Source: a virus
Virus record (IMG/VR): IMGVR_UViG_3300035698_029335
Coordinates: 13,459 to 77,458 of that record
Direction: 5' to 3' (one strand)
Length of the DNA stretch: 64,000 nt
Shown: positions 1-64,000 of the stretch, piece after piece
Layout: every line of letters begins with the position of its first letter
How positions within the stretch are numbered: position 1 is the stretch's first letter
The notes under the pieces: model-generated
Seen by the model: the letters and a program-made list of their open reading frames with translations, nothing else
Databases searched by the model: none
Told to the model about the DNA's origin: nothing
Made by a program: the position numbers and the translations under genes

Positions 1-174
1 ACTATCTTGGTTTCATATTTTAACTCTTGTATAGCTTGCAACGCACTAACAAGATTAGCGTTACTGTCGGGAACTATTTTACACCTCTTTCTCGAAATCC
101 CTTTCTGGTTTAATTAACGTTCGAACTCTTTCGCGAACCTTTCGTACTCTTCATTGTCGAACCCTGGTGTGCCT

Positions 175-945
175 TCAAGAACACTTGATTTCTTGTAGGA
201 TCTTATCTAAAGGTAAGTTGCCAGGATCTGTCTTTTCACTGGTCAAGTGATAGTGACCCAAGACACCCTTAAATGTACCATTGACCACTCTTTTTTCGAC
301 ACCACGAACTAGGCTACCATCTTTATTCAACGGAGCTTCTAAGTGTATGTTATGTGCCGTACAAACAGCTTTCGTCAGGGCTTTCAGAGCCTCTACTTGT
401 ATTGGATAAAAACCTAAGTACGGCTTCAATTTCCTGCCATGAATTTCATCATCATTGATGACCGGTCTTAATGGCTGCTGTTTTTCTTTGTAGCGTTTAT
501 TGAATTTCGCCTTGACTGGATTTGCTATCTCCACCCCGACGGAATGAGTATTGATACCTCGGGCATGCCAGGCAATGTCTTTTGTGTCTAGCAGTTGATA
601 TATGGTACCGTCATTATCGATACCGAAGTGCACAGACAAGCCACGTTCTTTAGTCACATCGATCATCTGTTGTGTGTTGATACATGCATCCCAATGTACA
701 GCAAACATCCTTGGGTGGCGCTTGCTTCTTTTCTTATAGTTTGCTGATTCGTAGCCGGGTCCACCTTTGTCAAACCTTACCACTTGATCCCACTCAATGA
801 GTACTTCTTTACCGTTGCAGAGTATATAATTCTTTTGGCTAAGAAGTTGCTTGACTCGTTTGGTACGGAACACATTATCGTTCTGTTCTAATGTATCTTC
901 TTTTGCCACACTTTTCTTACCAAGCAACTTCTTTAACCAATTCAT
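175..945 (-). CDS. N-acetylmuramoyl-L-alanine amidase (endolysin-like)
   Basis: Amidase_2-type motifs: VHWD, SVHFGID.DG.IYQL, AWHA, N..SVGVE, GH....K.DPG. Confidence 0.8.
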   Translation of the reverse strand: MNWLKKLLGKKSVAKEDTLEQNDNVFRTKRVKQLLSQKNYILCNGKEVLIEWDQVVRFDKGGPGYESANYKKRSKRHPRMFAVHWDACINTQQMIDVTKERGLSVHFGIDNDGTIYQLLDTKDIAWHARGINTHSVGVEIANPVKAKFNKRYKEKQQPLRPVINDDEIHGRKLKPYLGFYPIQVEALKALTKAVCTAHNIHLEAPLNKDGSLVRGVEKRVVNGTFKGVLGHYHLTSEKTDPGNLPLDKILQEIKCS

Positions 946-962
946 TTTATTCCCCTCGTTAT

Positions 963-1679
963 CTATACAATAATGTCAGCAATCCCAAACTTGACTGCTT
1001 CTTCTGCAGATAAATAGACGTTCATCTTGCGAGCCATCATTTTGTCCAGCTGTTTTTCTGTCATTTTGGTCTCTTTAACAAGAGCTGCCAAGTATTGTTG
1101 TTGTGTATACATGATTTCGGTGACCTCATTCTCGATGTCATGACTTGCGCCATGGGTTCCAGATTGAACTGAGTGGATCATAACACGACAATTTTTACCG
1201 ATTTTGCGATTACCTTTCGTTCCGGCTGCTAACAAAAGCACACCTGCAGACATAACAGAGCCTAAGCCAAAGGTATTGATATCACAGTCTTCTTGCACCA
1301 TCTTCATCACATCATAGAGGGCAAACATACCAAGAGCGCTGCCACCTGGTGTGTTAATAATAAAATCAATAGGCTGCAAAATATCAACCAAATCCACAAA
1401 GAATTCAGCCTCCGGGTCTGATTCGAACATCTTTCGCTCTTGCTTAGTAAGGTCCCTGGGAACCTGCTTTATGCGCGCCTCATGCAGTGTTAGGAGCTTA
1501 TATAAGACTTCCTCGGTCTTATCATCGTTCACGGGACCACAGAGCCCGACCATTCGAAAGTCTTTATTTTTTTGCAAAAATTCCTTCGCATTATCCGTAA
1601 GCTTAGGTTTGGACTTAGACTTCATTACTCTTTTAGTCTTTGTCTTTGCTTTAGAATTATTTTCTTTACCGCTCATCAT
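963..1679 (-). CDS. clpP: ClpP-family protease subunit
   Basis: INTPGGS, G.VMSAG..LLAAG.KG.R, VMIH, YLSAEEAVKFGIADII; start placed at the ATG overlapping the upstream stop (TAATG). Confidence 0.85.
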   Translation of the reverse strand: MMSGKENNSKAKTKTKRVMKSKSKPKLTDNAKEFLQKNKDFRMVGLCGPVNDDKTEEVLYKLLTLHEARIKQVPRDLTKQERKMFESDPEAEFFVDLVDILQPIDFIINTPGGSALGMFALYDVMKMVQEDCDINTFGLGSVMSAGVLLLAAGTKGNRKIGKNCRVMIHSVQSGTHGASHDIENEVTEIMYTQQQYLAALVKETKMTEKQLDKMMARKMNVYLSAEEAVKFGIADIIV

Positions 1680-1975
1680 TATGCACCCTTGTTTAATATT
1701 TTTATGTTTGCTTCTTCTATCCACTCGCTGCTGCCTCCGCCTTGGAACAACACTTCCACTATCAGATAGATATCGTAGTTATCTGTTGGTCTTGACGACC
1801 ACCTTGGAATCGACATCCTCTCTTTATATGTCGCTGTATCAACCTTTTCAACACCCATGAGTATGCCAATGGGATTACCAGCTCTCACAACATGCTTAAC
1901 TAACACCCCTCCAACGGTATACTTTTTGTAAGCTCCATACAGGGTATGAACTCGACGGTGATGCGCAATACTCAT
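1679..1975 (-). CDS. hypothetical protein (SH3-like C-terminal half)
   Basis: Co-oriented ORF, translationally coupled to clpP. Confidence 0.5.
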   Translation of the reverse strand: MSIAHHRRVHTLYGAYKKYTVGGVLVKHVVRAGNPIGILMGVEKVDTATYKERMSIPRWSSRPTDNYDIYLIVEVLFQGGGSSEWIEEANIKILNKGA

Positions 1976-2122
1976 GTTATCTCTGAATTGTTTTTTCTTC
2001 TTGGTCCTGTGCTAGTCTTTTTACCTGCAGGGCTTTCATATTCACCCGAAAGGCTTCTTCTTTTTCCGCGAAGGTCTGCTCAGGCTTGTGTTTTTTGTAG
2101 ATTTCTTTTGGCGATAACTTCT

Positions 2123-2374
2123 TCATTGAACGTCATAAAGTCCTCTGGGTGTCGGTACTAGCGAACAAATTCCATGATCTGTTAACAAATCTCTTGAAAG
2201 AACGAAAGGGATAAATGGCAAACCAATCGCATTAGTGCACGTATACGGAGCATATGTATAGTAAACACTATCTGGCGGAATGCTCTCGAAATCTTTAACT
2301 GAAGTGGAAGTGCCTTCTTTCGCCATTTTCAAGATCTCCGAAATTGCTTCTTTTCCTAGTTCACTTTTGAACAT
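2123..2374 (-). CDS. hypothetical protein
   Basis: Co-oriented ORF in gene-dense region. Confidence 0.4.
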   Translation of the reverse strand: MFKSELGKEAISEILKMAKEGTSTSVKDFESIPPDSVYYTYAPYTCTNAIGLPFIPFVLSRDLLTDHGICSLVPTPRGLYDVQ

Positions 2375-2407
2375 AACAGCTCTTTCTTTCTGTGTTTGTG
2401 TTTAACT

Positions 2408-2932
2408 TCATTTGATACAAGTTTTACTATTGTGTCCCGTTTCGCCGCACTTGCCGCATTTTCGTGGACCTCTTTCGACACGCTTCTTTCGGACCTTTCC
2501 GGTCTTTGTTTTTTTGTCTCTCACTACAGGTGCTACTCCGCACGAACGTACATTGTGCCCATATTCTCCGCACTTACTGCATTGGCGAGTAGACGTTTGT
2601 TTACCGTCTTTGCCACTCTTCTGCCTTAGTCCTATTTTGACATATTTTTTAATGTCGCCATATTGATCAAGTTCGTCCAACTTGAAGGCTTCGAATTCTT
2701 TTGCCCACTTTAGCCACTCTTCAGTGGTGCCGAAATCACGTGCGAAGAACAAAATACTCTCGCCTGTCTTCGGATTCCAGCCGTTGCCAGCTTTATTCCA
2801 ACCCATCAGGTACATAGCGATTCTTCGCTCTAAGCGCGCTTCGATACCTTGCTGGATATTGACCTGCATTCGGTATACGCAGTTGCTCAAACCTTCCTGA
2901 TTCATCTTCCATGCTTTTGCGCTAATGTCCAA
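2408..2932 (-). CDS. protein with two CCHC zinc knuckles
   Basis: CSKCGEYGHNVRSC and CGKCGETGHNSKTC; TTG start with GAGGAGG SD and an upstream sigma70 promoter. Confidence 0.7.
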   Translation of the reverse strand: MDISAKAWKMNQEGLSNCVYRMQVNIQQGIEARLERRIAMYLMGWNKAGNGWNPKTGESILFFARDFGTTEEWLKWAKEFEAFKLDELDQYGDIKKYVKIGLRQKSGKDGKQTSTRQCSKCGEYGHNVRSCGVAPVVRDKKTKTGKVRKKRVERGPRKCGKCGETGHNSKTCIK

Positions 2933-2952
2933 AACTTCCTCCTCTTTTGATC

Positions 2953-2981
2953 ATCTTATCACAGGTACGCTCAAAATGCAA
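2953..2981 (-). promoter_or_regulatory. sigma70-type promoter
   Basis: TTGCAT-17bp-TAAGAT with extended TG. Confidence 0.55.
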
Positions 2982-3056
2982 GCACTCTTTTCGAGTGTGC
3001 TGTTGATTTAACGCACAAGCTCTGCAAGCGCTTCATGAACAGCGATGGGTAAAAAA

Positions 3057-3313
3057 TCACCAGCTTAATTTTACTTTTTGTCTGTGCATAAAATTATGCA
3101 ACAAATGTCGCTGTATATAGCCATGATGAATGATAGCGCGTTTCGTGTCGCAAGACGTCTCGTATCCAGACGCGAATACCTGTCTGACGATGCCATCATG
3201 ATACAGTTTTATGTCGGTAACCAGAAGGACAAATTGCCTTTATGACCGATCAGATCATAATCCTTACTATAGATTAGATCTCCTATTTCAAGTATTTGGT
3301 AATCGGTATACAT
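3057..3313 (-). pseudogene. frameshifted GDLV-family gene
   Basis: MYTDYQILEIGDLIYSKD... stops early and continues in another frame (FVLLVTDI...); resembles 12435..12659. Confidence 0.55.
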
Positions 3314-3503
3314 ATGCTACTTATGCAGGTGTAAGGCGACCATGAAAGAAAATACTTCTAGTCGGGTGACATTCTTCCAATAAGCCAGTACACAAGTTAA
3401 CAAAGGTGTTGTTAACTCCGATTGTGGGACTGGTGCACAAATATTTATCTTTTTCTTTGTACATAAAATATCCTTTTTTCGTGTTGAGCCGCAGTGAGTT
3501 TTC

Positions 3504-3532
3504 AGTTTATCAGATCATTTTCTTTCTGTCAA
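3504..3532 (-). promoter_or_regulatory. early promoter, ATGATCTG class
   Basis: TTGACA-gaaagaaa-ATGATCTG-a-TAAACT. Confidence 0.8.
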
Positions 3533-3729
3533 GAGGCAAGAGCGGCTTTTGAAATTAAAGTCAACTCGCTTCTTAGGAAAAGCTGCGTCTTGGTATTGGT
3601 AGCCCATAATACTTCATACTGCGCAAAGAATCTCCTTACTCTTATTACCAATCCGGGGGTATTCTCGTACCCATACTCACCTGTCTTCACCAGGTCGCCA
3701 ACTTGTAAGTTTAAGCTTTCTACTGTCAT
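3529..3729 (-). CDS. small GDLV-family (SH3/KOW-like) protein
   Basis: LQVGDLVK...G.V....YEVLW...LTLISK; start moved to the ATG at 3729. Confidence 0.65.
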   Translation of the reverse strand: MTVESLNLQVGDLVKTGEYGYENTPGLVIRVRRFFAQYEVLWATNTKTQLFLRSELTLISKAALAS

Positions 3730-3736
3730 GATGGAG

Positions 3737-4912
3737 TTACCACTTTCGATACAATTGTTGCTGAATAGTCCGATGGGTAAGATTATCAAATTCACTTTCC
3801 CACATTTCAATTACCGTGTAGCCTTTCTCTTGCAGGGTCTGCCTTCTCTTTAGCCATTCATTGTATAGTGTTTTGTATTTCTTTTTGGAGATTGGATTTA
3901 TACCTTCAGGAGGATATTTGCCTGGGTTGCCGTGCCAAAAGTCACCAAGGAACTCATATACTGTGTTTGTTAATGGATTAAATCCATCAACCCTATATCT
4001 ACCTATCTTATGCTGCCTTAAGAGTATTGTGTCTTCAGTCAATACACCTTTCGTTTCTGTTGTTGCAGCTTCTATTTGATCTAACCAAGCTGCTTCTTTT
4101 TTGGAGATTGAATTGCCGCACTTACGACAACCGCTGCCTGCAAGATGATTGCTAGGTGTCTGCTCAAACGTATTGTGGTTCCTACATGTTATTTTTACTT
4201 TTTCTTTATTATTCTTGTATTCGGTCAAACTGTATTCATATTTATCTCCATGTACCACCTGGGCTCTTTCTATGAACTCCTTAGTTGAGAGTCGTCTAGT
4301 ATCAGCAACAGTAATAATGCTGCACTTAGGGCAACCATGTCTTCTCTTGCTAGTATGGTCGCCTGGTGTTTGTAAGAAAGAGCCATGCTGCTTACATACT
4401 ATTATTATCTTTTCTTTATTACTTCTATACTCAGTCAAACTATAATCATATAAGTTACCATGCAACAGTTTTGCTTTTTCTATGAACTCCTTGGTTGAAA
4501 GTCGCATACCACATTTAAAGCAGCCGTTGCCGCCATTAGTGTGGTTGCTTGGTGCTTGCAAGAAAGAGCCGTGCTTTTTACATACTATTTCTACTTTTGT
4601 ATGAGTGCCTTTGTATTCAGTCGAGCTGTAATCATACTTGTCACCATGTGTCGCTCTTGCCTTTTCGATAAACTGCTCGGTTGAAAGTTGCCTGAGGTTG
4701 TTAGCTACAACAGCTCCACATTGGGGGCAGCCACTTTTTTTCGACTTATTGGTGTGATTGCTTGGCGTTTGAAAGAAAGAGCCGTGCTCTCTGCAGACTA
4801 TCTCGACTCTTGTACGTGTGTTTTTAAATTCAACCAAATTATAACTGTATCTTTCTCCATGCACTGCTTGAGCTTTTTCTACGAACTCAATTGTTGTTAA
4901 TTTTCTTCTCAC
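3737..4912 (-). CDS. free-standing homing endonuclease: 4 Cys/His repeat modules plus PD-(D/E)XK/Vsr-like nuclease
   Basis: 4x (EFIEKA..HG..YDYS..EY.....KV.I.C..HGSF.Q.P.NH....GCP.C), then VDGF..TNTVYEFLGDFWHGNP; GTG start after GAGGT. Confidence 0.75.
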   Translation of the reverse strand: MRRKLTTIEFVEKAQAVHGERYSYNLVEFKNTRTRVEIVCREHGSFFQTPSNHTNKSKKSGCPQCGAVVANNLRQLSTEQFIEKARATHGDKYDYSSTEYKGTHTKVEIVCKKHGSFLQAPSNHTNGGNGCFKCGMRLSTKEFIEKAKLLHGNLYDYSLTEYRSNKEKIIIVCKQHGSFLQTPGDHTSKRRHGCPKCSIITVADTRRLSTKEFIERAQVVHGDKYEYSLTEYKNNKEKVKITCRNHNTFEQTPSNHLAGSGCRKCGNSISKKEAAWLDQIEAATTETKGVLTEDTILLRQHKIGRYRVDGFNPLTNTVYEFLGDFWHGNPGKYPPEGINPISKKKYKTLYNEWLKRRQTLQEKGYTVIEMWESEFDNLTHRTIQQQLYRKW

Positions 4913-4928
4913 ACTTACCTCTACAAGC

Positions 4929-4957
4929 ACCATAGGGCACATATTGAATTTTGTCAA
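4929..4957 (-). promoter_or_regulatory. sigma70-type promoter of the endonuclease gene
   Basis: TTGACA-17bp-TATGGT. Confidence 0.6.
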
Positions 4958-4959
4958 CC

Positions 4960-4989
4960 AAAAAGAAAAAACGCCGGGTGACCAGCGTT
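4960..4989 (-). terminator. intrinsic terminator
   Basis: AACGCTGG...CCGGCGTT hairpin followed by a T-run on the minus strand. Confidence 0.65.
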
Positions 4990-5020
4990 ATTCTCAAGAT
5001 TTCTCTACCTAAATCGGATA

Positions 5021-5836
5021 TTACTTTCTTTTTTGCGTGAGTTTCTTTGCAACTCGTTCTGTGATTTTCGAAATCGCCTCTTGCAAAGCAGCTTCTTCTT
5101 CAACCGGTCCTTCTTCTTCGAGCGCAATTGCTCCTCGCTTCTCTAACTCAGAAACTAATGCTTCGGTCGCAATGCCACTAAACTCATCTTCTTCTTCATC
5201 GCCCATTGCTGGAGCTGCATCAAGCTCTGGTGCAGGTGCGTCGTCCATTGGAGGCTCGTCCATGCCACTTTCTTCACCATCAATACTAACTGCAACGCCA
5301 AGGGCTGCAGCAACCGCATTTACAACCTTCTTCAGAAGGTCTTCTTCACCACTGCCAGCGCCCATTTCTGGTTCCATTTCCGGTTCCATTTCTGGTTCCA
5401 TTTCTGGTGCCGCGTCCATTGGGGGCACTTCCTCTTCACCACCCATTTCCGACTCTTCGTCGCCTTCTAGCTCTTCTTCTTCAAAGTTTTCTGCCAAAGG
5501 AGTTCCACCTTCGATACTTTTCTTTGTCACACTAGTATTGGATAGCTTATGATCTTTCTCATAAGATGTGCCAGGAATTTGCAACTTACCATCAGGTGAA
5601 TCAGGTACACCTTTACCTTGATCCGTAGCTACTCCTGATTCACCATTAGGGTTACTTTTTCCAGCACCTTCACGATGTGGTCCAGGTCCAGTTTTGTCGA
5701 AATTATCTTCCGCAAGTTGCTCTTCTTCATCTTCTTCGTCATAATTTTCACTCACAAACCCTTCTGTTAATGCCTTTGTCCCGGCTAACTTCATGAACTT
5801 GCGAATGTCGCTCTCTTTGATTATTTTTTTTCCCAT
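5021..5836 (-). CDS. highly acidic late protein, probable prohead/internal head protein
   Basis: Glu-rich, low complexity, N-terminal IIKESDIRKFMKLAG, late motif upstream. Confidence 0.55.
   Translation of the reverse strand: MGKKIIKESDIRKFMKLAGTKALTEGFVSENYDEEDEEEQLAEDNFDKTGPGPHREGAGKSNPNGESGVATDQGKGVPDSPDGKLQIPGTSYEKDHKLSNTSVTKKSIEGGTPLAENFEEEELEGDEESEMGGEEEVPPMDAAPEMEPEMEPEMEPEMGAGSGEEDLLKKVVNAVAAALGVAVSIDGEESGMDEPPMDDAPAPELDAAPAMGDEEEDEFSGIATEALVSELEKRGAIALEEEGPVEEEAALQEAISKITERVAKKLTQKRK
5362..5407. repeat. 12-bp coding tandem repeat (PEME x~4)
   Basis: ccatttctggtt-type unit repeated in frame. Confidence 0.7.
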
Positions 5837-5865
5837 TGGGTACTCCTCAGTATAGAAATCTAAGT

Positions 5866-5873
5866 TAAATAGT
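5866..5873 (-). promoter_or_regulatory. putative late promoter ACTATTTA
   Basis: Same motif upstream of several structural genes; 30 bp before the ATG. Confidence 0.6.
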
Positions 5874-5901
5874 TTTTTAAAACCTAAAAAGGCTTCTTCT
5901 A

Positions 5902-6345
5902 CTAGCCGTTGCCAGTATTTTTATCTCGTATCGTTCCGACCATGCTCGTTAATGTATGTTGTTCGTTTCGGAAGACTCTTTGTTCTGCCTCTATCTCTTC
6001 TAATAGACGTGTTTGTAGCTCTGAATTCTTTGCTATTATCGTCATCGCTTTTGCAGTATCTCGCATAGTGTCCTCAAGTGACTTACGAACATACCAAATC
6101 TTCACACCATCTTGATCACTTTTATCATGCCAGGCGTGCAATACTTCCAGCTTACTTTTGATAGGTTCCAAGAAATCACTCTTCAGTTCCATCAAGCTAC
6201 CCTTGAGTTTCAAAACACTTTCCTCCACAGCCTTCAGTCTAGTCTCCGAGTTTTGCAAATTCTTTTGACGGAACCATCCGAACACCTCTTTTACTGCCGC
6301 CATCACAATTATAACAACAAGTCCTATTACTGTGATATTTTCCAT
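5902..6345 (-). CDS. N-terminal TM plus coiled-coil protein (possibly holin- or lysis-related)
   Basis: Hydrophobic ITVIGLVVIIVMAAV followed by heptads; CTATTTA at 6374-6380. Confidence 0.5.
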   Translation of the reverse strand: MENITVIGLVVIIVMAAVKEVFGWFRQKNLQNSETRLKAVEESVLKLKGSLMELKSDFLEPIKSKLEVLHAWHDKSDQDGVKIWYVRKSLEDTMRDTAKAMTIIAKNSELQTRLLEEIEAEQRVFRNEQHTLTSMVGTIRDKNTGNG

Positions 6346-6384
6346 CTTTAATTCCCCTTACGAAATACAGTCGTAAATAGAAAA

Positions 6385-6642
6385 TCAATCAGGTAAAATA
6401 CATAATAATTTTTCTTTATTATATCGCTTTGAAAGCTTCTTTAGGGCAGCATTTTGAATCTGTAAAACACGCACATGACTTACACCGATCCTCTTACTTA
6501 TTTCTTCTAAGAACATCGGACCATGTTCATCAATAGCTATCAATGCACAATTATGGTCTTCCCCATGATCGATCCAATATTTACACTCCAGCACTGGACA
6601 CCCAACTCCTTTCTCTCTGCACTTCTCTGAGCATTCTTTCAT
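6385..6642 (-). CDS. Cys-rich protein with sigma70 region-4-like HTH
   Basis: M.LEEISKRIGVSHVRVLQIQNAALKKL matches the region 4.2 pattern. Confidence 0.7.
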   Translation of the reverse strand: MKECSEKCREKGVGCPVLECKYWIDHGEDHNCALIAIDEHGPMFLEEISKRIGVSHVRVLQIQNAALKKLSKRYNKEKLLCILPD

Positions 6643-7022
6643 ATGTCACTTTCTTCTTCTAGGATATCATAGATATCTTCGATGTCTTCAGGGTCCAAGA
6701 TAAACTTGTCGGATATCTCCTTCGCCATTACTTTTTCTTTCGCCATTATTGTCTCCAATCGCTTGCTACTGTTCTTTTTTGTCTTGCGATATTCTATAAA
6801 AAATTCTTCTATTAGTGGGTCTTCATCTATATAAGCTCTCATAATAGATCTAAAAAACTCAGCTTTTGTAAGCCTTTCGTTTCTCAACTTTATTGTTAAC
6901 CTTGTGATCTCACCATCTGTTGTTTTCACTACCACCATCCCATCATTCGCCTGGAAGCATGTGTTACCTACTATTCTACCATAGCGACTTGTTCTGCCTT
7001 CACCTTCTCTATCTTCACTCAT
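6639..7022 (-). CDS. hypothetical protein
   Basis: ATGA-coupled on both sides. Confidence 0.6.
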   Translation of the reverse strand: MSEDREGEGRTSRYGRIVGNTCFQANDGMVVVKTTDGEITRLTIKLRNERLTKAEFFRSIMRAYIDEDPLIEEFFIEYRKTKKNSSKRLETIMAKEKVMAKEISDKFILDPEDIEDIYDILEEESDI

Positions 7023-8086
7023 TTCAATATATGTGTTGTGGATTCTTCTATTGAGGCGGACGTTTGCAATAACGCAGAGGCATTTTCCCGAAGCTCCTCA
7101 ATATTTCGAGCACCTGAATATGAAAAGCCACTCTTTATATTGCCGATTAGTTCACTCATCACTGCGTGTATTGAGCCTTTAGCTGGTACCGTTGTTGATA
7201 CGCCTTCAGGGGCAGTTGCGAAGCCTCTCCACCCTTGTTGTGCCTCTTCACTCGCCATTCCTCTATATGATTTAAATTTATTTCCATTCACTTCAATTAT
7301 ATCATTTGGCGTCTCATCCGTACCGGCTAGCAACGATCCGCACATAACAAAGTCAGCACCAAAAGCAATAGCTTTAACCACATCACCAGCTTTTCGAATG
7401 CCGCCGTCAGCGATGATAGTTGGACTCGTTAATCCATAACCCTGACGATAAAGCTTTTGCTCATAGCATGCAGAAATAGCGCTAACATTTGGCACACCAT
7501 GCCCAGTTTTTAATCTGGTCGAACAAGTTGCTCCTGCACCGATGCCAACCCTCAGACTATCTACACCCCATTCAGCTAAATCGGTGTACGCATCACTGGT
7601 AGCTATATTGCCAGCCATAATATGCACTTCATTGCCATATATCCCACGTAGCTGCTCTACCGCCTCCTTCACCAATTGATGATGTCCATGTGCCACATCA
7701 ATACAGATAATGTTGGAATCTTCATCAATCTCCATTAACGCTGCAGCCCTCTCAAGATAGTCTCCCTTGACGCCGATGGCGGCACCCCAATGAAAGCGAT
7801 TGCCTATACACACCTTTTTACATATCGCTACTTGTTCATCAATAGTGTTATATCTGTGAACAATACCCAGCGCACCAAAATCAGCCAAAGCGTTACACAT
7901 TGATGATTCTGTCACTGTATCCATAGGAGCAGAAATAATCGGAGTACGATATAAGTACTGACCGCCCTTGATGTTTTTAAGCTTTGTTGCTAAAGAGACC
8001 TCTGCCCGAGATTTTATATCGCTGTATTGTGGCTTCAGTGTTACATCATCATAAGTCAATGCTTTTTGTAATTCTCTTAACTTCAT
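7019..8086 (-). CDS. IMP dehydrogenase / GMP reductase family protein (no CBS domains)
   Basis: LTYDDV.L.P, SAPMDTVT, DVAHGH, GIGAGATCSTR catalytic Cys loop, IIADGG, YRGMAS. Confidence 0.9.
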   Translation of the reverse strand: MKLRELQKALTYDDVTLKPQYSDIKSRAEVSLATKLKNIKGGQYLYRTPIISAPMDTVTESSMCNALADFGALGIVHRYNTIDEQVAICKKVCIGNRFHWGAAIGVKGDYLERAAALMEIDEDSNIICIDVAHGHHQLVKEAVEQLRGIYGNEVHIMAGNIATSDAYTDLAEWGVDSLRVGIGAGATCSTRLKTGHGVPNVSAISACYEQKLYRQGYGLTSPTIIADGGIRKAGDVVKAIAFGADFVMCGSLLAGTDETPNDIIEVNGNKFKSYRGMASEEAQQGWRGFATAPEGVSTTVPAKGSIHAVMSELIGNIKSGFSYSGARNIEELRENASALLQTSASIEESTTHILK

Positions 8087-8346
8087 ACTTCACGCTCCTT
8101 CACTCTTTCTGCAAAACCTTTTACTGCTTCTTCTGCTGCGTTCCAGCAAGTCGGGCAATAAGTCGCGACATTTTCACCACTTATGACAACCCTCCAAGTA
8201 CTCACTTCCTTAATGTCAGTCTTGTCGAAATCCTTGCCGCAAGTAAGACATTCATCGCCCAACTCGTCAAACAGTGCCATTTTCTGCTTCATATCCTTCT
8301 CAGCCATTTTTCTATTTTTCAACATACCACCACGAATCTTCTTCAT
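8083..8346 (-). CDS. small zinc-ribbon protein
   Basis: CLTC...CPTC. Confidence 0.6.
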   Translation of the reverse strand: MKKIRGGMLKNRKMAEKDMKQKMALFDELGDECLTCGKDFDKTDIKEVSTWRVVISGENVATYCPTCWNAAEEAVKGFAERVKEREV

Positions 8347-8816
8347 CGTCTCTCCAGTGTCTCACATACTAGTGGACCTTCTCTAGTGCCATCAAACTCC
8401 ACAACCATTGATGGAAAAGGTGCGCAATTTTTTTGATTACCGAACTTAAGACGACCTCTCACGAAGTAGATCTTTGTAGCTAGCATCACAAAGTCATTAA
8501 AGTATTTTGTGTCAGTACGTGAAGGTATAAGCATGACCGTCATCGTATCATCTTCTTTCGACTCCTCATAACACTTCTTTGCCCACCCCTTTACGTCAGA
8601 ATAAGGAGGGTTAACAAATACAGTATGCCCTTTCCATGATCTACTCAGTCCATCCATATCTTCAGTAAAGAAAACAGGGCACTTGGCGCTAGTAGCAGAA
8701 GCGCAAGGATCTAGTGTAAAATTGTACTTCTCATCTAGCATATCATAGAAGTCTTGCGGGGTGTCCCACTCATCACTCTTATTCGAAAACATTACTTTTG
8801 TTGAACTTTTATCCAT
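8343..8816 (-). CDS. phage DNA N6-adenine methyltransferase (Dam-like)
   Basis: DEWDTPQ, LDPCA, DGL...W, VFVNPPY, PSRTDT. Confidence 0.88.
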   Translation of the reverse strand: MDKSSTKVMFSNKSDEWDTPQDFYDMLDEKYNFTLDPCASATSAKCPVFFTEDMDGLSRSWKGHTVFVNPPYSDVKGWAKKCYEESKEDDTMTVMLIPSRTDTKYFNDFVMLATKIYFVRGRLKFGNQKNCAPFPSMVVEFDGTREGPLVCETLERR

Positions 8817-9327
8817 TACCCTTTCCGCCCTTGTAGTTAGAACCTGACGATCCGAAGCCGTCAGTACCTCTATTACTAATTGTTATTTCTCTATTATACA
8901 ATTCTCCTTCGTCACATATAGCTGCGTCAAAGTGTACAACTGGAATCAGTACTAATTGAGCTATTTTGTCTCCCGGTTCAATGAGTTGAGGGGAGTTAGA
9001 TACATTGTGCAAGATTACAGAAACTTCACCAGCGTACCCTGCATCGAGAACCCCACCGCCAACTATCAAATCTTTCTTACTGGACATACTAGAGCGATTT
9101 TTGACTTCAAGCATATAACCGTGTGGTATCTCAAACTTAAGTCCTGTCCTGAGTTTACTGTTTTTACCAGGGTGTACTACAATAGAACCACTAAGCATGT
9201 TCTTTTTCGGATCCATCTTATTCGGCTCAACGTCAGGGCAGAAAAATACATCGATACCAGCATCACTAGGGTTTTTTCTACTAGGAGAAATCACGTATGT
9301 GTGTGCCTTAGCATACCTTAAGATCAT
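8809..9327 (-). CDS. dut: trimeric dUTPase
   Basis: DAGID, RSS, GVLDAGYAGE, GDKIAQL, RG..GFGSSG. Confidence 0.92.
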   Translation of the reverse strand: MILRYAKAHTYVISPSRKNPSDAGIDVFFCPDVEPNKMDPKKNMLSGSIVVHPGKNSKLRTGLKFEIPHGYMLEVKNRSSMSSKKDLIVGGGVLDAGYAGEVSVILHNVSNSPQLIEPGDKIAQLVLIPVVHFDAAICDEGELYNREITISNRGTDGFGSSGSNYKGGKGNG

Positions 9328-9601
9328 TTGTCACCCCTTGCGGTTATAACCATCTCTTCCTCTCCATCTAAAAATAGAGCGAACTTCTTTTCCTCTACGT
9401 ATTCTTCATATTCACCAATAACGAGTTTTGTAAGCTCGGTACCATCTTCCATTATCTCTAGAGTCATTTCAATCATTTTTCCTCCTTTATTATACAATGC
9501 ATACCATTACCACACTTGCTGCACTCTGGTGGCTTTCTAGGTTCTTTAGTCACTACTTTTTGTTTGTTCCCACAAACACTACACTCATATGTCCTCATTA
9601 C

Positions 9602-10597
9602 TTATCCCAATAATTTAAGGTTGTGTCTTATGGAGCGCGTACTAAAGCCCCACTGTTCATCATAATCTAGCTTTGCCATGTATGGTCTATTCATGTGCAC
9701 AACATCCTTCTTCTTATCATAGCCCCAACACTTGATCCTCGTGACTGTGTTTGTTTCATCGATAGTTTCCAAGATGGCGTAATCTTTTCCTTTTGCCGTT
9801 TTCTTTAGAACAATAGCCTTAGGGATAAACCAAGTTAATTCCATTACTGGATCATATTCAGCTATCGGAGGTACCTTATATGCTTCCAGACGTTCCCTCA
9901 CTGCATCACTCAGTACCATAGCTATAGGATATATACCAGTTAACTGAATAAGGTTCAGTATCCTCTCTTCTCTCGAAAAGTCGCCTTCAGGAGCGTACAA
10001 TTTAATGTTGGCTTCCAGCTGGTCTTTGTTTCTTGGTCGATCGACTGCGACACACGACCAAAAATGCTTAGCCCCAGTGAACCTTTCATCAACTAGCTGC
10101 GCTAGCGCACCTGAACGGCACAATACATCTAAGTTGCCTTTGTTTAGTTTTCCGTATGAAACTCTTTCGTGGAAAAGCAACTCCTCAACGCTATTAAATG
10201 GTCGGTAATTAACTATCTCTTTAATCGCCGCATCACCAACACCCTTTATAGAGCTGAGTGGTTGAATTAGTGTTTTGCTATCTTCTTCAGCAATTTCCCA
10301 CTTTGAACCAGAGGCATTAATATCAAGACCTCTAATTTTATAACCAAGACTCTTAATGATGTTGTTCGCTTCTTCTTTCTTTGCTTCGCCTTGAGCATCC
10401 AAATAAGCAGCCAGCCACTCTGATGGGTGATAAGTCATCAACCAAGCACACTGATAAGAAACCATTGAATATGAAACGGCATGGCTATTCGAGGTCAATG
10501 TACCGTCAGTCAAATAAAATTGATGATCTTCGTGCTCTACCTCTAAGTCATAAGTGTCTATCTCGCCCATTTCTTCACAAGAAATTATCATCGCCAT
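9602..10597 (-). CDS. dnaE: DnaE C-terminal part: 37-aa split-intein C fragment plus 294-aa C-extein
   Basis: TYDLEV...HQFYL.DG.LTSN|SHAVSYS..SYQ.AWL, HhH LSSIKGVG, OB fold; AGGAG SD. Confidence 0.92.
   Translation of the reverse strand: MAMIISCEEMGEIDTYDLEVEHEDHQFYLTDGTLTSNSHAVSYSMVSYQCAWLMTYHPSEWLAAYLDAQGEAKKEEANNIIKSLGYKIRGLDINASGSKWEIAEEDSKTLIQPLSSIKGVGDAAIKEIVNYRPFNSVEELLFHERVSYGKLNKGNLDVLCRSGALAQLVDERFTGAKHFWSCVAVDRPRNKDQLEANIKLYAPEGDFSREERILNLIQLTGIYPIAMVLSDAVRERLEAYKVPPIAEYDPVMELTWFIPKAIVLKKTAKGKDYAILETIDETNTVTRIKCWGYDKKKDVVHMNRPYMAKLDYDEQWGFSTRSIRHNLKLLG
10487..10597 (-). mobile_element. split intein C fragment (DnaE)
   Basis: Blocks F/G ending S-N, followed by +1 Ser. Confidence 0.9.
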
Positions 10598-10629
10598 ATT
10601 CTTCTCCTAATTTGTAGACGCCTTTATTG

Positions 10630-10869
10630 TTACGTCGTATTAATTCTTCTATTACTTCCAAGTGTTTTCGTTCGAATTCTTCTCTTCTGTAGTTGTATAA
10701 ACTCACCCCTACGGATCAGTTTATATTGTATCACATATGTTTGCCCTTCATAGGAGAAACATGGAAGCTCCTGCAATATTTCAACGACAAGAACGAACTT
10801 GCCGCGAATATCATTAAAGCCAGACCAATTCGCACCTGTTAGCACTAAGTCGCCTACTTCGAACTTCAT
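10630..10869 (-). CDS. GDLV-family protein with a non-family C-terminal tail
   Basis: MKFEVGDLVLTGANW...PCF; lacks the family ATIVSK-like end. Confidence 0.6.
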   Translation of the reverse strand: MKFEVGDLVLTGANWSGFNDIRGKFVLVVEILQELPCFSYEGQTYVIQYKLIRRGEFIQLQKRRIRTKTLGSNRRINTT

Positions 10870-11043
10870 TCAATTGCCTTTATCTTCGTGGTTACATAGC
10901 CAATAGCCTGCCACTATCCATCATCACTAGTGTACCTTTGGCGACAAGAATTTTTGTCGTTTTCCTTCTTTTTGTCACCATGGCAACCAGCACCAGAAAT
11001 ATTCCATGCCTTTAATGCATTGAGATTCCTAGTTGCTGCAATT

Positions 11044-11196
11044 TTATTCCTGCGTCTTTTCTTTTTTCTCTTTCCCACATGTCCCACCGGTCGCCATATC
11101 TTCGACGACCTTACAGTCATCACCTGAAAACTCTTCAGACCAATGATCATTCCAGCTTTCACCAGTCAATTGTATGAGATCGCCGACCTGAAACAT
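11044..11196 (-). CDS. short GDLV-family protein (not in the ORF track)
   Basis: MFQVGDLIQLTGESW..., 50 aa. Confidence 0.5.
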   Translation of the reverse strand: MFQVGDLIQLTGESWNDHWSEEFSGDDCKVVEDMATGGTCGKEKKEKTQE

Positions 11197-11207
11197 GTTT
11201 TTTGTCA

Positions 11208-11540
11208 TTATTTTGCCAAGGAGAAGGTGCCATAAACATTATCACCGGTCTCATACTTCAACTCAAAGTCAACTGTTACCTCCTGATCGAACTCTAGTAC
11301 CTCCATGATGATCGTCTTTGCTTTGCGATCATATTCCCAACCAGCTGCAGCGGAACCAGAACAACCAAGCCCTACGACTTCACCATCAGTATGCTCGAAT
11401 GTGTGAGTTCCAGTGCTCAAGTTCTGTGCATTGAGACCGCTTTCGAGGAACATAAATTTAGCCATGTACATTTTCTCGCCGTTTGTCGTGACGAGACTAA
11501 ACTCCTCGAAGCCATGTGAGTCTGTACACACCTTCTTCAC
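11208..11540 (-). CDS. hypothetical protein
   Basis: Co-oriented, coupled ORF. Confidence 0.55.
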   Translation of the reverse strand: MKKVCTDSHGFEEFSLVTTNGEKMYMAKFMFLESGLNAQNLSTGTHTFEHTDGEVVGLGCSGSAAAGWEYDRKAKTIIMEVLEFDQEVTVDFELKYETGDNVYGTFSLAK

Positions 11541-11743
11541 GCAACTACTTTTGAAATCAACTTGATGGTCTCACGTTTGTACAAATTGTTGTCGGTCGCG
11601 TGCACGTCTGGCGTACACCATTCAATTCTGTAAAATCGCATAGCATAAATAATTACTCCAATCACAATGCCATAACCTAGCCTGGCGAACCTTTCGCCTG
11701 AAGCATGTCTCACTAGGTCTCCAATATGAACTTTTCGCATCAC
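11537..11743 (-). CDS. GDLV-family protein
   Basis: IGDLVRH...GIV...YRIEW...IKLISK. Confidence 0.65.
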   Translation of the reverse strand: MMRKVHIGDLVRHASGERFARLGYGIVIGVIIYAMRFYRIEWCTPDVHATDNNLYKRETIKLISKVVA

Positions 11744-11985
11744 AAAACCTTTGTCTTAGCTATCAGAGAAAGGGAAGTTGCGCTTCTGGTGATAATGAGT
11801 TCTCCATACTCTAAGCGATACACAAGCTTGTTGTCCCAATAGTGTGACCTATATTTTTCTACAATTAGAAAAGGTCGAACTGTAGTTATGGGAACCCCGT
11901 CGTTCAGCCGCTCTTCATCAACCAAACAAACTAAATCACCAATTTGAAAACTATAATCATCACAGTCATCATCACAGTCATGCAT
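11740..11985 (-). CDS. GDLV-family protein
   Basis: FQIGDLVCL...LSLIAK. Confidence 0.65.
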   Translation of the reverse strand: MHDCDDDCDDYSFQIGDLVCLVDEERLNDGVPITTVRPFLIVEKYRSHYWDNKLVYRLEYGELIITRSATSLSLIAKTKVL

Positions 11986-11993
11986 TGGGGTCC

Positions 11994-12200
11994 TTAAGTT
12001 GTAGAAACAAGTGAATCACAGGGCATTTCAATTCTCACAGCACACTGATTAATGCGTTTTTCCATTATATGATTTCGCCGGGTATGTGCACCAGAACTGC
12101 ATGCCTTCAAGTAGTTCACTTCTGTTCTTCCTGAAGCTCTCAATAAATAAAGTCTTGCCTCACCTTTACCTAGCTGATAAGATACCATCACATTCATCAT
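11994..12200 (-). CDS. hypothetical protein
   Basis: Co-oriented ORF. Confidence 0.35.
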   Translation of the reverse strand: MMNVMVSYQLGKGEARLYLLRASGRTEVNYLKACSSGAHTRRNHIMEKRINQCAVRIEMPCDSLVSTT

Positions 12201-12430
12201 AACTTTTCTGCTTTCTGTATTAGGAGGAGCGGCTTGTTTGAGCCTTGTTGGTTGCCAAAGAGCGAATGTTTCTCGCCAAAGGCAACAACGTAAGTGAGAT
12301 TTGTATCTGCATAGTTTTGATAGACAGAATCATACACACTAATAACTACACCTATACCATGCTCATTGATCAATTTATTAGAGTATATACTTGAAAGAGA
12401 TACTAAGTCGCCGACCTCTATTTCTTCCAT
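12197..12430 (-). CDS. GDLV-family protein
   Basis: IEVGDLVSL...GIGVV...Y.V.F...LLLIQK. Confidence 0.65.
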   Translation of the reverse strand: MEEIEVGDLVSLSSIYSNKLINEHGIGVVISVYDSVYQNYADTNLTYVVAFGEKHSLFGNQQGSNKPLLLIQKAEKL

Positions 12431-12434
12431 TTTA

Positions 12435-12659
12435 TCACCCTTTCGATATTTTATATTTCTTCCAGTTTCTGAGAGCGCCTCCGTATTCTTCTCGTTCGAC
12501 TACTTCGCAGGTGCCATCAAAAGGACAACTCGTGCCTGAAAGTAAAACATATGAATCATTTATTCCATCTGTAGCAACTACTAGAAATCGACAAGTACCC
12601 GTGTCTTCATTAATATCAATGTCGCTGCTGTATATAAGGTCTCCAACTTTTAGATACAT
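12435..12659 (-). CDS. GDLV-family protein
   Basis: LKVGDLIY. Confidence 0.6.
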   Translation of the reverse strand: MYLKVGDLIYSSDIDINEDTGTCRFLVVATDGINDSYVLLSGTSCPFDGTCEVVEREEYGGALRNWKKYKISKG

Positions 12660-12859
12660 TCTTCTAGCTCCTTTACTCTCGCGACAAGTTTCAAACTAGA
12701 GCCTTTGTGGGTCCTATTTGAATAGGTTGAATGAGGTTTATTATCTTGCCAGAGAATGATATATCTCTCGCCCTTAAAAGCAAAAGTAATTATGCCCAAT
12801 GCATTGTTCAAAATGGGACTCTTCTTGCATACTAAATCGCCTACTTTAAACATCAACAT
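12650..12859 (-). CDS. GDLV-family protein
   Basis: FKVGDLVC...GII...YIILW...LKLVAR. Confidence 0.65.
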   Translation of the reverse strand: MLMFKVGDLVCKKSPILNNALGIITFAFKGERYIILWQDNKPHSTYSNRTHKGSSLKLVARVKELEECI

Positions 12860-12957
12860 AATTATTCGTCCGACAAATTAATTGCCCGTACAACTCTTGC
12901 GACTGGGTTTGTAGCAGCAGCAATCAACTGAAGGTTTGTGGTTTTGATTGCGAAGCT

Positions 12958-13194
12958 TTAAGAAATGCCATACACAAACTCAAGCATAGGCAACTCTTCT
13001 TTGATCTGATGCTTATAGAGGCTATCTTTGGCTCGTGGGTGGTGGTCTGCTTTTAACTCAAAGCCATGCAAACCACACTTTCCAGACCACACTTTCCTAA
13101 TGGCTTGCTCATCTGCAGAAGCAAAATAAATGTCGCCCATTGAAGACGTTCCAGTGCTATCGCACCGCCTAATCAAAACATACATACCCAGCAC
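12958..13194 (-). CDS. hypothetical protein
   Basis: Co-oriented ORF. Confidence 0.45.
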   Translation of the reverse strand: MLGMYVLIRRCDSTGTSSMGDIYFASADEQAIRKVWSGKCGLHGFELKADHHPRAKDSLYKHQIKEELPMLEFVYGIS

Positions 13195-13209
13195 CCTTTC
13201 GTCTGCAAA

Positions 13210-13536
13210 TTATCTTAAAATAGTACCGCGAAAGCATCTTGTTATTGTGTGCCACTCACCGTCCCACGATGAATCACCCAACATCAATTGCCCTTTTTTG
13301 GTGTATACACCAACTCCATCAGTAACACCAAATTCATTCAGCAGACCGTTGAGTCGCTCTCTAGTGGTGGTCGTGTTCCATCCGGCAGTAGTAATGTGCA
13401 GCCCGAGATTAGAGAACTTTGCAATCTTGTTGCCGCGCAAAAACATCTCACCATCACGCACACATGTGTTTGCTTTGCCGAAGTTTTCTCCATCGAAAAA
13501 GGCTGCAGCTGCTTCTTTAGTGATCTTTCGTGACAT
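13210..13536 (-). CDS. hypothetical early protein
   Basis: First gene after a promoter, AGGAG SD; GW.TTTT.ERLN motif. Confidence 0.65.
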   Translation of the reverse strand: MSRKITKEAAAAFFDGENFGKANTCVRDGEMFLRGNKIAKFSNLGLHITTAGWNTTTTRERLNGLLNEFGVTDGVGVYTKKGQLMLGDSSWDGEWHTITRCFRGTILR

Positions 13537-13563
13537 GCGTAGCTCCTGGTTTTTGTTAAATTA

Positions 13564-13592
13564 AGTTTAGCAGATCATTTTGCATTTGTCAA
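13564..13592 (-). promoter_or_regulatory. early promoter, ATGATCTG class
   Basis: TTGACA-aatgcaaa-ATGATCTG-c-TAAACT. Confidence 0.85.
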
Positions 13593-13678
13593 ATATGTTA
13601 CGGCTCATATTCAACCACGCACTGTACCAGCATTAGTTCGTTCTGGTTCCGGTGCGCGAAAAGTGTTTTCGAGTCATC

Positions 13679-13900
13679 TCAACTCCTCAGTTGTTTTCGC
13701 CCATGAGACAATTCAGCAAGAGCAAAGCCTCGAATGAAGGCTTTGAAGAGTGGAATATTACAACCCACTTCACCGCCTTTCTTGACTAGCGTCATTAATT
13801 CATCATGCAACAATGGCACACATGTACCACCATCCTTGAAGTGCATTTTTCCCATTCGCTGAGCTTCTAAGAGTACTTCGCGAGCGTAAATCACAGCCAT
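13679..13900 (-). CDS. hypothetical protein
   Basis: AAGGA SD, co-oriented. Confidence 0.55.
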   Translation of the reverse strand: MAVIYAREVLLEAQRMGKMHFKDGGTCVPLLHDELMTLVKKGGEVGCNIPLFKAFIRGFALAELSHGRKQLRS

Positions 13901-13915
13901 TTTTGTTTCCTTCTT

Positions 13916-14113
13916 TTAAAAGATGCTCTTTTTAGCCGAAAGAGCGCACTGTTCCATCGATTCATCAACTGTGAGAGGTCGCAAGCCCATGATTTTATAG
14001 ATTTTTCCGGTAACTGCACGAATCTTCTTTTCACAGGCGACTGCCTCTGCCAACGTATCAGTGCATGCACAGACTTGCTTTGTTTCGTTCAAGATCACAT
14101 ACATATTGAACAC
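13916..14113 (-). CDS. hypothetical protein
   Basis: Follows a promoter. Confidence 0.5.
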   Translation of the reverse strand: MFNMYVILNETKQVCACTDTLAEAVACEKKIRAVTGKIYKIMGLRPLTVDESMEQCALSAKKSIF

Positions 14114-14133
14114 CTCATCTTTCTTATTTTCTT

Positions 14134-14162
14134 ACTCTACCAGATCATTTTGGTAAAATCAA
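14134..14162 (-). promoter_or_regulatory. early promoter, ATGATCTG class
   Basis: TTGATT-ttaccaaa-ATGATCTG-g-TAGAGT. Confidence 0.7.
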
Positions 14163-14166
14163 CCTT

Positions 14167-14661
14167 CTATTCGCATTTCGTTGAGGCAGGTGGCAATTCG
14201 TTTTGAGTTGCAGTCTTTATTAAGCCGACTCTCTCTGTATCTTCTTCTGTCCAATAAGTATCTTCGCTGTGAGTGGAACCATCATACAACCAGCCGGTCC
14301 TATCTCTAATATCCGTATGGGTTAGTTCGTGCGGCAATGCTAGTGGTATAGTGTATATGTCACTATTGGAAGTATTGTATCCAGTAACACAAATATCATC
14401 TTCTACCATATACGCGTCTTTGTATTGTTGTGTCACATCTAATGCAGCACTAAAGAACTCGATAGTGACTCCTTCATAGTTCCTACCAAGAAGAGCTAAT
14501 ACTCTTTCAGCATACACTCTCTCATCAACGCTCATGCCAATCAAGCATGCTCCAGAAGGCGCACTTTTGTGACCACCCCTTGCGAACTCGTTCTTACATG
14601 GTCCTTCTGGAATACAAGAGTTCATTAAGCAGACGGCAAGTATCATGATAGCATATTTCAT
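14167..14661 (-). CDS. putative lipoprotein with HExxH motif
   Basis: MKYAIMILAVCLMNS-C signal peptide/lipobox; PHELTH. Confidence 0.55.
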   Translation of the reverse strand: MKYAIMILAVCLMNSCIPEGPCKNEFARGGHKSAPSGACLIGMSVDERVYAERVLALLGRNYEGVTIEFFSAALDVTQQYKDAYMVEDDICVTGYNTSNSDIYTIPLALPHELTHTDIRDRTGWLYDGSTHSEDTYWTEEDTERVGLIKTATQNELPPASTKCE

Positions 14662-15221
14662 TCGACTACGCTCTTGATTGCCTTCTTGTCTAAGCCAATA
14701 ATAGCTCTATTAAGTGAACGCATGATGTGTTCCACTTTATTAGTTTCATCTCTGGTTACAGTGTCGGCATTTAGATGAGCTTCAAAGATGCATAGCTGCG
14801 CCACCAACTTTCTCGTTGCAATAATTGCAGTTGCGGTGCACTTATCATGACGACCCTTTACTCGTGCGGCTCGCTGCTGAGCTTCTTTCTTAGTCACGCC
14901 AAAGGCTTTTCTGGCTTCTATACGCTTTTTGTTCCACAATTCAATGATTGGCAACGAGAGATCATCGTCCTTCATGAAGAAGAGGCATGTTCGCTTATTT
15001 GAATTCAAAAAATGTATGAACTCATTCCACAAACCTGCCTCTTCTTGTGAAAGGTCGACATGTCTTGTAGCAGCTGCTTTTGTCATAGCATACGTCTGGG
15101 CTCCTAACGATCTCCTGCTGCTGTCCCAACGATTTGTTATCGACCACATTCGCTCTGTAAATTGCTCCAGGCGCTTCATTATTTCGCTCGCCAACGCTGA
15201 CGGCTCCTTATACTCTTTCAT
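14658..15221 (-). CDS. hypothetical protein
   Basis: GAGG SD, coupled to the next gene. Confidence 0.6.
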   Translation of the reverse strand: MKEYKEPSALASEIMKRLEQFTERMWSITNRWDSSRRSLGAQTYAMTKAAATRHVDLSQEEAGLWNEFIHFLNSNKRTCLFFMKDDDLSLPIIELWNKKRIEARKAFGVTKKEAQQRAARVKGRHDKCTATAIIATRKLVAQLCIFEAHLNADTVTRDETNKVEHIMRSLNRAIIGLDKKAIKSVVE

Positions 15222-15230
15222 CCTTTCCTC

Positions 15231-15395
15231 TTATTTGTATACTTTCGTTAATACACTGCTTGCATGCAAGAGTGTGGCACCTTTGTAGGTGCCAACTACC
15301 CACTCGACGCGTACAAATTGGTAGCCTATAGTTTGCACTATTTTTCCTAAGCTACCAGCTTCCAAGCGTACTTCTTCACCTATCTTAAAATACAT
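15231..15395 (-). CDS. GDLV-like small protein (not in the ORF track)
   Basis: MYFKIGEEVRL..G.LGKIV....VRVEW...LTKV, 54 aa. Confidence 0.55.
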   Translation of the reverse strand: MYFKIGEEVRLEAGSLGKIVQTIGYQFVRVEWVVGTYKGATLLHASSVLTKVYK

Positions 15396-15485
15396 CTCAT
15401 ACTCTTATTAAGGGGTGGGTGAAGTACAATGTCCAGCGGCGAACACAACTCTTATAGCGCTGATGTTTTACCGCTTTAATTATAA

Positions 15486-15806
15486 TCACGCCGATCCGTA
15501 TTTCGTCAGGGCTCGTTCTAGGAAGCCACCATCGAAAAGAGACTCGAACACTTCTTGTGGGATGCCCACCTTTGCGTGACTGAAGCGTGTCTTATTTTGA
15601 GCCATATTGAGGCGCTGTACTGCGATGTGCACCCCGAGCTTACGATTAGGGTTGTCGGCTGGATTCACAACACTGTACGCTGCGTCGAACGTACCATTGT
15701 CGTTTACAGTGTACACTAGGGTGCCCATCAAACGACCTCGCTCCGAGCTGTAATCGTTCTTGTTTTGGTGGAAATGTTTTACTTTAACTTTTTTAACTTC
15801 TTGCAT
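15486..15806 (-). CDS. hypothetical protein
   Basis: GAGGGG SD; D.PNRKLG..IA..RL motif seen in phage proteins. Confidence 0.6.
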   Translation of the reverse strand: MQEVKKVKVKHFHQNKNDYSSERGRLMGTLVYTVNDNGTFDAAYSVVNPADNPNRKLGVHIAVQRLNMAQNKTRFSHAKVGIPQEVFESLFDGGFLERALTKYGSA

Positions 15807-15845
15807 GTGTTCTTCCCTCAGCCTTGAATGGCTATTTGTTTACTG

Positions 15846-16109
15846 TTACTTCTCTTCGTCTTCGTCTATACTTACTGCTCTGCCTTTAATTAATGACAAA
15901 GGCACCCGGCAGCTGCGACCTAAATTCTGTAAGTACACCTCATATATACAGGTTAAATGTCCACCCACAACAGACGTATAAGGTCCTGAAAGAATGTACC
16001 CAACCCCAGCCACAAACTTTCCTTCTTCTTGCTTGTAAAGGCGACGTCGCATCGCGTGATCGCTCATGCTTATTTCGACCAAGTCACCTTCGTGATATAC
16101 TTCTTTCAT
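15846..16109 (-). CDS. GDLV-family protein
   Basis: YHEGDLVEI...GVG.I...YEVY. Confidence 0.6.
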   Translation of the reverse strand: MKEVYHEGDLVEISMSDHAMRRRLYKQEEGKFVAGVGYILSGPYTSVVGGHLTCIYEVYLQNLGRSCRVPLSLIKGRAVSIDEDEEK

Positions 16110-16314
16110 GCTAGTTCACCTTCGGAGAATACACAGCTCGCTAGTTTGATTCTAAGCTCACGAGTCATACAGGTCCCTCTTTTATTCCACAATACTTTAG
16201 CTAAGTGCAGTTGCTCTGCATAAGATACATGTTACCGATGACAATACCTATGTCGCCCTTAGATCCCTCTTCCTCTTGTAGGAGCTGCACTAAGTCGCCG
16301 ATGTTATATTGCAC
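16106..16314 (-). pseudogene. frameshifted GDLV-family gene
   Basis: VQYNIGDLVQL...DIGIVI hits TAG; the other frame continues AKVLW...IKLAS to a stop coupled to the next ATG. Confidence 0.55.
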
Positions 16315-16315
16315 T

Positions 16316-16531
16316 TCAATCTCCTTCGGGTATATATACAGCTTTCGCTAGTTTGACGTATGAGGCGTTATCAATACAGTGAACAGTCTGCCCTTCTAGC
16401 TCTCCCCACGACACCCTAATATAACGATCGTGCATTATATCGATGACAATACCTATATCACACACATGTTTTCCTTGCATGAAATACACTAAATCACCAA
16501 CGCTATAGTGCACCTTTCTTTTCTTCATCAC
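16316..16531 (-). CDS. GDLV-family protein
   Basis: YSVGDLVY...DIGIVI...IRVSW...VKLAK. Confidence 0.65.
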   Translation of the reverse strand: MMKKRKVHYSVGDLVYFMQGKHVCDIGIVIDIMHDRYIRVSWGELEGQTVHCIDNASYVKLAKAVYIPEGD

Positions 16532-16547
16532 TCACCTTGTTGCAGTG

Positions 16548-16599
16548 AAGTGAAGGTGTGACAACAGTGTTATTCAAAGTAGTTGTCACACCTTCACTT
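16548..16599. terminator. 18-bp perfect inverted repeat
   Basis: aagtgaaggtgtgacaac-16nt-gttgtcacaccttcactt; the T-run lies on the plus strand. Confidence 0.5.
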
Positions 16600-16603
16600 T
16601 TTC

Positions 16604-17806
16604 TTAGTAGTCGATAGCCACTACTTTTTCGTGAGTAGTGAAGTATGGATCTTTGGCTCCTCGAGAGTCAGTCATCCACAGTCTAGTACACTTTGAATTG
16701 ATGGGCTTTTCAGCATACATATCTGTCAATACAATGCAGCCATCAAAGCTTCGCTCGTTGATATATCGCGCAGGTGCATTGAAATCAGTACCACCACACA
16801 TCACTCGTTCGTGCGCCTTTCGTTCGTTCTTCTTCCAAATATACACCAAGTTGTCATCAACAACTGTGTCGAAAGGTACAACAGTGAATTCTGCCACTTC
16901 TGCAAGCTTATTCAATTCACTATAGAACGCTGACAACATCATGTCGCTGACTGAGCCAGACTGATCGATTGCGATTGCGATCTTTGCAGTTCTGAGGGTT
17001 TTTCGTCCGCTGTGAATGTATGGGTATCTACGGTTAATCTTCTTGACTGAAGATTGGTGGCTTGATCGTTGTGAGGTCTTCACAAAGTAACGAAGTACCG
17101 ACTTCCAATCAACCTTTGGAGTGATTCGGTCAATGATTTCTTGGCGCATGCTCGATGACACCGTGCCCCAACCACCCTTCATGCTTTGTTGCGCAGCTGA
17201 GGATATCGCCCCTTTCAATCGCTGCCTTGCAAGTTCCTTGATAGCCTCTGGGATCTTTCCGTCTTTCGACCAGCCATTGTGGGAATCAAACCCCTCACCA
17301 TTGCCGTCGCTGTCACCCTCACCGCCTTCGCCGTCGCTTGGCTGACCTCCTGGAATCCTTATTCCCTTCACTCCGAGACCAGATTTGAAATACCACTCTG
17401 CAGATTTCCCGCGCGGCATTTTCAACTTTTCTGGCAAGATTGCCTTAGCGTAAAGTTTCTTGATGTCGTCTCTGGGTTGGGCGGGGAAAATTTCGCTATT
17501 GATCGCTGCATCGGTCGCATAGTTCCATCGCTTTGTCATGCCTTCGGCAGGCATGCGTTCAGTGACATGTCCCAGGACGAGGTGCAGGAATTCATGAATC
17601 AAAACAAGCCTGATCTCTGCATCAGTGAGCTTGGAGAAGAAGTCGGCATTATATAGCATATCAAAACGCCCACTATGTGGGTTGACCCGAACTCCTGCAG
17701 TCGGAATCATCGTCGTAGGCGATTTAGTGACATGGCGGGAGAGTGCAGCATAGAATGGCTCTTCAGCCAAGAGTCGAGCAACGTGCATGTTCAGATCGAA
17801 AGTCAT
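16604..17806 (-). CDS. metallopeptidase-like plus VWA domain protein
   Basis: HEFLH (HExxH), N.ATD.AIN, G/D-rich linker, MIDAS DQSGS, GGTDF, LTD. Confidence 0.85.
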   Translation of the reverse strand: MTFDLNMHVARLLAEEPFYAALSRHVTKSPTTMIPTAGVRVNPHSGRFDMLYNADFFSKLTDAEIRLVLIHEFLHLVLGHVTERMPAEGMTKRWNYATDAAINSEIFPAQPRDDIKKLYAKAILPEKLKMPRGKSAEWYFKSGLGVKGIRIPGGQPSDGEGGEGDSDGNGEGFDSHNGWSKDGKIPEAIKELARQRLKGAISSAAQQSMKGGWGTVSSSMRQEIIDRITPKVDWKSVLRYFVKTSQRSSHQSSVKKINRRYPYIHSGRKTLRTAKIAIAIDQSGSVSDMMLSAFYSELNKLAEVAEFTVVPFDTVVDDNLVYIWKKNERKAHERVMCGGTDFNAPARYINERSFDGCIVLTDMYAEKPINSKCTRLWMTDSRGAKDPYFTTHEKVVAIDY

Positions 17807-17843
17807 CTTTTTTCCTTTTGGTTCTGGTGATCTGCCTGGAAAC

Positions 17844-17872
17844 ATTATAGCAGATCATTGTGGTTATGTCAA
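17844..17872 (-). promoter_or_regulatory. early promoter, ATGATCTG class
   Basis: TTGACA-taaccaca-ATGATCTG-c-TATAAT. Confidence 0.88.
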
Positions 17873-17980
17873 ATACGTTTCCCAAGTATCTTTTTCAGTT
17901 TACATCTGCGATGATCTCGGAAACTTTTCTAATATCTTCAGATTTCATAATGATCCCTGCCTTTCAAAGATCGTAACAAA

Positions 17981-18109
17981 TCATTCTCCTGTTGTCAACG
18001 CTTTGCTTATCATGGTGGCGGAATAGTCACAATGCCCACTATTGAAAGTAATCTCTTCCATTGTACCGTCACTCATTGCGAAGAACGGGTCACCAATCTC
18101 AAACTGCAT
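17981..18109 (-). CDS. internally deleted GDLV-family gene (42 aa)
   Basis: AGGAGG SD; MQFEIGD-PFF...DYSATMISK keeps both family ends. Confidence 0.5.
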   Translation of the reverse strand: MQFEIGDPFFAMSDGTMEEITFNSGHCDYSATMISKALTTGE

Positions 18110-18124
18110 AAATACCTCCTTGCT

Positions 18125-18153
18125 AGGATATCAGATCATCTCACTTCTGTCAA
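18125..18153 (-). promoter_or_regulatory. early promoter, ATGATCTG class
   Basis: TTGACA-gaagtgag-ATGATCTG-a-TATCCT. Confidence 0.8.
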
Positions 18154-18164
18154 CAACTACTCGT

Positions 18165-18193
18165 AAAGAAAAAGAGGGGCTTGCGCCCCCCTC
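18165..18193 (-). terminator. intrinsic terminator after the AAA gene
   Basis: GAGGGG...CCCCTC stem followed by TTTTT. Confidence 0.75.
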
Positions 18194-18213
18194 AATCACC
18201 ATTCAACTACTTC

Positions 18214-19356
18214 CTAGCTCTTAGCAGCTGCTTCTTCAGCCTCTTTCTTGGCTTGCATCCCAGTCAACAACTCACGAAGGTAAATAGAGACAGCTGTTTT
18301 CTTGCCATTAATAGTCACAGGTTGTGCATGCAAAGCAACAGTGTTTTCCGTCGGACCAACATTGAGTCCTCCCCAGATCTTCATGGCTGCTTCCGATGGC
18401 AAGGTGATGAAGTATTCACCAAGATTCTTGATCTGCTTCTTGGTCAACTTCTTAGCGAGCGACTCCATTGTTGCCATCTTCTCGATCAAGGTCAAGTGCT
18501 CAATAAGACCGTAGTCTTTAGTCAGCTCGAGCTTACCCTTGTCGATGATGTCAGCTGGCGACACTTGACGGTCATAAGATCCGAAGAAGTCTGAGAACGC
18601 ACAGGCTGCTTCAAACCCTACATAGCCAAGAGACAGAAGACGAATCTTATCGCTCCACTCTTCGAGCAGCCCTGATTCTCGCATGGTGTCATTCAGACGC
18701 TTCCAGGAGCGTCGCGAAGGGTACTTCTTATTTGCCACGAAGTCATCCTTCGCGTTCTCAAGGTGAGGAATGTTCTGATTCACGAAATCAAGAACAACCT
18801 TGTCGAGGTTATTATGCCCCAGCTCTCTGCCATCGGCATCACGAGCAGGAGCTTTGCCCCATTGCATCCAATCTTCAACAGAAGGAGAAATGTCGTATAC
18901 AGTCCAGCGATCGAGTTCTGCCGGATCCATCTCACCAACTTGATATTGTGCCCCCTCGTCACCCCCATTAACTGCCGCGACTACCAAAGTGTCCTTGTGT
19001 AGGGCAAAGCCGTTGAGCTTTCGCGAGTCAGTAAGCTCGAAGATGCCTTGACGTACTTCGATTACGGCACGGTCAACTTCATCGAGGAACAACATTACTG
19101 GGCTGCAGCATGCATCTTTAAACCAGTCTGGCGGGTTCCAAGCCGTTGCTGCATCTTCAATAGTCGGCAACCCAACCAGGTCACCTTCAGTCATTTGTGA
19201 GGCACGTCGTTCGACGACGCGAAGACCAAGATCTGCAGCTGCTTGGTAGACGACCTCAGATTTACCAATTCCATGTCGACCACGGATCATTAGCGGGTGC
19301 TTTGCTTCAAATACGAATGGAGCGATTTCACGGAACGTAGCAAAGTCAATCTTCAT
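18214..19356 (-). CDS. MoxR-like AAA+ ATPase
   Basis: Walker A GRHGIGKS, Walker B LFLDEVDRA, sensor AAVN, MDPA..DRW, SRRSW. Confidence 0.88.
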   Translation of the reverse strand: MKIDFATFREIAPFVFEAKHPLMIRGRHGIGKSEVVYQAAADLGLRVVERRASQMTEGDLVGLPTIEDAATAWNPPDWFKDACCSPVMLFLDEVDRAVIEVRQGIFELTDSRKLNGFALHKDTLVVAAVNGGDEGAQYQVGEMDPAELDRWTVYDISPSVEDWMQWGKAPARDADGRELGHNNLDKVVLDFVNQNIPHLENAKDDFVANKKYPSRRSWKRLNDTMRESGLLEEWSDKIRLLSLGYVGFEAACAFSDFFGSYDRQVSPADIIDKGKLELTKDYGLIEHLTLIEKMATMESLAKKLTKKQIKNLGEYFITLPSEAAMKIWGGLNVGPTENTVALHAQPVTINGKKTAVSIYLRELLTGMQAKKEAEEAAAKS

Positions 19357-19402
19357 TTCTCATCCTTTAGCAGAGAGTGGTTTGTTTGTCTCTCTTGGAA
19401 CC

Positions 19403-19431
19403 AGTCTATCAGATCATTTCTAATGTGTCAA
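19403..19431 (-). promoter_or_regulatory. early promoter, ATGATCTG class
   Basis: TTGACA-cattagaa-ATGATCTG-a-TAGACT. Confidence 0.85.
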
Positions 19432-19567
19432 CGTTCCTGGTGGTGTTTTTTATTCTTCTTTATAAACAGATAGTTATGCGGCTGTAGCTCTTATTTCTGT
19501 TCCTCCACAGTTCCTCTTTAAGGCTGCGCAGGGGAATGATCACTTTTGAGATCAAAAAAGCCAGACA

Positions 19568-19923
19568 TCAGCCTGGCAGTCTTCCGTCATATTTATCGAA
19601 GTCGCTTTCCCACATCTCCGCCACCGTATATCCTTGTTCTTGCAGAGCCTTTTTTCTTTTCAGCCACTCGTTGTGTAATGCACCATATTTTTTTTGACAA
19701 CCGGGTTTGTTCCCTCAGCTAGGTATTTGTCTGGCGAGTGTGCCGAGCGCACATTGGGCAACCTGCTGCACTACTTATGTGATTGCTAGGTGATTGCATA
19801 AAGACTCCGTGTTCTAAGCACACTATCTTTACTTTTGTGCGCGCCCTTGTAGTCAGTCAAATTATAGTTATAAGTGCCTTTGTGCACTAACCTAGCTCGT
19901 TTGATAAACTCATCTGTAGTCAT
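19568..19923 (-). pseudogene. miniature degraded copy of the repeat-module endonuclease
   Basis: MTTDEFIKRARLVH..., one frameshifted module, catalytic core missing, tail GYTV.EMWESDFDK with DNA near-identical to 50633-50687. Confidence 0.8.
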
Positions 19924-19934
19924 TGTTCTCCTAC

Positions 19935-20165
19935 TCATTCTTGATCCCACTTCCTGAACATCGAGACCTGATACCAGTCATCATCCTGGGTGGTGTACTT
20001 CTGACATGTGACATACTCTCCATTCCATTGGAAGGCTGGAGCGCCGTCGCCCCATTGTACAGCCATCGCAACGATAAGTTTAAATTCTCCTTTGAGACCA
20101 AAGTTCGCCCAACTTTCCCCTGTCAATTGTACAAGATCACCTATTTCAATTTCTTGTTCACTCAT
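19935..20165 (-). CDS. GDLV-family array unit 5
   Basis: MSEQEIEIGDLVQLTGESW. Confidence 0.75.
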   Translation of the reverse strand: MSEQEIEIGDLVQLTGESWANFGLKGEFKLIVAMAVQWGDGAPAFQWNGEYVTCQKYTTQDDDWYQVSMFRKWDQE

Positions 20166-20401
20166 GGGATGTATACATTACTTACAATGGTGGCTGAGTA
20201 GTCTTCGTAGCCACTTACGTAAGTTTCTTTACAATAAATGCTCAGGTAGTCGTAGATGTTGCCACTATCATAAGCAATTCTCGGGTGCTTCCCCACACCA
20301 ATGATAAGTGTCATTGTGTTGTACAACTCTGGAAAGTCACTCCGCCATGTAAGCCCAGTCAACTGCACAAGATCACCTATTTCGAATTCTTGCTCTTTCA
20401 T
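20162..20401 (-). CDS. GDLV-family array unit 4
   Basis: MKEQEFEIGDLVQLTG...DYSATIVSNVYIP. Confidence 0.75.
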   Translation of the reverse strand: MKEQEFEIGDLVQLTGLTWRSDFPELYNTMTLIIGVGKHPRIAYDSGNIYDYLSIYCKETYVSGYEDYSATIVSNVYIP

Positions 20402-20592
20402 GGTTTATATACTTTGCTTACAATAGTGGCTGCCCACCTTTCATTGACGTAATACAATTCGCCATTGTTAATAAACGCTGGTCCAAACATGTCTGATGTT
20501 GTTAATAATACAACGCTATCTTTAAGTTCTCCCCACCAATCTGCACCAGTTAATCTTACCAAGTCTCCTATTTCAAACTCTTGTTTTTTCAT
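20398..20592 (-). CDS. GDLV-family array unit 3
   Basis: MKKQEFEIGDLVRLTG...AATIVSKVYKP. Confidence 0.75.
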   Translation of the reverse strand: MKKQEFEIGDLVRLTGADWWGELKDSVVLLTTSDMFGPAFINNGELYYVNERWAATIVSKVYKP

Positions 20593-20784
20593 GGTCTACA
20601 TACCTTACTTACAATAGTGGCTGAGAAGTCGGTTTCGTATTCATCATAATAATAAATACTCCAGGTTTGCCGACAGGTCGAGAATGAGCCAACTGGAAAT
20701 ACCGGATCACCTTCAGCGTCATAACCAGTAATTCTGACCAGTCAGAATTACCAGGTCACCTATTTCAATTTTTTGTTCACTCAT
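20589..20784 (-). pseudogene. GDLV-family array unit 2, frameshifted
   Basis: MSEQKIEIGDLVILTG then an early TGA; the other frame reads VRITGYDAEGDPVF...DFSATIVSKVCRP. Confidence 0.75.
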
Positions 20785-20984
20785 GGATTGTATACCTTAC
20801 TTACAACTGTAACTTCCCATTCCTCGCCAACATAATATTTTTCACAATCAATAGGATCACAAAAACATGGCTGATAGGAGTTATTGAGTGACGTTATCAA
20901 TACAGTTTTGTTTTTAACTTCTTCCCACCAAGCATCACCAGTCAATTGTACAAGATCACCTATTTCAATTTCTTGCTCTTTCAT
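20781..20984 (-). CDS. GDLV-family array unit 1
   Basis: MKEQEIEIGDLVQLTG...VTVVSKVYNP. Confidence 0.75.
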   Translation of the reverse strand: MKEQEIEIGDLVQLTGDAWWEEVKNKTVLITSLNNSYQPCFCDPIDCEKYYVGEEWEVTVVSKVYNP

Positions 20985-21012
20985 GGTTTATATACTTTGC
21001 TTACAATAGTGG

Positions 21013-21663
21013 CTATAGTTTATACTTTTTAATGTCGCGCTCCTCTACCGTTACAGCACAAGTTCCACCAACAGGCATCAAGAGGTATTTTTTCGCCCCC
21101 ATTGCATGAGATGTTGGGACCTGGTGGTTAGAAGCAACGACGAGAGCGGCTTTCCACTCTGCAATATCTTTGAGGTGCTTCTTCAGAGTAACAAGCGCAC
21201 CATCAGCGAACTTTGGCTTTTCAGTGTATGCTATATAATAGCCTTCTGCGTACTTGCTGTGCACAAATTGCTTGTAAGTTCTCCTTGGCACAACATAGTC
21301 TTCTTCTTCAAAAATCCTGCTTATTAGTGCGCCCCAATAGCCAGTCTGATTGAGTTTGTTTGTCTCAAAGTAGAACTTAGCCATGATCATTGCACGTGGT
21401 CGCAATTCTGTTAAGTAATCACGCTTGTGCTTTTCTTCAAGCGCTAAGTAAGCCGGAGCGGTAGTTTCTTCGATTTTCTCAAAAGTTTTCATTTGCGCGT
21501 AGCTGAGATCACCATATTTTCGAAGAGTTTGCTCAATAGACTCAAGAAATTTCTTGTTCCACTCCGAAGTGTTGTCGGAGAGGGCTTCTGCTGTGTTTTG
21601 AATTCTCTCAAGGATCTGGTCAGGCATTCTAAACTCCTCTGTATGTATACTCCATCTTATCAC
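21013..21663 (-). CDS. hypothetical protein with C-terminal SH3-like module
   Basis: W...FLESI......LS..Q N-terminal motif; PKF..GALV C-terminal module. Confidence 0.65.
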   Translation of the reverse strand: MIRWSIHTEEFRMPDQILERIQNTAEALSDNTSEWNKKFLESIEQTLRKYGDLSYAQMKTFEKIEETTAPAYLALEEKHKRDYLTELRPRAMIMAKFYFETNKLNQTGYWGALISRIFEEEDYVVPRRTYKQFVHSKYAEGYYIAYTEKPKFADGALVTLKKHLKDIAEWKAALVVASNHQVPTSHAMGAKKYLLMPVGGTCAVTVEERDIKKYKL

Positions 21664-21902
21664 GGATCACTTTGAGAGTCAACCTCCATTTCCTCGCACG
21701 CCACCAACAAGCGCAGGCAGCGCAGCGCTATGTATTGTGGTCTCCTGGCTTTTCGAAACTTAACTACAAACCATGCCGATGGTAATACTGGCTTCTCAGT
21801 GACTACGCCGACGTCGCTCTGCAAATACCCAAAGAGACTGGTCGAATATTTGTCATCAGCTATGCATACCAAGTCGCCAACACTAATATCTTCTCGGTTC
21901 AT
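21660..21902 (-). CDS. GDLV-family protein
   Basis: ISVGDLVC...GVV...FVVKF...LRLLV. Confidence 0.65.
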   Translation of the reverse strand: MNREDISVGDLVCIADDKYSTSLFGYLQSDVGVVTEKPVLPSAWFVVKFRKARRPQYIALRCLRLLVACEEMEVDSQSDP

Positions 21903-22786
21903 AGTTCACGCTCACGCACTTTACTTGCAAGAGTGGCTGTATAATCGATCGCGTATTTGTGGACCCTAATCAATAGAATGTCTTTGGTAGCTACATACTT
22001 TTCGAGCATCAGATCTTTCTTTTGTACAACTTCAAGCTGCCCATGTATTTCTCTAAAATGATGTGGACCATCAACTTCTATTATCACCTTCATCCTTTTC
22101 GCATATATATCTATTTGCTTTCTCGACGTCAAGTTCATATCGAATAATACACTTTTTATCTGCCTGTTACTCTTAAAATCATATGTCGGAAATCTTTCCT
22201 TAATGTACATATACATCCACTTCTCTGGTTTAGACTTATACTTGTGCATTTGCTTTATACATTTGTTGTAGAAATCTTCTGGATTTTCTTTCCTCCATCG
22301 AGCAAGTACTTCAGCTCTCTTGTCTTGCACATCTTGTCTGGCTGAAGTTTTCATTGCTGTCTTTGAAGCACGTTCTCTAAAATCCTCTCTTTTGTTCAGA
22401 TTCCCAAGGAGTCTTGAGCGGCGAAGCCTCTCGGCAGGATTAGCCATTATCGATTTTGTTACAACTTGACCCATCCTAAGTTTTGCCTTCTCGGTCATGG
22501 TTTCATACCCCATCTCTTTACATCTGCTATTACTGCAGTTGTGCTCCTCCTTATAGTGTGGCGACAAATCGGCAGATACAAAGCTGCACAACTCACACGC
22601 TATAAGGTCTCCCAATTCTACACCCCTTTCCTTACAAAGCTCACAAACGTATCTGTGATTGAAGAAAGCCTTTATACTGTATAGTTCATAATCGCAAGCT
22701 ACAGCAGTTCCAAACCTCTCTTCGCAATCTCTCTTATTGGCAGCTTTTCTCCGCATTTTGTCCTGAATTTGTGATCTTTCGTGCAT
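21899..22786 (-). CDS. Vsr/DUF559-like endonuclease adjacent to the DnaE split intein, probably C-terminally disrupted
   Basis: SKPE, QIDIY, IIEVDGPHH, KD, LLIRV; the tail DYTATLASKV is GDLV-family sequence. Confidence 0.7.
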   Translation of the reverse strand: MHERSQIQDKMRRKAANKRDCEERFGTAVACDYELYSIKAFFNHRYVCELCKERGVELGDLIACELCSFVSADLSPHYKEEHNCSNSRCKEMGYETMTEKAKLRMGQVVTKSIMANPAERLRRSRLLGNLNKREDFRERASKTAMKTSARQDVQDKRAEVLARWRKENPEDFYNKCIKQMHKYKSKPEKWMYMYIKERFPTYDFKSNRQIKSVLFDMNLTSRKQIDIYAKRMKVIIEVDGPHHFREIHGQLEVVQKKDLMLEKYVATKDILLIRVHKYAIDYTATLASKVREREL

Positions 22787-25578
22787 CTTATTACTCTCCC
22801 GTCACTTAAAGTATACTTATACACTTTTTTGACGCCGTTTTTATGTCTCTTTTTGACAGGGAGAAAAATATCCTTTTTCGTCTTTTCAGAGCGCGAACGC
22901 ACAATATCACCTGGCAGTACGTCAATAATCCTCTTATCACACAAAACATCACCACCGTCACTATAAATAGTAACCAGTTCATCAAAGTGCAAGCAAGCGT
23001 TGAAACCATAGCCAGCCCATAGCTCGCAGGAATGATACAACTTTTCTGCATCCATCTTACTAATTCCTTTTTCAATGCAGCCATCAATAAACTTCGGCTT
23101 AATCTCAGCCAACACCTTGTCTGCTTTGCCAGTACCCTTCTTAGTTAATACCTTTCTGAAGATGTTTCCGTCGTTCAGCGAAATACCTTTGCCAAGCTTG
23201 TGTGCCAATAATGCGATTTGTTCTTGAAACACAAGGAACCCATAAGTATCTTCGGTAACTTCTTTATGTAGTGGATGCAAATACTCAATTGAAGATGGGT
23301 CTTTTCTTGCTTCAATATACAACTTATCCACCTTCATACCCAATGCAGCTGGTCGAAAGATAGAAGTGACTGCTGAAATATCAGTGATATTGGTAGGCTT
23401 TACTTTTGTGCAAAACTTCTGTGCTCCTTCACCTGTAAATTGAAAGATGCCAGCCCACTTGCCTTGATGGAACACTTCTTCATATACTCTTTGATCGTCC
23501 ACGTCCAAAACATCTGGGTGTAGATTTTCATCATAATACTTCCTAACATCCTCAAAAGAAGGTCTCTTGATGCCGCGTGTGCGCTGCAGAATTCTCCTTG
23601 TCGCACCATCGATCATCTCTAAAGTAGACAAACCTAAGATGTCGAACTTAATAAAGCCCATAGGTTCCAAGTGCCTAACATTTTGACCTTCACTCCACGG
23701 CGTTTGACGTACACCCTTGCCGCTGATTAGTGGCATGTATTTGTTTAAGTCTTCTCCAATAACGCAGCCACCAGCATGCTTTGACTGACTACGAATGGAG
23801 CCGTAAAGTGCATCAATATACACTTCCACTTGTGGGTGTTTAACTAGAAACTTGTTAAGCGTATCACTGTATTTTTTGATTTCCTCAAAAGTAGGCACAT
23901 ATATACCAGTCTTTATGCCATTAGCTTTTTTAGCAGCTGGTGTTGCCTCTGAAATCATCTTACCGGTCACAACATTGACCTCAGCAAAAGGTATATCATA
24001 AAGCTTCGAGATGTCTTTGACTAACGATTTCAGTTGCAAAGTATTCCAGTTGGTAATAGGTACCACTCGGTTCTCGCCCCAATCTTCGATAAGCAAATCT
24101 TTCAATTCTGATGGATTTGAAACATCATAATCGATATCAGGCATATCAACTGCATCCGCACGCAAGAAGCGTTCGAATTGTAGGTTGTATTTTATAGGAT
24201 CAATCTGCGTAATACCAAGCGCATATGCCACGATGCTACCAGCTGCAGAGCCTCGCCCAGGAGCAGTTAATTGTACTTTTACAGCCTTATCTGCAATAGC
24301 ATTCATTGTCAAGAAGTATTTTGCAAAATTAAGCTTAGAGATTACCCCTAGTTCGTACTCAATTCTGTTCGTGTATGCGTTAGATATACGATATATCCTT
24401 TTCTTGCTTTTGTTCTTAATACTGAAGACCTTTTTCAGTCCTATCCCAACCAGCTCTTTTAGTTCTTCATCAGCCGTTTTACCTTCAGGCACAACAAAGT
24501 CAGGCAAACGAATTGTTGTGTCTGGCGCAAAATCTTCGATTACGTCATGAGCAATACTGTGTGTTAACTCGATGGATTTTAGCACCAAGTCATCATCATA
24601 TTTAATGTCCAAATCTTTCGTATATTTCTTGTACGCTTCCCACATCTGATTGCCGTTTTTAGGATACAATTCATACCCAACTTCTTCAACAGTCGAAGGG
24701 ATATCTTCGATGGACGCGCCCTTGCCTCCCATCCAGCCCAACTTCTTGTATACTAGTCGTGACTGCCATGCTTCGGGGCTAGGGTAGTGGCTGTCAGCTG
24801 TAGAGATTAGTTGTACTCCAAACTCCTTAGCCACCTTAATTACTAATTGATTAATTTCGTGTTGTTCAGGAATTGCATTCCACTGCAGCTCTGCATACCA
24901 TCTATCACCAAAAATACCTTGCATCCTTCGTGTAGTTTCGCGCATTGCCTCTAGGACTGTTTCCTCCCCTTCCTCTCTATGCAACCAATAATCTTGAGCA
25001 TAAATTCCACCCATACAAGCCGATGTTGCAATAACGCCTTCGCTGTGCTTCTCCAACAGAGCATAGTCAATGCGAGGGAAGCGATAAAAGTTCTTCTCAG
25101 TGTAGGATTGTGAAATAATCTGAAAGAGGTTGTTTAACCCTGTTTGGTTTTGCGCCAACAGGATCATATGCGCTCTTCTGTTTACTATGTTTTTATTACT
25201 TTTTTTAGTTTCTTCTTCATCTTCGATAGTAGCGCCAATAGATGAACCTTCATCTTTCTTTTTTCTACCTTTCTTAGTTTTATTTTCTTCCGCAATCCGC
25301 TCTTTGTCGAGCTTCCATTGTGTTAGGTCTGGGTGGAAGTAAGCCTCTACACCATAGATTGCCTTAAACTCTTTACCAGCTTCTTTCATCTTCTTGGTAT
25401 GCAATACTTGCTCTACTAGACCGTTCATATGCCCATGGTTTGTGATAGCCATAGCATCTCCTCCGTTTTGATAACAAAAATCAAGATGTTGATCAGTAGG
25501 ACCAAACCCGTCAAAAATTGAATATCCGTCATGAGCATGCAAATTGACATATGGGATTTTAGAAACTGTTCTTTTCAT
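22699..25578 (-). CDS. dnaE: DnaE N-terminal part (861 aa) plus 98-aa split-intein N fragment
   Basis: PHP NLHAH..YS..DG, TNHG, GRGSAAGS, PDIDYD, KFDILGL, GIFQF, GYGFNA|CL. Confidence 0.95.
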   Translation of the reverse strand: MKRTVSKIPYVNLHAHDGYSIFDGFGPTDQHLDFCYQNGGDAMAITNHGHMNGLVEQVLHTKKMKEAGKEFKAIYGVEAYFHPDLTQWKLDKERIAEENKTKKGRKKKDEGSSIGATIEDEEETKKSNKNIVNRRAHMILLAQNQTGLNNLFQIISQSYTEKNFYRFPRIDYALLEKHSEGVIATSACMGGIYAQDYWLHREEGEETVLEAMRETTRRMQGIFGDRWYAELQWNAIPEQHEINQLVIKVAKEFGVQLISTADSHYPSPEAWQSRLVYKKLGWMGGKGASIEDIPSTVEEVGYELYPKNGNQMWEAYKKYTKDLDIKYDDDLVLKSIELTHSIAHDVIEDFAPDTTIRLPDFVVPEGKTADEELKELVGIGLKKVFSIKNKSKKRIYRISNAYTNRIEYELGVISKLNFAKYFLTMNAIADKAVKVQLTAPGRGSAAGSIVAYALGITQIDPIKYNLQFERFLRADAVDMPDIDYDVSNPSELKDLLIEDWGENRVVPITNWNTLQLKSLVKDISKLYDIPFAEVNVVTGKMISEATPAAKKANGIKTGIYVPTFEEIKKYSDTLNKFLVKHPQVEVYIDALYGSIRSQSKHAGGCVIGEDLNKYMPLISGKGVRQTPWSEGQNVRHLEPMGFIKFDILGLSTLEMIDGATRRILQRTRGIKRPSFEDVRKYYDENLHPDVLDVDDQRVYEEVFHQGKWAGIFQFTGEGAQKFCTKVKPTNITDISAVTSIFRPAALGMKVDKLYIEARKDPSSIEYLHPLHKEVTEDTYGFLVFQEQIALLAHKLGKGISLNDGNIFRKVLTKKGTGKADKVLAEIKPKFIDGCIEKGISKMDAEKLYHSCELWAGYGFNACLHFDELVTIYSDGGDVLCDKRIIDVLPGDIVRSRSEKTKKDIFLPVKKRHKNGVKKVYKYTLSDGRVIRCTKDHKFRTKCGEKLPIREIAKRGLELL
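22702..22995 (-). mobile_element. split intein N fragment (DnaE)
   Basis: Block A CLHFDE, block B IRCTKDHKF, ends LPIREIAKRGLELL-stop. Confidence 0.92.
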
Positions 25579-26330
25579 TCTTCTCTCCAGTGATGATTTA
25601 AGATTACCCTATTACAATAGGTTCTACTTAAGTTATATTGTTTAGCTAGTGCTGTTATTGTAATGTCGCCTTGTGCATGGCGCTGTCGCATCTCTTTAAC
25701 GATTTCCCATGTTAACTTGTGCCCTCCTTTTGCACACAACCGTGCTTTTCTAAGGATCGACATTTTTTCTTTAATTTCAACTGAATGGAGTTCCCCGTGC
25801 ATAGGGTTACCTTTGCCTTGCATTCTCTTACTTTGTTCTGGTCGTTTCTTGCCTTTGCACCATGACTCCTTACCTTTTAGCGCTTTTGATAACTTTTCTC
25901 TTGTCTCGGGCGATTGAGTCTTGCCATACATAGGACTCAGATCTCCCCTCATTCCATACATCGGGTTGTTTTCACCGGATACATCAGCATGATTTTCAGA
26001 CATCCTCTTTCGTGCCTCTTCGGAGTGCTTTCTACCTAATGTATTTCCTGCTTTTGGGCAAATATTGATCAGCTGGCAAAATTCATAACTATCAATAACC
26101 GCCTACTCGCTCTCTATAAGTAATGCGGTTGTTGCAACTTGTTGAACTATTTCGAAACATATATCCTCCTCACCAAACTTATTATACACTCTTTGTAAAT
26201 GTATGTTGCCATGCTTATTGCCCCTTAGCATGCTTAAGTGATGAGCTTTACGTTTTGCAAAATTTATAGCGGAGCCTATATAAAACTTATCATAATTTGC
26301 AAAACAAATCTTGTATATAACATTGTTCAT
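25575..26330 (-). pseudogene. GIY-YIG/NUMOD3 homing endonuclease interrupted by an in-frame TAG
   Basis: VIY...FYIGSA...R...H; E-TAG-AVID at 26103-26105; the same frame continues G.KHSEEAR and GENNPMYG repeats. Confidence 0.8.
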
Positions 26331-26348
26331 TAATACTATTCTCCATCC

Positions 26349-26672
26349 TTATACGTGGTTCTTTTCTGCCCAATCAAATACAATTGAACGTACACCACCT
26401 TCCTTCTTGATAATCATAAAGTGCGCGCCATGTTTTTCTCTAAATCTTTGCGGAAACTTGTCAAACACTTTCTTTCTCATGTCTGCCATACAATCATATT
26501 CGACACGTTGTTTGCCTAATGCAGCTGCATCTTTAATATACAAGCTTGCCATTTCGACGCTCATTCTCAGAAATTCCTCTTCCTCTTCCGTGAGGTCTTT
26601 GTCGTCGTCAGCGTCCCTACCTTCCAGGATACTTTTAGACATTTCTCGCACTTCATCATAAAAATTCTTCAT
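26349..26672 (-). CDS. hypothetical protein
   Basis: GAGGAG SD, co-oriented. Confidence 0.6.
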   Translation of the reverse strand: MKNFYDEVREMSKSILEGRDADDDKDLTEEEEEFLRMSVEMASLYIKDAAALGKQRVEYDCMADMRKKVFDKFPQRFREKHGAHFMIIKKEGGVRSIVFDWAEKNHV

Positions 26673-26674
26673 CT

Positions 26675-27595
26675 CTACTCCTCTTCTTTATCTTCGCCTA
26701 CCTTAGAAAACTCGTGATACTTAAATCTAAATGGGCGTTTTGTTACTTTTTGAAGATCGGAACCGATATATTTACAATAGCTATCCCAATTTGAGATATC
26801 GTGATAACCTTCGATCTCACAAACATTTCCGTCTTCTAATATAGCACCTCCGAAGACATTTGTCAAGCCAAAATGCCGTGCTGAAAATCTTCTTTCAACA
26901 GGTATCTTTTCGCCCTTCAACGTCCTCTCTTCTTCGCTCCAATATGCATTCTCCCATGCGCCCGTGCCTTTTCTTATCTCTCTTCTAAACTGTACAAAAG
27001 TTGATGCGTCAAGTGTGAAGCCAAGAAACTTACCATCAGCTACAGTTTGACCTTCATGCGATAAATAAAACAACTCAGCTGAAGAGATCGCCAACCTGTT
27101 TTGCCACACTAGGTCAGTTGGGTATATGCCATACGGAAAGGAAACATAATATTTGCCTGGTGCAACCCATTTACTAATCAGCATTGAAATGTGATACGAA
27201 CGCTGAATTCCATACAGAATACTCCACGATAGACAATCCCTTCTCTTCCTGTCCTTGGGGTGAATCGGGATATAATATATCGGTATTTCCTTCTGTTCAC
27301 TCTTAGCATACTTTATATACTTGTGGCGATAATGGCTCGTAGGATCGAGAATCCAATCCCCTAATCGATGTCTTATTAGCGGTTGCATTTCTTTGTGACA
27401 CACTATCCAAATAGTTTCACATCCAGCCACTGCACATTCGTAGACTGCAGCTTCTACTGCTAAAAAATCCTGAGCTACTGGCATAAGAGAATCGTGCCAT
27501 GGCATATTAAAGTCTAATTTAGCGCCTGCTACAGGAACAATACCTGCCAGATGAAACCCGTTGTTTCCCGTAAAACCTGCCTCTATTTCTCCCAT
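26675..27595 (-). CDS. nucleotidyltransferase-fold (GT-A-like) protein
   Basis: LAGIVPVAG...L.PV......AV.E...AGCETIWIV resembles the NTP-transferase N-terminus. Confidence 0.6.
   Translation of the reverse strand: MGEIEAGFTGNNGFHLAGIVPVAGAKLDFNMPWHDSLMPVAQDFLAVEAAVYECAVAGCETIWIVCHKEMQPLIRHRLGDWILDPTSHYRHKYIKYAKSEQKEIPIYYIPIHPKDRKRRDCLSWSILYGIQRSYHISMLISKWVAPGKYYVSFPYGIYPTDLVWQNRLAISSAELFYLSHEGQTVADGKFLGFTLDASTFVQFRREIRKGTGAWENAYWSEEERTLKGEKIPVERRFSARHFGLTNVFGGAILEDGNVCEIEGYHDISNWDSYCKYIGSDLQKVTKRPFRFKYHEFSKVGEDKEEE
26838..26866 (-). promoter_or_regulatory. internal sigma70 promoter upstream of the dnaE-N region
   Basis: TTGACA-17bp-TATATT with extended TG. Confidence 0.6.
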
Positions 27596-28386
27596 ATGCC
27601 ACTCCCATCAAGAGGATCGCCCAGATTATTTGCCATTTGTTCGATCCCCCTAACTAAACCACAACACTTTTCTCGTTCTTCTTTCAGTACAGTATCTTCA
27701 TCAACTACGAGCAAGGGTCTGATATCTCGACGTACGTGCTCTATTTTTACAAGCAAATAAACCTGCTGACCCTTTCTACCCTTACCGTTTTTCACTCCTC
27801 TAATTCCATTAGCCTTCATTATGTCTGTAGTCTGAAACTTTGTCATAAGTTCAGAATTATTACCTTCTTCTTTTTCTTCTTCCGTCATTATCGAAGTTGT
27901 AACACATTCCTTTTCACCCCACTGCACACCAACTTCATAAAACGTTAATTTCTTTAAATTGCCTTCAGCAGCTACTTCTATCTCATCATGTTCATGCATA
28001 CTACCGCTCTTACTTGTAAACCAATCAAACACTTCACACAACGTACGCCCATCTTTTGTCAACACCTTGTCATATTGTACTATCTCTATTTCATTAGCTT
28101 TTATCAGGCAGCTATCGTTGCCTTTTGTGATGATAGTTATTTGTTCAGGGTTGTCTTCATCAAAGCGTATGTTTTGCACCTTGTCACCGAAAGGCATCAA
28201 TCCAGCCATCGAAAGGCAGAGTGCGTACCTGCGCCACAACTCTTCTTTCTCTAGTTCTCCCACCTTGTCGAAGAAGTGGTATTCTGGGCGTCCTTTTACT
28301 ATTATAGTGGTGCCGGTATAGTAAGCCCTTGCAAGAGCTTGCAAGGTATTACCTATTATGACTTTCTCATAACTAAAGCCCTTCAT
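27583..28386 (-). CDS. degenerate Rossmann/FAD-oxidoreductase-like protein
   Basis: N-terminal beta-alpha KVIIGNTLQALARA. Confidence 0.4.
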   Translation of the reverse strand: MKGFSYEKVIIGNTLQALARAYYTGTTIIVKGRPEYHFFDKVGELEKEELWRRYALCLSMAGLMPFGDKVQNIRFDEDNPEQITIITKGNDSCLIKANEIEIVQYDKVLTKDGRTLCEVFDWFTSKSGSMHEHDEIEVAAEGNLKKLTFYEVGVQWGEKECVTTSIMTEEEKEEGNNSELMTKFQTTDIMKANGIRGVKNGKGRKGQQVYLLVKIEHVRRDIRPLLVVDEDTVLKEEREKCCGLVRGIEQMANNLGDPLDGSGIWEK

Positions 28387-28389
28387 TGT

Positions 28390-29019
28390 CTAAAGGAACC
28401 CGGCTTCACGCATAGAAGAAATAGTGAGAGGGAATGTATCTAGTTGTTCCACCAGCTCCAACATTGCACGCGCCACATCGCGCACTTCTTTCTGTGCGTG
28501 TTCGTCATTACGCAGCTTCTGAAAGTGTGCAAATGAACGCCAATTGAATGAGATGTCTGCTGTAATTTGAGTACCATATGGTAAATAAAAGCGCGCACTC
28601 TCTTTGGCTCTTGCACGTGTATATCCATCAGCTACTAATCTATCCAGACATTCGTGATATTTCTTAAAAGAACCTTCAATATGTTCCTTTAGTAAATCTG
28701 CCTCTCCAGCCTTCCAATCAACTGGTAAATAATACTTATCCTTCAATTCTCGATAGCGTGCCGACTCGCCATTGATCGACACACCGACTCTATGCTTCAA
28801 GAGGTGAATATGTGTTGCAATATCCGTGGTTACCAAGAAATGTAACATAGATTTTTCAAACGGAGTATGGTGAGAATCCTTCGCCAACATTTTCAACAAA
28901 TTTCCGACCCTAGCTTTCTTAGCCTCAGTTAAGTCTCTACTAGTCGATGTCCAAGCCGACAATCCGTGTATCAGATCGCTTCCATATGTCCCAATTAACT
29001 CTACTTTATTTACTGTCAT
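28390..29019 (-). CDS. thyX: flavin-dependent thymidylate synthase
   Basis: H.TPFE, KHR..SIN.ESARY, KESARF.LP, NWRS, LR...HAQ.E.R. Confidence 0.92.
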   Translation of the reverse strand: MTVNKVELIGTYGSDLIHGLSAWTSTSRDLTEAKKARVGNLLKMLAKDSHHTPFEKSMLHFLVTTDIATHIHLLKHRVGVSINGESARYRELKDKYYLPVDWKAGEADLLKEHIEGSFKKYHECLDRLVADGYTRARAKESARFYLPYGTQITADISFNWRSFAHFQKLRNDEHAQKEVRDVARAMLELVEQLDTFPLTISSMREAGFL

Positions 29020-29426
29020 TATTCTCCCATTTGTTTTCCCATTTCTAGGAAACATGCTTTTATCGATTCGTACTGAAACAAATTAAATTCTAAGAACTTA
29101 TGCTTATACTTACTGATTTTATCATACACGTATAGAGTGCAAGTTGAGAATTCTTTACCAAAACGATCATCGCTATTTTCTTTTTCTTCGTATAGCAGCC
29201 GTTTTGGCTCTGCATCTTCATAATGTAAAGGCAAGCCGCCTTCCCCTCCTCCTGTCTTAAACCATAGTAAAACTGTCCTAAAGTGAGGGGCTGATAGGTA
29301 GACGCTGCCTTCTGTTACTCTCCTGAATTTGTAGTGTGTCTCTGTGTTTGACTTTTCAATATAAGTGCTACCAGCGCCAGCACTCACTCTGGTCACCTTA
29401 GCCACTGTGATTTTTTCAGCAACCAT
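29019..29426 (-). CDS. hypothetical protein
   Basis: Coupled ORF. Confidence 0.5.
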   Translation of the reverse strand: MVAEKITVAKVTRVSAGAGSTYIEKSNTETHYKFRRVTEGSVYLSAPHFRTVLLWFKTGGGEGGLPLHYEDAEPKRLLYEEKENSDDRFGKEFSTCTLYVYDKISKYKHKFLEFNLFQYESIKACFLEMGKQMGE

Positions 29427-29616
29427 CTTGAGGTTCCTTCTGACGTTGTTTAAGAAGCACTATTTCCATTCTTGCTTTCGAAAGAGCAAACAAAGCGTCA
29501 TCATTTGCGGATTGCCAAAACAATATTTCGTCGTGCTCTTCTTCACTAGCCAAGCATGCTAGAAAGTACTTCAGTACTTTAACTAAAATGTGCCTCATTC
29601 TTGTTCCAGAATACAC
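29416..29616 (-). CDS. hypothetical protein
   Basis: Coupled ORF, true start probably the second Met. Confidence 0.4.
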   Translation of the reverse strand: MYSGTRMRHILVKVLKYFLACLASEEEHDEILFWQSANDDALFALSKARMEIVLLKQRQKEPQDGC

Positions 29617-29879
29617 TCGACATAGTTTTCAAGGACAAGGTACACTCGCTCATTGCCAAGTACGAAACTCTCTACCATATTAGGAGTAACCTTTATCAGC
29701 TGCCCTTTGGTGATATCTACCGTTGAATCTGGCGCGCATTCTACAACATAATATAACCCATCATCAGTTACTGCTTCAGCAGCTTGTTGTATGAATGTCT
29801 CTAATGGATTAACCTCTTCCGAAGCCGCTGGGTCGTCTCGTCTAAGTCTGATGCGACGATTTCTTGGTCGTACTATCAT
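29595..29879 (-). CDS. GroES-like co-chaperonin
   Basis: VRPRNRRI, mobile-loop region, KG..I, YLVLENYV. Confidence 0.55.
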   Translation of the reverse strand: MIVRPRNRRIRLRRDDPAASEEVNPLETFIQQAAEAVTDDGLYYVVECAPDSTVDITKGQLIKVTPNMVESFVLGNERVYLVLENYVECILEQE

Positions 29880-30011
29880 TATTTTCTCCTTCTTCTGATT
29901 CAGAATCAAATGGTGATTGAACTATTTTCTTCGCAAAGTCCAATGTAAGACCTGCGAAGAAAATAGCCACGCATATGATTATGAAAAAATACATAAGCGT
30001 GTTCATTAAAC

Positions 30012-30287
30012 TTACCGCCTTTGGCTTCGCTTAATGACCTCAAATACTTCTGCAATATCCTCAATAGTTTCGTCGTTCTTCAACATGCGCATGGCTTTCG
30101 TTGTCAAAGTCATCTCTTCTTTAGTCAGCCACCCTTCGGTCTTGTAAAGCTCCTTGAGGGAAGCTTTGTGCTCTTTAAACGGTTGAATCGATTCGTCAAT
30201 GACGGTCATTGCCTTCGCAAAATCCACCATTCGTTCTTCTTTCGTTTTGTCTTCGTCTTCTACCTGTCCAGTCTGTTCGTTGCTCAT
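30012..30287 (-). CDS. small helical protein, possibly DsbA/GapR-like dsDNA-binding
   Basis: AGGAG SD, own promoter; ..KE....LKELY...G...K....A..M.K pattern. Confidence 0.45.
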   Translation of the reverse strand: MSNEQTGQVEDEDKTKEERMVDFAKAMTVIDESIQPFKEHKASLKELYKTEGWLTKEEMTLTTKAMRMLKNDETIEDIAEVFEVIKRSQRR

Positions 30288-30323
30288 TTTTCACTCCTAA
30301 AAGACGGGGCTCCCGCCCCATCT

Positions 30324-30352
30324 ATGATATCACATTTATCCCAATCCGTCAA
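30324..30352 (-). promoter_or_regulatory. sigma70 promoter
   Basis: TTGACG-17bp-TATCAT with extended TG. Confidence 0.65.
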
Positions 30353-30355
30353 GAA

Positions 30356-32281
30356 CTATTTTATGGGGCAAGCTCCTGACGCGCAACCAAGTTGGTCTTC
30401 TGTAATATCCTTTTCGGATATATGCAGATTAGTAATCGGTTGCACTTTTGCACGCATCTCTTCATATTCTTCTTTAGTGATCTCTTCGTATGGTGCCTGC
30501 ACAAATCCATGATCTGAATGTAAGCAAAATGATAGAGATTTTATATTAACGTTGTAGTTTTCTGTTAGCCAATTTTTTATAGCAGGCAGTTCTTCTTTCT
30601 TGTAATAAACTGTAACCGAAACTGCATTATCCGACCACTCAGTTTGTAAGCGCTTTACGATATCCAGTTGTTCAGTTGCATTAATATCTTTCGAAAATAT
30701 TGCGTGACTTGGCAGTTTGCATGGAAATTCAATGACATTTGTGCCATAGTTTTCAGAGCCATCGAGTTCTTTAGCAAATTCCACCTTATAGCCTTTTTCA
30801 CGACAAACATTGACCAATTCACTATCTGATGCGATTCTCATTCTCCGAATATGGTACTCAGAAAACCCTGGATGCCCGCCTGGTGTGACCCCAGCCAAAA
30901 GACTCAATGTACCACTAGGCTTGACTGTTGTCAATTTAATACTTTCAGGGAAACCATGTTTGTCACTATATTGTTTGTCGTATTCTCTTAGTTTTACGTA
31001 AGCTCCTGCTAGCCAACTCTTCTGCTCTTCTGTTGCCATACAGTAGCCTGTAATACCGATACCCATGCGCATATTAGCGTTCACAATAGCTTCCGTCTCC
31101 TTTTGGTGACATGGCAGTGCCAAACTATGCTTGTTTATTCTATAGAGGTACTTCAGCACTTTCATCAACTCTTCTTCACTCTCTATATTAGGGAGGAACG
31201 TCTCTGCCAAACAGCACGTTTCCTTATCAGCTAAACCTTGTTCGGCACATGGGTTAACCCCCTCAACTTTTGGATCTGGATATTGTAACTCTCCGGCTCG
31301 ACCCATCTTTCTGAAGTTTTCTATATTAATCAGTCCATATGGTTCTCCGTTGCCATTATATCCTTCCCAAAACTGCTCAGGCAACTTAGAAAAGTCGTCG
31401 CACACTACTGAGTTGTTGGAATTCTTTCGCCAATTAGGAATATTTCCCAAATCCCACCTTTTCGCATTTAGAAATTCAAAATCATCCATATCGCCGATGG
31501 CTATTTGCGCTGATCTTCTTATATTTCCAGCTACAACTATCTCTCCAATGATATTCATAATGTCCAAGCAATCAATTGGTCGAGCGCGCTTTCCTCGTCG
31601 AGCATCTAGCACTTTACAGATGTTGTCGATACCCTCAACAAGAATCTCAGGACCAGAAGCAGTACCTCCGAACCCCTTAATCTGGGTACCAGCTCCACGT
31701 ACACACATTGTAGAATAGCTAAAGCCTTCACCGGACAAAAAGTAAGCTTTAAGTACTTTACCCAAGAGTTTAACCCAACCTTGCCTCGTATCAGGTACAA
31801 TAAAGTCTACCCCTGCGCCCTCTTCTCTGTTAATTGCAATTTTCTTCTTCTTTACTTTAGGAAGTTGATATACATTTTCTCTCTGAATATTAAAGCCGAC
31901 GCCCGACCCTAACATTAGAGCATCCATTGCCCAAATAAAAGGATTGATAGGGTGATCTATAACCGTGAAAGAACAGTTCTGCAGGCTGAACAGTCCAAGC
32001 TTGTCGACTGTTTTCGTGCCGAGTTGCCAGAGAAATCGACCGGCGACGCTTCCTTTGAGATTCAAGAAGATATCTCGTAATTCCTCCTCTTCCTTGACAC
32101 TGAATCCTACACCTAGTTGCTTGTCGCAACCCTTCAGGATCCGCTCTATTGTGTCTTTAAACTCTTCTGTCTTTTCAGAATTCTCTTTCAGCCTACGCGC
32201 ATAGGTTCTCTTATAAACAATATAGCCAATCTCTCCCCATGGCGTTTCTACTTCTCTACTAAACAAGCTATCAATATTCAT
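30356..32281 (-). CDS. nrdJ: class II (adenosylcobalamin) ribonucleotide reductase
   Basis: KRTYAR, AGR.LW, NC, G.GVG, RRSA, NPCAE, TTVKPSGT, C-terminal CASGACP; no beta subunit nearby. Confidence 0.88.
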   Translation of the reverse strand: MNIDSLFSREVETPWGEIGYIVYKRTYARRLKENSEKTEEFKDTIERILKGCDKQLGVGFSVKEEEELRDIFLNLKGSVAGRFLWQLGTKTVDKLGLFSLQNCSFTVIDHPINPFIWAMDALMLGSGVGFNIQRENVYQLPKVKKKKIAINREEGAGVDFIVPDTRQGWVKLLGKVLKAYFLSGEGFSYSTMCVRGAGTQIKGFGGTASGPEILVEGIDNICKVLDARRGKRARPIDCLDIMNIIGEIVVAGNIRRSAQIAIGDMDDFEFLNAKRWDLGNIPNWRKNSNNSVVCDDFSKLPEQFWEGYNGNGEPYGLINIENFRKMGRAGELQYPDPKVEGVNPCAEQGLADKETCCLAETFLPNIESEEELMKVLKYLYRINKHSLALPCHQKETEAIVNANMRMGIGITGYCMATEEQKSWLAGAYVKLREYDKQYSDKHGFPESIKLTTVKPSGTLSLLAGVTPGGHPGFSEYHIRRMRIASDSELVNVCREKGYKVEFAKELDGSENYGTNVIEFPCKLPSHAIFSKDINATEQLDIVKRLQTEWSDNAVSVTVYYKKEELPAIKNWLTENYNVNIKSLSFCLHSDHGFVQAPYEEITKEEYEEMRAKVQPITNLHISEKDITEDQLGCASGACPIK

Positions 32282-32285
32282 TATT

Positions 32286-32768
32286 CTATTCCTCTTCCTT
32301 ATTGTTTTTGTTTTTACTTTTCGTCTTAAAAGCTTCGTACTTTTCTTTAAGTCGCTCTTTTTGCACTTTCGCGCCATTCCTTTGAATGTCTTCTATTGAG
32401 TCGTCTGTTGGCTCAAATACCTTTATGGCAACATTGGAGGTGTCCATGAAAACTGGACATACAATCCCATCATCTCCGTTCCGGTTCTTAGCTATAAAAA
32501 TCCTACCGCCATTAACCTGCTTATCAGCAATTGTTCGTGAAAGAGAGAAGATAAAGTCTGCCACAAAGCACTTATTGAATGCCTCGCTGATCGCCTCCAT
32601 AGTTACCACTTCTGCATTAAGACCTGAATTATGCGTGTACACTCCATTTTCTAGAAAAAACATATGAGTATCATCAACAGTAATGTCTATTGTTTCTTCA
32701 TCTCCGTACTCTTCTATCGAAGCTATTTCATCTATATTAAAATCTGCTATATTAAGTTCATGTTTCAT
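32286..32768 (-). CDS. helicase C-terminal part: 47-aa split-intein C fragment plus 113-aa C-extein
   Basis: TIDITV..THMFF.NGVYTHN|SG...ISE.F.K..VAD, KNRNG. Confidence 0.9.
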   Translation of the reverse strand: MKHELNIADFNIDEIASIEEYGDEETIDITVDDTHMFFLENGVYTHNSGLNAEVVTMEAISEAFNKCFVADFIFSLSRTIADKQVNGGRIFIAKNRNGDDGIVCPVFMDTSNVAIKVFEPTDDSIEDIQRNGAKVQKERLKEKYEAFKTKSKNKNNKEEE

Positions 32769-33841
32769 TTTTTCTCCATGAGATAATGTACGCACTTATC
32801 TACTGCTTTTAGTGGGTTTTCATCATATTCTTCTTCAGTGATCCTGAGAATTTGATAGCCTTTTTTTCTTAAGATTTTTTCCTTAATCGAGTCTTTCTCT
32901 TCTATTCTCGCAAGTGAGTGCCAATAAGTTCCATCAAACTCTATCACTTTGTCTTTATATAAAAAATCAACAGAAAACCAAAAACCACCTCCCATATCTT
33001 GATATTCTTTAAATTTAAATTTCTTCTCATTTCCAGCTTCTGCAAACAACACTTCAGACTCTAACAAAGAAGACTCTTTTAGGATACTCCAAAAAAGATT
33101 TTGAGATTTTTTGGAATAAGTATTACCTCGGCTACTACGCCTTGGGCTATCCATACCTTTGATAGATAACTCTGACATATGTTGGCAATATTTTTCCCAT
33201 TCTACTTCTGATTCTTCGCCATATTTCTCTTCAAACCACTCTTTTGAAAACCTTTTTCTCTGGTTCTTTCTTCTAGCATCCCACTTCCTGAGCCCCTCTT
33301 CTTTGCCATCGCGCTCAACAAACGATTCGAGCGATAATCCATTACCCCATCCGCCTTTACTTTTGACACTTTTTGTCCACTTTTCCAAATATTCTTCCCT
33401 CTTTTGCTTACCGACCTCATCACCATAACGTCTAATAAAAGAAGCCTCATCTATACTTGCTTTTGATGCACATAAATCTTCCCAAGCCAGTGTGCCATGG
33501 GTTTCGCTATAAACTTCCTTACTGAGTTTTTCTTTAGATGCTGCTATTTTTTCTTCGCGGAGTCTTTTTCCTTTCACGCCATATCTATTCTCATATGATT
33601 CTAAAGAACTGCTATCGTTTTTGAATTTCATTTTTGAGTTTTCAACTCGTTCACACCAATTTGGCTCAACGTTATGCTCTATCATTCTCAATAACATCGG
33701 TGTACAATTGTGAAAAGACCACCCTCGCTCTGTGCACATTTCATACACAGCTGCTAACTCTAGTGCTGCAGAGTCTGAAATGTTCACAACTCCTTTGTAA
33801 CTCTTGAACGACAATATTCTATTTATTATTTCATGTTTCAT
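32765..33841 (-). CDS. Vsr/DUF559-like endonuclease between the helicase intein halves
   Basis: RYG.E.G repeats; VDF...KVIEFDGTYWH...D..K...GY.ILRI.E. Confidence 0.8.
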   Translation of the reverse strand: MKHEIINRILSFKSYKGVVNISDSAALELAAVYEMCTERGWSFHNCTPMLLRMIEHNVEPNWCERVENSKMKFKNDSSSLESYENRYGVKGKRLREEKIAASKEKLSKEVYSETHGTLAWEDLCASKASIDEASFIRRYGDEVGKQKREEYLEKWTKSVKSKGGWGNGLSLESFVERDGKEEGLRKWDARRKNQRKRFSKEWFEEKYGEESEVEWEKYCQHMSELSIKGMDSPRRSSRGNTYSKKSQNLFWSILKESSLLESEVLFAEAGNEKKFKFKEYQDMGGGFWFSVDFLYKDKVIEFDGTYWHSLARIEEKDSIKEKILRKKGYQILRITEEEYDENPLKAVDKCVHYLMEKK

Positions 33842-33862
33842 GTTTCATGTTTCATGTTTCAT
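33829..33862 (-). repeat. (ATGAAAC)x4 plus ATGAAA tandem repeat
   Basis: Plus strand reads ttcatgt x4 then ttcat at the IntN/endonuclease boundary. Confidence 0.95.
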
Positions 33863-35194
33863 TTTTTTTGTTAATATCCCATCAGACACTTCTAAGCCTT
33901 CGTTTATTGACTTTAGTGTGCCATCTGCTGTTGGAAATTGATGTCTTGCAGAACAAATCATCGTTTTTCCACTTTTTAATGTAATTTTATAGGTTTTTTG
34001 TACTTCTTTAGGAAATACCTTAGTAACATCTTTGAAACCTTTATGTGTTTCAACCTGGTCGCCAACTCTTATGTCTCCTATTTTGATACTCCTTGATGCA
34101 CTACCATCTCTAATAAGTAGTTTAGTAGAGGTTGAAAAGCATCTATTTGTTTGGCTCGCAGTCCACAATGGACAAGCAAACTCGCCCGCAAGACCTCTTA
34201 ATTCCTCATAGATTGACTCCAGCTCATTTCTCTTCTCACGTTCCATCCTAGTTGGCTTGAGTAGATCGCCATAGTCAACTATAATAAGATTTACTTCGAA
34301 GCCTCGCTGAATTACTCTTGTCAAGTGGCTTCTAATCGTCGCAACACTCGCCGACTTAGTTGGATATTCTTTGATAATCAATTTACCGTTAAGGCTTTTG
34401 ATTTCTTCAAAGACTTCATCCTTCAGTCCATTGAGGGAGTTTAAGGGAAATTCAGTAATACACGAATCATATCTTCTGCCAACAACGGTATCTTGCAACT
34501 CTAGTGTATAGTGCACCACATTTAAGCCTGCTTTGAGAGCTGCAGCGCCAATATGCACCAATGCCATACTCTTACCCGCACCTGTTGGAGCGATACACAC
34601 TCCTAACTCTCCCTTACCGTGTCCACCTTGAATTAGACCATCAATAACATCCCAACCAGTTGATACTGGGTTTCGAGATTTCACGAGATAGCGTGACTCA
34701 AAATGCTTCAGGAAATCGTAACCCTGCTCATTGTCAGAACCTAATTTCAAGGCTTTGTTGATTATTTCTTGCACTGCGTCAAAAGAACTACTCTCCATCA
34801 ACTGAACGCTTTCTAACATTGCCGCTTTGAGGGTCTGCTTTTTGCAAAAATCAATTGACTTTTCCTTAACATACTCTTCATTAACTTCTTTCAGTGCACC
34901 AGAGACGATCTTAGCAAAATAATCCCTCACCTGCTTCTGCACAGTAGCATTCATGTGCTCTATTTCAGACCTAAGGAGAGATTCTACTGTATTTCTACTA
35001 GGATAAGCGCCATACTTATCTCGATAAGAATAGATAAGCTTGGTGAACTCTTGCAGATACTTTAATTCAAGAAAACTGGTCTTTAATACTTCGCCTACTT
35101 GATCTGCAAACATCGTATCGTCCATTATCAGCTGTGCCAGTTTTTCTTGAAACGGCTTTCCGAACTTCGATAATGAGGCTTCTTCTTCTATCAT
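33845..35194 (-). CDS. gp41/DnaB-like replicative helicase N-terminal part (351 aa) plus split-intein N fragment
   Basis: STGW..ID, APTGAGKS, YTLE, IIKEYPT, IIVDY.DL, WTASQTNR|CF; intein block B ICSARHQF. Confidence 0.92.
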   Translation of the reverse strand: MIEEEASLSKFGKPFQEKLAQLIMDDTMFADQVGEVLKTSFLELKYLQEFTKLIYSYRDKYGAYPSRNTVESLLRSEIEHMNATVQKQVRDYFAKIVSGALKEVNEEYVKEKSIDFCKKQTLKAAMLESVQLMESSSFDAVQEIINKALKLGSDNEQGYDFLKHFESRYLVKSRNPVSTGWDVIDGLIQGGHGKGELGVCIAPTGAGKSMALVHIGAAALKAGLNVVHYTLELQDTVVGRRYDSCITEFPLNSLNGLKDEVFEEIKSLNGKLIIKEYPTKSASVATIRSHLTRVIQRGFEVNLIIVDYGDLLKPTRMEREKRNELESIYEELRGLAGEFACPLWTASQTNRCFSTSTKLLIRDGSASRSIKIGDIRVGDQVETHKGFKDVTKVFPKEVQKTYKITLKSGKTMICSARHQFPTADGTLKSINEGLEVSDGILTKKMKHET

Positions 35195-36165
35195 TTGCTC
35201 CCCTTGATCATTCTATAAAAATTGATGAACATATTGTTAAAGTTCACTTCTCCAAATCCCTCCCTTATAATGTCTAACGAAAAGTTAGTTTGATTAAAGG
35301 CAGGCACAAAGTTGGCTAAAATGTCCTCCAGCACCTCTGTTCCTGCGTCACCAACCAGCGGCTTTGTTAGTTGCATCATCTTATAGTTCAATTCCACTAC
35401 TGCTCTACCCTCTTTGAGGCTTTCGTGTGCCTTGGAAGGCTTCTCAAGGGTGCCAATATATTCCACCAGATCATCAAAACTGTATCGTTGTTCTCCTACA
35501 AGGAATGGAAACCTTTTTGCTACAGTAGGCAACCCCAAACCTCTCACGCCGGGCAAGTTATCCGAAGAATCTCCTGTAATGGCTCTTGCGAGTGCAAAGT
35601 TATTTGGATGAATCTGAAACTTTTCAATTATACTATTTCGATTCAAGACCTCCTTTTGGATAGGTCTCATCATAACTGTGTTGCCATCTAACAATTGATA
35701 AAAATCTTTGTCGCTCGAAACTATTACTTTTTCACAATCTTTGTATTTTTCATGCTGTACAACGTAAGCGATTAAATCATCTGCTTCAACGCCTTCTACT
35801 AGCAGCTGCATCACTGGTGTCTTATTTAACATTTCAAACAATTTCAATAACTGCCAGTCTTTGTTTTCCGCTTCCTGTTTCTCGGTCAGTTGTCGTATGT
35901 TACGATTCAATCGTAAAGGGCTGCGTCCGTCCTTGTAGTCGCTCACTAGAGCCTTTCTACCTAATGAACCACCTGGTGCATCCCAAGCTACAATAACCTC
36001 ATCAGGGCTCGTCTCACGAATGATTTTTTGCAATGTTCTTAAAAAAGATATAGTGCCACCGCAAGGCTCTCCATTGGATGAGATGGCGGGAGAGACAATA
36101 TAGCCACGTATAAACTGATTAAGTCCGTCCAGCACCAAAACTCTTCTTTTCTTTTTACTGTCCAT
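35191..36165 (-). CDS. 5'-3' exonuclease / flap endonuclease (T4 RNase H-like)
   Basis: LDG.N, WD, YK..R, EADD, SSDKD, GD.SDN.PGV.G.G. Confidence 0.9.
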   Translation of the reverse strand: MDSKKKRRVLVLDGLNQFIRGYIVSPAISSNGEPCGGTISFLRTLQKIIRETSPDEVIVAWDAPGGSLGRKALVSDYKDGRSPLRLNRNIRQLTEKQEAENKDWQLLKLFEMLNKTPVMQLLVEGVEADDLIAYVVQHEKYKDCEKVIVSSDKDFYQLLDGNTVMMRPIQKEVLNRNSIIEKFQIHPNNFALARAITGDSSDNLPGVRGLGLPTVAKRFPFLVGEQRYSFDDLVEYIGTLEKPSKAHESLKEGRAVVELNYKMMQLTKPLVGDAGTEVLEDILANFVPAFNQTNFSLDIIREGFGEVNFNNMFINFYRMIKGSK

Positions 36166-36372
36166 AAAGTGCCTCATCAAAAAGCTCTAATTGCTCCTTT
36201 TCTGTTTGCACTTTATCAGCTAAATTGTCTAACTTCTTTGAAGCTAACCCAGAATCAAGACACTTTTGTCTCTCTTTGTCCAGTTGTTCAATTAATTCTT
36301 CTAACATTACCACCTCTCTGTTGAAAAGAAGCTGCTCCTGCCAAGGAGCAGCCTATATCTATCATTATTTTA

Positions 36373-37536
36373 TTATTCTACCTGTAGAGCTTCACCAACA
36401 CCGTCATTAAAATAGTCCTCGGCTTTACCAAGGCGCTGATCGAATTTTAGTATTATTTCTTCTTCTACAATCTCATTTACGCGTGCAACGAAAGAGGGGT
36501 CTGTCTTCATAAGTTCCACAAATTTCTTGTCACCTTGCCACTTCCTGAATTCAGTACCATCCTTATTAAGAAGCGTACCCCAGGTGCCACCAATGTAATA
36601 CTCTGAACCTTTAATCGCCAGCAAAATGGACTCTTCGTCCATTATGCCAACATGATCGCCCCAAAGAATCTTGAACTCCGCAAACCTATCCTGTGTTCCA
36701 AATCTAGACTTGACTAAACTTGCCTTAACATAAGAGCCGACTCTATAATCGTTATCATCGAACACGTTCTGCTTGTTGGAGGTCGAACTAGTAAGCCAGA
36801 TCCTTAGAGACGTTGCGTATACTGGTGTTTTTCCGCCAGGAGTAGTATACTTCTGCGTCATTTTAGCATACTTAGCGCCGCCTTGCACTGAAGCCATCCC
36901 ATCAATATTTGCCTTCAATTGATTCAATAATAGAACCGTACCATCATTATCACTTAATGGATTGATGATCTTGGAGAAAGCCTTGCTCAAGACACGTGCT
37001 TTCACGCCCACACTTGAGTTTGGATTCATATCTCCTTCCACATCTGACTTGGTCGGTGCCATCGCAACTGAGTCGAGAATGAAGAGAAACTTCATTTCTT
37101 TTATTTGCAGAAACTGTTCTATTACTTCCAAAAATGTTTCAAGATTTTCTGGAACCATCAATTGTATTTTAGATATATCTATTCCAGCAGCTTCCAGAAA
37201 TTCAGTATTTATGGCGCGTTCGAAGTCGGCATATATTGGCGTAATTCCCATCTCTATTGCATTTTTGGCTATTTGTACTGCCATATAACTCTTACCAGTG
37301 GACGATAGACCGGCTAACTCTGTTACTCGTCCAACCGGAATACCTGCTTTTTTACCCCTACAAATAGCAGAATCTAGCCATGTCGAACCAGTGGGAATCC
37401 ACTCTTTCACATCTGCTAGATTTTCCCCCTCTAAAAGGTCTGCGGATATCTTCGAGCCCGCTATTTTGTCAGCCATCTTGCGTAGCTGTGACATATCTAT
37501 CTTTCCTGGCGCTACTTTTTCTTTCTTTTTTCTCAT
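36373..37536 (-). CDS. RecA/UvsX recombinase
   Basis: IPTGS..LD, G.P.GRVTELAG..STGKS, D.E, ILDSVA, NQ, TPGG. Confidence 0.92.
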   Translation of the reverse strand: MRKKKEKVAPGKIDMSQLRKMADKIAGSKISADLLEGENLADVKEWIPTGSTWLDSAICRGKKAGIPVGRVTELAGLSSTGKSYMAVQIAKNAIEMGITPIYADFERAINTEFLEAAGIDISKIQLMVPENLETFLEVIEQFLQIKEMKFLFILDSVAMAPTKSDVEGDMNPNSSVGVKARVLSKAFSKIINPLSDNDGTVLLLNQLKANIDGMASVQGGAKYAKMTQKYTTPGGKTPVYATSLRIWLTSSTSNKQNVFDDNDYRVGSYVKASLVKSRFGTQDRFAEFKILWGDHVGIMDEESILLAIKGSEYYIGGTWGTLLNKDGTEFRKWQGDKKFVELMKTDPSFVARVNEIVEEEIILKFDQRLGKAEDYFNDGVGEALQVE

Positions 37537-37567
37537 TCCTTACCTCGTAATAGGTTAGGTAGTAGTG

Positions 37568-37595
37568 AAAGAAAGGGGAACGTAAGCCCCCCTTT
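37568..37595 (-). terminator. intrinsic terminator after the SSB gene
   Basis: GAAAGGGG...CCCCTTTC stem then TTT. Confidence 0.65.
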
Positions 37596-37619
37596 CCTCA
37601 CCATTACTTTTGCTTAGCG

Positions 37620-38387
37620 CTAGCTAAGTTGCTCAAAGGCACTGTCTACACTGCTAGCACCACCACCTTCATCAGAAGCAGTAGAACTGCCGTACTTCTC
37701 GGTACCATCATCACCTTCATCAGTTACTTCACCTTCATCACCAGCCAAATGCTTGTCAAGAGCAACTCTAGCATCAGCTGACGAGACCCGGTCATACAAC
37801 TCATCAAAATCAGGCACTGAATCTAGCAGTTCCTTGACTTCTTCTGCGGACTTGCCAGGCAAAAGTTCGCTACTCTTTCGGCGGGGTGTTACGCCAGTAG
37901 AAGGAAATTGAGCGCCCGATTCCTTGCCGTATTGCAGGGTCAAATCGACACCGTTATCGACATCAGTAATGTCGCCAAAGTCAGGATTTAGCACCAGACC
38001 GAGGAACTCCTCGTAGACTGTTTTGGAGTACCCATACACCTTGATTCCCGCATCTTCATCACCACGTACAATAACGGGAGAAAAGAAGCGTTGCTTTGCT
38101 GATATTTCTTTTGCCATCTTGATCGACTCTTCATCACCATCTTTATAGAGTTGATGTGCAAAGTCACACACTGCGCAATCTTCGTTGAAATTACGCTTTG
38201 GACACAAAAACCCCTGCTCTCCTACATTGTAGTGAAAGAAGTAATTCTTGAAAGGGTCTCCGTCGGCAGTCGGGACGATACGAATATCTTGCTTACCGTC
38301 TTTTGGCTTCCAAAACATTCCGCCTTTGCCGCGTTGCTTTGATTGAGCGAGTTTTGCCTTCATTTTTTTAATATCTAATTTAGCCAT
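37620..38387 (-). CDS. gp32-like single-stranded DNA-binding protein
   Basis: FWKP, IRIVP, H..C...C.VC zinc site, DITD...G.D, acidic tail. Confidence 0.85.
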   Translation of the reverse strand: MAKLDIKKMKAKLAQSKQRGKGGMFWKPKDGKQDIRIVPTADGDPFKNYFFHYNVGEQGFLCPKRNFNEDCAVCDFAHQLYKDGDEESIKMAKEISAKQRFFSPVIVRGDEDAGIKVYGYSKTVYEEFLGLVLNPDFGDITDVDNGVDLTLQYGKESGAQFPSTGVTPRRKSSELLPGKSAEEVKELLDSVPDFDELYDRVSSADARVALDKHLAGDEGEVTDEGDDGTEKYGSSTASDEGGGASSVDSAFEQLS

Positions 38388-38428
38388 TTTTCCTTTCCTC
38401 TTGTTGTTTTTTTACACCACTCTACGTT

Positions 38429-38701
38429 TTAGAGCGGCACTGTTTTGCCGAGTATATCATTTGCTACCTCGGTAATTGTTAATTCACCCTCAAGTGTTGA
38501 ATAATTGAAAACTCTGAAAGCAGACTTTTCAACATCCCACACACTCTCAAGTCCGTCGGGTAAAACCGGACTCTTTCCACCCTTACTAATCGCGTTTGCG
38601 AACTCTTGTGGAAAATCTTCTTTTTTGACAAAGCGCATTGTTCGCTTTGTTCCATCTTTCTTCGTATAAGTCCCTTCGAATAATCTCAAGCTTACCTCCA
38701 T
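38429..38701 (-). CDS. small SH3/WYL-like protein
   Basis: YTKKDGTKRTM ... VWDVEK.AFR.F. Confidence 0.6.
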   Translation of the reverse strand: MEVSLRLFEGTYTKKDGTKRTMRFVKKEDFPQEFANAISKGGKSPVLPDGLESVWDVEKSAFRVFNYSTLEGELTITEVANDILGKTVPL

Positions 38702-38711
38702 TGTGATGTGT

Positions 38712-38740
38712 ATTCTACATCAATTCGATCACTTTGTCAA
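38712..38740 (-). promoter_or_regulatory. sigma70 promoter
   Basis: TTGACA-17bp-TAGAAT. Confidence 0.7.
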
Positions 38741-39582
38741 GAACTTTTTTCGCCCTGGACGTGTTTTGTGTTCGCTAGGCAAAATACAAAATTATCCGCA
38801 TAAGACGTAGTGAAGATACCGTACATGACTTCGGCGTTCTCTTCTGCTCTTTCTTTTACTTGTATTTTTATCTTGCCCAACAGCTGCTTGTCTTCTTCTA
38901 GAAGAGCAGAGCTGACTGCATATAAATAGTATTTCTCATAGGTTTTATCCAGCGAAAAAAGCCATTTATCTTCTTTTTCTCCAATCTCAGTAACTCCTAA
39001 GGTACTGATTCTATTGGGGTCTTGGGGAGGGACTAACCTTCCCATGATAGGTTGAGTGTGCATAAACACTTGTGTCATATGGTATGTGGAAGCTATCAAA
39101 TCAGCTTGCTTTTCCTCATATTCCAAGATTGACACATCGCCAATTATGGTGTCTACAAGAGGCATATCGATGAGGAAAATTCTCTCAAAGACGCCAGATC
39201 TTGCATAGTTTTGCAAGACACTATATGTTACATGTTCCTGTGCTTTCTCTAGCTGCGTCATAAGTTCTGCGTCAGACTTCAAAAACATACACACTATCTT
39301 CTTTTGCTGAAGCTGTGACATTACTGCCAACGCAGAGCCACAAATAGCCTCAGAGCCAGTACAGATAAACAATACCTCTTCTTCGACATCAGCAAAGAAC
39401 TCACTGCAGTCCGGCGTGGCTTCTTCATAAGCTTCTACGCTCACTTGTTTCTGGAATCTTTTGGTATCCAAAGAGTCCTCAATATCAGTGTCAATTTTAT
39501 ACACCTTGTATTGCGGATACTTTTTAAACTTTTCAGATACTTTTCCAGCTAATTCACCTAAAGCCACTATACTTTGCATCAA
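38737..39582 (-). CDS. divergent tubulin/FtsZ-like protein
   Basis: IVALG..AGKV (T1-like), Y.IDT, VLFI..G.....GS (degenerate T4 loop), IFLID. Confidence 0.5.
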   Translation of the reverse strand: MMQSIVALGELAGKVSEKFKKYPQYKVYKIDTDIEDSLDTKRFQKQVSVEAYEEATPDCSEFFADVEEEVLFICTGSEAICGSALAVMSQLQQKKIVCMFLKSDAELMTQLEKAQEHVTYSVLQNYARSGVFERIFLIDMPLVDTIIGDVSILEYEEKQADLIASTYHMTQVFMHTQPIMGRLVPPQDPNRISTLGVTEIGEKEDKWLFSLDKTYEKYYLYAVSSALLEEDKQLLGKIKIQVKERAEENAEVMYGIFTTSYADNFVFCLANTKHVQGEKSS

Positions 39583-40760
39583 TTCACCTCAATCATTTTG
39601 TTAAGATCTTTGCCCACTTTCAATGATGTCCTGAATACGCCCAAGTCAGTTTTTGAAAATACTCTTGCCATTTCCATGATTTTGTCTTTTTCCAAAATAT
39701 CCAAGTCTACAATAATAGAATCGTGGATGATGAAGGCAATGTGAGAAGTAAGATCCTGTAGGAGCGCGTGCACCTTTACAGCTTGTCGCAAAACAAGGTC
39801 ACTTGTCGTACTTTGAATGATGTAATTTAGTGAATGATATTCATTAGAGGGAATCATACGCCCGAAATGGTTCTTTACGTCAAATCCGTTCCAGTACTTC
39901 TCCTTCACTGCGTCTGCATCATACAGTTTCGCAAAGGATGTTCCATCAACTTGTGTCGAGCCATAAAGCCAGGCAAAAATATCAGCTTTCGCCTTTTCTC
40001 TAGTTATGCCCAATTTCTCTGCATTCCAAGCATGTATATCTTCATCTGGTTGTGGAATCCCACTTAATGCTAGTAGCGTACGCAGATCTGCTGCATTGTA
40101 ATCCAGTTCAACAAACCAGCCGTTTTTAGGTTTAATCACAGAGCGGAAGCTTTTATCCATTGATAATATGGGAAAAGTACCTTTTAGGCTAGTGAGGCGA
40201 CCAGTCTTGGAACCAAATTGATCGAAATCAACAGTGTGTCTTGTCGCTTTCAGTTTTTTGATAAAATTCCTAACACGAACCTCTGATAGTCTATCCTTTA
40301 GCACTTGAGTGTCCACACCTACGCCTCTACTGCGTATATCTGAGAGCAATATTTCCAAGTTCAGGCGATGTTCATAATCGACGGGCTTTTTATAATGCAG
40401 AAACACACTGTCGATTATTCTACATTTGGCATCAAAATATTCTTTCAAAAATTGAACTGGCACCAAGTCATAAAAACAGACTTCATTTAAGTTTATCTTT
40501 GCCTCGAAAAAGGAAGTAATGAAAGCGCGAAGCTTTTTTGTCAAACGTTGCCACTCTGGCTTCATCTCTTCTGGGCAAACCTCGTCAAAAGTTTTTCCGC
40601 CACAATACAGATGGGCGTACTCTATACTTGAATCATGAAGAAACGGCATATAACGCCAAGTTCTGTCTAGGTTGTCCGGTATGTCGCCATGAAGCTTCAA
40701 CTCCCCCTTTGTATAGATCCCTACGCATTCCTGTTTGTCGTCGAGAGCGATAAAGGTCAT
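39579..40760 (-). CDS. short family A DNA polymerase
   Basis: TGRL, motif A ELDYNAADLR, DIH, motif B R..AK...F..LYG, N..IQS..SD, motif C IHDS; start moved to MTFIAL. Confidence 0.85.
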   Translation of the reverse strand: MTFIALDDKQECVGIYTKGELKLHGDIPDNLDRTWRYMPFLHDSSIEYAHLYCGGKTFDEVCPEEMKPEWQRLTKKLRAFITSFFEAKINLNEVCFYDLVPVQFLKEYFDAKCRIIDSVFLHYKKPVDYEHRLNLEILLSDIRSRGVGVDTQVLKDRLSEVRVRNFIKKLKATRHTVDFDQFGSKTGRLTSLKGTFPILSMDKSFRSVIKPKNGWFVELDYNAADLRTLLALSGIPQPDEDIHAWNAEKLGITREKAKADIFAWLYGSTQVDGTSFAKLYDADAVKEKYWNGFDVKNHFGRMIPSNEYHSLNYIIQSTTSDLVLRQAVKVHALLQDLTSHIAFIIHDSIIVDLDILEKDKIMEMARVFSKTDLGVFRTSLKVGKDLNKMIEVN

Positions 40761-40766
40761 TGATGC

Positions 40767-40795
40767 ATCATAACACGATCTCTTTCTTTTGTCAA
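40767..40795 (-). promoter_or_regulatory. sigma70 promoter giving a probably leaderless polA mRNA
   Basis: TTGACA-17bp-TATGAT, 6 nt before the ATG, no SD. Confidence 0.7.
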
Positions 40796-40797
40796 GC

Positions 40798-42033
40798 TCA
40801 GGAGGAGCGTTTTTTTGCAGAAAAATAAAAGTTACGTTCTTTCTTGCTTGAGCCAGAAGAGTTTTTGACCTTACGATCAATGTAATCGGCTGCAGTGTTG
40901 GGGTCTTTGCCAATGGCATAGAAATTTGCATTTTTTGCAAATATTTCAAACTTTGCCTGATCCCAGCTTAAATTCTCTTCGCGAGCACGGACAAAAGTAT
41001 AAAAGCGAAGCCAATATTCACTACCATATTCCTCGTCGAGGCTCACCTTTTCTTGCGGAGCCCGCACAAGCTCTTTCGTGCATACTTTCACTTTGCCGTT
41101 TTTGACCTTAAAGTCTGGTCTAACAATTATAGGCTTAGATGTTACATAAGAATTGTAAAACTCTATAACATATGTCTTCAAGGTATCGATATCGTAAAGG
41201 TGAGATTTGTAAAAACACTTATCTATTACAGTTGTAGCGGTCAAGCCATACTTAGCTAAGTATGGTGCCATAGCTGGAGAACCAATATCCGCAACAATCC
41301 TCCATGGGGCGTGTTTATCTACCTTGAACCCAAAGCGTTGAGCCGCTTCATTAAAGATTGGAAAATTAGCGTCCTCTAGGAAGTTTGCCACCTTTGGTAA
41401 GTCTTCTGAAAAGAGAGCATCTGATAACTCAAGTGCGAGACCTGATATTAGCGGAGAGGTCTTTTCAGACAGAATTAACTTTGTTCTAGTCATCGGAACT
41501 AATGGAGTAACTGAGTCTACAAATTCAGCAAAAACAATCATAAAGCTGTTAAAGTCCTTTATCGCTGCTTCCTTTTTATAAGCGAGCAAATAAGACTTGA
41601 ATTTTGTATAAATAACTTCCATCAGTTGGTGATAAGAAGTATTAATTGATTGCCACCCTCTTACCGGCTGGAAGTTCGCATATGGTCCTGATTCGTTAAT
41701 CGCACCTCTGCCTCTAAGGAATGCAAAATACTGCGTCAAGTCGCTAAAAGCGTCTGCAACAAAGTTTACAGCGAAGACAGCATCGCCAGTTATTGGCAGC
41801 TGCACTAAATGTCTTTCTGACAAATGGATCGCCCTTGCTTGAATATCCGATCTGCCATAATAAGGCTTTTCGTTCCAAAAGTCAATAGGTTTTCTTGGAG
41901 AAATCAATGATGATGAGAAAGCTAACTTATCATACAATTTTCTCTGGAAAAACAAGCTCCTAGAGTTGAGTGAATTACTTGCCTCAGGCATTGTATTCAA
42001 TAGGAGCGGTTCGTCTCTTTCTTTTTTAGCCAT
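40798..42033 (-). CDS. hypothetical protein, last gene of the tail/baseplate cluster
   Basis: Long ORF overlapping the end of the upstream gene. Confidence 0.65.
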   Translation of the reverse strand: MAKKERDEPLLLNTMPEASNSLNSRSLFFQRKLYDKLAFSSSLISPRKPIDFWNEKPYYGRSDIQARAIHLSERHLVQLPITGDAVFAVNFVADAFSDLTQYFAFLRGRGAINESGPYANFQPVRGWQSINTSYHQLMEVIYTKFKSYLLAYKKEAAIKDFNSFMIVFAEFVDSVTPLVPMTRTKLILSEKTSPLISGLALELSDALFSEDLPKVANFLEDANFPIFNEAAQRFGFKVDKHAPWRIVADIGSPAMAPYLAKYGLTATTVIDKCFYKSHLYDIDTLKTYVIEFYNSYVTSKPIIVRPDFKVKNGKVKVCTKELVRAPQEKVSLDEEYGSEYWLRFYTFVRAREENLSWDQAKFEIFAKNANFYAIGKDPNTAADYIDRKVKNSSGSSKKERNFYFSAKKRSS

Positions 42034-44716
42034 TTATGATTCTCACTTTATTGGTGATAGATGCCTTGTGGCGAACATCACTTGTCTTGACGAGGGCTAC
42101 TTCCTCATCTCCAATATTAAAAGTGCCATCACCCCTTGAGGTCCACTTAGTTTCTAATTCAGTGTCATATGTTCCTGGCGAAATACTACCCTTGACTGAT
42201 ATTATGTCAAAATAGCCTCCAATACCAAGGTCCCTTAAGACTTTTGCACGAGAATTAAGGCTAGCACCTCCACCGGCAATACTAGGAAAAACCGTCGGTG
42301 TAATGTGAACTTTACCACCCACATCAAACAAATTGTTTCCGACCATAGCTACTGTGGCATTATACTTATCTCTTAGTATTTTGGCAGGTCCTTGCTTATC
42401 AACCAAGTTGTTTTGAATGTTCGCCTCTGGCATGAATGGCATATCTTCACGTGTGAAATTAATATTCTTCGTTAATCCATTTTCATTGCCAAAGAATATA
42501 TGGTATATACCTTTACTTCTGTCGATATCGCCGTCTCCTTTTAGGTCAAAGGGGTTTTCGACAGTACCATATATAATAAGATAATTCTGTAATTGCTTAT
42601 CTTGAGCGGCTTTGCTTTTCTTCATAACAAATGGATGGTTCTTAAGTGCGTCTGCTTGCATTCTGATACCGCCCAATCCTTGCTCTTCAGCAAACAACTT
42701 CTCCCTAGCCTCACTTTCTGGCACAGATATGGCTTTATATGTAATTCTAGCTTGCTGTTTCGGTGCAAACTCACTACATTCGGTACTCAGAGCCCGTATA
42801 ACAAGATCGTTGATAACTGAATCTATGAACTTTTTAAAGCTCATGTTCTCTTTTCCAGGATCCGCTATGTTTTCATGGAACCAGTTGGCAAAAACTTTGA
42901 AAGACACAGGGATATCTGCAATATTAACACTAACCCTTTTTCCTTGATACACTTTATCATAAGTATATTTTTCATTCTTCAGACCCTTGACTTTTGCTAC
43001 CATGCCTGTATCAGACATCTGCCCATAATCATAGAAAGTCAATGGACCAGTCAAGACGCGCAAGTCTTTTTCCATAAAGCCAGCATTTTCGCCAGAACCT
43101 TTGTGATTAAACATGCCTTCTAGAACTATATTAATCAAGTCTCCCAAATAGAAAAACGTAACCATATAGGAATCTTCATCATATGCTTGACCTTCAGAAG
43201 TAAAATCCGATAGATTCTTGATAAGTTTGTTGGAGTACGCCAGCCTATCCTCAGGAGACAGATTAGCATTTTCTTCATTAGCATTCAAATAATCGACATA
43301 TCCACTTGATGCACCTACTGCTTTTGCGCCAGTAAGGAGATTTTGAGCCCCATCAGGGTTCTTTTCTGCATTTCTCAACTTAGTGCCTTCTGATTCTTTG
43401 TTTACCGCCTCTATGTCGCTTGTGTTGAGCTTATTTTGCGACGATAAAGTCTTTATCCTTATCTTCTTGTCGAAGAAGTTCTTGGGTGCACGTAAGTACC
43501 TAAGCTGCTTCTTTTCATATAAGCCTGTCATTATTCTTCGATAGCTAGCTTCCTTCGACGAACTACCTAGTTCTTCATATCGCTCTCGGGCTTCCTTCAA
43601 CTGTGCATCACTAATAGTCAATACATCATCTTTCCCAAGATCACTAATCTTCACTCCCGCCTTTTCCAATCTTGAGCGCTCCTTTGCGTTAAACGACTCA
43701 TGACGAGCGACTAGTGCAGCAAGGCGTTTTTGCTCCGCCACTGTTCTGGCATCCTGAAAAAGTATGTTTGCGTCTCTTGGGTCCGACATCGCCGACTCAG
43801 TGTATGATATATATTTAATTGTAAGCTCTACAGTTCCATCTTCTCGGAAGTCAATTTCATGTTTCTTTAAACCAAGATACATTACGATGTTATTTTTCTC
43901 CAATTCCTCGGTTATCGCCTGAGGAATCAAAGCTCTGTAGGTGTTCACTGGCAGTGTAGGTGCGTGCCACCCAACAACTGCTTTGATACGAAAATAATCT
44001 TTATTATACGTAAAACTTCCTTCGTTCTCGCCTTCTCTGAACTTTCTTTGAGGCAACAACAGGTCCGAATAAGCGATGTCCACCGATTCTTGTTTTGCTC
44101 CGAAATTAATCAATTTGGTATCCCTGACTTCGAACAAATCTTCTATGTTCTGAAAATGTAAAACAAGATCGGCTCCAAATGTATATTTATTAGCTGGATT
44201 GGTGCCAAGTGTCTTCCACTCAAAGCTCTTCAAGCCGACACCTGAGCCTCTACCGACGCCAGTCTTCATCATATCTGCTATCTTATCTTCTCTAGCAATA
44301 TCATCAAAAGGCAGCTCTACTGATGCAGTTTTGCCAGTAGCCGGATCCTTATATTCTTTATAGAGGCGTACTTTTGGTACTAATGCGCTAATTTGAGCTG
44401 CCGACATTGTCATTAATAAGTCAGCTTTGTCTGACTTATTAAACAACAAGTTTATAAGCTCAAAAGGTCGTTGGTGCTCGATTATCCCAAACTGCTTATA
44501 GCGCTTTGGTCCATTAAAGAGACCGCGATTAGAGGAGACCAGCACTTCCCAATTAAGCATCAAATAACATTGCTCTTGGAAACGAAGAGCTGCTTGGCGC
44601 TCATCACCCTTTAGTTCCTTATATTGATCTTTATCTAGTCTTTCTTTTTTGCCTTGCTCAACTTCGGCGGAGGTTGCTCCGCCAATAAGTCCATAAAGCG
44701 TGTCTTTTAATGTCAT
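42026..44716 (-). CDS. baseplate hub-like protein (gp27-like)
   Basis: Position after the LysM-like gene; C-terminal A.V.MVGN..F..G...GG.F.I..V...I..G.Y.T pattern. Confidence 0.55.
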   Translation of the reverse strand: MTLKDTLYGLIGGATSAEVEQGKKERLDKDQYKELKGDERQAALRFQEQCYLMLNWEVLVSSNRGLFNGPKRYKQFGIIEHQRPFELINLLFNKSDKADLLMTMSAAQISALVPKVRLYKEYKDPATGKTASVELPFDDIAREDKIADMMKTGVGRGSGVGLKSFEWKTLGTNPANKYTFGADLVLHFQNIEDLFEVRDTKLINFGAKQESVDIAYSDLLLPQRKFREGENEGSFTYNKDYFRIKAVVGWHAPTLPVNTYRALIPQAITEELEKNNIVMYLGLKKHEIDFREDGTVELTIKYISYTESAMSDPRDANILFQDARTVAEQKRLAALVARHESFNAKERSRLEKAGVKISDLGKDDVLTISDAQLKEARERYEELGSSSKEASYRRIMTGLYEKKQLRYLRAPKNFFDKKIRIKTLSSQNKLNTSDIEAVNKESEGTKLRNAEKNPDGAQNLLTGAKAVGASSGYVDYLNANEENANLSPEDRLAYSNKLIKNLSDFTSEGQAYDEDSYMVTFFYLGDLINIVLEGMFNHKGSGENAGFMEKDLRVLTGPLTFYDYGQMSDTGMVAKVKGLKNEKYTYDKVYQGKRVSVNIADIPVSFKVFANWFHENIADPGKENMSFKKFIDSVINDLVIRALSTECSEFAPKQQARITYKAISVPESEAREKLFAEEQGLGGIRMQADALKNHPFVMKKSKAAQDKQLQNYLIIYGTVENPFDLKGDGDIDRSKGIYHIFFGNENGLTKNINFTREDMPFMPEANIQNNLVDKQGPAKILRDKYNATVAMVGNNLFDVGGKVHITPTVFPSIAGGGASLNSRAKVLRDLGIGGYFDIISVKGSISPGTYDTELETKWTSRGDGTFNIGDEEVALVKTSDVRHKASITNKVRIING

Positions 44717-45058
44717 TTATACACCAAACAAAGATAGTACTTTTTCTAAAGGTTGTGGGATGAGAATTGTGTCGTTTAGCGCAACATCTGCTTCAGTTGG
44801 TTTTTTATTATACCATGCAATTACCCACCACAACTGTGCATTTCCATAAAACTGTTCTGCGAGCTTCCAATATCTATCGCCGCGCTTCCACAAAACAACC
44901 TCTACATCCAATGCAGCCATCTCTGAAGTGGAGGGCTGACCTAATGTTGGCGTCGTATGGTGCTTTATCTTCTTAACTCCACGCTCTTGGAGGTGTTTAC
45001 TATAAAGCTTGTCTTTATTATCTTTCGTTGAGCGCTCTTCATACCTAGAATAAGCCAT
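44717..45058 (-). CDS. LysM-like baseplate protein (gp53-like)
   Basis: GDR...LA..FYG...LWWVIA..N.......I.IP. Confidence 0.75.
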   Translation of the reverse strand: MAYSRYEERSTKDNKDKLYSKHLQERGVKKIKHHTTPTLGQPSTSEMAALDVEVVLWKRGDRYWKLAEQFYGNAQLWWVIAWYNKKPTEADVALNDTILIPQPLEKVLSLFGV

Positions 45059-45993
45059 TATTTTCTCCTACTCTTCGTAACATCGCCACTGTGGTATGGG
45101 AAACCCCTACTTCGTTTCCTGTCACTTAACCGAAGCTTCCTATTCCACCCTAATGGGCTGGTATGTAAGACAGTAAACTCACATGAGAATTTTATAGTCT
45201 GTGGAATTAACACTCCCTCAGCGACACCATCAATGCCAGAGTGTCCGAAAAACCCTTGCTCAATATCAGGTTCATAAGTCAACCCAGAGAGCTTACCTGT
45301 TAGCCCCGATGACGCTGCTCCGCCTCTAATACTTGCTCCATCGCGATTGTCCATGATTAGGTTTGCAAATTTCAACTTAAACAATGGTGCTGCAACCATA
45401 ACGCCTACCTTTCTCTTAATACCACCCCGCTTTCCGGCTAATATTTCTTGTTGAACTCTTTTTTCTGCAGCGAGTGCATTATTCTCCGCTGTTCCTGTTG
45501 CTGTATCGCCTGCTTCCAAGGTGTCCAAATAAGCCTGGTTAGCTCTATCAATACCAGCATCTTCGGTAGAAGAAGAAGCTGTATTAAGTTCCTCATATGT
45601 CGGATACAACATTGATATAAAACGTTCGGCTTCCCGTAAATTGAACCTTGCTTCTTCTACCGAAGCTGCTGGTACATCCCAAGACAGAGTAATGACTCGT
45701 CCTGTACGCTTAAAGGTGGAAATAGGGTCCATTCTACCAAATGTCTCTTGGTCGTTCCAAGTCGACTCATAACGGTCCTTAAAGTCAGTCAAAAAAGCCT
45801 TGAAATGCACTGTCGCACCGGTAGCTACTGAATGCCAATGGATAACATGACCCTTAGCGGTCGCTGTAGGTCGCTGAGTTCCTATATTATCAGACATATC
45901 AGAAAAGTGGTGACCATACCGGTCTTTGCCACGATTCACTCGCTCTTTATCGTTCAGCGAGTCATCTAATTGTCCTTTTCCATCACTCGACAT
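45058..45993 (-). CDS. tail tube initiator / baseplate protein
   Basis: F.AFLT.F.D.Y.S.W.....GR.DPI..F..T.R.I; follows the tape measure gene. Confidence 0.6.
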   Translation of the reverse strand: MSSDGKGQLDDSLNDKERVNRGKDRYGHHFSDMSDNIGTQRPTATAKGHVIHWHSVATGATVHFKAFLTDFKDRYESTWNDQETFGRMDPISTFKRTGRVITLSWDVPAASVEEARFNLREAERFISMLYPTYEELNTASSSTEDAGIDRANQAYLDTLEAGDTATGTAENNALAAEKRVQQEILAGKRGGIKRKVGVMVAAPLFKLKFANLIMDNRDGASIRGGAASSGLTGKLSGLTYEPDIEQGFFGHSGIDGVAEGVLIPQTIKFSCEFTVLHTSPLGWNRKLRLSDRKRSRGFPYHSGDVTKSRRK

Positions 45994-46034
45994 TCCTATT
46001 ACCCCTCTTTATCATACTTAGTCCGCCAAATATA

Positions 46035-48425
46035 TTATTCTAATGGAGTACGAGTTGTTCTACCACCAAGTACACTCTCATTAGCCTTTATTCTCGCCTT
46101 AATTTCAGAATCCAAAACACGACCAATTTCTTTCTTATCAATAACGAGCTTAATGTTAGGTTTAATGATGACTTGTGGTGCAGGTCCATTTACTTGAGGT
46201 TGATTACGATTCGAGGTGTTTTGAGCGTATTTAGCGCTGGCACTATTCATCTTGTTTACACTCTGTGTCGCAGTGGCTATCTGTGATGACGAGGCTGCCG
46301 CTCCAGAGGCTACAGCAGCACCAGCTAACACTGGCGCACCAATCATATAAGAGAAGGTCATAGCCTTTGTGAGAGGCATTCTTTCGATACTATTAACAAT
46401 ATTATTAATTTCTTGAGCTATCCTACTGTACCCTGCAATAGCTCCGGTGAAATCCACTCCCTTAAGTGTCGAATTGAACGCGCTCATAGCAAGGAGTACC
46501 CCAACAACTAGTGGAGCCACGAGAGCTATTGCGCCCATTGCTAATACTGATGTTGTGAAGGAACCTAATGCAGCTGCTGAAGCCAGCAACTGAGTTGGAG
46601 ACAACTTGGCAATTTCTGTCACTAATGCAGTTATGCCTTTCACAGCAACCCAAATTCCTACGCCAACCAAGGCAATACCACCGCCAATAAGAAGCATGGT
46701 GCCTCCCAATGCCAATAAGCCAGGAGCAGTAGCGGTTGCAGCTGCGCCCAATGCAGCGATACCTCCAGCTGCAGCTGTTGCACCTGCGCCTGCTGCGGCA
46801 CCACCAGCACCAATTGGACCCAATGATAAGCCGAAAAGTGCCGTTAACTTTGTGCCTATTACGAGCGCAGCAAAGAGACCAACCAGCGCAGCAAAGAAAC
46901 CAACCAAGATTGGCATCAAGACTCCGCCCATCATATCACTTATAGCCAAAAGACCATCCAAAACAAATTTAAATGTATTTACAAGCGGTCTAAGGCTCAC
47001 GGCAAATCTCATCATCACTGCCTGTAGCTGTGCAAAGATCGATTGTACATGCTTTGCATTTGCAGCCAGTTCAGCTTGTGATTTTGCAGCTTTCTTTTGT
47101 GCTTCTGTCATCCCGATCATTTGAGGGTTAAAAATTGCAGCCGCCTCGGTCATATCAGTGATACCTGCAGCATTCGCAACAGCCATCTTTAGAAACTTGC
47201 TCATTTCATGCCATTGTTGACCAGACAATTTTATAGAATCCTGCATCATCTTCAATCTTTCGTCTTCGGAAGCCAATAGCAAATCAACACTGTTAAGCAA
47301 ATCACCACCCAATATAGCATTAAGTTTGCCAGCTGAATCAGCTGCACCTTCAAATGTATTCATCTGGGAAGTAATAGCTAGCAAACTCTCAATAGCTACA
47401 CCAGTTCGTTTAGCACCTTCTGCCAAGTTCTTGAACACATCCACCATATTGGCGCCATGTTGAGCCAGTTGCGGAGCAGCATTTGCAAAGCCTTCTGCTA
47501 TTGCTGCAGGAGGCATAGCCAGAGCCTCTGCTGTAGCTATAAGCTCACGCTGCAGAACTTCTGCTTGCGTAACGGTCATACCCAGGGATCTAGTTGCAAT
47601 ATTTAAGTTTGATGCAGTTGTCGACGCATCAACACCCATCTTTTCTAGGATGGCAGTAGTCTTAGCTAGAGCTTGTTGTGACTGCGCACTTAAGGCGGTA
47701 AATTCCGCCATACCAACGTAAAGAGTTTGGATTGCATGCGCTGAATCGCTAGATGTGATGCCGAATTGACCAGTAGAACGTTCTATATCGACGATCATAT
47801 CGTTATATTTGCCCGCTGCGCCAGTGACCTTATTAAAAGAAGCTAGTGCTTCCTCTTGTGCAGCCAACAACAACAAGCTTGCCTGAACCATCGTGTCAAT
47901 GCCAGCTGTAGCTACATTTATTGGAGAAACCTGCTTCTTGAGGGTCACTAATGCAGCTGCCATCGATATACTGAACTTTTCGCCAGAGTGCAACATATGA
48001 CCAGCCATTGTTTCTGCCTCACCAGTAATGCCGGTAAATCTAGAAATAGCGCTGCTTAGCTTGTTAACATATCCATCTAATGCATTGCTCTGTTGAGCGA
48101 CCAATTCAAGAATCTCTTCGTTCTCTTGTCGAGTCTTGACGTACTCTTCTGCAGTTATCTTACCCATTTCGAATTGAGTTTTAGCCTCTCTAACAAGAAG
48201 CTTTGCTATCTCAAGTTCTTTCTGCTGTATCTCTTTATGAACATTTAATTGACTGCCAATATCAGACTCAAACTTAAGGCGTTTCTCGATAAGGACGAGC
48301 TCCGCTGCAAGCTCGCCCTTACTTGCTTCGATAATAGCTAGCCTTTTTTCAGCTGACTTATTCAACTCTTCGGAAAGACGTAAAGCCTCCGCAAGTATTT
48401 TTGGGTCTATTATTTCATCTGCCAT
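46035..48425 (-). CDS. tape measure protein
   Basis: Ala-rich helical protein with hydrophobic Gly/Ala segments, between tube/chaperone and baseplate genes. Confidence 0.8.
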   Translation of the reverse strand: MADEIIDPKILAEALRLSEELNKSAEKRLAIIEASKGELAAELVLIEKRLKFESDIGSQLNVHKEIQQKELEIAKLLVREAKTQFEMGKITAEEYVKTRQENEEILELVAQQSNALDGYVNKLSSAISRFTGITGEAETMAGHMLHSGEKFSISMAAALVTLKKQVSPINVATAGIDTMVQASLLLLAAQEEALASFNKVTGAAGKYNDMIVDIERSTGQFGITSSDSAHAIQTLYVGMAEFTALSAQSQQALAKTTAILEKMGVDASTTASNLNIATRSLGMTVTQAEVLQRELIATAEALAMPPAAIAEGFANAAPQLAQHGANMVDVFKNLAEGAKRTGVAIESLLAITSQMNTFEGAADSAGKLNAILGGDLLNSVDLLLASEDERLKMMQDSIKLSGQQWHEMSKFLKMAVANAAGITDMTEAAAIFNPQMIGMTEAQKKAAKSQAELAANAKHVQSIFAQLQAVMMRFAVSLRPLVNTFKFVLDGLLAISDMMGGVLMPILVGFFAALVGLFAALVIGTKLTALFGLSLGPIGAGGAAAGAGATAAAGGIAALGAAATATAPGLLALGGTMLLIGGGIALVGVGIWVAVKGITALVTEIAKLSPTQLLASAAALGSFTTSVLAMGAIALVAPLVVGVLLAMSAFNSTLKGVDFTGAIAGYSRIAQEINNIVNSIERMPLTKAMTFSYMIGAPVLAGAAVASGAAASSSQIATATQSVNKMNSASAKYAQNTSNRNQPQVNGPAPQVIIKPNIKLVIDKKEIGRVLDSEIKARIKANESVLGGRTTRTPLE

Positions 48426-48442
48426 TAAGTGGTGCCTCTATT

Positions 48443-48823
48443 TTAGTCTGAAAATGCCCAAGGTATTCCGGTGGCTCTTGTGAACTTTGCCGTTGCAGCA
48501 TCTAACTCTGCTTTACTTCTATATGTTCTGGGGTTATCTAGTCCATATTCGGAAAAAGCCTCTAAATACCTTTTCTCTCTAGAGAGCGCTTTTGCGAAAC
48601 TATCTATCTGAGATGGGCTACCTTTTATTTTAATAGGTAGTGAACTTCCTCGAAACATAGCACTCATTATATCTTTGATCCAAGCACCCATCATGCCCAA
48701 CAAGCCTTCATCGAGATTACCTGCTCTATATGACCCTAAATCAAGCACCATTGGTGGAATTTCACCGTCGTCTGCTATTACAGCGCCAGCTTGATGTGAT
48801 TCTTCAATATCTTCTTGCTTCAT
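48443..48823 (-). CDS. hypothetical late protein
   Basis: Late motif at 48842-48849, GAGGT SD. Confidence 0.6.
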   Translation of the reverse strand: MKQEDIEESHQAGAVIADDGEIPPMVLDLGSYRAGNLDEGLLGMMGAWIKDIMSAMFRGSSLPIKIKGSPSQIDSFAKALSREKRYLEAFSEYGLDNPRTYRSKAELDAATAKFTRATGIPWAFSD

Positions 48824-48854
48824 TTTATATACCTCGCCCTATAAATAGTGTCAC

Positions 48855-48883
48855 AAAAAAGAAGGAGGCATGTGCCTCCCCTT
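48855..48883 (-). terminator. intrinsic terminator
   Basis: GGAGGCAC..GCCTCC stem then TTCTTTTTT. Confidence 0.7.
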
Positions 48884-48884
48884 A

Positions 48885-49058
48885 TTATCGTTCTGTAGCT
48901 TCTGCTTCCAACTCTTTCTGTTTTACCAGTTTAGTAAACATCCACTTTCTTAACTTCACGTGCATGTTGTATGATTCTTGAAAGCCAAAGTTTCCATGGT
49001 AATTCAAGTAAAAAAGTTGTTCATAAACCTTTTCGATGTAATTATCGCTTAGACCAAA
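48885..49058 (-). CDS. probable frameshift-accessed C-terminal extension of the tail assembly chaperone
   Basis: No SD-led start; overlaps the upstream gene end at TTC TTT TGG; Y.M...LRKW motif. Confidence 0.55.
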   Translation of the reverse strand, partial: FGLSDNYIEKVYEQLFYLNYHGNFGFQESYNMHVKLRKWMFTKLVKQKELEAEATER

Positions 49059-49905
49059 AGAAGTCCGTATTAAACGGCACCTCCATTTCTGTTTCGAAAT
49101 CACAATCACTACACTTAAATGGTTGTCGCAATTCTATACTAGGCGCTAACCCAGCATATACCTTTCTAAGATGTCTGGCATCTACTGCAATCATGGATTC
49201 AATAGCATTTTCCAATTTAATACTATTCTTCTCATCGTTGATTGAAACAATAAACAACTTCATCTGCTCTGTGACAGTGTTTTCCGGCTGTTTATTCTTC
49301 TTTCGTTTAGCTAGTGTATCAGTCAGACTTCTCTCATCTCTACCAGAAAGAAGTCTGACTTCTACGTTCCATTTCGATCTAGGTAAAAGAATTTTCCACG
49401 TCCCATTTTCGGTAACAGTGGCTAAACTTGCATCACCCCCTTTAACGGTTTGCTGTTGTTCTAGATCAAACTTGAAATCTGTTTTTGCTTCACATGCCTG
49501 ACATACAACGCTCGTCTCGTAATCTGAGCCGTAGCCTGTAATCCTGGCAGCTATAAGTATAGCATTCTTGTCGGCTATTAGCATGTCGTCCGTTGACACT
49601 TTAGGTTCGATAAGAACACTTTCAACTAGGCGATTCAAAGCGACACCCTTTTTAAGCAAACTTCTGTTTACAAGGATATCTTCTTCCTTCGCCGTCATAT
49701 ACCTGATTTCTACTGTAGATCGACCTGCAAATGGGTGACCATCTGGATAATAGAGCCCCCGAGATGGCAAGTCGACTTGTTCTGTTGGCATCGGAAAGGA
49801 TAACCCTTCTGGAGCCGATGTTGTTTCTTTTTGTGCTTCTACAAGCAAAGAAGCACGTTCAGGCTCATCAACCCCGATACGTGCTTCATTATCTCTCTCT
49901 GTCAT
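49042..49905 (-). CDS. tail assembly chaperone / gp26-like hub assembly protein
   Basis: LPSRG..Y, MTAKEEDIL, two CxxC, ends DFFW; follows the tube gene. Confidence 0.7.
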   Translation of the reverse strand: MTERDNEARIGVDEPERASLLVEAQKETTSAPEGLSFPMPTEQVDLPSRGLYYPDGHPFAGRSTVEIRYMTAKEEDILVNRSLLKKGVALNRLVESVLIEPKVSTDDMLIADKNAILIAARITGYGSDYETSVVCQACEAKTDFKFDLEQQQTVKGGDASLATVTENGTWKILLPRSKWNVEVRLLSGRDERSLTDTLAKRKKNKQPENTVTEQMKLFIVSINDEKNSIKLENAIESMIAVDARHLRKVYAGLAPSIELRQPFKCSDCDFETEMEVPFNTDFFWSKR

Positions 49906-49928
49906 TCTAACCTCGTGAAACTAAAGTT

Positions 49929-50561
49929 TTAGTTTAGCTTCCATCTAGTATTTGCTTCGAGCCCAAGTGCTCCAATGATTTCATCTGCTTCGCTATGTCC
50001 AGAATTAGCTCCTGGTGCTGATTCAAGCTCTGCCCAGTCATACGTAATTTGGATTTTAATCTCTGACAAGTCGTCTGAATCATAGTCCAAGTCGCCAAAG
50101 TCGACATCAGAAATCCAAGCATTTTTCAAACGCCATGTTTCCAACTTTCCGTCTGCTGTTTCTGGCAGACCTTCCGAACCGAAGTTAGCTGGGTGATTGT
50201 CGCCCCATTGTTCGATAGTGATTGAGCCAAGCATGGAGACCGCTGAAGCTTTCGACATTGTCGTAACATCATTAGGAGTCTTTGGGATGATATACCCTGA
50301 AGCCTCAAGAATAGATGTCAATCCTTTTGCAGCATCTGGATTGGTTGGATCAACAATAGTAATCTCTACGTCATTCCACTCTACACGACCAGGATATTTA
50401 AAAGTATGATTAACATACTTGTGTTCAGCCTTCGTAACTGACATTTTTGGCTTAGTGGCTTTCTTTGCGACAAACGTTAGTCCGCCATCAAAAGCACCAA
50501 AGCGCACAAGAAAGCGATACTTTCTTTTTGGTTCTAAAGTTTTGTCTGTCCAAAATGCCAT
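49929..50561 (-). CDS. tail tube protein (gp19-like)
   Basis: EPKR.YRF, K.PGR..W, W.L.NAW...VDFGDLDY, I.YDWA. Confidence 0.85.
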   Translation of the reverse strand: MAFWTDKTLEPKRKYRFLVRFGAFDGGLTFVAKKATKPKMSVTKAEHKYVNHTFKYPGRVEWNDVEITIVDPTNPDAAKGLTSILEASGYIIPKTPNDVTTMSKASAVSMLGSITIEQWGDNHPANFGSEGLPETADGKLETWRLKNAWISDVDFGDLDYDSDDLSEIKIQITYDWAELESAPGANSGHSEADEIIGALGLEANTRWKLN

Positions 50562-50588
50562 ATTAAAGCCCTCTCTAGTGATACGCTA

Positions 50589-50596
50589 TAAATAGT
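50589..50596 (-). promoter_or_regulatory. putative late promoter ACTATTTA
   Basis: 28 bp upstream of the tube ATG. Confidence 0.65.
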
Positions 50597-50604
50597 GTCG
50601 GTCT

Positions 50605-51561
50605 TTAAGAACCACCGTTTTTTATTTTTTTCTTATCGAAGTCGCTTTCCCACATCTCCACTACTGTATACCCTTGTTTTTGAAGACTTTTCTTCCTTAG
50701 TTGCCATTCCGTGTACAATTTACCATACTTCTTCTTGGTCACAGGATTGACTTCCTCGGGTGAAAACTTGTCTGGGTTACCATGCCAAAAGTCTCCAAGG
50801 AATTCATACACCGTATTTGTTTCAGGATCAAAACCATCTACTTTATACCTCCCTATCCTATGTTGTCTTAAGAGTTTGATAGCGCTCTTTGTTTCAGTTA
50901 AGGCAGTCTCTTGTTCAGCTGTTATACCTTCTAGCTGATCGAGCCAAACTACCTCCTTTCTTGAAACAGCTGTAGAACTGGAGCACTTTGGGCAACCACT
51001 ACCTTTAAAGAAATTGCTAGATGTCTTGAAAAAGGAACCGTGGTTGACGTCGGCTCGACAAATTATTTCAATCTTGGCTCTATTGTTCGTATAACATGAC
51101 TTTGAATAATCATATAATTCCTCTCCACACTTCCTTATAGCCTCCTGGGTCCATTCTTCAGTCGAAGGGATAGCTGTGCTAGCACATCGGGGACAACCTC
51201 TGCCATGCAAATGACTTGTAGCTACTTGCTTAAACATACCATGCTCTTTGCAAATTATTTCTACCTTTTTGCCACTGTTCTTATATTGCACTTGGCTATA
51301 GTCATATAAGTGTCCGTGTACCTCTCTTGCTTTCGTGATCCACTCATCGGTAGTTGGCACATACTTACCTGCGCATTTGGGGCACCCCTGACCTGCAGTG
51401 TGGTGATCGTTAGGCTTTTGCATAAAAGAGCCGTGTTCTTTACATATAATTTCTACCTTTGTATGTGAATTCTTATATTCAACCAAGCTGTAATCGTATC
51501 TATAATCATGCTTACGCCTGGCTCTTTCAACGAATTCTTCTGTAGTAAGTCTTCTTCCCAT
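50605..51561 (-). CDS. homing endonuclease with 3 Cys/His repeat modules, paralogue of 3737..4912
   Basis: Same modules and nearly the same nuclease domain (LLRQH.IGRY.VDGF.P.TNTVYEFLGDFWHGNP). Confidence 0.78.
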   Translation of the reverse strand: MGRRLTTEEFVERARRKHDYRYDYSLVEYKNSHTKVEIICKEHGSFMQKPNDHHTAGQGCPKCAGKYVPTTDEWITKAREVHGHLYDYSQVQYKNSGKKVEIICKEHGMFKQVATSHLHGRGCPRCASTAIPSTEEWTQEAIRKCGEELYDYSKSCYTNNRAKIEIICRADVNHGSFFKTSSNFFKGSGCPKCSSSTAVSRKEVVWLDQLEGITAEQETALTETKSAIKLLRQHRIGRYKVDGFDPETNTVYEFLGDFWHGNPDKFSPEEVNPVTKKKYGKLYTEWQLRKKSLQKQGYTVVEMWESDFDKKKIKNGGS

Positions 51562-51568
51562 ATTTTGC

Positions 51569-51597
51569 ACTATACCATACTCGTTGCTTTTTGTAAA
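51569..51597 (-). promoter_or_regulatory. sigma70 promoter, probably leaderless
   Basis: TTTACA-17bp-TATAGT with extended TG, 7 nt before the ATG. Confidence 0.6.
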
Positions 51598-51682
51598 GGA
51601 GAAGTTGTTGTTCTTACCCGGCAAGGGTGTAATAACACCTTAGTATTTAGTACTGTCGGGCGCTATTTGAAGAGCTGTCCAT

Positions 51683-51709
51683 AAATAAAAAGAGCCCCGA
51701 AGGGCTCTC
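51683..51709 (-). terminator. intrinsic terminator after the sheath gene
   Basis: AGAGCCC-TTCG-GGGCTCT-TTTT. Confidence 0.85.
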
Positions 51710-51741
51710 AATATATGCATTTAAGCTTATTTTACAGTAAC

Positions 51742-54621
51742 TTACAAGTCTTCGAAGCTTGCGCCAGTCTTGGAAATAATGAAATCCAAGGCGATAAATT
51801 CAATGGCACGCGCAGGCTTCAAGAAGATTTTCGCATACATAATGTTTCTATCAATAAGGTCAGCTGTTGTTGTTGACTCATCCAACACTACTTTGAATTC
51901 AGCCAAGCCGAATCGAGATTGTACCGACTCTAACAAAGGATTAACTTTGTTTAGGAAGCGCTCCCAAGTAGTCAACACATTTTGATCGAAAACAAGACGT
52001 GAAGAGATTCGAGAAATTTCCTTTCGGAGGAACAACATCAATCTACGTACGTTAATTCGATCCAAAGCAGATTGAGTAACTTGTAGAGTTTTTTGACCGA
52101 ATATAACGATCCCCTCTTGTGGGAACGAAGCAATAGGGTTAATATTTACTTCATAAAGCGCATCTCGTTGCTTGCTGTTAAGCTTTTCACGCACATCTGT
52201 TACTTGCAACCCAGAAGAGCCTTCTGTCAAGCCACCACGTGAGAAGCCTGCAGGAGCAAACCACAATTCTGTTTTAGCTGCCGAAGAACCCATTGTTCCC
52301 AAGGCAACAACCGAAGGTGGAACCCACAAAGGTGAACCAGACTCTGGATCATTAATCTTGACCCAAGGATAGTATGTACAAGCATAGCTTGTGTTAAGTC
52401 CACGGTTTTTCAAGTTATCGATTGTATTGGCTACTGAGCCGAGTCTCGACACTTCGGTCAAGGTGCTTTCATGTGCTGGAGTATAGCCACCATCAATGTC
52501 GATAATCGAAAGTGCATCTGCACGATTTTCAATTGTGTCAATAAGGTGATTAGTAATTCCAGCAGCAGTAACACCAGGGATAGCAGCAAGGTTCATATTC
52601 ACAACTTCCGGATCTCGAATCGTGTCAATTGCTTGTCGCAAAGAGTGCACTGCATAGTTGCCTGTCTCTGTTGCTCCACCCAATGCCAAGAAGCTATTGC
52701 GGAAAGGGTCTCTTTCTTTAATATCTAGACCATCAAAACCACCGAAAAGCGGCATAGTGAACTTATCATGTCCTCGATTCAAGATAGCCTTATAGCCATC
52801 AGTTGAGCCAGTTACACCAGTTGCAGCTGCAGTGACCGAAGTACCTGCTGCACGACTACCAGAAAGGTAGTAAGACTTGACTGTTGAGCCAGACACTGCA
52901 GTAATTTCATCAAGAGAGAAGATGAAGGAATAACTAGTGTTTGTACCAGCAATGTGAGAATCAACTCCATCAGGCTTAACACGCACTAAGTCACGATAAT
53001 CTTCATCAAACCTATTTGCATTGACTTTTTGAGAAATGGCACCAAAGTATGCATCTGAATGATTCAAAACACCAGCGTCAGAACTAGAAACACGCAACGC
53101 TAGCTTAGGGAACTCAAGGCTAGCTGAGAAGGTCGTAGGACCGCCAACAACAGCCACGGTACCAGCGGTAGCAGGAGCATGAGGAACCGAACCAGTACCC
53201 ACCATAAGGGCAGTTGCAGCAACGGCACTGCCACTTACCAAACTAACGCTATTAAAGCGAGGTGCACCAAAGAATCCAAATGGAAGCATTTCCGGCTCAA
53301 TACCGCCTTGCTCCACAATAGTATTCAACTCAACACGTACATAGGTCGACTTGTTGTCATAATCACCAAGCTCTCGGTGTTTCTTTTCAGACTTAGACCA
53401 AGAAACATATTTATCACCAATTCGTGCAGCAATAAAGTCGCCTGAGTTAGGGTCAAGGTTTACATTAGTAAATTGTTCCAAAACTTCTGGCTTCGAATCA
53501 GTATCGTTAACCTTACGGATTGCAACACTGAATGTGCCGAAACGATTGAAGTTGTTATTGGAAGCCTTGATATCAGAAATAGAAATCTTGATATTGTTCT
53601 GTTCCCACTCACCCGAACCATCGCCTTTGTTTACAACAAAACGGAAAAGCTTTGTCATGTCTGCAGCATCGTAGCTACCAGTTGCGTTGCTCAAATCTTG
53701 ACCAATAACCCAGCCACTCTTAGCAGCTTGGGCTTCTACACCTTGGAAGTCTGCATGGCTAACAGTGCTGTTTTCAAGCGCCACTAGGACACCAAAGCAA
53801 CTACCTGCGCTAGAACCGCTATTTTCATCAACTACAGTCTTTAAGAAGCCTTCATGAGTCTCCCCAAGGAAATAGGTAGCCAAGGATGCAGCGGGAGTCA
53901 CTGAGTCGTTAGTTAATGTAGGATTAGTGTTGAACACTTTTCTTACATACTTTGAAGAATTAGGATTAAAGTTAAATGTAGTGTTCTTAACAGTAGCACC
54001 AGATTCATCTTCTACAATTGCTTGGAATTCAAAAGAGCTGCCGATATTTGCAACAAAGTTTGCAGCACCTTCGGTACCAACATCATTGCCACCAAAATCA
54101 TTACCTACAAGACGGATTGCGCCTTTATCTAGATACCAAACAGCCGCCAGAGCGCCAGTAATGTTTGTCGCATAAGCGGATGCTGAAGGGACAATGAAGA
54201 GACCATACGCACCGCCGTTTGTTGCAACAGCAACATCTGCGGCTGGATTTTCTGTTTTCCACCCTGCCAATTGGTAACCAGTCGTCGTTGGTTCATCACT
54301 TTGGGTACCAAGTAGTCTAACTACAGTAATAGTTCCTGAGTTCTTCAAATAGGCTTGTGCTGCATACGCTGCATATGTTGGCGAAGTGGTATTACCATCT
54401 CTCCAGATGTCGCCGGTACCAGAACCTTTTACTGGTGTACCGAAAAGTTGAACGTAATCCGAGAAGCTACCTACAGTAGTAGGCACCATTCCTGGTCCAC
54501 GTTGTGTTCGTCCAATGATTACCGGACCAATAGGTCCAGCTGTGCGATTAATTTGCGAACGATCAATCTCGTCGACAAAAACGCCAGGTGATACAAAACG
54601 GAATTTCTTTGCTGTGCTCAT
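51742..54621 (-). CDS. tail sheath protein (gp18-like)
   Basis: SPGVFVDEID.S, GG.DG, YYPWV, PPS, WFAPAG..RG, INPI, GQKT, RINVRRL. Confidence 0.95.
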   Translation of the reverse strand: MSTAKKFRFVSPGVFVDEIDRSQINRTAGPIGPVIIGRTQRGPGMVPTTVGSFSDYVQLFGTPVKGSGTGDIWRDGNTTSPTYAAYAAQAYLKNSGTITVVRLLGTQSDEPTTTGYQLAGWKTENPAADVAVATNGGAYGLFIVPSASAYATNITGALAAVWYLDKGAIRLVGNDFGGNDVGTEGAANFVANIGSSFEFQAIVEDESGATVKNTTFNFNPNSSKYVRKVFNTNPTLTNDSVTPAASLATYFLGETHEGFLKTVVDENSGSSAGSCFGVLVALENSTVSHADFQGVEAQAAKSGWVIGQDLSNATGSYDAADMTKLFRFVVNKGDGSGEWEQNNIKISISDIKASNNNFNRFGTFSVAIRKVNDTDSKPEVLEQFTNVNLDPNSGDFIAARIGDKYVSWSKSEKKHRELGDYDNKSTYVRVELNTIVEQGGIEPEMLPFGFFGAPRFNSVSLVSGSAVAATALMVGTGSVPHAPATAGTVAVVGGPTTFSASLEFPKLALRVSSSDAGVLNHSDAYFGAISQKVNANRFDEDYRDLVRVKPDGVDSHIAGTNTSYSFIFSLDEITAVSGSTVKSYYLSGSRAAGTSVTAAATGVTGSTDGYKAILNRGHDKFTMPLFGGFDGLDIKERDPFRNSFLALGGATETGNYAVHSLRQAIDTIRDPEVVNMNLAAIPGVTAAGITNHLIDTIENRADALSIIDIDGGYTPAHESTLTEVSRLGSVANTIDNLKNRGLNTSYACTYYPWVKINDPESGSPLWVPPSVVALGTMGSSAAKTELWFAPAGFSRGGLTEGSSGLQVTDVREKLNSKQRDALYEVNINPIASFPQEGIVIFGQKTLQVTQSALDRINVRRLMLFLRKEISRISSRLVFDQNVLTTWERFLNKVNPLLESVQSRFGLAEFKVVLDESTTTADLIDRNIMYAKIFLKPARAIEFIALDFIISKTGASFEDL

Positions 54622-54680
54622 TCTTAGTCTCCCCAATGAAAATCCAGACTTATATATGGACTAACGATTTAATTCTAGTG

Positions 54681-54688
54681 TAAATAGT
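54681..54688 (-). promoter_or_regulatory. putative late promoter ACTATTTA
   Basis: Upstream of the sheath gene. Confidence 0.6.
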
Positions 54689-54711
54689 TCGGCTTGCCTG
54701 CAAAGGCTTTA

Positions 54712-55557
54712 CTAGAACAACTTTTTAGTATCCAAATTTTTAAGGTCGCCTACCATCACTTTTTCTCGTGTTACTTTGACCTCTACTTGGTTCTCTGTGA
54801 TGACGACTTTCGGCAAATCTTCGTTGTCACCTTGTCCTACTAGATACCCTAACACCTTGATATCTATCTTGGTCCTAAAGAGTCTCTCTTCTTCCCCTAA
54901 ATCTGAACCATTATTGTCCATACTGTAGCTTTGCTGGATAAAGCCTTCGAACTTGTGCCCATCTTTCTTGACCAAGATATTATTGTTTCCCCCAGGGAAA
55001 GTAACAAAAGGTTGTATCAAATCATTCATTTGCTGCTGATATTCTGTCTTTATGTCGATACTGTAGGTACTTTCTACGTACACTGGAATAGGTATGGACA
55101 TTGTTTGATACACAGTCTTATTACTTTCGCCAGTAAAGTTCGGTTGCGAGAAACGTCGCCGGGCATCTGCATTTGCAAACTTCGAAGTTTTAGCTTGGTT
55201 TATCTTTTTAGAGATCTCTAATGTACCTCCACGTATATCTCCCGGAAACTGCTTGTTCTTTGGCTGACTAGCCCAATATACGCCTCTCTTGCTCGGATCC
55301 TTGTCGAAGCCAGTTCTCTCCATAGTAATAACAGGCAAGATGAAGGTGCCTTGATTATCTCGCAATCTTTTATCTGTTTTTACTTGAAATGCTCTCTCTG
55401 CGGCAACCCAGATCACTGGAACCTTTTTCCACCCCTCATTGGTCGTGGTATGCAAGTTCATTTCTTCATTCAACCAATCAAAAATAGCGGAATCTATTGT
55501 TTCGATAGTTGAAGGATTAAACGGTATTTCATTATTTTCGTAAGGCTTCTTGCTCAT
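54712..55557 (-). CDS. tail terminator / sheath stabilizer (gp15-like)
   Basis: VPVI....E, LP.I...R, P.PV....Y.I.I......QMN.L..PF; synteny. Confidence 0.7.
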   Translation of the reverse strand: MSKKPYENNEIPFNPSTIETIDSAIFDWLNEEMNLHTTTNEGWKKVPVIWVAAERAFQVKTDKRLRDNQGTFILPVITMERTGFDKDPSKRGVYWASQPKNKQFPGDIRGGTLEISKKINQAKTSKFANADARRRFSQPNFTGESNKTVYQTMSIPIPVYVESTYSIDIKTEYQQQMNDLIQPFVTFPGGNNNILVKKDGHKFEGFIQQSYSMDNNGSDLGEEERLFRTKIDIKVLGYLVGQGDNEDLPKVVITENQVEVKVTREKVMVGDLKNLDTKKLF

Positions 55558-55568
55558 ACTGTATCCTT

Positions 55569-56057
55569 TTATCTAGTGTCGAAGTTGCCTCTGCGGCTTA
55601 CCACCGCGATGGCACTTATTTCGAATCTGTGATCTGCTTGCCCGAACAACTCTCTTGGCTCACCTAATTTAACTATCTCGTAAAAGCGATCGCCGTACAT
55701 TACGAAATCCCCCTCTCTTACGAACAATTGCTGGTCTTCTGTTAATCTACGCTTATGAAATCCAATAGCTATTCTAGAAGTCTTATCTACACCATGATTC
55801 GTTGTTGTTGTCTCACTGCCTTCCCAGTTAACCAAAGCATAAACTCTCACTGGAGGAAGAAAGCTCTTCTCTATAGCCTCTCCATAAAGAGGGTGGAAGT
55901 TAGTATGCTCAAGGCTGATAGGGTAATAGAGTACCGCTTGACCGATTACTTTCTCGATCAATTCATCATTTACTTGCTTTGTATAATTACGCTCTTTGGC
56001 ACCCAAAAAAAGTGGTGGAGGAGCGTTCTGGGGCTGAGTCCATTTATTATCTGCCAT
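55569..56057 (-). CDS. neck / head completion protein (gp14-like)
   Basis: E.I...GQ.V.YY, LYGE, GD; synteny. Confidence 0.7.
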   Translation of the reverse strand: MADNKWTQPQNAPPPLFLGAKERNYTKQVNDELIEKVIGQAVLYYPISLEHTNFHPLYGEAIEKSFLPPVRVYALVNWEGSETTTTNHGVDKTSRIAIGFHKRRLTEDQQLFVREGDFVMYGDRFYEIVKLGEPRELFGQADHRFEISAIAVVSRRGNFDTR

Positions 56058-56072
56058 CTTACACCTCCATTA

Positions 56073-57398
56073 TTATCCAACAAACACTGCTGAAGGAATC
56101 TTTTCAAGGATCCTACCTGCAGCATCGACCAAATCAGCTCTCTGACTTTGCAGCTCAGTATAGGTCACTGAATCAAGATATGTCGTTAGTTCTTCACGTA
56201 ACTTATTCTTTGCTTCTTCAGCTGAACTTACCAATTCCGGTCCATTAAGAGTTACCGACTCACCAGGAATAGGCACAACTGCAAATTTAGACCTAACTTG
56301 CCCCAACATACCCTTAGCTATCTCTAAGGCATATCTACGAATCCAATGCTTACCAATAGCATTGATGTTTTTGAATGGAATATTAGTAAATGGTAATGTA
56401 TTGACGTTATTCACGCCTCCAATGCGCTGGTCAACACTAGTAGAGCCAGTAGCGTTCATTACATTAGCATCTAGTCCAATGTTCTCACCGACACCAGAAA
56501 TAGTGAACTCAAACCACATTTTCTCAATAAGTGAGTACGAAGGAGCAGGAAAGAACCTGACTTTATTATTTCTCAGTTCATATGAGTAGTGAGATGTTCT
56601 TGTGAATAAATTAGACTCATATGCTTTTGCTTGCAATTTATTGTGCCACGCTGGTATGACTTCAAATGTGCTGTCATCGGCATACTGCCCATAGGACGAC
56701 AAGTTGCCAACCGTGTTTAAGCCACCATAGAGACCATAGAAACGCCACATAGCTCTTGGCGTCTTATAGAACACCTTTCTAACCACTATTCTATTGTTTC
56801 CAACTAATCCCGCATATGGTACACCGCCTCCGGCTGATGCTGAAACTACTGTAGCTTGCAGATCATAATCTTGTTTATCCGTGACGACGTCAATCGATGC
56901 TGAATACACAGTGCTCTTGCCGCCAACGTTCGCTTCTTGTGATATAGCGTCGCCAATGTCTCTGACTGACGACATGTCAAATTGTGCATATCTTAGTGAG
57001 ACAGAAGTGCTAGTTCCTCCCGAGATGGGGTTGCTGAGGCTCGCTGATAACGCCGAACCGGAAACATACTCACCATCATGGTTGAAACAACCCGTAGGGG
57101 CTCCAAGCAGGTCTGACAGCACGTTTTTTGCTTGATGTAGGTTTATTAAATTTGAATATTCTAGTACAGCAGTTTCGTATGAAGAATACACATTATTAGC
57201 TGTTAATTCTATATCAAGGACATCGCCACCGAAGCTTCGGTATGTAAATGCCACCTGATCTACAGCGCCAGATAGAAAGTTTGTGTCATCTGCATAAATA
57301 CCAAAAGGCAAACCAGACGCTACATTACCAAAAGTGCCTGTTGCTGGCAAGGTAATTGCGCTGGTTTGCGATGATGGTGATAATGTAGTGATTGCCAT
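56073..57398 (-). CDS. neck protein (gp13-like)
   Basis: G...LDIELT, WIRRYAL..AK..LG.VR.KF..P.PG..V.LNG..L. Confidence 0.8.
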   Translation of the reverse strand: MAITTLSPSSQTSAITLPATGTFGNVASGLPFGIYADDTNFLSGAVDQVAFTYRSFGGDVLDIELTANNVYSSYETAVLEYSNLINLHQAKNVLSDLLGAPTGCFNHDGEYVSGSALSASLSNPISGGTSTSVSLRYAQFDMSSVRDIGDAISQEANVGGKSTVYSASIDVVTDKQDYDLQATVVSASAGGGVPYAGLVGNNRIVVRKVFYKTPRAMWRFYGLYGGLNTVGNLSSYGQYADDSTFEVIPAWHNKLQAKAYESNLFTRTSHYSYELRNNKVRFFPAPSYSLIEKMWFEFTISGVGENIGLDANVMNATGSTSVDQRIGGVNNVNTLPFTNIPFKNINAIGKHWIRRYALEIAKGMLGQVRSKFAVVPIPGESVTLNGPELVSSAEEAKNKLREELTTYLDSVTYTELQSQRADLVDAAGRILEKIPSAVFVG

Positions 57399-57424
57399 GT
57401 TCGTTCTCCTACAGAGTTGCACTG

Positions 57425-57432
57425 TAAATAGT
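57425..57432 (-). promoter_or_regulatory. putative late promoter ACTATTTA
   Basis: 27 bp upstream of the neck ATG. Confidence 0.65.
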
Positions 57433-57450
57433 AACGAACAATCGTAATAC

Positions 57451-58959
57451 TCACAACTCTAACAAATACACATTGTGCCCACAGTCATGAATCTGAGCTA
57501 CTCCGGCTTCGATAGCCACTTGCTTTTCTGTCTTCTTTATCATGCCGTTGGACGGGTCTGGCTTTTGGGCTCTGAACTTAAACCTAAAGTGCCTTACCTT
57601 CCCATCCGTATAGAAGTATCCAGTCGACGTGGGTGCCAACTGCGTAAACCCAGCCTTCTTATATGCTCCTCCTTCGGAAAAGCGTCGATCTGCGTATGTC
57701 AAGATTTTCTCATACTTTTCTTCTCGGGCGTACTCTATGACTTTCTTGAAGATCTTTTGAAAACCCCCTACAACAACCGTATCTAGTGCTGATGCAAAGC
57801 GCGATATTTCCAACACATTATCCCCATGCTTCTTCTGAATAGGTCTTTTCACTGATACACACGATACTAATTCGTCGTTATAGTATAGACCGAAAGCTTT
57901 TTTGTACCGTGTTTTGCCTGCTATGTGTGTTGCGTCGAAGAAGTCTCTTGATATGTTGTTGGGAACTTCCCTCACTTCACACTTGCGCGCAAAGATACGT
58001 CGTGAAGTTACCCCAAGTCTATGGCGAATCATTGATTTAACTACTTGCGGCTTCTTTTCCCACTCATCGCTGAAGATATGGAACAACTGAACATCTTTGC
58101 TTGCACACTCTTCCGTCTTTTCTTTGTGATACTTCTTAGACACAAAGTCTGTTGTGTGCCAGTATAAGCCATTGAATTCTACTGCGAAATTCCTTGATGG
58201 CACGTATACATCCAACTCTTTTGGAGCGATTAGAGAGCGGTCTGAGGTGATAATATCGGGTGTAATATTTCTAATAAACTCTGCCACTTCTTGTTCTGGC
58301 TTGGATGGTCCCACATTGGAGCACTTAGGGCATCGCGAATCGTTACTGATAAAATTATGCACAGTACAATCAAATACTGCGCCACAAGAAGAATGTAGTA
58401 TTCCTTCTTTAGTTTCACTTCTGTATTTCTCTGCATCTTTTTGTCTTACAAGCTCATAGCCGTCGCTCCTTTCAACTGTATCGATGAACTTCGGACCAAC
58501 TGCGTCTTTTCTTGTCTTACACTTTGGACAAGTTGCGTTGCCTCTTTTCAGATCACCAATAGTTGCGCTAAATGCTGTACCACACTTAATATGCGTGACG
58601 TCAGTCCTCTGTCTGATCCCTTTATAAACAAACCCTTTTGGCAATTCATATTTACCTGCTACAAATTCATAAAACTCAACATCTTTTCGTAAATGCGAAA
58701 CTCTTTTTTCCGTAAAACATTTAGCTTCTGGGCACCGACTTCCTTCGCCGACAAATTTTGATATCTTGACATCCAATTCGCGACCACATTGCAAATGCCG
58801 CACATTTATTCTTTGGCGCGCATTGACGTATTTGAAATCACCAATGATCTCATAATCTTCTAGCGTTGCAAAAAGAAGCCGAATCTCACCTTCTCTCGCT
58901 TGTCTATTGAGTTCGTGTTTATTTACGCTTTTTTTCTTTTCAAGTTTGCTATCTGTCAT
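57451..58959 (-). CDS. Hef-like homing endonuclease with Zn repeats
   Basis: H..CG...CP.C repeats; ELDVY.P...AVEFNGLYWH; IFARKC; RF....VVGG..K; YAD.R.S.G..Y. Confidence 0.75.
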   Translation of the reverse strand: MTDSKLEKKKSVNKHELNRQAREGEIRLLFATLEDYEIIGDFKYVNARQRINVRHLQCGRELDVKISKFVGEGSRCPEAKCFTEKRVSHLRKDVEFYEFVAGKYELPKGFVYKGIRQRTDVTHIKCGTAFSATIGDLKRGNATCPKCKTRKDAVGPKFIDTVERSDGYELVRQKDAEKYRSETKEGILHSSCGAVFDCTVHNFISNDSRCPKCSNVGPSKPEQEVAEFIRNITPDIITSDRSLIAPKELDVYVPSRNFAVEFNGLYWHTTDFVSKKYHKEKTEECASKDVQLFHIFSDEWEKKPQVVKSMIRHRLGVTSRRIFARKCEVREVPNNISRDFFDATHIAGKTRYKKAFGLYYNDELVSCVSVKRPIQKKHGDNVLEISRFASALDTVVVGGFQKIFKKVIEYAREEKYEKILTYADRRFSEGGAYKKAGFTQLAPTSTGYFYTDGKVRHFRFKFRAQKPDPSNGMIKKTEKQVAIEAGVAQIHDCGHNVYLLEL

Positions 58960-59022
58960 CGAGAATCTCCTGATTTTTTAAAATTTTCCATATTATAGCA
59001 CATTTAGTGACGCGCACAGAGC

Positions 59023-59058
59023 ACTATACCATAGAAAAAGGGTCCTGTCAAGGACCCT
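59023..59058 (-). terminator. major capsid gene terminator overlapping the endonuclease promoter
   Basis: AGGGTCC-TTGACA-GGACCCT-TTTT; the loop TTGACA lies 17 bp from TATAGT. Confidence 0.75.
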
Positions 59059-59083
59059 AATTCAAACCATACACTCAGTTGGG

Positions 59084-60814
59084 TTATCCCAAGAGGTTTT
59101 GTACGATAACTAGTCCATATAAATCTGGACGTACCATCTTCTTGCCATATCGGGTCATAACTCCCTTTCTAGGTACAAAGTCCTCAATTCCGAAGATGGT
59201 AGGAGTAACTTGAAGTGGCACATAAGGAGCATACACGTATCCACTTTCGAGGAACGAAGAACCTTTACGTCCAACCAAGATTACATTACGAGGGAAGTAT
59301 GGATCAACATAGACATCCCATTTCTTCGACAAGCTGCCAGCTTTCACTGCGCCAATATCACCACGACCATCATCATGCACAACGTTTGCTCGGAAGCCAC
59401 TTGTGAACTCAAGGATGTTTGCAACTTCAGGACTTACGACCACAAAGTTAGCACCACCACGAAGAGTCTTACGGTGAATTTGAGCAGATACATCATTGAT
59501 GGTTTCTACTAGGGTCTCATACCATTCAGACACAGTACCGGTAAAGTCTGCACCGAACAACGACTCATTAGCAGTGCTGCTAATAGGGGTTCCAATGTCT
59601 CGGTTAAGGAATTTACCTGGACGACGTGACCAGTGATATACTGCAGCAGATGCACCTTTGATAAGGTCTTCAAGAAGCTCTTGATCAATCTCAAGACCAA
59701 TTTGCTCGGAGAGGATGCTCGTAAGCTCCACTTCTGCATCAAGGTTATGATATGCGTTCAAGTCTTGTCCTAGTTCAGGAGTCCATTTTGCTTTCAATTT
59801 TTTAGTCTTAGCAGTCACTTCAACCGAATCAACTTTGATATCGATTTCAGGGATAGCAGCTTCACCTTCCAAGCCCCATGCAGTTGCACCAGCTACGGAA
59901 CCAAGTCCACCACCAGCTACAAGATTATCGCCCATTGCGAAAGTAACGCCAGGCAATACAGCAGCTGCAGCCATTTCGATAGGAGTAGAAGTACCAGCCA
60001 AGTCAACAATCGCAATACGAAGGTGAGTATAAGTATCACCAGTTTGCTCAACACCAGCAGCATTCGACTTTGCAGTCAATCTACGTACTTGCGAACCTGA
60101 AGCAACACCCGAAAGAGTCACAGAGACAAGGTCACTACGATTAAAGGGTTTTCCACCGGATTCCAAAGCACTCAGAGGAGTGGTAAAGATAGCGGCAGTT
60201 GTGGTACCAGAAACCAAGTCAGGGTCATGACGCAAAAGCAAGTCAAGATTGACAGCTCCAACACCAGCATTTGCTCCACCGAACGTACCAGAAGCTACGT
60301 TAGTAAGGGTAATACCCGAAGCTGAACCAGTAGGTGAGCTATAACCGTTGTTAAGGTTGTAGAAAGACTTTTCAGAAGCTCCACCACTTTGCGAAAGATC
60401 AACACCACCAGTGATTTGGCTTGCAACACGTGCTCCACCATACACTGACTCATTAGCAATACTACCAAGACGTGAACTATTAGTAGTAAAGTCAAGGAAG
60501 AAGATAAGACCCGATGGCAAGCTCATAGGCTGAACAGAGACAAGCTCGTTAGCAATCAAAGCACCAAAGACTCTACGAACGATAGGGAACGCAACAGCTG
60601 CGAAACCTTCAACATCACCAGCAGCCATAGAACTTGCTTCACGAAGCAATTCAGCAGCTTGGTTCTCTAGCAATCGAGCCATATTGCCTTTGGCATGCTC
60701 CGATTGTAGACCTTCAAGAAGACCGGTTTCGGTCCACTTATTGAGAAGTGCATGACTTTCGGCTGAACGGTCAACCTTAGAAATGCCTTCTGTTAATTTT
60801 TTCAATACACTCAT
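59084..60814 (-). CDS. major capsid protein (gp23-like)
   Basis: LLENQ, P.VRR, VQPM..PSGLIF, AKTKKLKA.WT.EL.QDL.A.H..DAE.EL, YAPYVPL, G.MTRYG. Confidence 0.96.
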   Translation of the reverse strand: MSVLKKLTEGISKVDRSAESHALLNKWTETGLLEGLQSEHAKGNMARLLENQAAELLREASSMAAGDVEGFAAVAFPIVRRVFGALIANELVSVQPMSLPSGLIFFLDFTTNSSRLGSIANESVYGGARVASQITGGVDLSQSGGASEKSFYNLNNGYSSPTGSASGITLTNVASGTFGGANAGVGAVNLDLLLRHDPDLVSGTTTAAIFTTPLSALESGGKPFNRSDLVSVTLSGVASGSQVRRLTAKSNAAGVEQTGDTYTHLRIAIVDLAGTSTPIEMAAAAVLPGVTFAMGDNLVAGGGLGSVAGATAWGLEGEAAIPEIDIKVDSVEVTAKTKKLKAKWTPELGQDLNAYHNLDAEVELTSILSEQIGLEIDQELLEDLIKGASAAVYHWSRRPGKFLNRDIGTPISSTANESLFGADFTGTVSEWYETLVETINDVSAQIHRKTLRGGANFVVVSPEVANILEFTSGFRANVVHDDGRGDIGAVKAGSLSKKWDVYVDPYFPRNVILVGRKGSSFLESGYVYAPYVPLQVTPTIFGIEDFVPRKGVMTRYGKKMVRPDLYGLVIVQNLLG

Positions 60815-60835
60815 TTTACAATTCTCCTTAAGAAT

Positions 60836-62065
60836 TTATTCTTTTATTCCGGCAAGTGCTTTCCATCTTTGACTATCTGGATGGTTAGCTATTTTACGTT
60901 GACTACTACGTGCAAACATTGATTTCTGTTTGTTCAACTCTTCACTTAGTGATTTCGGCTTCCGCGTTTTTGCAGGTGTGCCCACTGAGTCTATAAGCGC
61001 TTCATAAACAGCTCTTGCTTCATCAACACTTCCGGTTCTAGAAATAGCTTCGGCAATTTTTTCTTTTTGCCGCTCATTCAAGGAGATGCTCTTTAGAACC
61101 TCGTTTGTGTAAAGCAGTCTGGCATTAGTAAGATTGATATCTTGTAATACTTCCGACAACTCTACGACCTTTGACTTAAACTTATCGCTTCGGTCTTTAA
61201 GGTCTTTGTTCTCTTTAATTAGAGATTTCTTTTCTGAAAGAAGTTTTTTATTTTCATTTAATAGCTTGCCTTCAATTTTCTTTGTTTCTGTCAACACAAT
61301 TTTCTTGATCTGTGCTACGCCAATTGATTCGGTTACTTTGCTTGTTAGCTGCGGCACTTCCGGTTGCTTTTTAAAGCTATTCATAAAAACCTTTGTTGGT
61401 GCACTATGAACCTTTCCGGCATCACCTTGTACAGCAAGAAAGAATTCTACTTCCATTCCATCTGCACTTTTCACTGTAAACACATTTTCGCGCTTATCAA
61501 GGTAATGGTCGCCAGTTTGCGGGAAGCCATTTTTATAAAAATCTGCAGAAATGCCAGAAGATTCCTCAAGTTCTTCACCACCAGAACCACCGTTTGGAGG
61601 CTCATTGCCATCTGCCAGCATTTCTGCCAGTGCTTGCTCGTCGAGGTCCAATTCTTCATCTGAGCCGTCTTCTAGTCCAAGCTCTCCAGCCAGTTCCTCA
61701 TGACCAATGGTATCTTCCCCTTGGAATCCATCGTCACGCATTTGTTGTTCTAGAGCATCGAAATCGATTTCAATTTCTTCACCCTCATCAGGACAAGCAC
61801 ACAGTTGTTCTCCATCGGTGACTGCTAAGGGAAGATTAATGTCGTCATCAGCGACGCCCCGACCTTGGTCGGCTCCAGCACCTGCGGCGCCAAACATATC
61901 ACCCAACTCTTCATCCTCTGCAGGGTCATCCTGCTCAAGAATTACGTTGACTGCTTCTTTAATTTGTAGTGAATACTTGTCTAAAAGAGAGTCTTCTGCG
62001 ATTTTGAACGCGGCTTCTTTTAGAGTTTTTGCATCTACAATTGCTTGTTTTAACATTTGCGACAT
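60836..62065 (-). CDS. prohead scaffold/core protein (gp22-like)
   Basis: Acidic coiled coil directly upstream of the capsid gene; NARLLY.N; ends RWKALAGI. Confidence 0.75.
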   Translation of the reverse strand: MSQMLKQAIVDAKTLKEAAFKIAEDSLLDKYSLQIKEAVNVILEQDDPAEDEELGDMFGAAGAGADQGRGVADDDINLPLAVTDGEQLCACPDEGEEIEIDFDALEQQMRDDGFQGEDTIGHEELAGELGLEDGSDEELDLDEQALAEMLADGNEPPNGGSGGEELEESSGISADFYKNGFPQTGDHYLDKRENVFTVKSADGMEVEFFLAVQGDAGKVHSAPTKVFMNSFKKQPEVPQLTSKVTESIGVAQIKKIVLTETKKIEGKLLNENKKLLSEKKSLIKENKDLKDRSDKFKSKVVELSEVLQDINLTNARLLYTNEVLKSISLNERQKEKIAEAISRTGSVDEARAVYEALIDSVGTPAKTRKPKSLSEELNKQKSMFARSSQRKIANHPDSQRWKALAGIKE

Positions 62066-62098
62066 TGTTTCTATACCCCTTGAAAATGTTTCTCGTCG

Positions 62099-62106
62099 TA
62101 AATAGT
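62099..62106 (-). promoter_or_regulatory. putative late promoter ACTATTTA
   Basis: 34 bp upstream of the scaffold ATG. Confidence 0.65.
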
Positions 62107-62183
62107 GTTTTGGAAATGTAAAAGTCTTACAAATTTAATAATCGCATGTCATAGTCTCCTATTAACATGCGATTATAGCTATT

Positions 62184-62381
62184 TTACGCTTCTTCTTCTC
62201 TAGCTAGCTTCTCTAAAGTCTTTACACGACGTCTAGCCTTTTCTCTTCTTACAGCAGAAGGCTTTACATAACTCTGCCTATCTCTATATTCTTCTACTAT
62301 TCTTGCTTTTTTACACTTATTCAAAAACTTCTTTATAGCTCTTTCAATATGTTCACCCTTCTCGGGTCTAACTGCAACCAT
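62184..62381 (-). CDS. rpsU: ribosomal protein bS21 homologue
   Basis: V.V...E.IERAIKKF..K.....I.EE.R.R..Y.KPS..RR. Confidence 0.85.
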   Translation of the reverse strand: MVAVRPEKGEHIERAIKKFLNKCKKARIVEEYRDRQSYVKPSAVRREKARRRVKTLEKLAREEEA

Positions 62382-62391
62382 TTCTACCTCT

Positions 62392-62835
62392 TTATCTTAT
62401 TTGTTTTATTATGCCAAGTTTTGATATATCAATACCCGGATCATTTGGATCTGCATCACTCAATGCGCCACCATTTGGCGTTCCCTCTCTTGCACCAACA
62501 TCTGCTTTTATCGCTTTTACTCCACCAAAGATGTCGACGCCATTGATGTTCATGCCAGCGATACCACTGTACGCTCCTTCAACGGACTCTTCAATTAGTT
62601 CGCGTTGCCTCGAACGCATACTTTCGCTGAATGCTGCTAGTGGTTCCCTAATAGGCTTTTGCTCTGGCACAGACTGTACGGGTCTCTGTTGCGCTTGTGA
62701 TTCTTTCAGCACTGGCATCATACCCTTCATTACTTCTGCTACTATATTGCTTACAATACCGCTTTCTAAGAGAGCCTCTTGTATGCATTCACTTACAATT
62801 GGTTTGATTAAATTTTTCAAGTCGCTCTTTTTCAT
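62392..62835 (-). CDS. hypothetical head-associated protein
   Basis: N-terminal MKKSDLKNLIK.IV.E.I.E; coupled to the protease gene. Confidence 0.6.
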   Translation of the reverse strand: MKKSDLKNLIKPIVSECIQEALLESGIVSNIVAEVMKGMMPVLKESQAQQRPVQSVPEQKPIREPLAAFSESMRSRQRELIEESVEGAYSGIAGMNINGVDIFGGVKAIKADVGAREGTPNGGALSDADPNDPGIDISKLGIIKQIR

Positions 62836-63440
62836 TATTCTCCCAAAATATCATTCAACAGTCTGTTGATTTTATCACCTTTCGTGAAGATATTAGTGTT
62901 GTTTTTTGATTCACGTATATTCATAAACGCATTTTGAGTTGATGGTTCACTAACCATGTCAAAGCACAATAGTGTAAAGTCGTCTTCGACAATTGTGCCA
63001 CCATGTGTCTCTGTAACTGAGCCTAGTCCGCGTGATGAGATACCAAGCTTGACACCGCCATTGATAAGTTCTTTGAGAATCTGACCAGAAGGAGTGTTGA
63101 GGATTTTAATCTTTCCCATCACCTCGTTACCTTCCCACCAAATTTCTGTAACCAGGTGAGAAGCGTTCTTTAGGTTTATCACTGAGTCGTCTGGGTGGTC
63201 TAGTTCTCCCAACGCCCGCTTCTCTTGTACGAGCTTCTTATAGTTTTCTACTTCTCGCGTCAGCACTCGCTTACCATACACTCTGCCATTGCCGTTCTTC
63301 GCGTCAGCACGTTGCATGATTCCCGTAAGGTACATTGCAGTACCTGTTTTTACTTCCAACTTTTCAGATTCGTTGAGATGATCTTCACAGATCCCACCTT
63401 CGCACAAGCCAAACCATTCACGCAATAGCATCTTATTCAT
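62835..63440 (-). CDS. prohead core protease (gp21-like)
   Basis: N.NGRVY, ALGELDHP, SH, TPSG, GISSRG.GS, D.V..PS...A. Confidence 0.93.
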   Translation of the reverse strand: MNKMLLREWFGLCEGGICEDHLNESEKLEVKTGTAMYLTGIMQRADAKNGNGRVYGKRVLTREVENYKKLVQEKRALGELDHPDDSVINLKNASHLVTEIWWEGNEVMGKIKILNTPSGQILKELINGGVKLGISSRGLGSVTETHGGTIVEDDFTLLCFDMVSEPSTQNAFMNIRESKNNTNIFTKGDKINRLLNDILGE

Positions 63441-63443
63441 AAC

Positions 63444-63908
63444 TTACTTCCTCTGTAGAGCGTCTCTAACTAACATTGCAATATCCAACAGCTTGTCTTC
63501 GACATTTAGCTCTATATCTGTTATTCTTTGTGGAGATGAATTTTTCATGTTTTGTCGAACAAATCTTTCGAGAGGTCGCCACATCACATCATAAAGATGT
63601 TGAGACGTCAACTCTCCGCTGGTAGTTGGACCACCAAGACCATCGTCTTCCTCTTCTTCTTCGAGCATCCAGTCTGGCAAACCTTCTTTAGAAGCCAGCT
63701 GCGATTTGTGAGCAGATTGAAAAGCTTTTTCTTTCTGGTCTGCAGCTGCAGCAGCTCCACTATTATCTGTAGAACTTAAATGATCTCTATAAGCATCACC
63801 TTGGGCAGCTTGCTTTAATTGCTTCGCAAAAGGTCCCTTCATTTCCTTGAGGTAGTTCCTTACCTCTTCATCAATAGCCTTATTTAGGCGCTCTTTCGTA
63901 ATCTTCAT
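63444..63908 (-). CDS. hypothetical head-associated protein
   Basis: N-terminal MKITKERLNKAIDEEV; GGGGG SD-like. Confidence 0.6.
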   Translation of the reverse strand: MKITKERLNKAIDEEVRNYLKEMKGPFAKQLKQAAQGDAYRDHLSSTDNSGAAAAADQKEKAFQSAHKSQLASKEGLPDWMLEEEEEDDGLGGPTTSGELTSQHLYDVMWRPLERFVRQNMKNSSPQRITDIELNVEDKLLDIAMLVRDALQRK

Positions 63909-64000
63909 TATATTAAATCCCCCATTGTGTCTTCAACACTGCACTGATATTTTGTATATCTTCATCGGTATTATAAAACACCAACCTGCCTATTTCACCA

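Follow-up and report, generated by a model that had tools for sequence, protein, structure and literature searches.

How the two halves of an essential gene come to lie far apart is the question raised by the dnaE locus of a 64,000-nt stretch of viral DNA (the window). Natural split inteins occur in two states, with the halves adjacent and an endonuclease gene beside them, as in phage, or far apart, as in cyanobacterial DnaE and Nanoarchaeum equitans PolB. Passage from the adjacent to the dispersed state has so far just been proposed, and the window locus would represent an intermediate caught with legible junctions.

The dnaE-N ORF (nt 22699..25578, minus strand) encodes 959 residues, an 861-residue N-extein (nt 22996..25578, minus strand) followed by a 98-residue IntN. 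The N-extein contains the PHP, DNA_pol3_alpha core and finger domains (Pfam PF02811, PF07733 and PF17657), preserves the Pol III alpha catalytic motifs PDIDxD and KFDxLGL, and matches DnaE up to residue 861, the end of ...ELWAGYGFNA. The dnaE-C ORF (nt 9602..10597, minus strand) encodes 331 residues, a 37-residue IntC and a 294-residue C-extein (nt 9602..10486 including the stop, minus strand), which begins with SHAVSY and contains HHH_6 (PF14579). Its Shine-Dalgarno sequence, GGAG, is 7 nt upstream of the ATG. Between the stop of dnaE-N and the start of dnaE-C lie 12,101 nt with about 29 ORFs, all on the same strand. The predicted joined DnaE has 861 + 294 = 1155 residues. The original prediction of these two ORFs, with their fragment lengths, a separate Shine-Dalgarno sequence for dnaE-C and a gap of 12.1 kb and some 30 genes, is borne out by the count.

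In related contigs, the uninterrupted dnaE homologs join exactly at the predicted site. In about 102 related viral loci the gene is unbroken, and a gap of 3 nt separates its counterparts of N-extein residue 860 and C-extein residue 1; the identical spacing is seen in the uninterrupted gene of 75 metagenome loci, and therefore the split point does not reflect chance. In alignments with the solved Pol III alpha proteins of Taq and E. coli, the N-extein extends as far as N814 and N757, respectively. The extein ends align with N757 and S759 of the E. coli protein, and the splice site equals E. coli K758|S759. Excising the intein fragments leaves a contiguous conserved host DnaE, which is expected of a class 1 split intein.

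IntN (nt 22702..22995, minus strand; stop at 22699-22701) reads CLHFD...TKDHKF...LPIREIAKRGLELL. The resemblance to Npu DnaE stated in the original prediction is real: IntN matches the N fragments of the Npu/Ssp DnaE split inteins in the PDB with E = 4e-11, and its C-terminal end is at the identical position. The first intein residue, Cys1, comes directly after the extein (...GYGFNA|CLHFD), and all five aligned loci have Cys or Ser in this column. Block B, C-T-K-D-H-K-F, contains T-x-x-H, of which the His is invariant and the Thr/Ser conserved in the five loci. IntC (MAMIISCEEMGEIDTYDLEVEHEDHQFYLTDGTLTSN, nt 10487..10597, minus strand) is 59-76% identical to the IntC of 29 viral contigs, and the N-terminal segment of dnaE-C, ...TYDLEVEHEDHQFYLTDGTLTSN, matches DnaE intein C fragments (7qil) with E = 0.007. 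Blocks F/G read TYDLEVEHEDHQFYL..LTSN|SH, with the terminal Asn and Ser+1 invariant across the five loci. The split is at the canonical position, as in the characterised Npu/Ssp DnaE inteins. Judged from these motifs, the fragments are a complete class 1 split intein of the DnaE type with the HINT fold.

A model of the IntN and IntC complex gave an ipSAE of 0.69, compared with 0.01 for the best control. Of 78 solved complexes, 51 reached that mark, as did 2 of 108 mismatched pairs. Partner pLDDT was 71 or higher, and the runs agreed on 91% or more of the contacts. The pass may stem from likeness to solved DnaE inteins. IntN and IntC are predicted to trans-splice the two pieces into the 1155-residue DnaE.

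Directly after IntN there is an ORF (nt 21899..22786, minus strand) that starts within the IntN coding region in a different frame. Neither this ORF nor its detached tail figured in the original prediction. The 5′ body, of about 280 codons (nt 21941..22786, minus strand), resembles a Vsr-like free-standing homing endonuclease. In locus L110 the ORF that separates IntN from IntC is 34% identical to it (E = 3e-35), and the endonuclease of locus L129 is 42% identical over 324 residues. The window body has the motifs CxxC...CxxC and E-x-DG-x-HHF, the latter aligning with both endonucleases. The profile matches are weak, with E = 0.005 for DUF559, below the curated cut-off, and E = 5e-8 for phrog_559.

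The 3′ tail of the endonuclease gene is detached from the body. It consists of 43 codons (...LYNYRREEFERKHLEVIEELIRRNNKGVYKLGEEYGDDNFL*, nt 10575..10706, minus strand) and ends 23 nt inside IntC, the same overlap as in L110. The tail matches the L129 endonuclease at its C-terminal end, with 46.5% identity over 43 residues (E = 8e-9), in a stretch adjoining the body match. Its homology is evident only against this closer endonuclease; BLASTP against the L110 endonuclease gave no significant match, and the DNA alignment of L110 and the window at the remnant shares the SD-ATG stretch alone. Since the endonuclease body follows IntN and its tail just precedes IntC, the intervening block sits inside the endonuclease gene. 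With its C-terminal 45 or so residues replaced, the endonuclease is of doubtful activity. The interior of the replicase gene had been predicted to be a tolerated landing site, and in its core this reading is supported; the large insertion is there, but it lies within the endonuclease gene and not in bare intein DNA.

The block comprises about 11.24 kb and 28 or so ORFs (nt 10701..21940, minus strand; Pfam and PHROGs annotation). Its ends join the endonuclease gene (HEN) and mini-genes of the GDLV family in the order HEN-5′::GDLV-3′ ... GDLV-5′::HEN-3′. At the left junction (nt 21899..21940, minus strand) the endonuclease reads on in frame into the 3′ end of a GDLV mini-gene (...DY-TATLASKVREREL*), whose stop codon shares nucleotides with the start codon (ATG) of the first block gene. 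The mini-gene remnant aligns to positions 55-64 of the 67 in the family profile. The tail-to-GDLV protein match is weak on its own (E = 0.03); a fifth copy of the array junction repeat AGCCACTATTGTAAGCAAAGT is found at nt 21918-21938 with 3 mismatches (0.00 expected by chance). At the right junction (nt 10630..10869, minus strand) the last block gene is a GDLV mini-gene that resembles the family over its first 56 or so codons (profile positions 5-43, E = 2e-8) and then continues out of frame through the endonuclease remnant. The out-of-frame fusion of GDLV-5′ to endonuclease-3′ indicates that the crossover was imprecise. Direct repeats or an att-like duplication were not found at the two block junctions (local alignment score 18, shuffle mean 18.5), and the 64,000-nt window has no tRNA genes. 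That the endonuclease gene and a GDLV mini-gene are cut in complementary ways points to one recombination event. Such scars would be left if the module, in a putative circular form, recombined with the locus in a single crossover.

The block includes an 80-residue and a 216-residue gene. It also contains a tandem array of GDLV mini-genes (nt 19935..20984), an AAA_5/MoxR-like ATPase (nt 18214..19356), a DUF2201 metallopeptidase/VWA protein (nt 16604..17845) and a Kyano_Gp96 homolog (nt 13210..13536), all on the minus strand. About 20 small ORFs are orphans, with no match in Pfam or PHROGs and no homolog in any related locus compared. The promoter motif TTGACA-N9-ATGATCTG-N-TA occurs in six copies on the minus strand, at nt 19431, 18153, 17998, 17872, 14162 and 13592 (span 13564..19431), and two strong terminators are located at nt 19577-19560 and 18193-18172 of the same strand. 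These consensus sigma-70 promoters and terminators fit the idea that the dnaE halves depend on different promoters; dnaE-C is probably now transcribed from block promoters and not together with dnaE-N. Outside the block, the motif was found only at window nt 3532 and genome nt 3357-5379, a region adjoining the presumed former site of the module.

An accessory block had been predicted, with the implication of foreign origin. This part of the prediction does not agree with the maps of related contigs, where an intact dnaE is followed, about 20-24 kb further downstream, by homologs of the 216-residue gene, the ATPase and the DUF2201 gene. In none of the relatives examined does a block ORF lie closer than 10 kb to dnaE. 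The map is colinear with that of a related 82.6-kb contig apart from the moved module of these three genes. The module of the relatives directly follows genes that are colinear with the window genome, and the ancestral position here is without it. Judged from this gene order, the block is a native early-gene module of the phage group, moved from about 20 kb downstream, and not foreign. The ATPase was not matched on the contig of the closest relative, L042, which ends before the expected position of the module, and for this reason the former site is deduced from relatives whose DnaE is 57% identical. In the metagenome collection there was no pre-insertion allele or closer relative, none exceeding 76% identity, and the phage GenBank collection held no close isolate, the best DnaE match being about 31% identical.

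It is rather unlikely that the block was acquired horizontally as a foreign accessory island, with the split intein and trans-splicing otherwise unchanged. The orphan ORFs, the slightly higher GC content at 16-20 kb of the window, the uninformative L042 contig and the absence of the GDLV family from all 127 related loci examined agree with acquisition; this absence also means that the insertion can not be dated by the family. However, the three conserved genes keep their order in relatives with identities like those of DnaE (29-59%, compared with 57-62% for DnaE), the ancestral position in the window genome lacks the same three genes, and the promoter motif and a GDLV member are also present in the native left-end region.

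Both dnaE halves are full-length ORFs without frameshift or stop, with the catalytic and intein residues intact and a good SD kept before dnaE-C. Identity to the contiguous DnaE of L042 is 79% for the N-extein and 76% for the C-extein, so the C half is conserved as much as the N half, and the neighboring genes are similarly conserved. DnaE is conserved in more than 100 relatives. These observations make it improbable that the pieces are decaying remnants, with another polymerase of the phage or host in charge of replication and no spliced DnaE formed, even though dnaE-C would now rely on foreign signals for its expression and the endonuclease is already broken. A PolA-like ORF of 456 residues is present at nt 39579..40949, but it matches just part of its family. 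The contig has a single dnaE, and a second polymerase may be encoded elsewhere, since the record is only about 43% complete.

The original prediction would fall if the block were a misassembly. Contigs of 100% identity from independent runs bridge the block and dnaE-C (X1 8500-12978, X3 10447-10942 and X4 10567-10940), and the junctions of dnaE-N, endonuclease and block are bridged by X1 20985-23998 and X3 21633-22154 and 22338-22953. Among the Logan contigs compared, which all come from one salt-lake system, with X1 possibly equal to the source sample and none alone spanning the 12 kb, no contig skips the block or directly joins the dnaE halves. A chimeric contig placing an unrelated 11-kb segment between adjacent halves is scarcely credible, for although the record is a metagenome-assembled fragment, the block's repeated promoters and paralogous mini-genes could mislead assemblers and no single Logan contig spans the whole block, each junction is bridged at 0 mismatches by separately assembled contigs of at least two samples, the junctions have no repeat in common, a mis-join would not create complementary endonuclease/GDLV scars, and the module is missing from its expected site on the same contig.

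Separately, a 105-nt joint at nt 23536/23642 and loose contig ends at 17335/17388, 23513/23682 and 24295/24327 were seen; they seem to be contigs from related phages that have conserved parts of DnaE or DUF2201 in common.

Taken as a whole, the locus is likely to be the functional fractured replicase of a large T4-like myovirus of a salt lake, with a native module inserted in the endonuclease gene. A simple history can be proposed for it. First, dnaE would be invaded at GYGFN(K/A)|SH by a mobile split intein of the DnaE type, accompanied by a free-standing Vsr-like homing endonuclease, giving the compact IntN-endonuclease-IntC layout of most carriers. The 11.2-kb early-gene module, normally found some 20 kb downstream of dnaE, would then leave that position with its own sigma-70-type promoters, terminators, the ATPase/DUF2201 pair and an expanding GDLV mini-gene family. 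The insertion would be completed when a GDLV mini-gene, carried by a circular (or circularly permuted) copy of the module, recombined with the 3′ part of the endonuclease gene in a single illegitimate crossover. The insertion could be tolerated because the endonuclease is dispensable to the phage and the DnaE pieces were already separate proteins, which would pair through IntN-IntC and be ligated by protein trans-splicing.

The same intein allele is present in 29 other viral contigs, 23 of them compact with 0.06-1.2 kb between the halves. Two other lineages, L231 and L217 (L223 is the same phage as L217), carry a multi-gene cargo of 3.5-4.7 kb in this gap, including TnpB, methyltransferase and Tad-like genes; thus the window layout is not unique in kind. 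Together with the window locus, they suggest that protein trans-splicing loosens the need for a gene to be contiguous, to the point that even an essential replicase gene can serve as an insertion site. A more general role is conceivable, if doubtful: the gap of fractured genes could be a safe harbour in large phage genomes, with the endonuclease gene absorbing modules and mobile elements. If so, islands would nucleate and grow between the halves of split genes, dispersed split genes such as cyanobacterial dnaE could have arisen by this route, and the position of dnaE-C behind early promoters would let the phage time polymerase assembly via one half. The intein is related to that of Npu DnaE, carries Ser+1 naturally and occurs in many natural variants, which may also interest protein engineers.

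Fractured genes with split inteins and free-standing Vsr-like endonucleases, including three metagenomic DnaE loci (DnaE-1, -2 and -3), were described by Dassa et al. 2009 (PMC2677866), who reported phage DnaE insertion sites different from the cyanobacterial site and proposed uncoupling of the halves after loss of the endonuclease (steps III and IV). The window locus shares with them the order host-N plus IntN, Vsr-like endonuclease, IntC plus host-C on one strand, an endonuclease gene that begins close to the IntN stop and reaches over the IntC start codon with its 3′ end, a host gene of DNA replication and a likely phage origin. The compact fractured helicase gene of the window genome, an internal control, and 16 related dnaE loci are textbook fractured genes. 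The window dnaE has the same-strand endonuclease overlapping the downstream half and lacks the compact layout. Only the endonuclease, or nothing (gp41-7), is between the halves of the published loci, whereas here there are 12.1 kb, and the uncoupling differs from their model in proceeding via an 11.2-kb insertion of about 28 genes into the endonuclease gene. The literature searched contained no case of a phage split intein whose halves have many genes between them. The locus adds to the fractured genes one in which the endonuclease gene itself is interrupted and the halves are uncoupled.

The cyanobacterial Ssp/Npu DnaE intein, the closest solved relative, resides in the same host protein and conserved motif region. 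Its IntN is about 50% identical over the last 54 residues with the same fragment end, both inteins are without the penultimate His (...SN), and in both systems the halves come from separately located genes and are joined via trans-splicing, which is predicted here. The insertion point had been placed a few residues downstream of the Npu site, and the distance is four residues (GYGFNA|SH, compared with KFAEY|CFNKS, or Y|G(C)FNKS). The +1 nucleophile is Ser here and Cys in cyanobacteria, whose dnaE halves are at separate loci of the bacterial chromosome; the window halves share one phage strand, with 12 kb between them, and the gene keeps its endonuclease and scar. The PolB of Nanoarchaeum equitans, as outlined in PMC2677866, is likewise a replicative polymerase encoded by two separate genes with a natural split intein, but it is an archaeal family B enzyme with an unrelated intein allele and, as far as that outline goes, no trace of the route of separation.

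Essential phage replication genes split by a mobile endonuclease gene can remain functional without an intein, as for nrdA/mobE of Aeh1 (PMC3045599). The same is seen in gp43 of Aeromonas phage 25, as cited in PMC2677866. In both, as far as these accounts go, the endonuclease alone lies between the halves and the products reassemble non-covalently. In contrast, the split intein of the window dnaE should restore one polypeptide across a gap that holds a multi-gene module.

The virus record is a single sequence of 77,458 bp, about 43% complete by CheckV, for a whole genome expected to measure about 180 kb, with nearly all transcription on the minus strand. Gene dnaE-N (22699..25578, minus strand) encodes 959 residues, with PHP, Pol III alpha and finger domains until ...AGYGFNA. 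A further 98 residues, CLHFD...RCTKDHKF...LPIREIAKRGLELL, match the N fragments of the Npu and Ssp DnaE split inteins in the PDB (E = 4e-11) and finish at the same end residue. Gene dnaE-C (9602..10597, minus strand) encodes 331 residues, the first 37 of which (...TYDLEVEHEDHQFYLTDGTLTSN) match DnaE intein C fragments. Beyond this intein C fragment (IntC) the protein continues with SHAVSY... and carries an HHH_6 domain; a GGAG lies 7 nt upstream of its ATG. From the stop of dnaE-N to the start of dnaE-C are 12,101 nt with about 29 ORFs, all on the same strand. The ORFs, the domains, the PDB matches and the length of the gap confirm as written the original prediction of a dnaE gene split by an intein, with halves some 12.1 kb and 30 genes apart.

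An uninterrupted dnaE is found in about 102 related viral loci and in another 75 from metagenomes (50–79% identity), where the homologs of N-extein residue 860 and C-extein residue 1 are one codon apart. Aligned to solved structures, the N-extein runs to one residue past E. coli N757 and the C-extein begins at S759, and the same comparison finds the catalytic motifs PDIDxD and KFDxLGL kept. The rejoined halves had been expected to restore a conserved DnaE motif, and they do so at the exact junction of the uninterrupted homologs and of the E. coli protein. The insertion had also been placed a few residues downstream of the cyanobacterial site. The distance is four residues within the same motif, since the native flanks of the cyanobacterial intein read KFAEY before and CFNKS after it, and those of the phage site GYGFN(A/K) before and SH after. 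Differing phage DnaE intein sites were reported (Dassa et al. 2009, PMC2677866).

The locus has Cys1, the T-x-x-H of block B, blocks F and G, the terminal Asn and Ser+1, all of them conserved across the five loci aligned. A model of the intein N fragment (IntN, residues 852–959) with IntC (residues 1–47) gave an ipSAE of 0.69 against 0.01 for the best control. Of 78 solved complexes used for calibration 51 attained that mark, as did 2 of 108 mismatched pairs; the partners had pLDDT values of at least 71, and contacts agreed to at least 91%. Solved structures of DnaE split inteins already exist, so the predicted complex shows a likeness to these and is not independent proof. The split dnaE is a real feature and very probably gives a functional, trans-spliced product.

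The stretch is present in 17 salt-lake metagenome runs. A mis-join of adjacent halves, the artifact named with the original prediction, is opposed by Logan contigs from separate sequencing runs, which bridge with 0 mismatches both the dnaE-C/block junction (X1 8500–12978, X3 10447–10942, X4 10567–10940) and the block/endonuclease/dnaE-N junctions (X1 20985–23998, X3 21633–22154 and 22338–22953), and by the absence of a direct join of the halves from the aligned contigs, although none of the contigs covers the block from end to end and X1 is possibly the source sample.

Directly after IntN lies an ORF of 295 residues (21899..22786, minus strand), which starts inside the IntN coding region in another frame. 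It has weak similarity to DUF559/Vsr-like proteins and phrog_559. Its identity is 34% (E = 3e-35) to the ORF that separates IntN from IntC in the related locus L110, which has the same intein, and 42% to the counterpart in L129. Judged by homology, all three appear to be Vsr-like free-standing homing endonucleases of the kind that Dassa et al. (2009, PMC2677866) describe in "fractured genes". Near codon 280 (...LLIRVHKYAIDY) the match to the L129 enzyme breaks off. The detached 3′ tail of the gene lies 11.2 kb from the body, at 10575..10706 (minus strand), as an open remnant of 43 codons ending ...LYNYRREEFERKHLEVIEELIRRNNKGVYKLGEEYGDDNFL and a stop, with 46.5% identity (E = 8e-9) to the tail of the L129 endonuclease (...YDYRGEGEFSEKCLDKLNELLYNRQPGIFFLGEEYGENNCL and a stop). 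The remnant ends 23 nt inside IntC, an overlap identical in L110. Because the endonuclease body and its detached tail flank the block (about 10701..21940), the latter can be placed inside the endonuclease gene. The original prediction had taken the inside of the replicase gene as the landing site of a large accessory block; the large insertion stands, but the endonuclease gene, with its body and tail scar, had been overlooked, and the insertion lies inside it.

Upstream, a 142-residue ORF (25575–26003, minus strand) with two NUMOD3 motifs and HTH_7, a homing-endonuclease DNA-binding module without the nuclease domain, overlaps the start of dnaE-N by 4 nt and is missing from all relatives. A 502-residue homing-endonuclease-like ORF (57451–58959, minus strand; phrog_559, E = 4e-98, also phrog_3339) separates the Gp23-like major capsid gene (59084..60814) from the structural gene that follows, and shares its PHROG with the endonuclease found at dnaE.

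The block carries GDLV genes, a lineage-specific family of 54–79-residue mini-genes (xEIGDLVxLTG...ATIVSKVYxP) that was not found in any related locus examined. Four or five copies form a tandem array (19935–21014, minus strand) with a repeat of about 87 nt over each ATGA stop/start overlap; dispersed minus-strand copies lie at 10630..10869, 11044..11208 and genome 2344..2571, where one GDLV gene is left close to the left genome end. The last 13 residues of the endonuclease ORF (TATLASKVREREL and a stop) come from the 3′ end of a GDLV mini-gene, aligning to profile positions 55–64 of 67, and a fifth copy of the array junction repeat occurs at 21918–21938 (0.00 expected by chance). At the other end, the last block gene (10630..10869) covers GDLV profile positions 1 to about 50, after which it reads on across the endonuclease remnant in a different frame. 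The junction order is HEN-5′::GDLV-3′ ... block ... GDLV-5′::HEN-3′, HEN being the homing endonuclease gene. Such an order would follow if the endonuclease gene had crossed over once with a GDLV gene carried by a circular or circularly permuted copy of the module, and as a mechanism of integration this single crossover appears well supported. The crossover would be imprecise, one of the two fusions being out of frame, and no shared DNA repeat was found at the two block junctions. Two independent breaks in different GDLV genes at complementary positions are possible, but less economical than the single crossover.

As to the origin of the block, homologs of its ORFs occur within 10 kb of dnaE in none of the relatives. 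The relatives' genomes have the block ATPase (AAA_5), the DUF2201 metallopeptidase/VWA protein and the 216-residue protein away from an intact dnaE, at 20–24 kb; in one contig the distance is about 30 kb and the strand is the opposite one. In the best-covered relative, an 82.6-kb contig (loci L045 and L111), gene order agrees with this genome from ThyX past dnaE and across 16–20 kb of shared genes as far as a 92-residue gene; there the relative continues with the 216-residue gene, the ATPase and DUF2201, whereas this genome has those inside dnaE instead. The presumed vacated place is downstream of genes of 92, 199 and 190 residues (genome 5.4–6.9 kb). Thus the block is likely a relocated native early-gene module and not foreign DNA, and by gene order the relocation itself seems well supported. 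The contig of the closest relative, L042, is too short to confirm it.

A promoter element, TTGACA-N9-ATGATCTG-N-TA, occurs in 11 copies, every one on the coding strand: six in the block, four at genome 3357–5379, just beyond the inferred former site of the block, and one at window 3532. The spacer of this class (13564–19431, 3508–3532 and genome 3357–5379, minus strand) has a fixed GATC, and the class is restricted to small-gene regions. Two strong terminators (19577–19560 and 18193–18172) separate dnaE-N from dnaE-C, and the block has consensus promoters within it, so dnaE-C is probably no longer co-transcribed with dnaE-N. The promoter closest to dnaE-C is at 13592–13564, with no strong terminator seen from there to dnaE-C.

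A scan for the dnaE IntC motif gave hits in 29 contigs of viruses, many of which belong to phages of 100–460 kb. The IntN–IntC gap is 58–285 nt without an endonuclease in 7 of the 29 (in one, L131, verified as two ORFs), and 0.87–1.2 kb with an endonuclease between in 16. L222 has a 2.0-kb gap with one large endonuclease. Cargo islands with no endonuclease left occupy the gap in L231 (621–4126; 3.5 kb, seven ORFs, comprising TadE/G-like and DUF7305 proteins, a TadE-like protein and small ORFs) and in L217 (3527–8207; 4.7 kb, six ORFs, including a TnpB/Cas12f1-like gene and an N6/N4 DNA methyltransferase), to which L223 from another assembly is identical. L217 and L231 are 74–80% identical with cargo partly common, so the island would have grown over time. 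The present locus is the extreme of a series, not a singleton. Carriers share 26–56% identity in the exteins and 57–76% in IntC, a pattern that fits horizontal transfer of the intein.

Other interruptions of dnaE were observed. The gene is in at least four pieces, cut by different split inteins, in L110 (5949–11173), and in several cistrons, likewise by different split inteins, in L129 (4430–8179), where ORF 4430..6106 opens with a further IntC. In L071, L092 and L093 (near residue 590) and L090 (near residue 189), the FNK/SH site is intact and a 0.5–1.4 kb interruption lies elsewhere, in the N-extein, suggesting other intein/endonuclease insertion sites in this DnaE clade. Elsewhere in the window, a 456-residue ORF (39579–40949, minus strand) has a partial DNA_pol_A match only (E = 9e-13, profile positions 104–224).

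The same genome also holds a compact fractured helicase gene of textbook layout (32286–35194, minus strand), with halves about 1 kb apart. It comprises a DnaB/gp41-like helicase-N with IntN (33845..35194; ...WTASQTNR before CFSTSTKLL...), a DUF559/Vsr-like endonuclease of 358 residues (32765..33841), and IntC with helicase-C (32286..32795; ...IDITVDDTHMFFLENGVYTHN before SGLNAEVV), all on the minus strand.

In cyanobacterial split DnaE the halves are encoded separately and ligated by a related intein, as they very probably are here; the allele described here is not the cyanobacterial one, because its insertion site lies four residues away. No described case of phage split-intein halves with many genes between was found in the literature covered, whose coverage is incomplete, an absence of evidence; the locus is a variant not previously found described of a known underlying kind. 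It descends from a fractured gene of the type of Dassa et al. (2009, PMC2677866), yet is not compact. Those authors proposed loss of the endonuclease followed by dislocation of the halves, whereas here it was an insertion within the endonuclease gene that parted the halves, with the scars kept.

What the first reader, a model, noticed from the sequence alone, without database searches (positions are those of the whole stretch)
10575..21970. Junction scars suggest the ~11.3-kb block integrated as a circle into the intein-associated endonuclease gene
Seen: the endonuclease 21899..22786 runs to LLIRV, then ends HKYAIDYTATLASKV. That is the C-terminal signature of the GDLV array genes, and the DNA at 21918-21939 matches the array repeat. 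At the far end, ORF 10630..10869 has the family head (GDLV-LTG-NW...PCF) but no family tail. An alternative frame from ~10710 reads VGVSLYNYRREEFERKHLEVIEELIRRNNKGVYKLGEEYG and overlaps the IntC start, where an endonuclease tail would be expected. The two junctions share TAGGG(G)T (21963-21968 and 10705-10711). Reciprocal rejoining restores one endonuclease and one complete GDLV gene, off by one base net. Inference: a circular intermediate opened inside a GDLV gene and crossed into the endonuclease by microhomology. No integrase is present in the window.
Basis: partly seen in the sequence, partly recalled or inferred. Interest (0 to 1): 0.88.

Follow-up and report, generated by a model that had tools for sequence, protein, structure and literature searches.

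The report
Gene block inserted into intein endonuclease
In a salt-lake phage whose DNA polymerase gene is split by an intein, 11.3 kb of the phage's own accessory genes has landed inside the intein's homing-endonuclease gene, which probably disabled the endonuclease and pushed the two polymerase halves 12 kb apart.

Summary

- **The endonuclease is cut.** The Vsr-like (EDxHD) gene between the two dnaE intein halves ends after LLIRV. Its missing 42-residue tail lies 11.26 kb away at 10575-10706. A profile of homologue tails hits only that frame (E 1.4e-10).
- **The block's ends fit one small gene.** They are the tail (21899-21962) and head (10712-10869) of a GDLV gene. Both junctions sit on TAGGGT / TAGGGGT. 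Rejoining them restores both genes in frame, minus one G.
- **The junctions are real.** Contigs from other salt-lake samples bridge both with no differences, so this is not a misassembly.
- **The arrangement is unique.** All 27 related endonuclease loci keep IntN-endonuclease-IntC within about 1.3 kb.
- **New here: the block is the phage's own DNA.** In three collinear relatives its genes lie about 18-25 kb downstream of dnaE.
- **The lost tail matters.** It belongs to the Vsr-like fold (Z 12.5), so the endonuclease is probably inactive. The dnaE halves are now separated by terminators.

Entry as a circle by microhomology, without an integrase, is the most economical route but is not proven. 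The locus looks like a natural intermediate of the proposed "dislocation" step in split-intein evolution. Other first-stage notes of this scan flagged the same split dnaE.

The parts
22699..25578 (-). dnaE N-terminal part (PHP, NTPase and finger domains; extein residues 1-861) fused to IntN (98 aa, 22702-22995, starts CLHFDELV)
   Evidence: Pfam PHP / DNA_pol3_alpha / finger domains. The intein boundary is set by relatives whose dnaE is uninterrupted at residue 860/861.
21963..22786 (-). Core of the homing endonuclease (residues 1-275): Ros/MucR-like zinc finger, a helical region, and a Vsr-like catalytic core with E237, D239, H243 and D258. It is cut after LLIRV.
   Evidence: Homologues at 36-46% identity. 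Weak DUF559 match. 2jsp at E 8e-5. Vsr fold of homologue P0002.
21963..21968 (-). Junction 1 microhomology, TAGGGT (endonuclease core joined to GDLV tail)
   Evidence: Bridged by contigs of runs X1, X2 and X3.
21899..21962 (-). 3' end of a GDLV-family gene (HKYAIDYTATLASKVREREL and stop), now read as the endonuclease's C-terminus. It contains the array junction repeat at 21918-21939.
   Evidence: 20 of 22 bases match the repeat, 0 expected by chance. Alignments A2 and A3.
10712..21962 (-). Inserted block, 11,251 bp, GC 43.7% against 41.7% for the rest, all genes on the - strand. It holds about 17 GDLV mini-genes, a 216-aa gene (21013-21663), a MoxR-type AAA ATPase (18214-19356), a DUF2201 / VWA metallopeptidase-like gene (16604-17845), a remnant of another endonuclease gene (19593-19950), a lipoprotein (14167-14661) and others.
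   Evidence: ORFs. Pfam and PHROGs. Orthologues lie downstream of dnaE in G001, G002 and G004. Size and GC.
19935..21014 (-). Tandem array of GDLV genes joined by ~77-80-bp junction repeats (80-95% identical)
   Evidence: Self-blastn, alignment A2.
17844..17872 (-). Perfect TTGACA-17-TATAAT promoter-like site inside the block. Similar sites at 19403-19431, 18125-18153 and 13564-13592. Strong terminator-like hairpins at 18172-18193 and 19560-19577.
   Evidence: Consensus scan. The motif AATGATCTG..TA..AT recurs in the block and in the region next to its ancestral place.
10712..10869 (-). 5' part of a GDLV gene (MKFEVGDLVLTGANW...YKLIRR). ORF 10630-10869 continues out of frame through the endonuclease tail.
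   Evidence: Family profile E 1.1e-8 as it stands, 4.7e-10 when rejoined with the 21899-21962 tail.
10705..10711 (-). Junction 2 microhomology, TAGGGGT (GDLV head joined to endonuclease tail), with one extra G
   Evidence: Bridged without differences by contigs of X1, X3 and X4.
10575..10706 (-). Orphaned 3' end of the endonuclease gene (42 codons, SLYNYRR...GVYKLGEEYGDDNFL). It carries the ribosome-binding site and start codon of the IntC ORF.
   Evidence: Tail profile E 1.4e-10, the only hit in the genome. tblastn to the L001 endonuclease tail.
9602..10597 (-). IntC (37 aa, 10487-10597, ends ...LTSN) fused to the dnaE C-terminal part (294 aa, HHH_6 domain)
   Evidence: Pfam. Relatives.

Best explanation
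**Starting state.** The window comes from a large lytic-type phage of salt-lake metagenomes. [quoted passage not shown]

**Shown.** In this lineage an 11.25-kb stretch of the phage's own accessory region was moved into the endonuclease gene, right after the codons for LLIRV. That region holds GDLV mini-gene arrays and a MoxR-ATPase / VWA pair. In relatives it lies about 18-25 kb downstream of dnaE. The exchange took place at a 6-bp microhomology (TAGGGT) shared by the endonuclease gene and one GDLV gene.

**Inferred route.** The block left its old place as a circle, formed by the phage's general recombination functions. The circle opened inside a GDLV gene and joined the endonuclease gene by illegitimate, microhomology-guided recombination with no integrase. 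One extra G was gained at one junction, then or later.

**Consequences.**
- Inferred from a homologue's model: the endonuclease has lost a helix and a strand of its nuclease fold and is probably inactive.
- Shown: the intein halves are 12.1 kb apart instead of about 1 kb.
- Shown as consensus sites only, with function untested: dnaE-C now lies behind terminator-like sites on the - strand of the block and downstream of promoter-like sites in it. It keeps its own ribosome-binding site and start codon in the orphaned endonuclease tail.
- Inferred: DnaE must still be made by protein trans-splicing.
For: **Tail identity.** All 9 full-length homologues continue after L[IV]R[VIL] with about 45 residues ending PGVYxLGEEY. 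Their profile hits only 10578-10715(-), E 1.4e-10.

**Reciprocal junctions.** The coordinates are as stated and the rejoined genes are in frame. The array repeat lies at 21918-21939.

**Not an artefact.** Junction 1 is bridged in X1, X2 and X3 and junction 2 in X1, X3 and X4, with 0 differences and 0 gaps.

**Relatives.**
- 67 of 69 dnaE loci have no intein at this site, and the two that have one keep it compact.
- All 27 endonuclease-relative loci have IntN, endonuclease with tail, and IntC within about 0.8-1.3 kb.
- None of the 69 dnaE loci has the AAA, DUF2201 or 216-aa gene within the up to 10 kb of flank held around dnaE-C.

**Native origin.**
- G000 is collinear with G001, G002 and G004 except for the block genes.
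- In G004 the order 216-aa gene, AAA, DUF2201 follows the orthologue of window -6790..-6512.
- In G001 the order AAA, DUF2201, GDLV gene like 16316..16531 lies 25 kb downstream of dnaE-C.
- In G002, GDLV genes and homologues of 15846..16109 and 14167..14661 directly follow the orthologue of the -7991..-7419 gene.
- Block genes are as diverged from G004 and G001 as the backbone is: AAA 59% and 44%, dnaE 57-62% and 49-53%.
- A promoter-like motif class is shared by the block and the neighbours of its old place.

**Fold.** The P0002 model has pLDDT 89.8. Vsr (1cw0_A) aligns at Z 12.5 over residues 204-344, so the tail is part of the domain.

**No dedicated recombinase.** No integrase or resolvase and no terminal inverted repeats, 8 of 40 matches.

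**Precedent.** Integrase-free circles cut out of lytic phage genomes have been described as PeSL mini-circles (PMC2839356).
Against: - No circle junction and no empty site were seen. Logan contigs show no alternative joints, and the 21-mers of the restored sites are absent from viral and metagenome contigs.
- The exchange is off by one base, which a strictly conservative reciprocal crossover would not give.
- The block starts at almost the same gene (GDLV 21660..21902) that begins the region in G002. A circle would therefore have had to open close to its own closing joint, roughly a few-percent coincidence.
- No closing joint of the circle and no scar at the old place could be recognised.
- The record is a fragment, about 43% complete by CheckV's estimate. 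It ends about 5.4 kb beyond the block's old place, so a second copy further on cannot be excluded.
- Head and tail could come from two different paralogues. The protein-level gain on rejoining is only 4.4 bits.
Confidence: 0.6

Rival explanations
1. Copy-paste by template switching. During replication or break repair a nascent 3' end in the endonuclease gene (...ATTAGGGT) re-annealed at TAGGGT in one GDLV gene and copied the block. It then switched back from a second, paralogous GDLV gene at the same motif. The original copy was lost later, or still exists beyond the contig end.
For: - Microhomology at both junctions and a net +1 base are typical of synthesis-dependent, non-conservative joining.
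- The block begins where the ancestral region begins, which this model explains without coincidence.
- The contig ends about 5.4 kb past the old place, so a second copy is not excluded.
Against: - No second copy in the 77.5 kb held.
- The old place no longer holds block genes or a hybrid GDLV gene.
- No other gene in the record has CGTAGGG at the matching position, and the KLIRRV segment is peculiar to this gene.
- It needs two switches at the same base plus a later deletion.
Confidence: 0.2
2. The block came from a co-infecting related phage, as a circle or a fragment, rather than from this genome's own downstream region. The resident counterpart was lost independently.
For: - GC of the block is slightly higher, 43.7% against 41.7%.
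- The closest relative G002 seems to lack AAA and DUF2201 at the start of its region.
- The intein and endonuclease themselves must have been acquired by homing, since G002 has no intein. Co-infection therefore did occur.
Against: - Block genes are as diverged from G004 and G001 as backbone genes are.
- Gene order inside the block matches the relatives' downstream region.
- The promoter-like motif class is shared with neighbours of the old place.
- The old place lacks exactly these genes.
Confidence: 0.12
3. A transposable element inserted into the endonuclease gene, and TAGGGT is its target-site duplication.
For: A 6-bp direct repeat flanks the insert.
Against: - No terminal inverted repeats, 8 of 40 matches.
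- No transposase, integrase or resolvase.
- The insert's ends are the two halves of one small gene family member, which rejoin in frame.
- The content is ordinary phage genes that are syntenic with relatives.
Confidence: 0.03
4. Artefact or misreading. Either the assembly is chimeric, or the site gained genes gradually, or relatives lost an ancestral island.
For: The source is a metagenome assembly. The small genes evolve fast.
Against: - Both junctions are bridged with zero differences by contigs from other samples and studies.
- Assemblers do not join at 6-bp overlaps.
- The endonuclease core and tail are both intact and fit exactly.
- All 27 related loci are compact.
Confidence: 0.03

Closest known systems
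Fractured genes: split intein plus free-standing homing endonuclease (Dassa et al. 2009, PMC2677866)
   Same: - The host gene (dnaE is one of their eight host types) is broken at an intein site into two same-strand ORFs.
- A Vsr-like endonuclease gene lies between them, and its 3' end overlaps and supplies the start of the IntC ORF.
- It occurs in a phage, and that paper's sampling sites included a hypersaline lagoon.
   Different: There the halves are separated only by the endonuclease gene. Here 11.25 kb with about 30 genes sits inside the endonuclease gene, so the halves are 12.1 kb apart and the endonuclease is truncated. Their model predicts 'dislocation' of the halves after loss of the endonuclease (step IV). 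Here the dislocation itself destroys the endonuclease.
EDxHD homing endonucleases, prototype I-Bth0305I (Taylor et al. 2011, PMC3239194)
   Same: N-terminal DNA-binding region plus a C-terminal Vsr-like nuclease domain. The conserved E, D, H and D residues are present.
   Different: The N-terminal region is a Ros/MucR-type zinc finger rather than NUMODs. The window's copy lacks the last ~42 residues of the nuclease domain. Neither the profile search of PDB sequences nor Foldseek listed I-Bth0305I (3R3P); the best matches were E. coli Vsr.
PeSL mini-circles and modular shuffling in T4-type phages (Arbiol et al. 2010, PMC2839356)
   Same: Accessory genes in a variable region of a large lytic phage, flanked by repeated regulatory or junction sequences. 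They can leave as circles and re-enter elsewhere without an integrase.
   Different: Those circles were sized at ~0.4-1.4 kb and cross over within the repeated cassettes. Here the block is 11.25 kb and the entry crossover is a 6-bp microhomology between two unrelated genes. No circle was observed here.
Dislocated split-intein genes (cyanobacterial dnaE-n / dnaE-c, Nanoarchaeum equitans polymerase)
   Same: [quoted passage not shown] From established knowledge, not tested here: the two halves of a replicative polymerase are expressed from separate transcription units and joined by trans-splicing.
   Different: Here the separation is only 12 kb and is evidently recent: scars of the endonuclease and of the insertion are still readable.

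Membership tests
Fractured gene (split intein + free-standing endonuclease) | Host enzyme gene broken into two same-strand ORFs at an intein insertion point, with IntN at the end of the first and IntC at the start of the second | tested here: met
   Relatives with an unbroken dnaE run straight on across the point where the N-extein ends here, residue 860/861. IntN has 98 aa (CLHF...). IntC has 37 aa (...LTSN|S).
Fractured gene (split intein + free-standing endonuclease) | Endonuclease gene directly between the halves, with its 3' end overlapping or abutting the IntC ORF | tested here: not met
   The 5' side is as in the family: the endonuclease start overlaps the IntN ORF end. The gene is interrupted by 11,251 bp, and only its orphaned tail overlaps IntC. 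It is a derived variant of the arrangement.
Fractured gene (split intein + free-standing endonuclease) | Protein trans-splicing restores the host enzyme | not testable with these tools
   It is inferred from intact intein blocks that are conserved with 27 relatives.
EDxHD / Vsr-like homing endonucleases | Conserved catalytic E, D, H and D residues | tested here: met
   E237, D239, H243 and D258 are invariant or nearly invariant in A1 and A4, and all lie upstream of the break.
EDxHD / Vsr-like homing endonucleases | Complete Vsr-like nuclease fold in the C-terminal domain | tested here: not met
   The full-length homologue P0002 matches 1cw0_A at Z 12.5, rmsd 2.9, 122 aligned residues, model range 204-344. 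The window's protein stops at the position equal to residue 300 and continues with 20 unrelated residues, so helix 314-326 and strand 330-334 are missing. The fold of the window's own protein was not modelled.
EDxHD / Vsr-like homing endonucleases | Site-specific cleavage of the intein-less allele | not testable with these tools
   This needs an enzyme assay.
PeSL-type mini-circle shuffling | Crossover within repeated promoter / stem-loop cassettes that flank the module | tested here: not met
   The junctions lie in coding sequence at a 6-bp microhomology. Promoter-like motifs recur inside the block but not at its ends.
PeSL-type mini-circle shuffling | Physical circular intermediate | not testable with these tools
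   Contigs show no circle joint. Raw reads were not available for these runs.
Integrase-mediated site-specific integration / transposon | Recombinase or transposase gene, and att sites or terminal inverted repeats | tested here: not met
   No PF00589 or PF00239 in the 77.5-kb record. No such domain in the block proteins scanned. Ends match at 8 of 40 positions as inverted repeats. The record is a fragment, so a recombinase elsewhere in the genome is not excluded.

The most novel reading that the evidence does not exclude
The variable GDLV-cassette region of this phage regularly sheds circles, in the way PeSL mini-circles or integron cassettes do but without an integrase. The landing of such a circle in the homing-endonuclease gene would then be a general route by which fractured genes become truly dislocated split-intein genes: one event kills the endonuclease, fixes the split state and uncouples the halves. 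This locus would be the first caught intermediate of that step.
Probability: 0.25. Interest if true: 0.75.

Novelty: new variant of a known kind. Interest (0 to 1): 0.58.

Why it matters
How naturally split inteins with far-apart gene halves arose from contiguous inteins is known only as a model. Dassa et al. 2009 proposed this path: intein, then endonuclease invasion ('fractured gene'), then loss of the endonuclease, then dislocation of the halves.

This locus shows a fractured dnaE in the act of being pulled apart. Both junctions are readable to the base, and many compact relatives show the 'before' state.

It suggests the order of steps can differ from the model. An insertion into the endonuclease gene can destroy the endonuclease and dislocate the halves in a single event.

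It is also a clean natural example of kilobase-scale, integrase-free relocation of accessory genes within a lytic phage genome at a 6-bp microhomology.

Tried and rejected
The genomic context of homologues P0003-P0010 and of the identical 285-aa protein P0001 could not be fetched that way.
- **Restored-site 21-mers.** The endonuclease empty site was absent from viral contigs and metagenome contigs, and the restored GDLV-gene join was absent from viral contigs. This only shows that these exact strings are not assembled there.
- **The search for related loci in metagenome contigs** returned only the contig already known.
- **Read laying** had only Logan contigs, with no joints and no empty-site or circle forms. 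Contigs drop rare variants, so this is not evidence of absence.
- **Self-blastn** found no second copy of the block in the record.
- **Old-place scar.** I looked for a hybrid GDLV gene or scar at the old place (window -7991 to -8460) and for a circle-closing joint upstream of 10869. Nothing was recognisable.
- **Structure searches.** The PDB sequence search with the endonuclease profile did not list I-Bth0305I, only a Ros zinc finger. Foldseek E-values for the whole multi-domain model were weak, 0.027 for Vsr. The VIA-align second look was clear.
- **Pfam and PHROGs** gave nothing for the two GDLV genes scanned, the GDLV head ORF or the 216-aa gene.
- **Rejected readings.** Transposon (no inverted repeats), integrase-mediated integration and assembly chimera.

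Full report
**What the window is**

The window is bases 13459-77458 of a 77,458-bp IMG/VR virus record. The record is linear and about 43% complete by CheckV's estimate. Near-identical DNA is found only in salt-lake metagenomes. All genes around the finding are on the minus strand.

**The split dnaE**

- ORF 22699..25578(-) is the N-terminal 861 residues of a PolIII alpha subunit (PHP, NTPase and finger domains), followed by 98 residues that start CLHFDELV.
- ORF 9602..10597(-) starts with 37 residues ending ...LTSN, followed by the rest of the polymerase (HHH_6 domain).
- In 67 of 69 related viral loci dnaE runs uninterrupted through exactly this point. The extra residues are therefore the two halves of a split intein.

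**The endonuclease and its missing tail**

- ORF 21899..22786(-), 295 aa, overlaps the end of the IntN ORF. It has 9 full-length homologues at 36-46% identity.
- All of them continue after the conserved L[IV]R[VIL] strand with about 45 residues: ...YDYR..F....L.K..E.L.N..PGVYxLGEEYG..N.L.
- The window's protein instead ends HKYAIDYTATLASKVREREL.
- A profile of the nine homologue tails, run against all 2199 six-frame peptides of the record, hits one frame only. That frame is 10578-10715(-), E 1.4e-10, and the next best hit has E 2.4.
- That frame overlaps the IntC start codon by 23 nt, just as the endonuclease gene of relative L001 overlaps its IntC ORF.

**The other halves of the junctions**

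- The endonuclease's present last 20 codons carry the 22-nt core of the junction repeat of the GDLV mini-gene array. The match is 20 of 22 bases, one of 5 hits with up to 3 mismatches, with 0 expected.
- ORF 10630..10869(-) has the head of the same subfamily (GDLV-LTG..W...PCF) and then leaves the family pattern.
- On the minus strand, junction 1 reads ...TTGATTAGGGT|CCACAAATAC and junction 2 reads ...CTGATCCGTAGGGGT|GAGTTTATAC.
- Crossing over within TAGGGT restores a 317-aa endonuclease ending ...LLIRVSLYNYRR...GEEYGDDNFL. It also restores a 75-aa GDLV protein ending ...DYTATLASKVREREL. Both are in frame if one G of junction 2 is dropped.
- Against a profile of four array genes the rejoined small protein scores 37.1 bits, against 32.7 for the head alone.

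**Is it real DNA?**

- Logan contigs of four salt-lake runs from four studies were laid on 9500-23500.
- Junction 1 is bridged in X1, X2 and X3, and junction 2 in X1, X3 and X4, with no differences and no gaps. X1 may be the source sample.
- The extra G is therefore not a sequencing slip of one assembly.
- A 6-bp overlap is far too short to cause a misassembly.
- No contig shows an empty site or a circle joint, but contigs do not report rare forms.

**How unusual is it?**

- A search with the endonuclease alignment gave 27 viral loci.
- In all of them the order is dnaE-N, IntN, endonuclease, IntC, dnaE-C on one strand within about 0.8-1.3 kb. In nearly all where the gene is complete, the tail is in the same ORF as the core.
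- In the window the gap between the IntN stop and the IntC start is 12,101 nt.
- None of the 69 dnaE loci has the block's AAA, DUF2201 or 216-aa gene within the up to 10 kb of flank held around dnaE-C.

**Where the block comes from**

- tblastn of all G000 ORFs against three whole relatives shows collinearity over the entire shared length, except for the block genes. The relatives are G002 (closest, about 75-88% identity in the replication and other core genes), G004 and G001.
- In G004 the 216-aa gene, the AAA ATPase and the DUF2201 gene lie in that order just after the orthologue of window -6790..-6512. That is about 20-28 kb downstream of dnaE-C.
- In G001, AAA, DUF2201 and a GDLV gene like 16316..16531 lie 25 kb downstream.
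- In G002 the orthologue of the gene at -7991..-7419 is followed by a terminator, two GDLV genes and homologues of 15846..16109 and 14167..14661. This is the order found in the block.
- In G000 that place holds a terminator and then unrelated genes: a 62-aa membrane protein, a 176-aa lipoprotein and a SprT-like protein.
- Block genes are as diverged from G004 and G001 as the backbone is.
- A promoter-like motif, AATGATCTG..TA..AT, occurs 5 times on the minus strand in the block, 3 times next to the old place and only once elsewhere on that strand.

The block is therefore the phage's own accessory region, moved about 18 kb upstream.

**Mechanism**

- No integrase or resolvase is found in the record.
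- The ends are not inverted repeats.
- The scanned block proteins include no recombinase.

A tail at one end and a head at the other end of a single small gene, with both junctions at the same base of the endonuclease gene, is what integration of a circle opened inside that gene would give. Integrase-free circles excised from variable regions of lytic phages have been shown experimentally (PMC2839356).

Several points count against a simple conservative crossover:

- There is a net +1 base.
- The block starts almost where the ancestral region starts, so the circle would have had to open near its own closing joint.
- I found neither that joint nor a scar at the old place.

A template-switching copy-paste between two paralogues explains the +1 base and the shared start. 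But it needs a second gene with the same motif, and none exists in the record. It also needs a later loss of the donor copy. I put the circle route at about 0.6 and copy-paste at about 0.2.

**Consequences**

- The AlphaFold model of homologue P0002 is confident: mean pLDDT 89.8, and 92-98 over the nuclease domain and its tail.
- E. coli Vsr (1cw0_A) aligns with Z 12.5, rmsd 2.9 A and 122 residues over model residues 204-344.
- The residues after the break therefore belong to the nuclease fold. They form a helix at 314-326 and a strand at 330-334.
- The window's protein keeps the EDxHD residues (E237, D239, H243, D258) but lacks about 30% of the domain. It is probably inactive, although this is an inference.
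- The block carries consensus sites: a perfect TTGACA-17-TATAAT at 17872-17844, and strong terminator-like hairpins at 18193-18172 and 19577-19560 on the minus strand.
- The two dnaE halves are thus likely to be transcribed separately.
- The orphaned tail still supplies the GGAG and ATG of the IntC ORF. That may be why it is intact.

**Comparison with what is known**

- The locus is a derived form of the 'fractured genes' of Dassa et al. 2009 (PMC2677866). dnaE is one of their host genes and a Vsr-like endonuclease is one of their two endonuclease types.
- Here dislocation and inactivation of the endonuclease are one event, with the scars still readable.
- The endonuclease belongs to the EDxHD family by motif and fold (PMC3239194). 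Its N-terminal part resembles a Ros/MucR zinc finger (2jsp, E 8e-5).
- I found no paper describing a fractured gene with such an insertion. This is an absence in a limited library, not proof.

**Verdict**

- It is a new variant of a known kind and of moderate to good interest for intein and phage-genome evolution.
- Other first-stage notes of this scan had already flagged the same split dnaE and the GDLV arrays.

Noticed in passing
window 30356-35194 (-): A second fractured gene in the same phage: a replicative-helicase-like gene in pieces (ORFs 33845-35194, 32286-32795 and 30356-32377) that matches one collinear region in relatives. Earlier notes of this scan describe it as a helicase split intein with its own endonuclease.
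   Followed up: no
L001 6668-8248 / 8430-10106 and 11285 / 11394: The relative G001 has dnaE in at least four pieces. There is an additional split intein further upstream with only ~180 nt and no endonuclease between the halves, and another break of ~108 nt in the C-terminal part.
   Followed up: no
L038, L057, L059, L060 (dnaE N part): Other relatives carry 0.5-1.4-kb inserts at other dnaE positions, around residues 188 and 576-597 of the window's protein. These are probably further inteins, so dnaE of this phage group is an intein hotspot.
   Followed up: no
window 19593-19950 (-), 3737-4957 (-), 50605-51624 (-): Two full-length paralogous genes (406 and 339 aa, with internal repeats of a ...FI.RA..VH...Y.Y... 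unit) and a short remnant of the same family inside the block. G002 has several copies. They are likely another family of free-standing endonuclease-like genes.
   Followed up: partly
window 13564, 14134, 17844, 17970, 19403, 3504; genome 3459, 5016, 5351: The promoter-like motif AATGATCTG..TA..AT, with GATC in the spacer next to an extended -10, is concentrated in the block and beside its ancestral place. It may mark one temporal class of transcription units.
   Followed up: partly
genome 80-6946 (window -13378 to -6512) and window 10630-21902: There are about 25-30 small 'GDLV ... ISKV' proteins in two clusters. The two members and the head ORF that were scanned had no Pfam or PHROG match. 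G001 has instead an analogous multi-copy family starting MKSEITKGALYLFDDAFR in the same genome region.
   Followed up: partly
window 17335-17388: Contigs of X1 and X4 have loose ends on both sides of a ~50-nt stretch inside the DUF2201 gene (the acidic, glycine-rich linker, GEGGEGDSDGNGEG). This suggests a related sequence or a variant allele in the population.
   Followed up: no
window 10914-11208 (-): A GDLV gene next to the block's distal end looks broken. The head ORF 11044-11208 runs into lysine-rich sequence, and a second frame (10914-11162) overlaps it.
   Followed up: no

Follow-up and report, generated by a model that had tools for sequence, protein, structure and literature searches.

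A probable birth-and-death cluster of small SH3/KOW-like barrel genes in a variable slot of an uncultured large salt-lake phage

In the gene accordions and multigene families of large DNA viruses, an accessory gene gains and loses tandem copies through recombination and the copies then diverge; accordion copies are near-identical and transient. The amplification of the poxvirus K3L gene, reportedly described by Elde and coworkers in 2012, is said to be such an accordion. In the lpl cluster of Staphylococcus aureus, tandem paralogs lie in the same direction, and the conserved segment of each unit is a site of homologous recombination (Tsuru and Kobayashi 2008, PMC2568036). Phylogenies conflict across this segment, and the evolutionary unit straddles two ORFs, taking in the 3' end of the first and the 5' end of the second. 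Deletion, duplication, apparent conversion, and circle formation are all accounted for by ordinary crossovers, and the rearrangements were demonstrated by comparing more than ten genomes (PMC2568036). In the hyperplastic regions of T4-type phages, small accessory genes are separated by short conserved repeats called PeSL (promoter-early stem-loop), which recombine with one another and so produce insertions, deletions, replacements, and mini-circles (Arbiol et al. 2010, PMC2839356; Comeau et al. 2014, PMC4122927).

In the window, by which we mean the whole stretch of 64,000 nucleotides of phage DNA that was analysed, five units (U1-U5) are arranged head-to-tail on the minus strand at 19935-21014. 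These units and the elements belonging to them are:

20981..21014, minus strand: T0, orphan family tail, 34/34 nt identical to the U3 tail
20781..20984, minus strand: U1, intact unit of 67 aa (translation; AF2 model)
20589..20784, minus strand: U2, dead unit of 196 nt, frameshifted (translation)
20728..20751, no strand: perfect hairpin palindrome with 11-nt arms and a 2-nt spacer, in the U2 head
20398..20592, minus strand: U3, intact unit of 64 aa (translation)
20162..20401, minus strand: U4, intact unit of 79 aa in which a long insertion separates strands 3 and 4 (translation, alignment)
19935..20165, minus strand: U5, 76 aa, with the family head and a divergent C-terminus without the family tail (translation)
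20109-20195, 20345-20431, 20536-20622, 20728-20814, and 20928-21014: copies of the junction repeat, 87 nt each

The first-pass annotation had described units of about 190-240 bp coupled by ATGA, a conserved junction repeat with identical stretches, and an orphan tail, and as an observation this anatomy is confirmed. Every unit-to-unit join is an ATGA overlap in the translation. A direct-repeat search found one family with five copies of 87 nt, which are spaced by 236, 191, 192, and 200 nt, are 74-84% identical to the reference copy, and have 49 invariant columns out of 87. In protein terms, the repeat covers the final strand of one unit plus the opening strand of its successor. Because the copies are too divergent, the array was not detected by Tandem Repeats Finder. 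The identical stretches were both found, one of 45 bp in the copies ending at 21014 and 20431 and one of 35 bp in those ending at 21014 and 20195. The orphan tail T0 is placed upstream of U1, between U1 and the stop of an unrelated gene encoding 216 residues (p216), and begins within the TAG of this gene. It reads ATIVSKVYKP followed by the stop/ATGA, and its open frame comprises only 12 codons. The cores of the units had been called barely alignable, which is true for the DNA but not for the proteins: U1 and U3 are 55% identical over their full length, and all intact units align to a single domain that has homologs elsewhere. The exact U1 protein is present in a public protein collection, on four contigs. 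Silent-cassette antigenic variation of the vls/pilS type does not fit this arrangement because the intact units each have their own ATG and stop within one co-oriented run. The ATGA stop/start overlap itself is the usual gene-to-gene coupling in this phage genome, where it joins at least 13 further gene pairs.

The array resembles the PeSL regions in having short repeats between the small genes of a large phage. However, PeSLs are non-coding promoters and terminators between unrelated ORFans, whereas the array repeats are the coding ends of paralogs, and the circles and indels that PeSLs yield are not observed in the available contigs. In a consensus scan, none of the junctions contained a terminator-like site, and the ten promoter-like sites in the region are no excess over the 9.0 found in shuffled sequences. 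Pairs of a strong promoter and a terminator are present only outside the array (19577-19403 and 18193-18125). The repeats are thus not PeSLs, as they are without the sigma-70 early promoter and the terminator stem-loop. The units appear to be co-transcribed, because the array contains no promoter-like site above chance and is followed by a terminator-like hairpin, and translation would be coupled through the ATGA overlaps. The array is also not an integron, since attC-type imperfect inverted repeats are missing between the units; within 19800-21200 no inverted repeats were reported at a minimum of 14 nt, and the sole palindrome is the one within U2. A diversity-generating retroelement is rejected because the 77-kb record (about 43% complete) contains no RVT_1 match to a reverse transcriptase and because the differences between units are not restricted to a single base. 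The neighbours of the array, compared with Pfam and PHROG, are an ATPase, p216, and endonucleases, and no recombinase was found at the junctions. Cassette shuffling, as proposed in the first-pass annotation, is partly supported, but only in the form of ordinary homologous recombination.

With lpl the array shares the same-direction tandem paralogs, a common nucleotide segment (87 nt, 49 invariant columns), and incongruent relationships flanking the conserved segment (mosaic P 0.003-0.03, from a small sample). However, lpl has a conserved centre and variable ORF ends, whereas in the array the ends are conserved and the centre is variable, and a crossover would therefore exchange whole cores. 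In addition, lpl rearranges between strains, whereas no rearrangement is seen in low-depth contigs of four samples. Like accordions and multigene families, the array has recombination-driven tandem copies that diverged later, but its units are old and stable across samples and not near-identical and transient.

The first-pass annotation had also suggested that the units are small barrels with a constant frame and a variable rest. Both suggestions hold. The first and last strands pair in SH3-like barrels, and in the units these two strands are conserved while the middles vary. The AF2 model of U1 has a pLDDT of 85.9 with strands at residues 11-14, 27-33, 39-42, 49-51, and 58-62 (AF2 run from only four sequences gave a poor model, with a pLDDT of 50.6). 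In a VIA-align comparison with this model, the listed top matches are all SH3-like barrels with Z of 4.5-6.9, for example Spt5 KOW (6.9), NdhS (6.3), L21e (6.3), and PsaE (6.2). Foldseek gave probabilities of 0.97-0.99 for the KOW, Mib, and KIN17 SH3-like domains, and the structure neighbours in the Atlas are KOW, SH3_KIN17_C, and DUF4314. The units are thus predicted to form a small closed SH3/KOW-like barrel of about 60 residues with five antiparallel strands, as is found in the KOW domains of Spt5/NusG, the ribosomal L21e/L24 class, PsaE, NdhS, and Tudor domains. However, in contrast to these barrels the units have no match in Pfam at the sequence level, and with Z not above 6.9 only the fold class and not the function can be transferred. 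The homologs of the units match SH3_2, SH3_9, and TrmI-like_N in Pfam only below threshold, and the best E-value in a profile search of the PDB is 0.95. Judged from sequence, the units therefore seem to lie outside every described SH3, KOW, and Tudor family.

A profile search of 1.84 billion representatives identified 14 proteins with the same head and tail motifs, whereas no match came from a motif scan of 185,579 species genomes, and a pattern scan in genome contigs gave 430 pattern matches of which 0 were confirmed. Several of the 14 homologs contain two to six fused repeats (six in P0006, three in P0007, two each in P0010, P0011, P0012, and P0014), and P0013 and P0018 are single-domain proteins. 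The fused homologs repeat the domain of the array in tandem, head and tail motifs included, but their repeats belong to one polypeptide, whereas in the array each repeat is an ORF with its own start and stop. It could be imagined that the array is a split multi-repeat protein forming a multivalent barrel assembly, in which the ATGA overlaps would fix the stoichiometry and a one-base insertion would fuse neighbours. The existence of homologs with two, three, and six fused repeats is in line with this, and so is the spacing between the last strand and the following GD motif, with 14 residues for the array against about 15 for P0006. We consider such a split protein quite unlikely, however, because single-domain homologs exist, lone units are scattered elsewhere in the genome, the mid-array unit U2 is dead, and the units (39-55% identical) have diverged like independent paralogs.

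The homologs also bear on the question why the junctions stay alike. The head motif GD.V.LTG..W and the tail motif D[YWF]SA.LV are the most conserved positions in the remote metagenome homologs; in an alignment of 15 sequences G9, D10, L14, T15, G16, and W19 are invariant and the D[YWF]SA.LV tail is common. Because these motifs are top-conserved in remote homologs including proteins with two to six repeats, protein constraint explains most of the conservation. The ends are conserved mainly through the constraint of the fold, and loops and middle strands diverge. The proposal that the junctions are conserved as recombination handles is not borne out, as the same motifs are kept in remote homologs and in fused repeats with ordinary linkers. 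Residues 1-8 (MKEQEIEI) and the last five residues (SKVY.P) are conserved between the units, unlike in the remote homologs, and their conservation is not explained by the fold. Fixed unit content across relatives together with saturated synonymous divergence in the junctions had been named in the first-pass annotation as the sign of old duplications held by protein constraint only. Such divergence is seen for the U3 head, which uses the same codons at 5/13 positions compared to U4 and at 4/11 compared to U5, with a fraction of 0.40 expected from codon usage. The synonymous sites of this head are thus at chance level against both, and the U3 and U4 heads differ by eight synonymous and four non-synonymous codons. 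The U2 head has 14-20 differences in 57 nt to the other heads, synonymous sites are saturated in the cores, and distant copies in the genome have the motifs in common at a DNA identity of only 50-83% in the best-matching 30-nt windows. In contrast, the U1/U4 and U1/U5 heads share the same codon at 11/14 positions (P=0.004).

One of the five units, U2, is a pseudogene. Its head ends after 21 codons, the remainder is in the +1 frame, and the segment of strand 2 is absent. The palindrome in the U2 head ends 3 nt ahead of the frameshift/deletion point; it is the longest perfect spaced palindrome of the window, unique, and 0 are expected by chance. A programmed frameshift was rejected because U2 offers no slippery site, has also lost the strand-2 segment, and is broken right beside the palindrome. 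The U2 sequence is found without gaps in contigs of the runs X4 (20462-20748) and X5 (20402-20783).

p216 on one side and an AAA ATPase on the other border the variable ('hyperplastic') slot in which the array lies. The features in and around this slot are:

18214..19356, minus strand: AAA_5/MoxR-like ATPase, conserved downstream border (PF07728 1.3e-6, phrog_1297 7.7e-48)
19560..19577, minus strand: terminator-like stem-loop with T-run, at which transcription of the array would end (consensus scan only)
19571..19938, minus strand: decayed homing-endonuclease gene in at least three frame pieces (phrog_559)
21013..21663, minus strand: p216, 216-aa conserved core gene, upstream border of the slot (tblastn)
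21660..21902, minus strand: 80-aa gene with a looser GDLV-type head and another family tail ahead (head alignment)
21899..22786, minus strand: 295-aa homing-endonuclease-like gene (phrog_559 5e-8, DUF559 weak)

For the ATPase 17 related loci were found with 45-59% identity, and no relatives above 59% were retrieved. In tblastn, p216 adjoins the ATPase in 13 of the 17 related viral contigs, the trio p216-ATPase-g16604 is conserved in relatives, and the gap between p216 and the ATPase ranges from 138 bp to 4.2 kb with differing small ORFs. p216 has no match in Pfam or PHROG, and an inserted foreign gene was dismissed for it because it is syntenic and conserved in relatives. The stop of U5 overlaps the start of the decayed endonuclease gene, of which two consecutive pieces match the phrog_559 profile positions 119-150 and 147-182; the second piece also matches phrog_681 at 6e-9 and, weakly, DUF723. 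A strong promoter-like site for the ATPase (19431-19403, consensus scan only) follows the terminator-like stem-loop. The 295-aa gene ends in a family tail of about 14 codons (DYTATLASKV), and an ATGA overlap couples it to the following gene; the tail DNA is identical to the array tails in 22-23/30 nt, and the tail peptide matches the tails of U2 and of 3741-3782. Of the 80-aa gene only the head aligns to the array family. Single units are scattered elsewhere in the genome. An hhalign comparison of the array family with the small ORFs of the looser GDLV...ISK type aligned only 13 head columns (probability 62%), and a common origin of 'about 20 paralogs' is therefore unsupported. No match was found by megablast of 19500-22000 against 50,697 phage records. 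With own and near records excluded, p216 and the unit alignment gave no related loci in viral contigs, the unit alignment gave nothing in metagenome contigs, no hits came from scanning viral and metagenome contigs for exact 35-mers, and P0017 and P0006 had no matches in viral contigs.

Protein constraint does not account for everything at the junctions. That the repeats are mosaic, as stated in the first-pass annotation, is substantiated for J0, the junction before U1, whose mosaic pattern goes beyond chance when the variable sites are permuted (P=0.003 and P=0.03 pairwise, 0.03 globally). The relationships disagree along the units, although this incongruence of heads and cores rests on a small sample: the U3 core is the sister of the U1 core (14/35 aa identical, alignment score 65.5 compared to at most 27 for the other pairs), the U1 head groups with those of U5 and U4, and the tail before U1 is that of U3. 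Orphan tails are found ahead of three family heads (20981, 21920, and 3744), and an internally deleted unit is present at 17984-18130. At the DNA level, the similarity among the U1/U4/U5 heads and between the T0/T3 tails goes beyond what protein constraint predicts; junction recombination is therefore real, and it may be frequent. The earlier claim that the junctions recombine is thus supported by the mosaic J0, the head/core disagreement, and the orphan tails, but not by gain, loss, or swapping of units in four other samples. A reading in which the junction repeats are maintained as handles of a cassette-shuffling system, a coding analogue of PeSLs with appreciable unit turnover and a changing repertoire, would draw on the same observations, on the 45-bp and 35-bp identities, which are long enough for phage recombination, on the location in a variable slot flanked by endonuclease genes, and on P0001. 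This U5 variant with a U1-type start is known from one other contig, a 576-bp contig from ENA, and could be a true recombinant, but a de Bruijn chimera formed at the common 35-mer may also explain it. We regard shuffling of this kind as unlikely, because the motifs are equally conserved in remote homologs and fused repeats, where a role as handle is impossible, and because of the chance-level synonymous sites of the U3 head, the many differences of the U2 head, the retention of the dead U2 in the middle of the array, and the failure to find a recombinase, attC-like repeats, promoter/terminator cassettes, or a reverse transcriptase.

The population data point in the same direction. Contigs from four other salt-lake runs have zero differences and gaps in the array and the same order of units; joints, indels, or another unit order are not seen in the parts covered by these contigs, whose depth is low (2-5x) so that rare variants drop out. 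Where a single run has no contig over some part of the stretch, this does not indicate that the part is absent. The proposed gain, loss, and swapping of units is therefore not found in these samples. Of the unit junctions, the contigs span U4/U5, U3/U2, and U2/U1, and they also run across the U2 frameshift site and the boundary between the orphan tail and p216, which an X5 contig (20985-21134) joins; the U4/U3 junction is reached without being crossed. The source is a metagenome assembly of about 77 kb with an estimated completeness of 43%, and Logan contigs break at the repeats, from which it might be suspected that misassembly at low coverage produced the repeats or the frameshift. This is extremely improbable given the agreement of independent contigs from four runs, which span three of the four unit junctions as well as the tail boundary and the frameshift site.

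The array is best explained by ordinary gene-family evolution without a dedicated shuffling device and probably represents a lineage-specific birth-and-death tandem cluster of SH3/KOW-like barrel paralogs in a variable slot of an uncultured large salt-lake phage. Every unit is a complete gene linked to its neighbours by ATGA overlaps, and the junctions encode the last strand of one barrel and the first strand with the LTG..W turn of the next. The constraint of the fold mainly holds the ends while loops and middle strands drift. The lasting similarity of the ends gives homologous recombination a substrate, and short gene-conversion tracts or unequal crossovers have probably homogenised some junctions, leaving a mosaic junction, orphan tails, and units with mismatched head and core relatives. 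Units also die, as U2 did by a palindrome-associated deletion and frameshift. It is conceivable that the units are accessory binding modules whose loops vary and which act on components of the host. The farther-reaching idea that the coding junctions are population-level handles, at which cores are exchanged, deleted, and circularised to give a repertoire for countering host defence or for takeover, with P0001 as a recombinant, is decidedly unlikely; if true, the array would be a protein-coding counterpart to PeSL shuffling, and a new mechanism would be at hand only if population data reveal active exchange of units.

The units add a rare, previously undescribed small-barrel domain family, with only 14 representative clusters among 1.84 billion proteins, which exists in two forms, as separate coupled genes and as fused repeats. 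The array cautions that ordinary tandem paralogs can mimic repeat-spacer-like DNA patterns, and it provides a clean phage example of how the constraint of a fold at the gene ends and gene conversion strengthen each other in a tandem cluster.

The IMG/VR record that holds the window measures 77.5 kb and is estimated to be 43% complete. Its source is a salt lake: all 16 of the 16 listed runs containing the whole or part of the stretch are salt-lake metagenomes. Nearly all genes of the window are carried by the minus strand. A repeat search found a single direct-repeat family, five copies of 87 nt in 20109-21014 spaced by 236, 191, 192, and 200 nt, and together with translation it bears out the five ATGA-coupled units that the first-pass annotation had described in 19935-21014:

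20781-20984, minus strand: U1, 67 aa (translation)
20589-20784, minus strand: U2, broken unit (translation)
20398-20592, minus strand: U3, 64 aa (translation)
20162-20401, minus strand: U4, 79 aa (translation)
19935-20165, minus strand: U5, 76 aa (translation)
20728-20751, no strand assigned: perfect palindrome with 11-nt arms and a 2-nt spacer inside the N-terminal start (head) of U2, the longest spaced perfect palindrome in the window

The ATGA stop/start overlap is present at every unit-to-unit joint, and the 87-nt repeat comprises the final 10 codons of a unit (its tail) and the first 19 codons of the following unit. Because ATGA overlaps couple at least 13 further gene pairs within the window, this coupling is a habit of the genome and nothing peculiar to the array. 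In front of U1, an orphan tail of 34 nt (T0, 20981-21014) adjoins, as annotated before, the stop of the upstream gene; it begins within the TAG of this gene, p216 (21013-21663), and is identical to the tail of U3 (T3) at 34 of 34 positions. The array is probably a birth-and-death cluster of tandem paralogs of an undescribed SH3-like domain, whose ends are constrained by the fold and have been partly homogenised by ordinary homologous recombination.

Neither Pfam nor PHROG has a match for the units, and an index of 5.8 billion proteins returned the window's own four proteins and no others. When 1.84 billion cluster representatives were searched in full with a HMMER profile, 14 proteins were found at E ≤ 0.001, the four array proteins included; repeating the search with a 12-sequence alignment brought in another four (P0016-P0019). 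P0013 is a single-domain homolog and P0015 has one domain with an N-terminal extension, while the domain is fused in tandem within one chain twice in P0010, P0011, P0012, and P0014, three times in P0007, and six times in P0006. P0008, an Amidase_3 protein with three SH3-like repeats, resembles the array family in the head motif only. Among 185,579 species genomes scanned for the motif, none gave a confirmed array domain. A 15-sequence alignment has six invariant positions (G9, D10, L14, T15, G16, W19), V12 is almost invariant, and the sequences share the tail D[YWF]SA.LV. In this genome eight members of the tight array subfamily were confirmed; the looser GDLV-type small ORFs align with the family in the head only.

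The AlphaFold model of U1 based on the 15-sequence alignment (pLDDT 85.9, pTM 0.71) has five strands, at 11-14, 27-33, 39-42, 49-51, and 58-62. The top VIA-align matches listed are SH3-like small barrels (Spt5 KOW, Z 6.9; NdhS, 6.3; L21e, 6.3; PsaE, 6.2), with NusG, Tudor, and LSm ranking below PsaE. Foldseek concurs with probabilities of 0.97-0.99, yet with E > 0.05. BFVD contains many uncharacterised small phage proteins of equal shape, and the Atlas neighbours of the unit are KOW, SH3_KIN17_C, and DUF4314. The earlier small-barrel assignment is thus supported by a confident model and its structural matches; the units are predicted to be SH3-like barrels by fold class only, from which no function follows. 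The first strand of an SH3-like barrel pairs with the last. According to the strand positions in the model, the "junction" would be strand 5 of one unit plus strand 1 and the LTG..W turn of the next, and the variable core would be the long loop behind strand 1, strands 2-4, and the loops between them.

At the sequence level, three results suggest that the junctions are conserved mainly through protein constraint. In remote homologs (23-37% identity) conservation is highest in the head and tail motifs, which are likewise kept in fused repeat proteins with ordinary linkers. Several heads are saturated at synonymous sites: over 19 codons the U3 and U4 heads show 8 synonymous and 4 non-synonymous codon differences, and identical residues share the same codon in 5 of 13 (U3/U4) and 4 of 11 cases (U3/U5), against an expectation of 0.40 from codon usage; the values for the cores are similar. 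Finally, the motifs recur in other family copies of this genome (heads at 10633 and 11047; tails at 3744, 18002, and 21920; one copy beyond the window), with a DNA identity of just 50-83% in the best-matching 30-nt windows. The saturated synonymous divergence that the first-pass annotation had named, along with fixed unit content across relatives, as the mark of old duplications held by protein constraint is present between the U3 head and those of U4 and U5, but absent from the U1/U4 and U1/U5 heads and from T0/T3.

Some junctions are more alike in DNA than constraint predicts. Where their residues agree, the heads of U1 and U4 and those of U1 and U5 have the identical codon in 11 of 14 cases (P=0.004), and for the ten tail codons of T0 and T3 the product of same-codon probabilities is, by our own arithmetic, about 2e-5. 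J0, the junction repeat preceding U1, is a mosaic: over its left 45 nt it is identical to the U3/U4 junction, and over 35 nt that overlap these it is identical to the U5 head. Both previously reported stretches of identity are exact, and permutation of the 38 variable sites gave P values of 0.03 and 0.003 for the two pairs and of 0.03 globally. By its core U1 is the sister of U3 (14/35 residues; score 65.5, others ≤27), whereas its head is closest to U5 (49/57) and U4 (48/57), not U3 (43/57), so that the relationships are incongruent. P0001, found on one 576-bp ENA contig, is a U5 variant differing in residue 2 alone (MKEQ versus MSEQ), and the three base changes at its start all agree with the U1/U4 head. 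Candidate origins of P0001 are a short tract of conversion, recombination that deleted sequence across the shared 35-mer, and chimeric assembly. The mosaic and the conflict between heads and cores agree with junctions acting as recombination handles, but the conservation of the motifs fits fold constraint instead.

The same two observations would also suit an array in which the junctions mediate the shuffling of variable barrel cores as cassettes, as had been proposed, but this is unlikely. The record contains no RVT_1 match, 19800-21200 has no attC-like repeats, the junctions have no PeSL-type promoter/terminator, the synonymous sites of the U3 head are saturated, a dead unit has been retained, and contigs of four other samples show no variants. 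These Logan contigs (four salt-lake runs, 2017-2018, from four studies), placed on 19000-22300, differ from the window in one base (19301, outside the array) and have zero gaps and zero joints. They bridge the U4/U5 junction (X3, 20127-20416), the U3/U2 junction with the U2 frameshift site (X5, 20402-20783; X4, 20462-20748), the U2/U1 junction (X2, 20734-20916), and the boundary of orphan tail and p216 (X5, 20985-21134); the U4/U3 junction is not bridged, X3 extending just 15 nt past it. Contig breaks coincide with the repeats, as expected of de Bruijn unitigs, and at a depth of only 2-5x rare variants are hidden in contigs. Thus, the array and the dead U2 are real, and in the covered parts of these low-depth contigs unit order is constant with no gain, loss, or swap. 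It is also unlikely that the array is a multi-repeat protein in split form, its units acting as a single assembly; fused homologs exist and linker lengths match, but nothing else speaks for it. One of the two closest precedents is the Staphylococcus aureus lpl cluster of tandem paralogs (PMC2568036), in which a conserved segment with incongruent flanks is the site of recombination, although this segment lies elsewhere in the unit than in the array. The promoter-early stem-loop (PeSL) cassettes of T4-type phages (PMC2839356) are the other, but the repeats of the array are coding.

The head frame of U2 meets a stop after 21 codons, the rest reads in the +1 frame, and the segment encoding strand 2 in the other units is missing. 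The palindrome at 20728-20751 ends 3 nt before this break and loss, as though fold-back or template switching had killed the unit.

Together with an AAA_5 ATPase gene (18214-19356) and the gene at 16604-17845, p216 forms a trio conserved in related viral contigs (ATPase identity 45-59%); p216 was therefore rejected as an inserted gene. The p216-ATPase gap ranges in relatives from 138 bp (L014) to 4.2 kb (L019) and contains different small ORFs, some of the looser GDLV type, and none of these contigs carries the tight array family. Given the conserved trio and the variable gap, the array occupies a hyperplastic slot. In L013 (7930-8474) the slot holds three small ORFs in a row that look GDLV-like/SH3-like but are not related by sequence to the units. 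L009 encodes there a 250-aa GIY-YIG-like gene (7894-8646), absent in the otherwise collinear L010, which looks like the insertion of a free-standing homing endonuclease. In the window the trio sits between two halves of a split DnaE (10597-25578); in relatives there is no DnaE within 10 kb of the trio. A consensus scan found no promoter-like site above chance inside the array. Downstream of it lie:

19571-19938, minus strand: decayed endonuclease gene, next after U5 and split into at least three frame pieces
19577-19560, minus strand: terminator-like hairpin with T-run, 3' of the array
19431-19403, minus strand: strong promoter-like site (TTGACA-17-TG-extended), after the hairpin

The succession of such a hairpin and such a promoter-like site is found twice, with gaps of about 130 nt (19577-19403) and about 20 nt (18193-18125). 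These composite modules flank the ATPase gene and resemble PeSLs. Two consecutive pieces of the decayed gene match phrog_559, the second also phrog_681 (6e-9). Its immediate neighbour U5 has a family head, lacks a family tail of its own, and ends in a stop overlapping the start of the decayed gene.

A family tail also precedes a family head at 3744 and at 21920, there fused to the 3' end of a 295-aa endonuclease gene. This DUF559/HNH-like gene (21899-22786) ends in a 14-residue family tail and overlaps the next, GDLV-type gene by ATGA, as if it had replaced the body of a family unit. The tail at 3744 is an orphan (3741-3782, DYSATIVSKV) with stops before it, and at 17984-18130 there is an internally deleted unit of head and tail only. 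A simple interpretation would have units move or duplicate along with the translation-initiation region upstream of them, which is located in the tail of the preceding unit. The units may be accessory binding modules with variable loops, made together with the neighbouring accessory genes.
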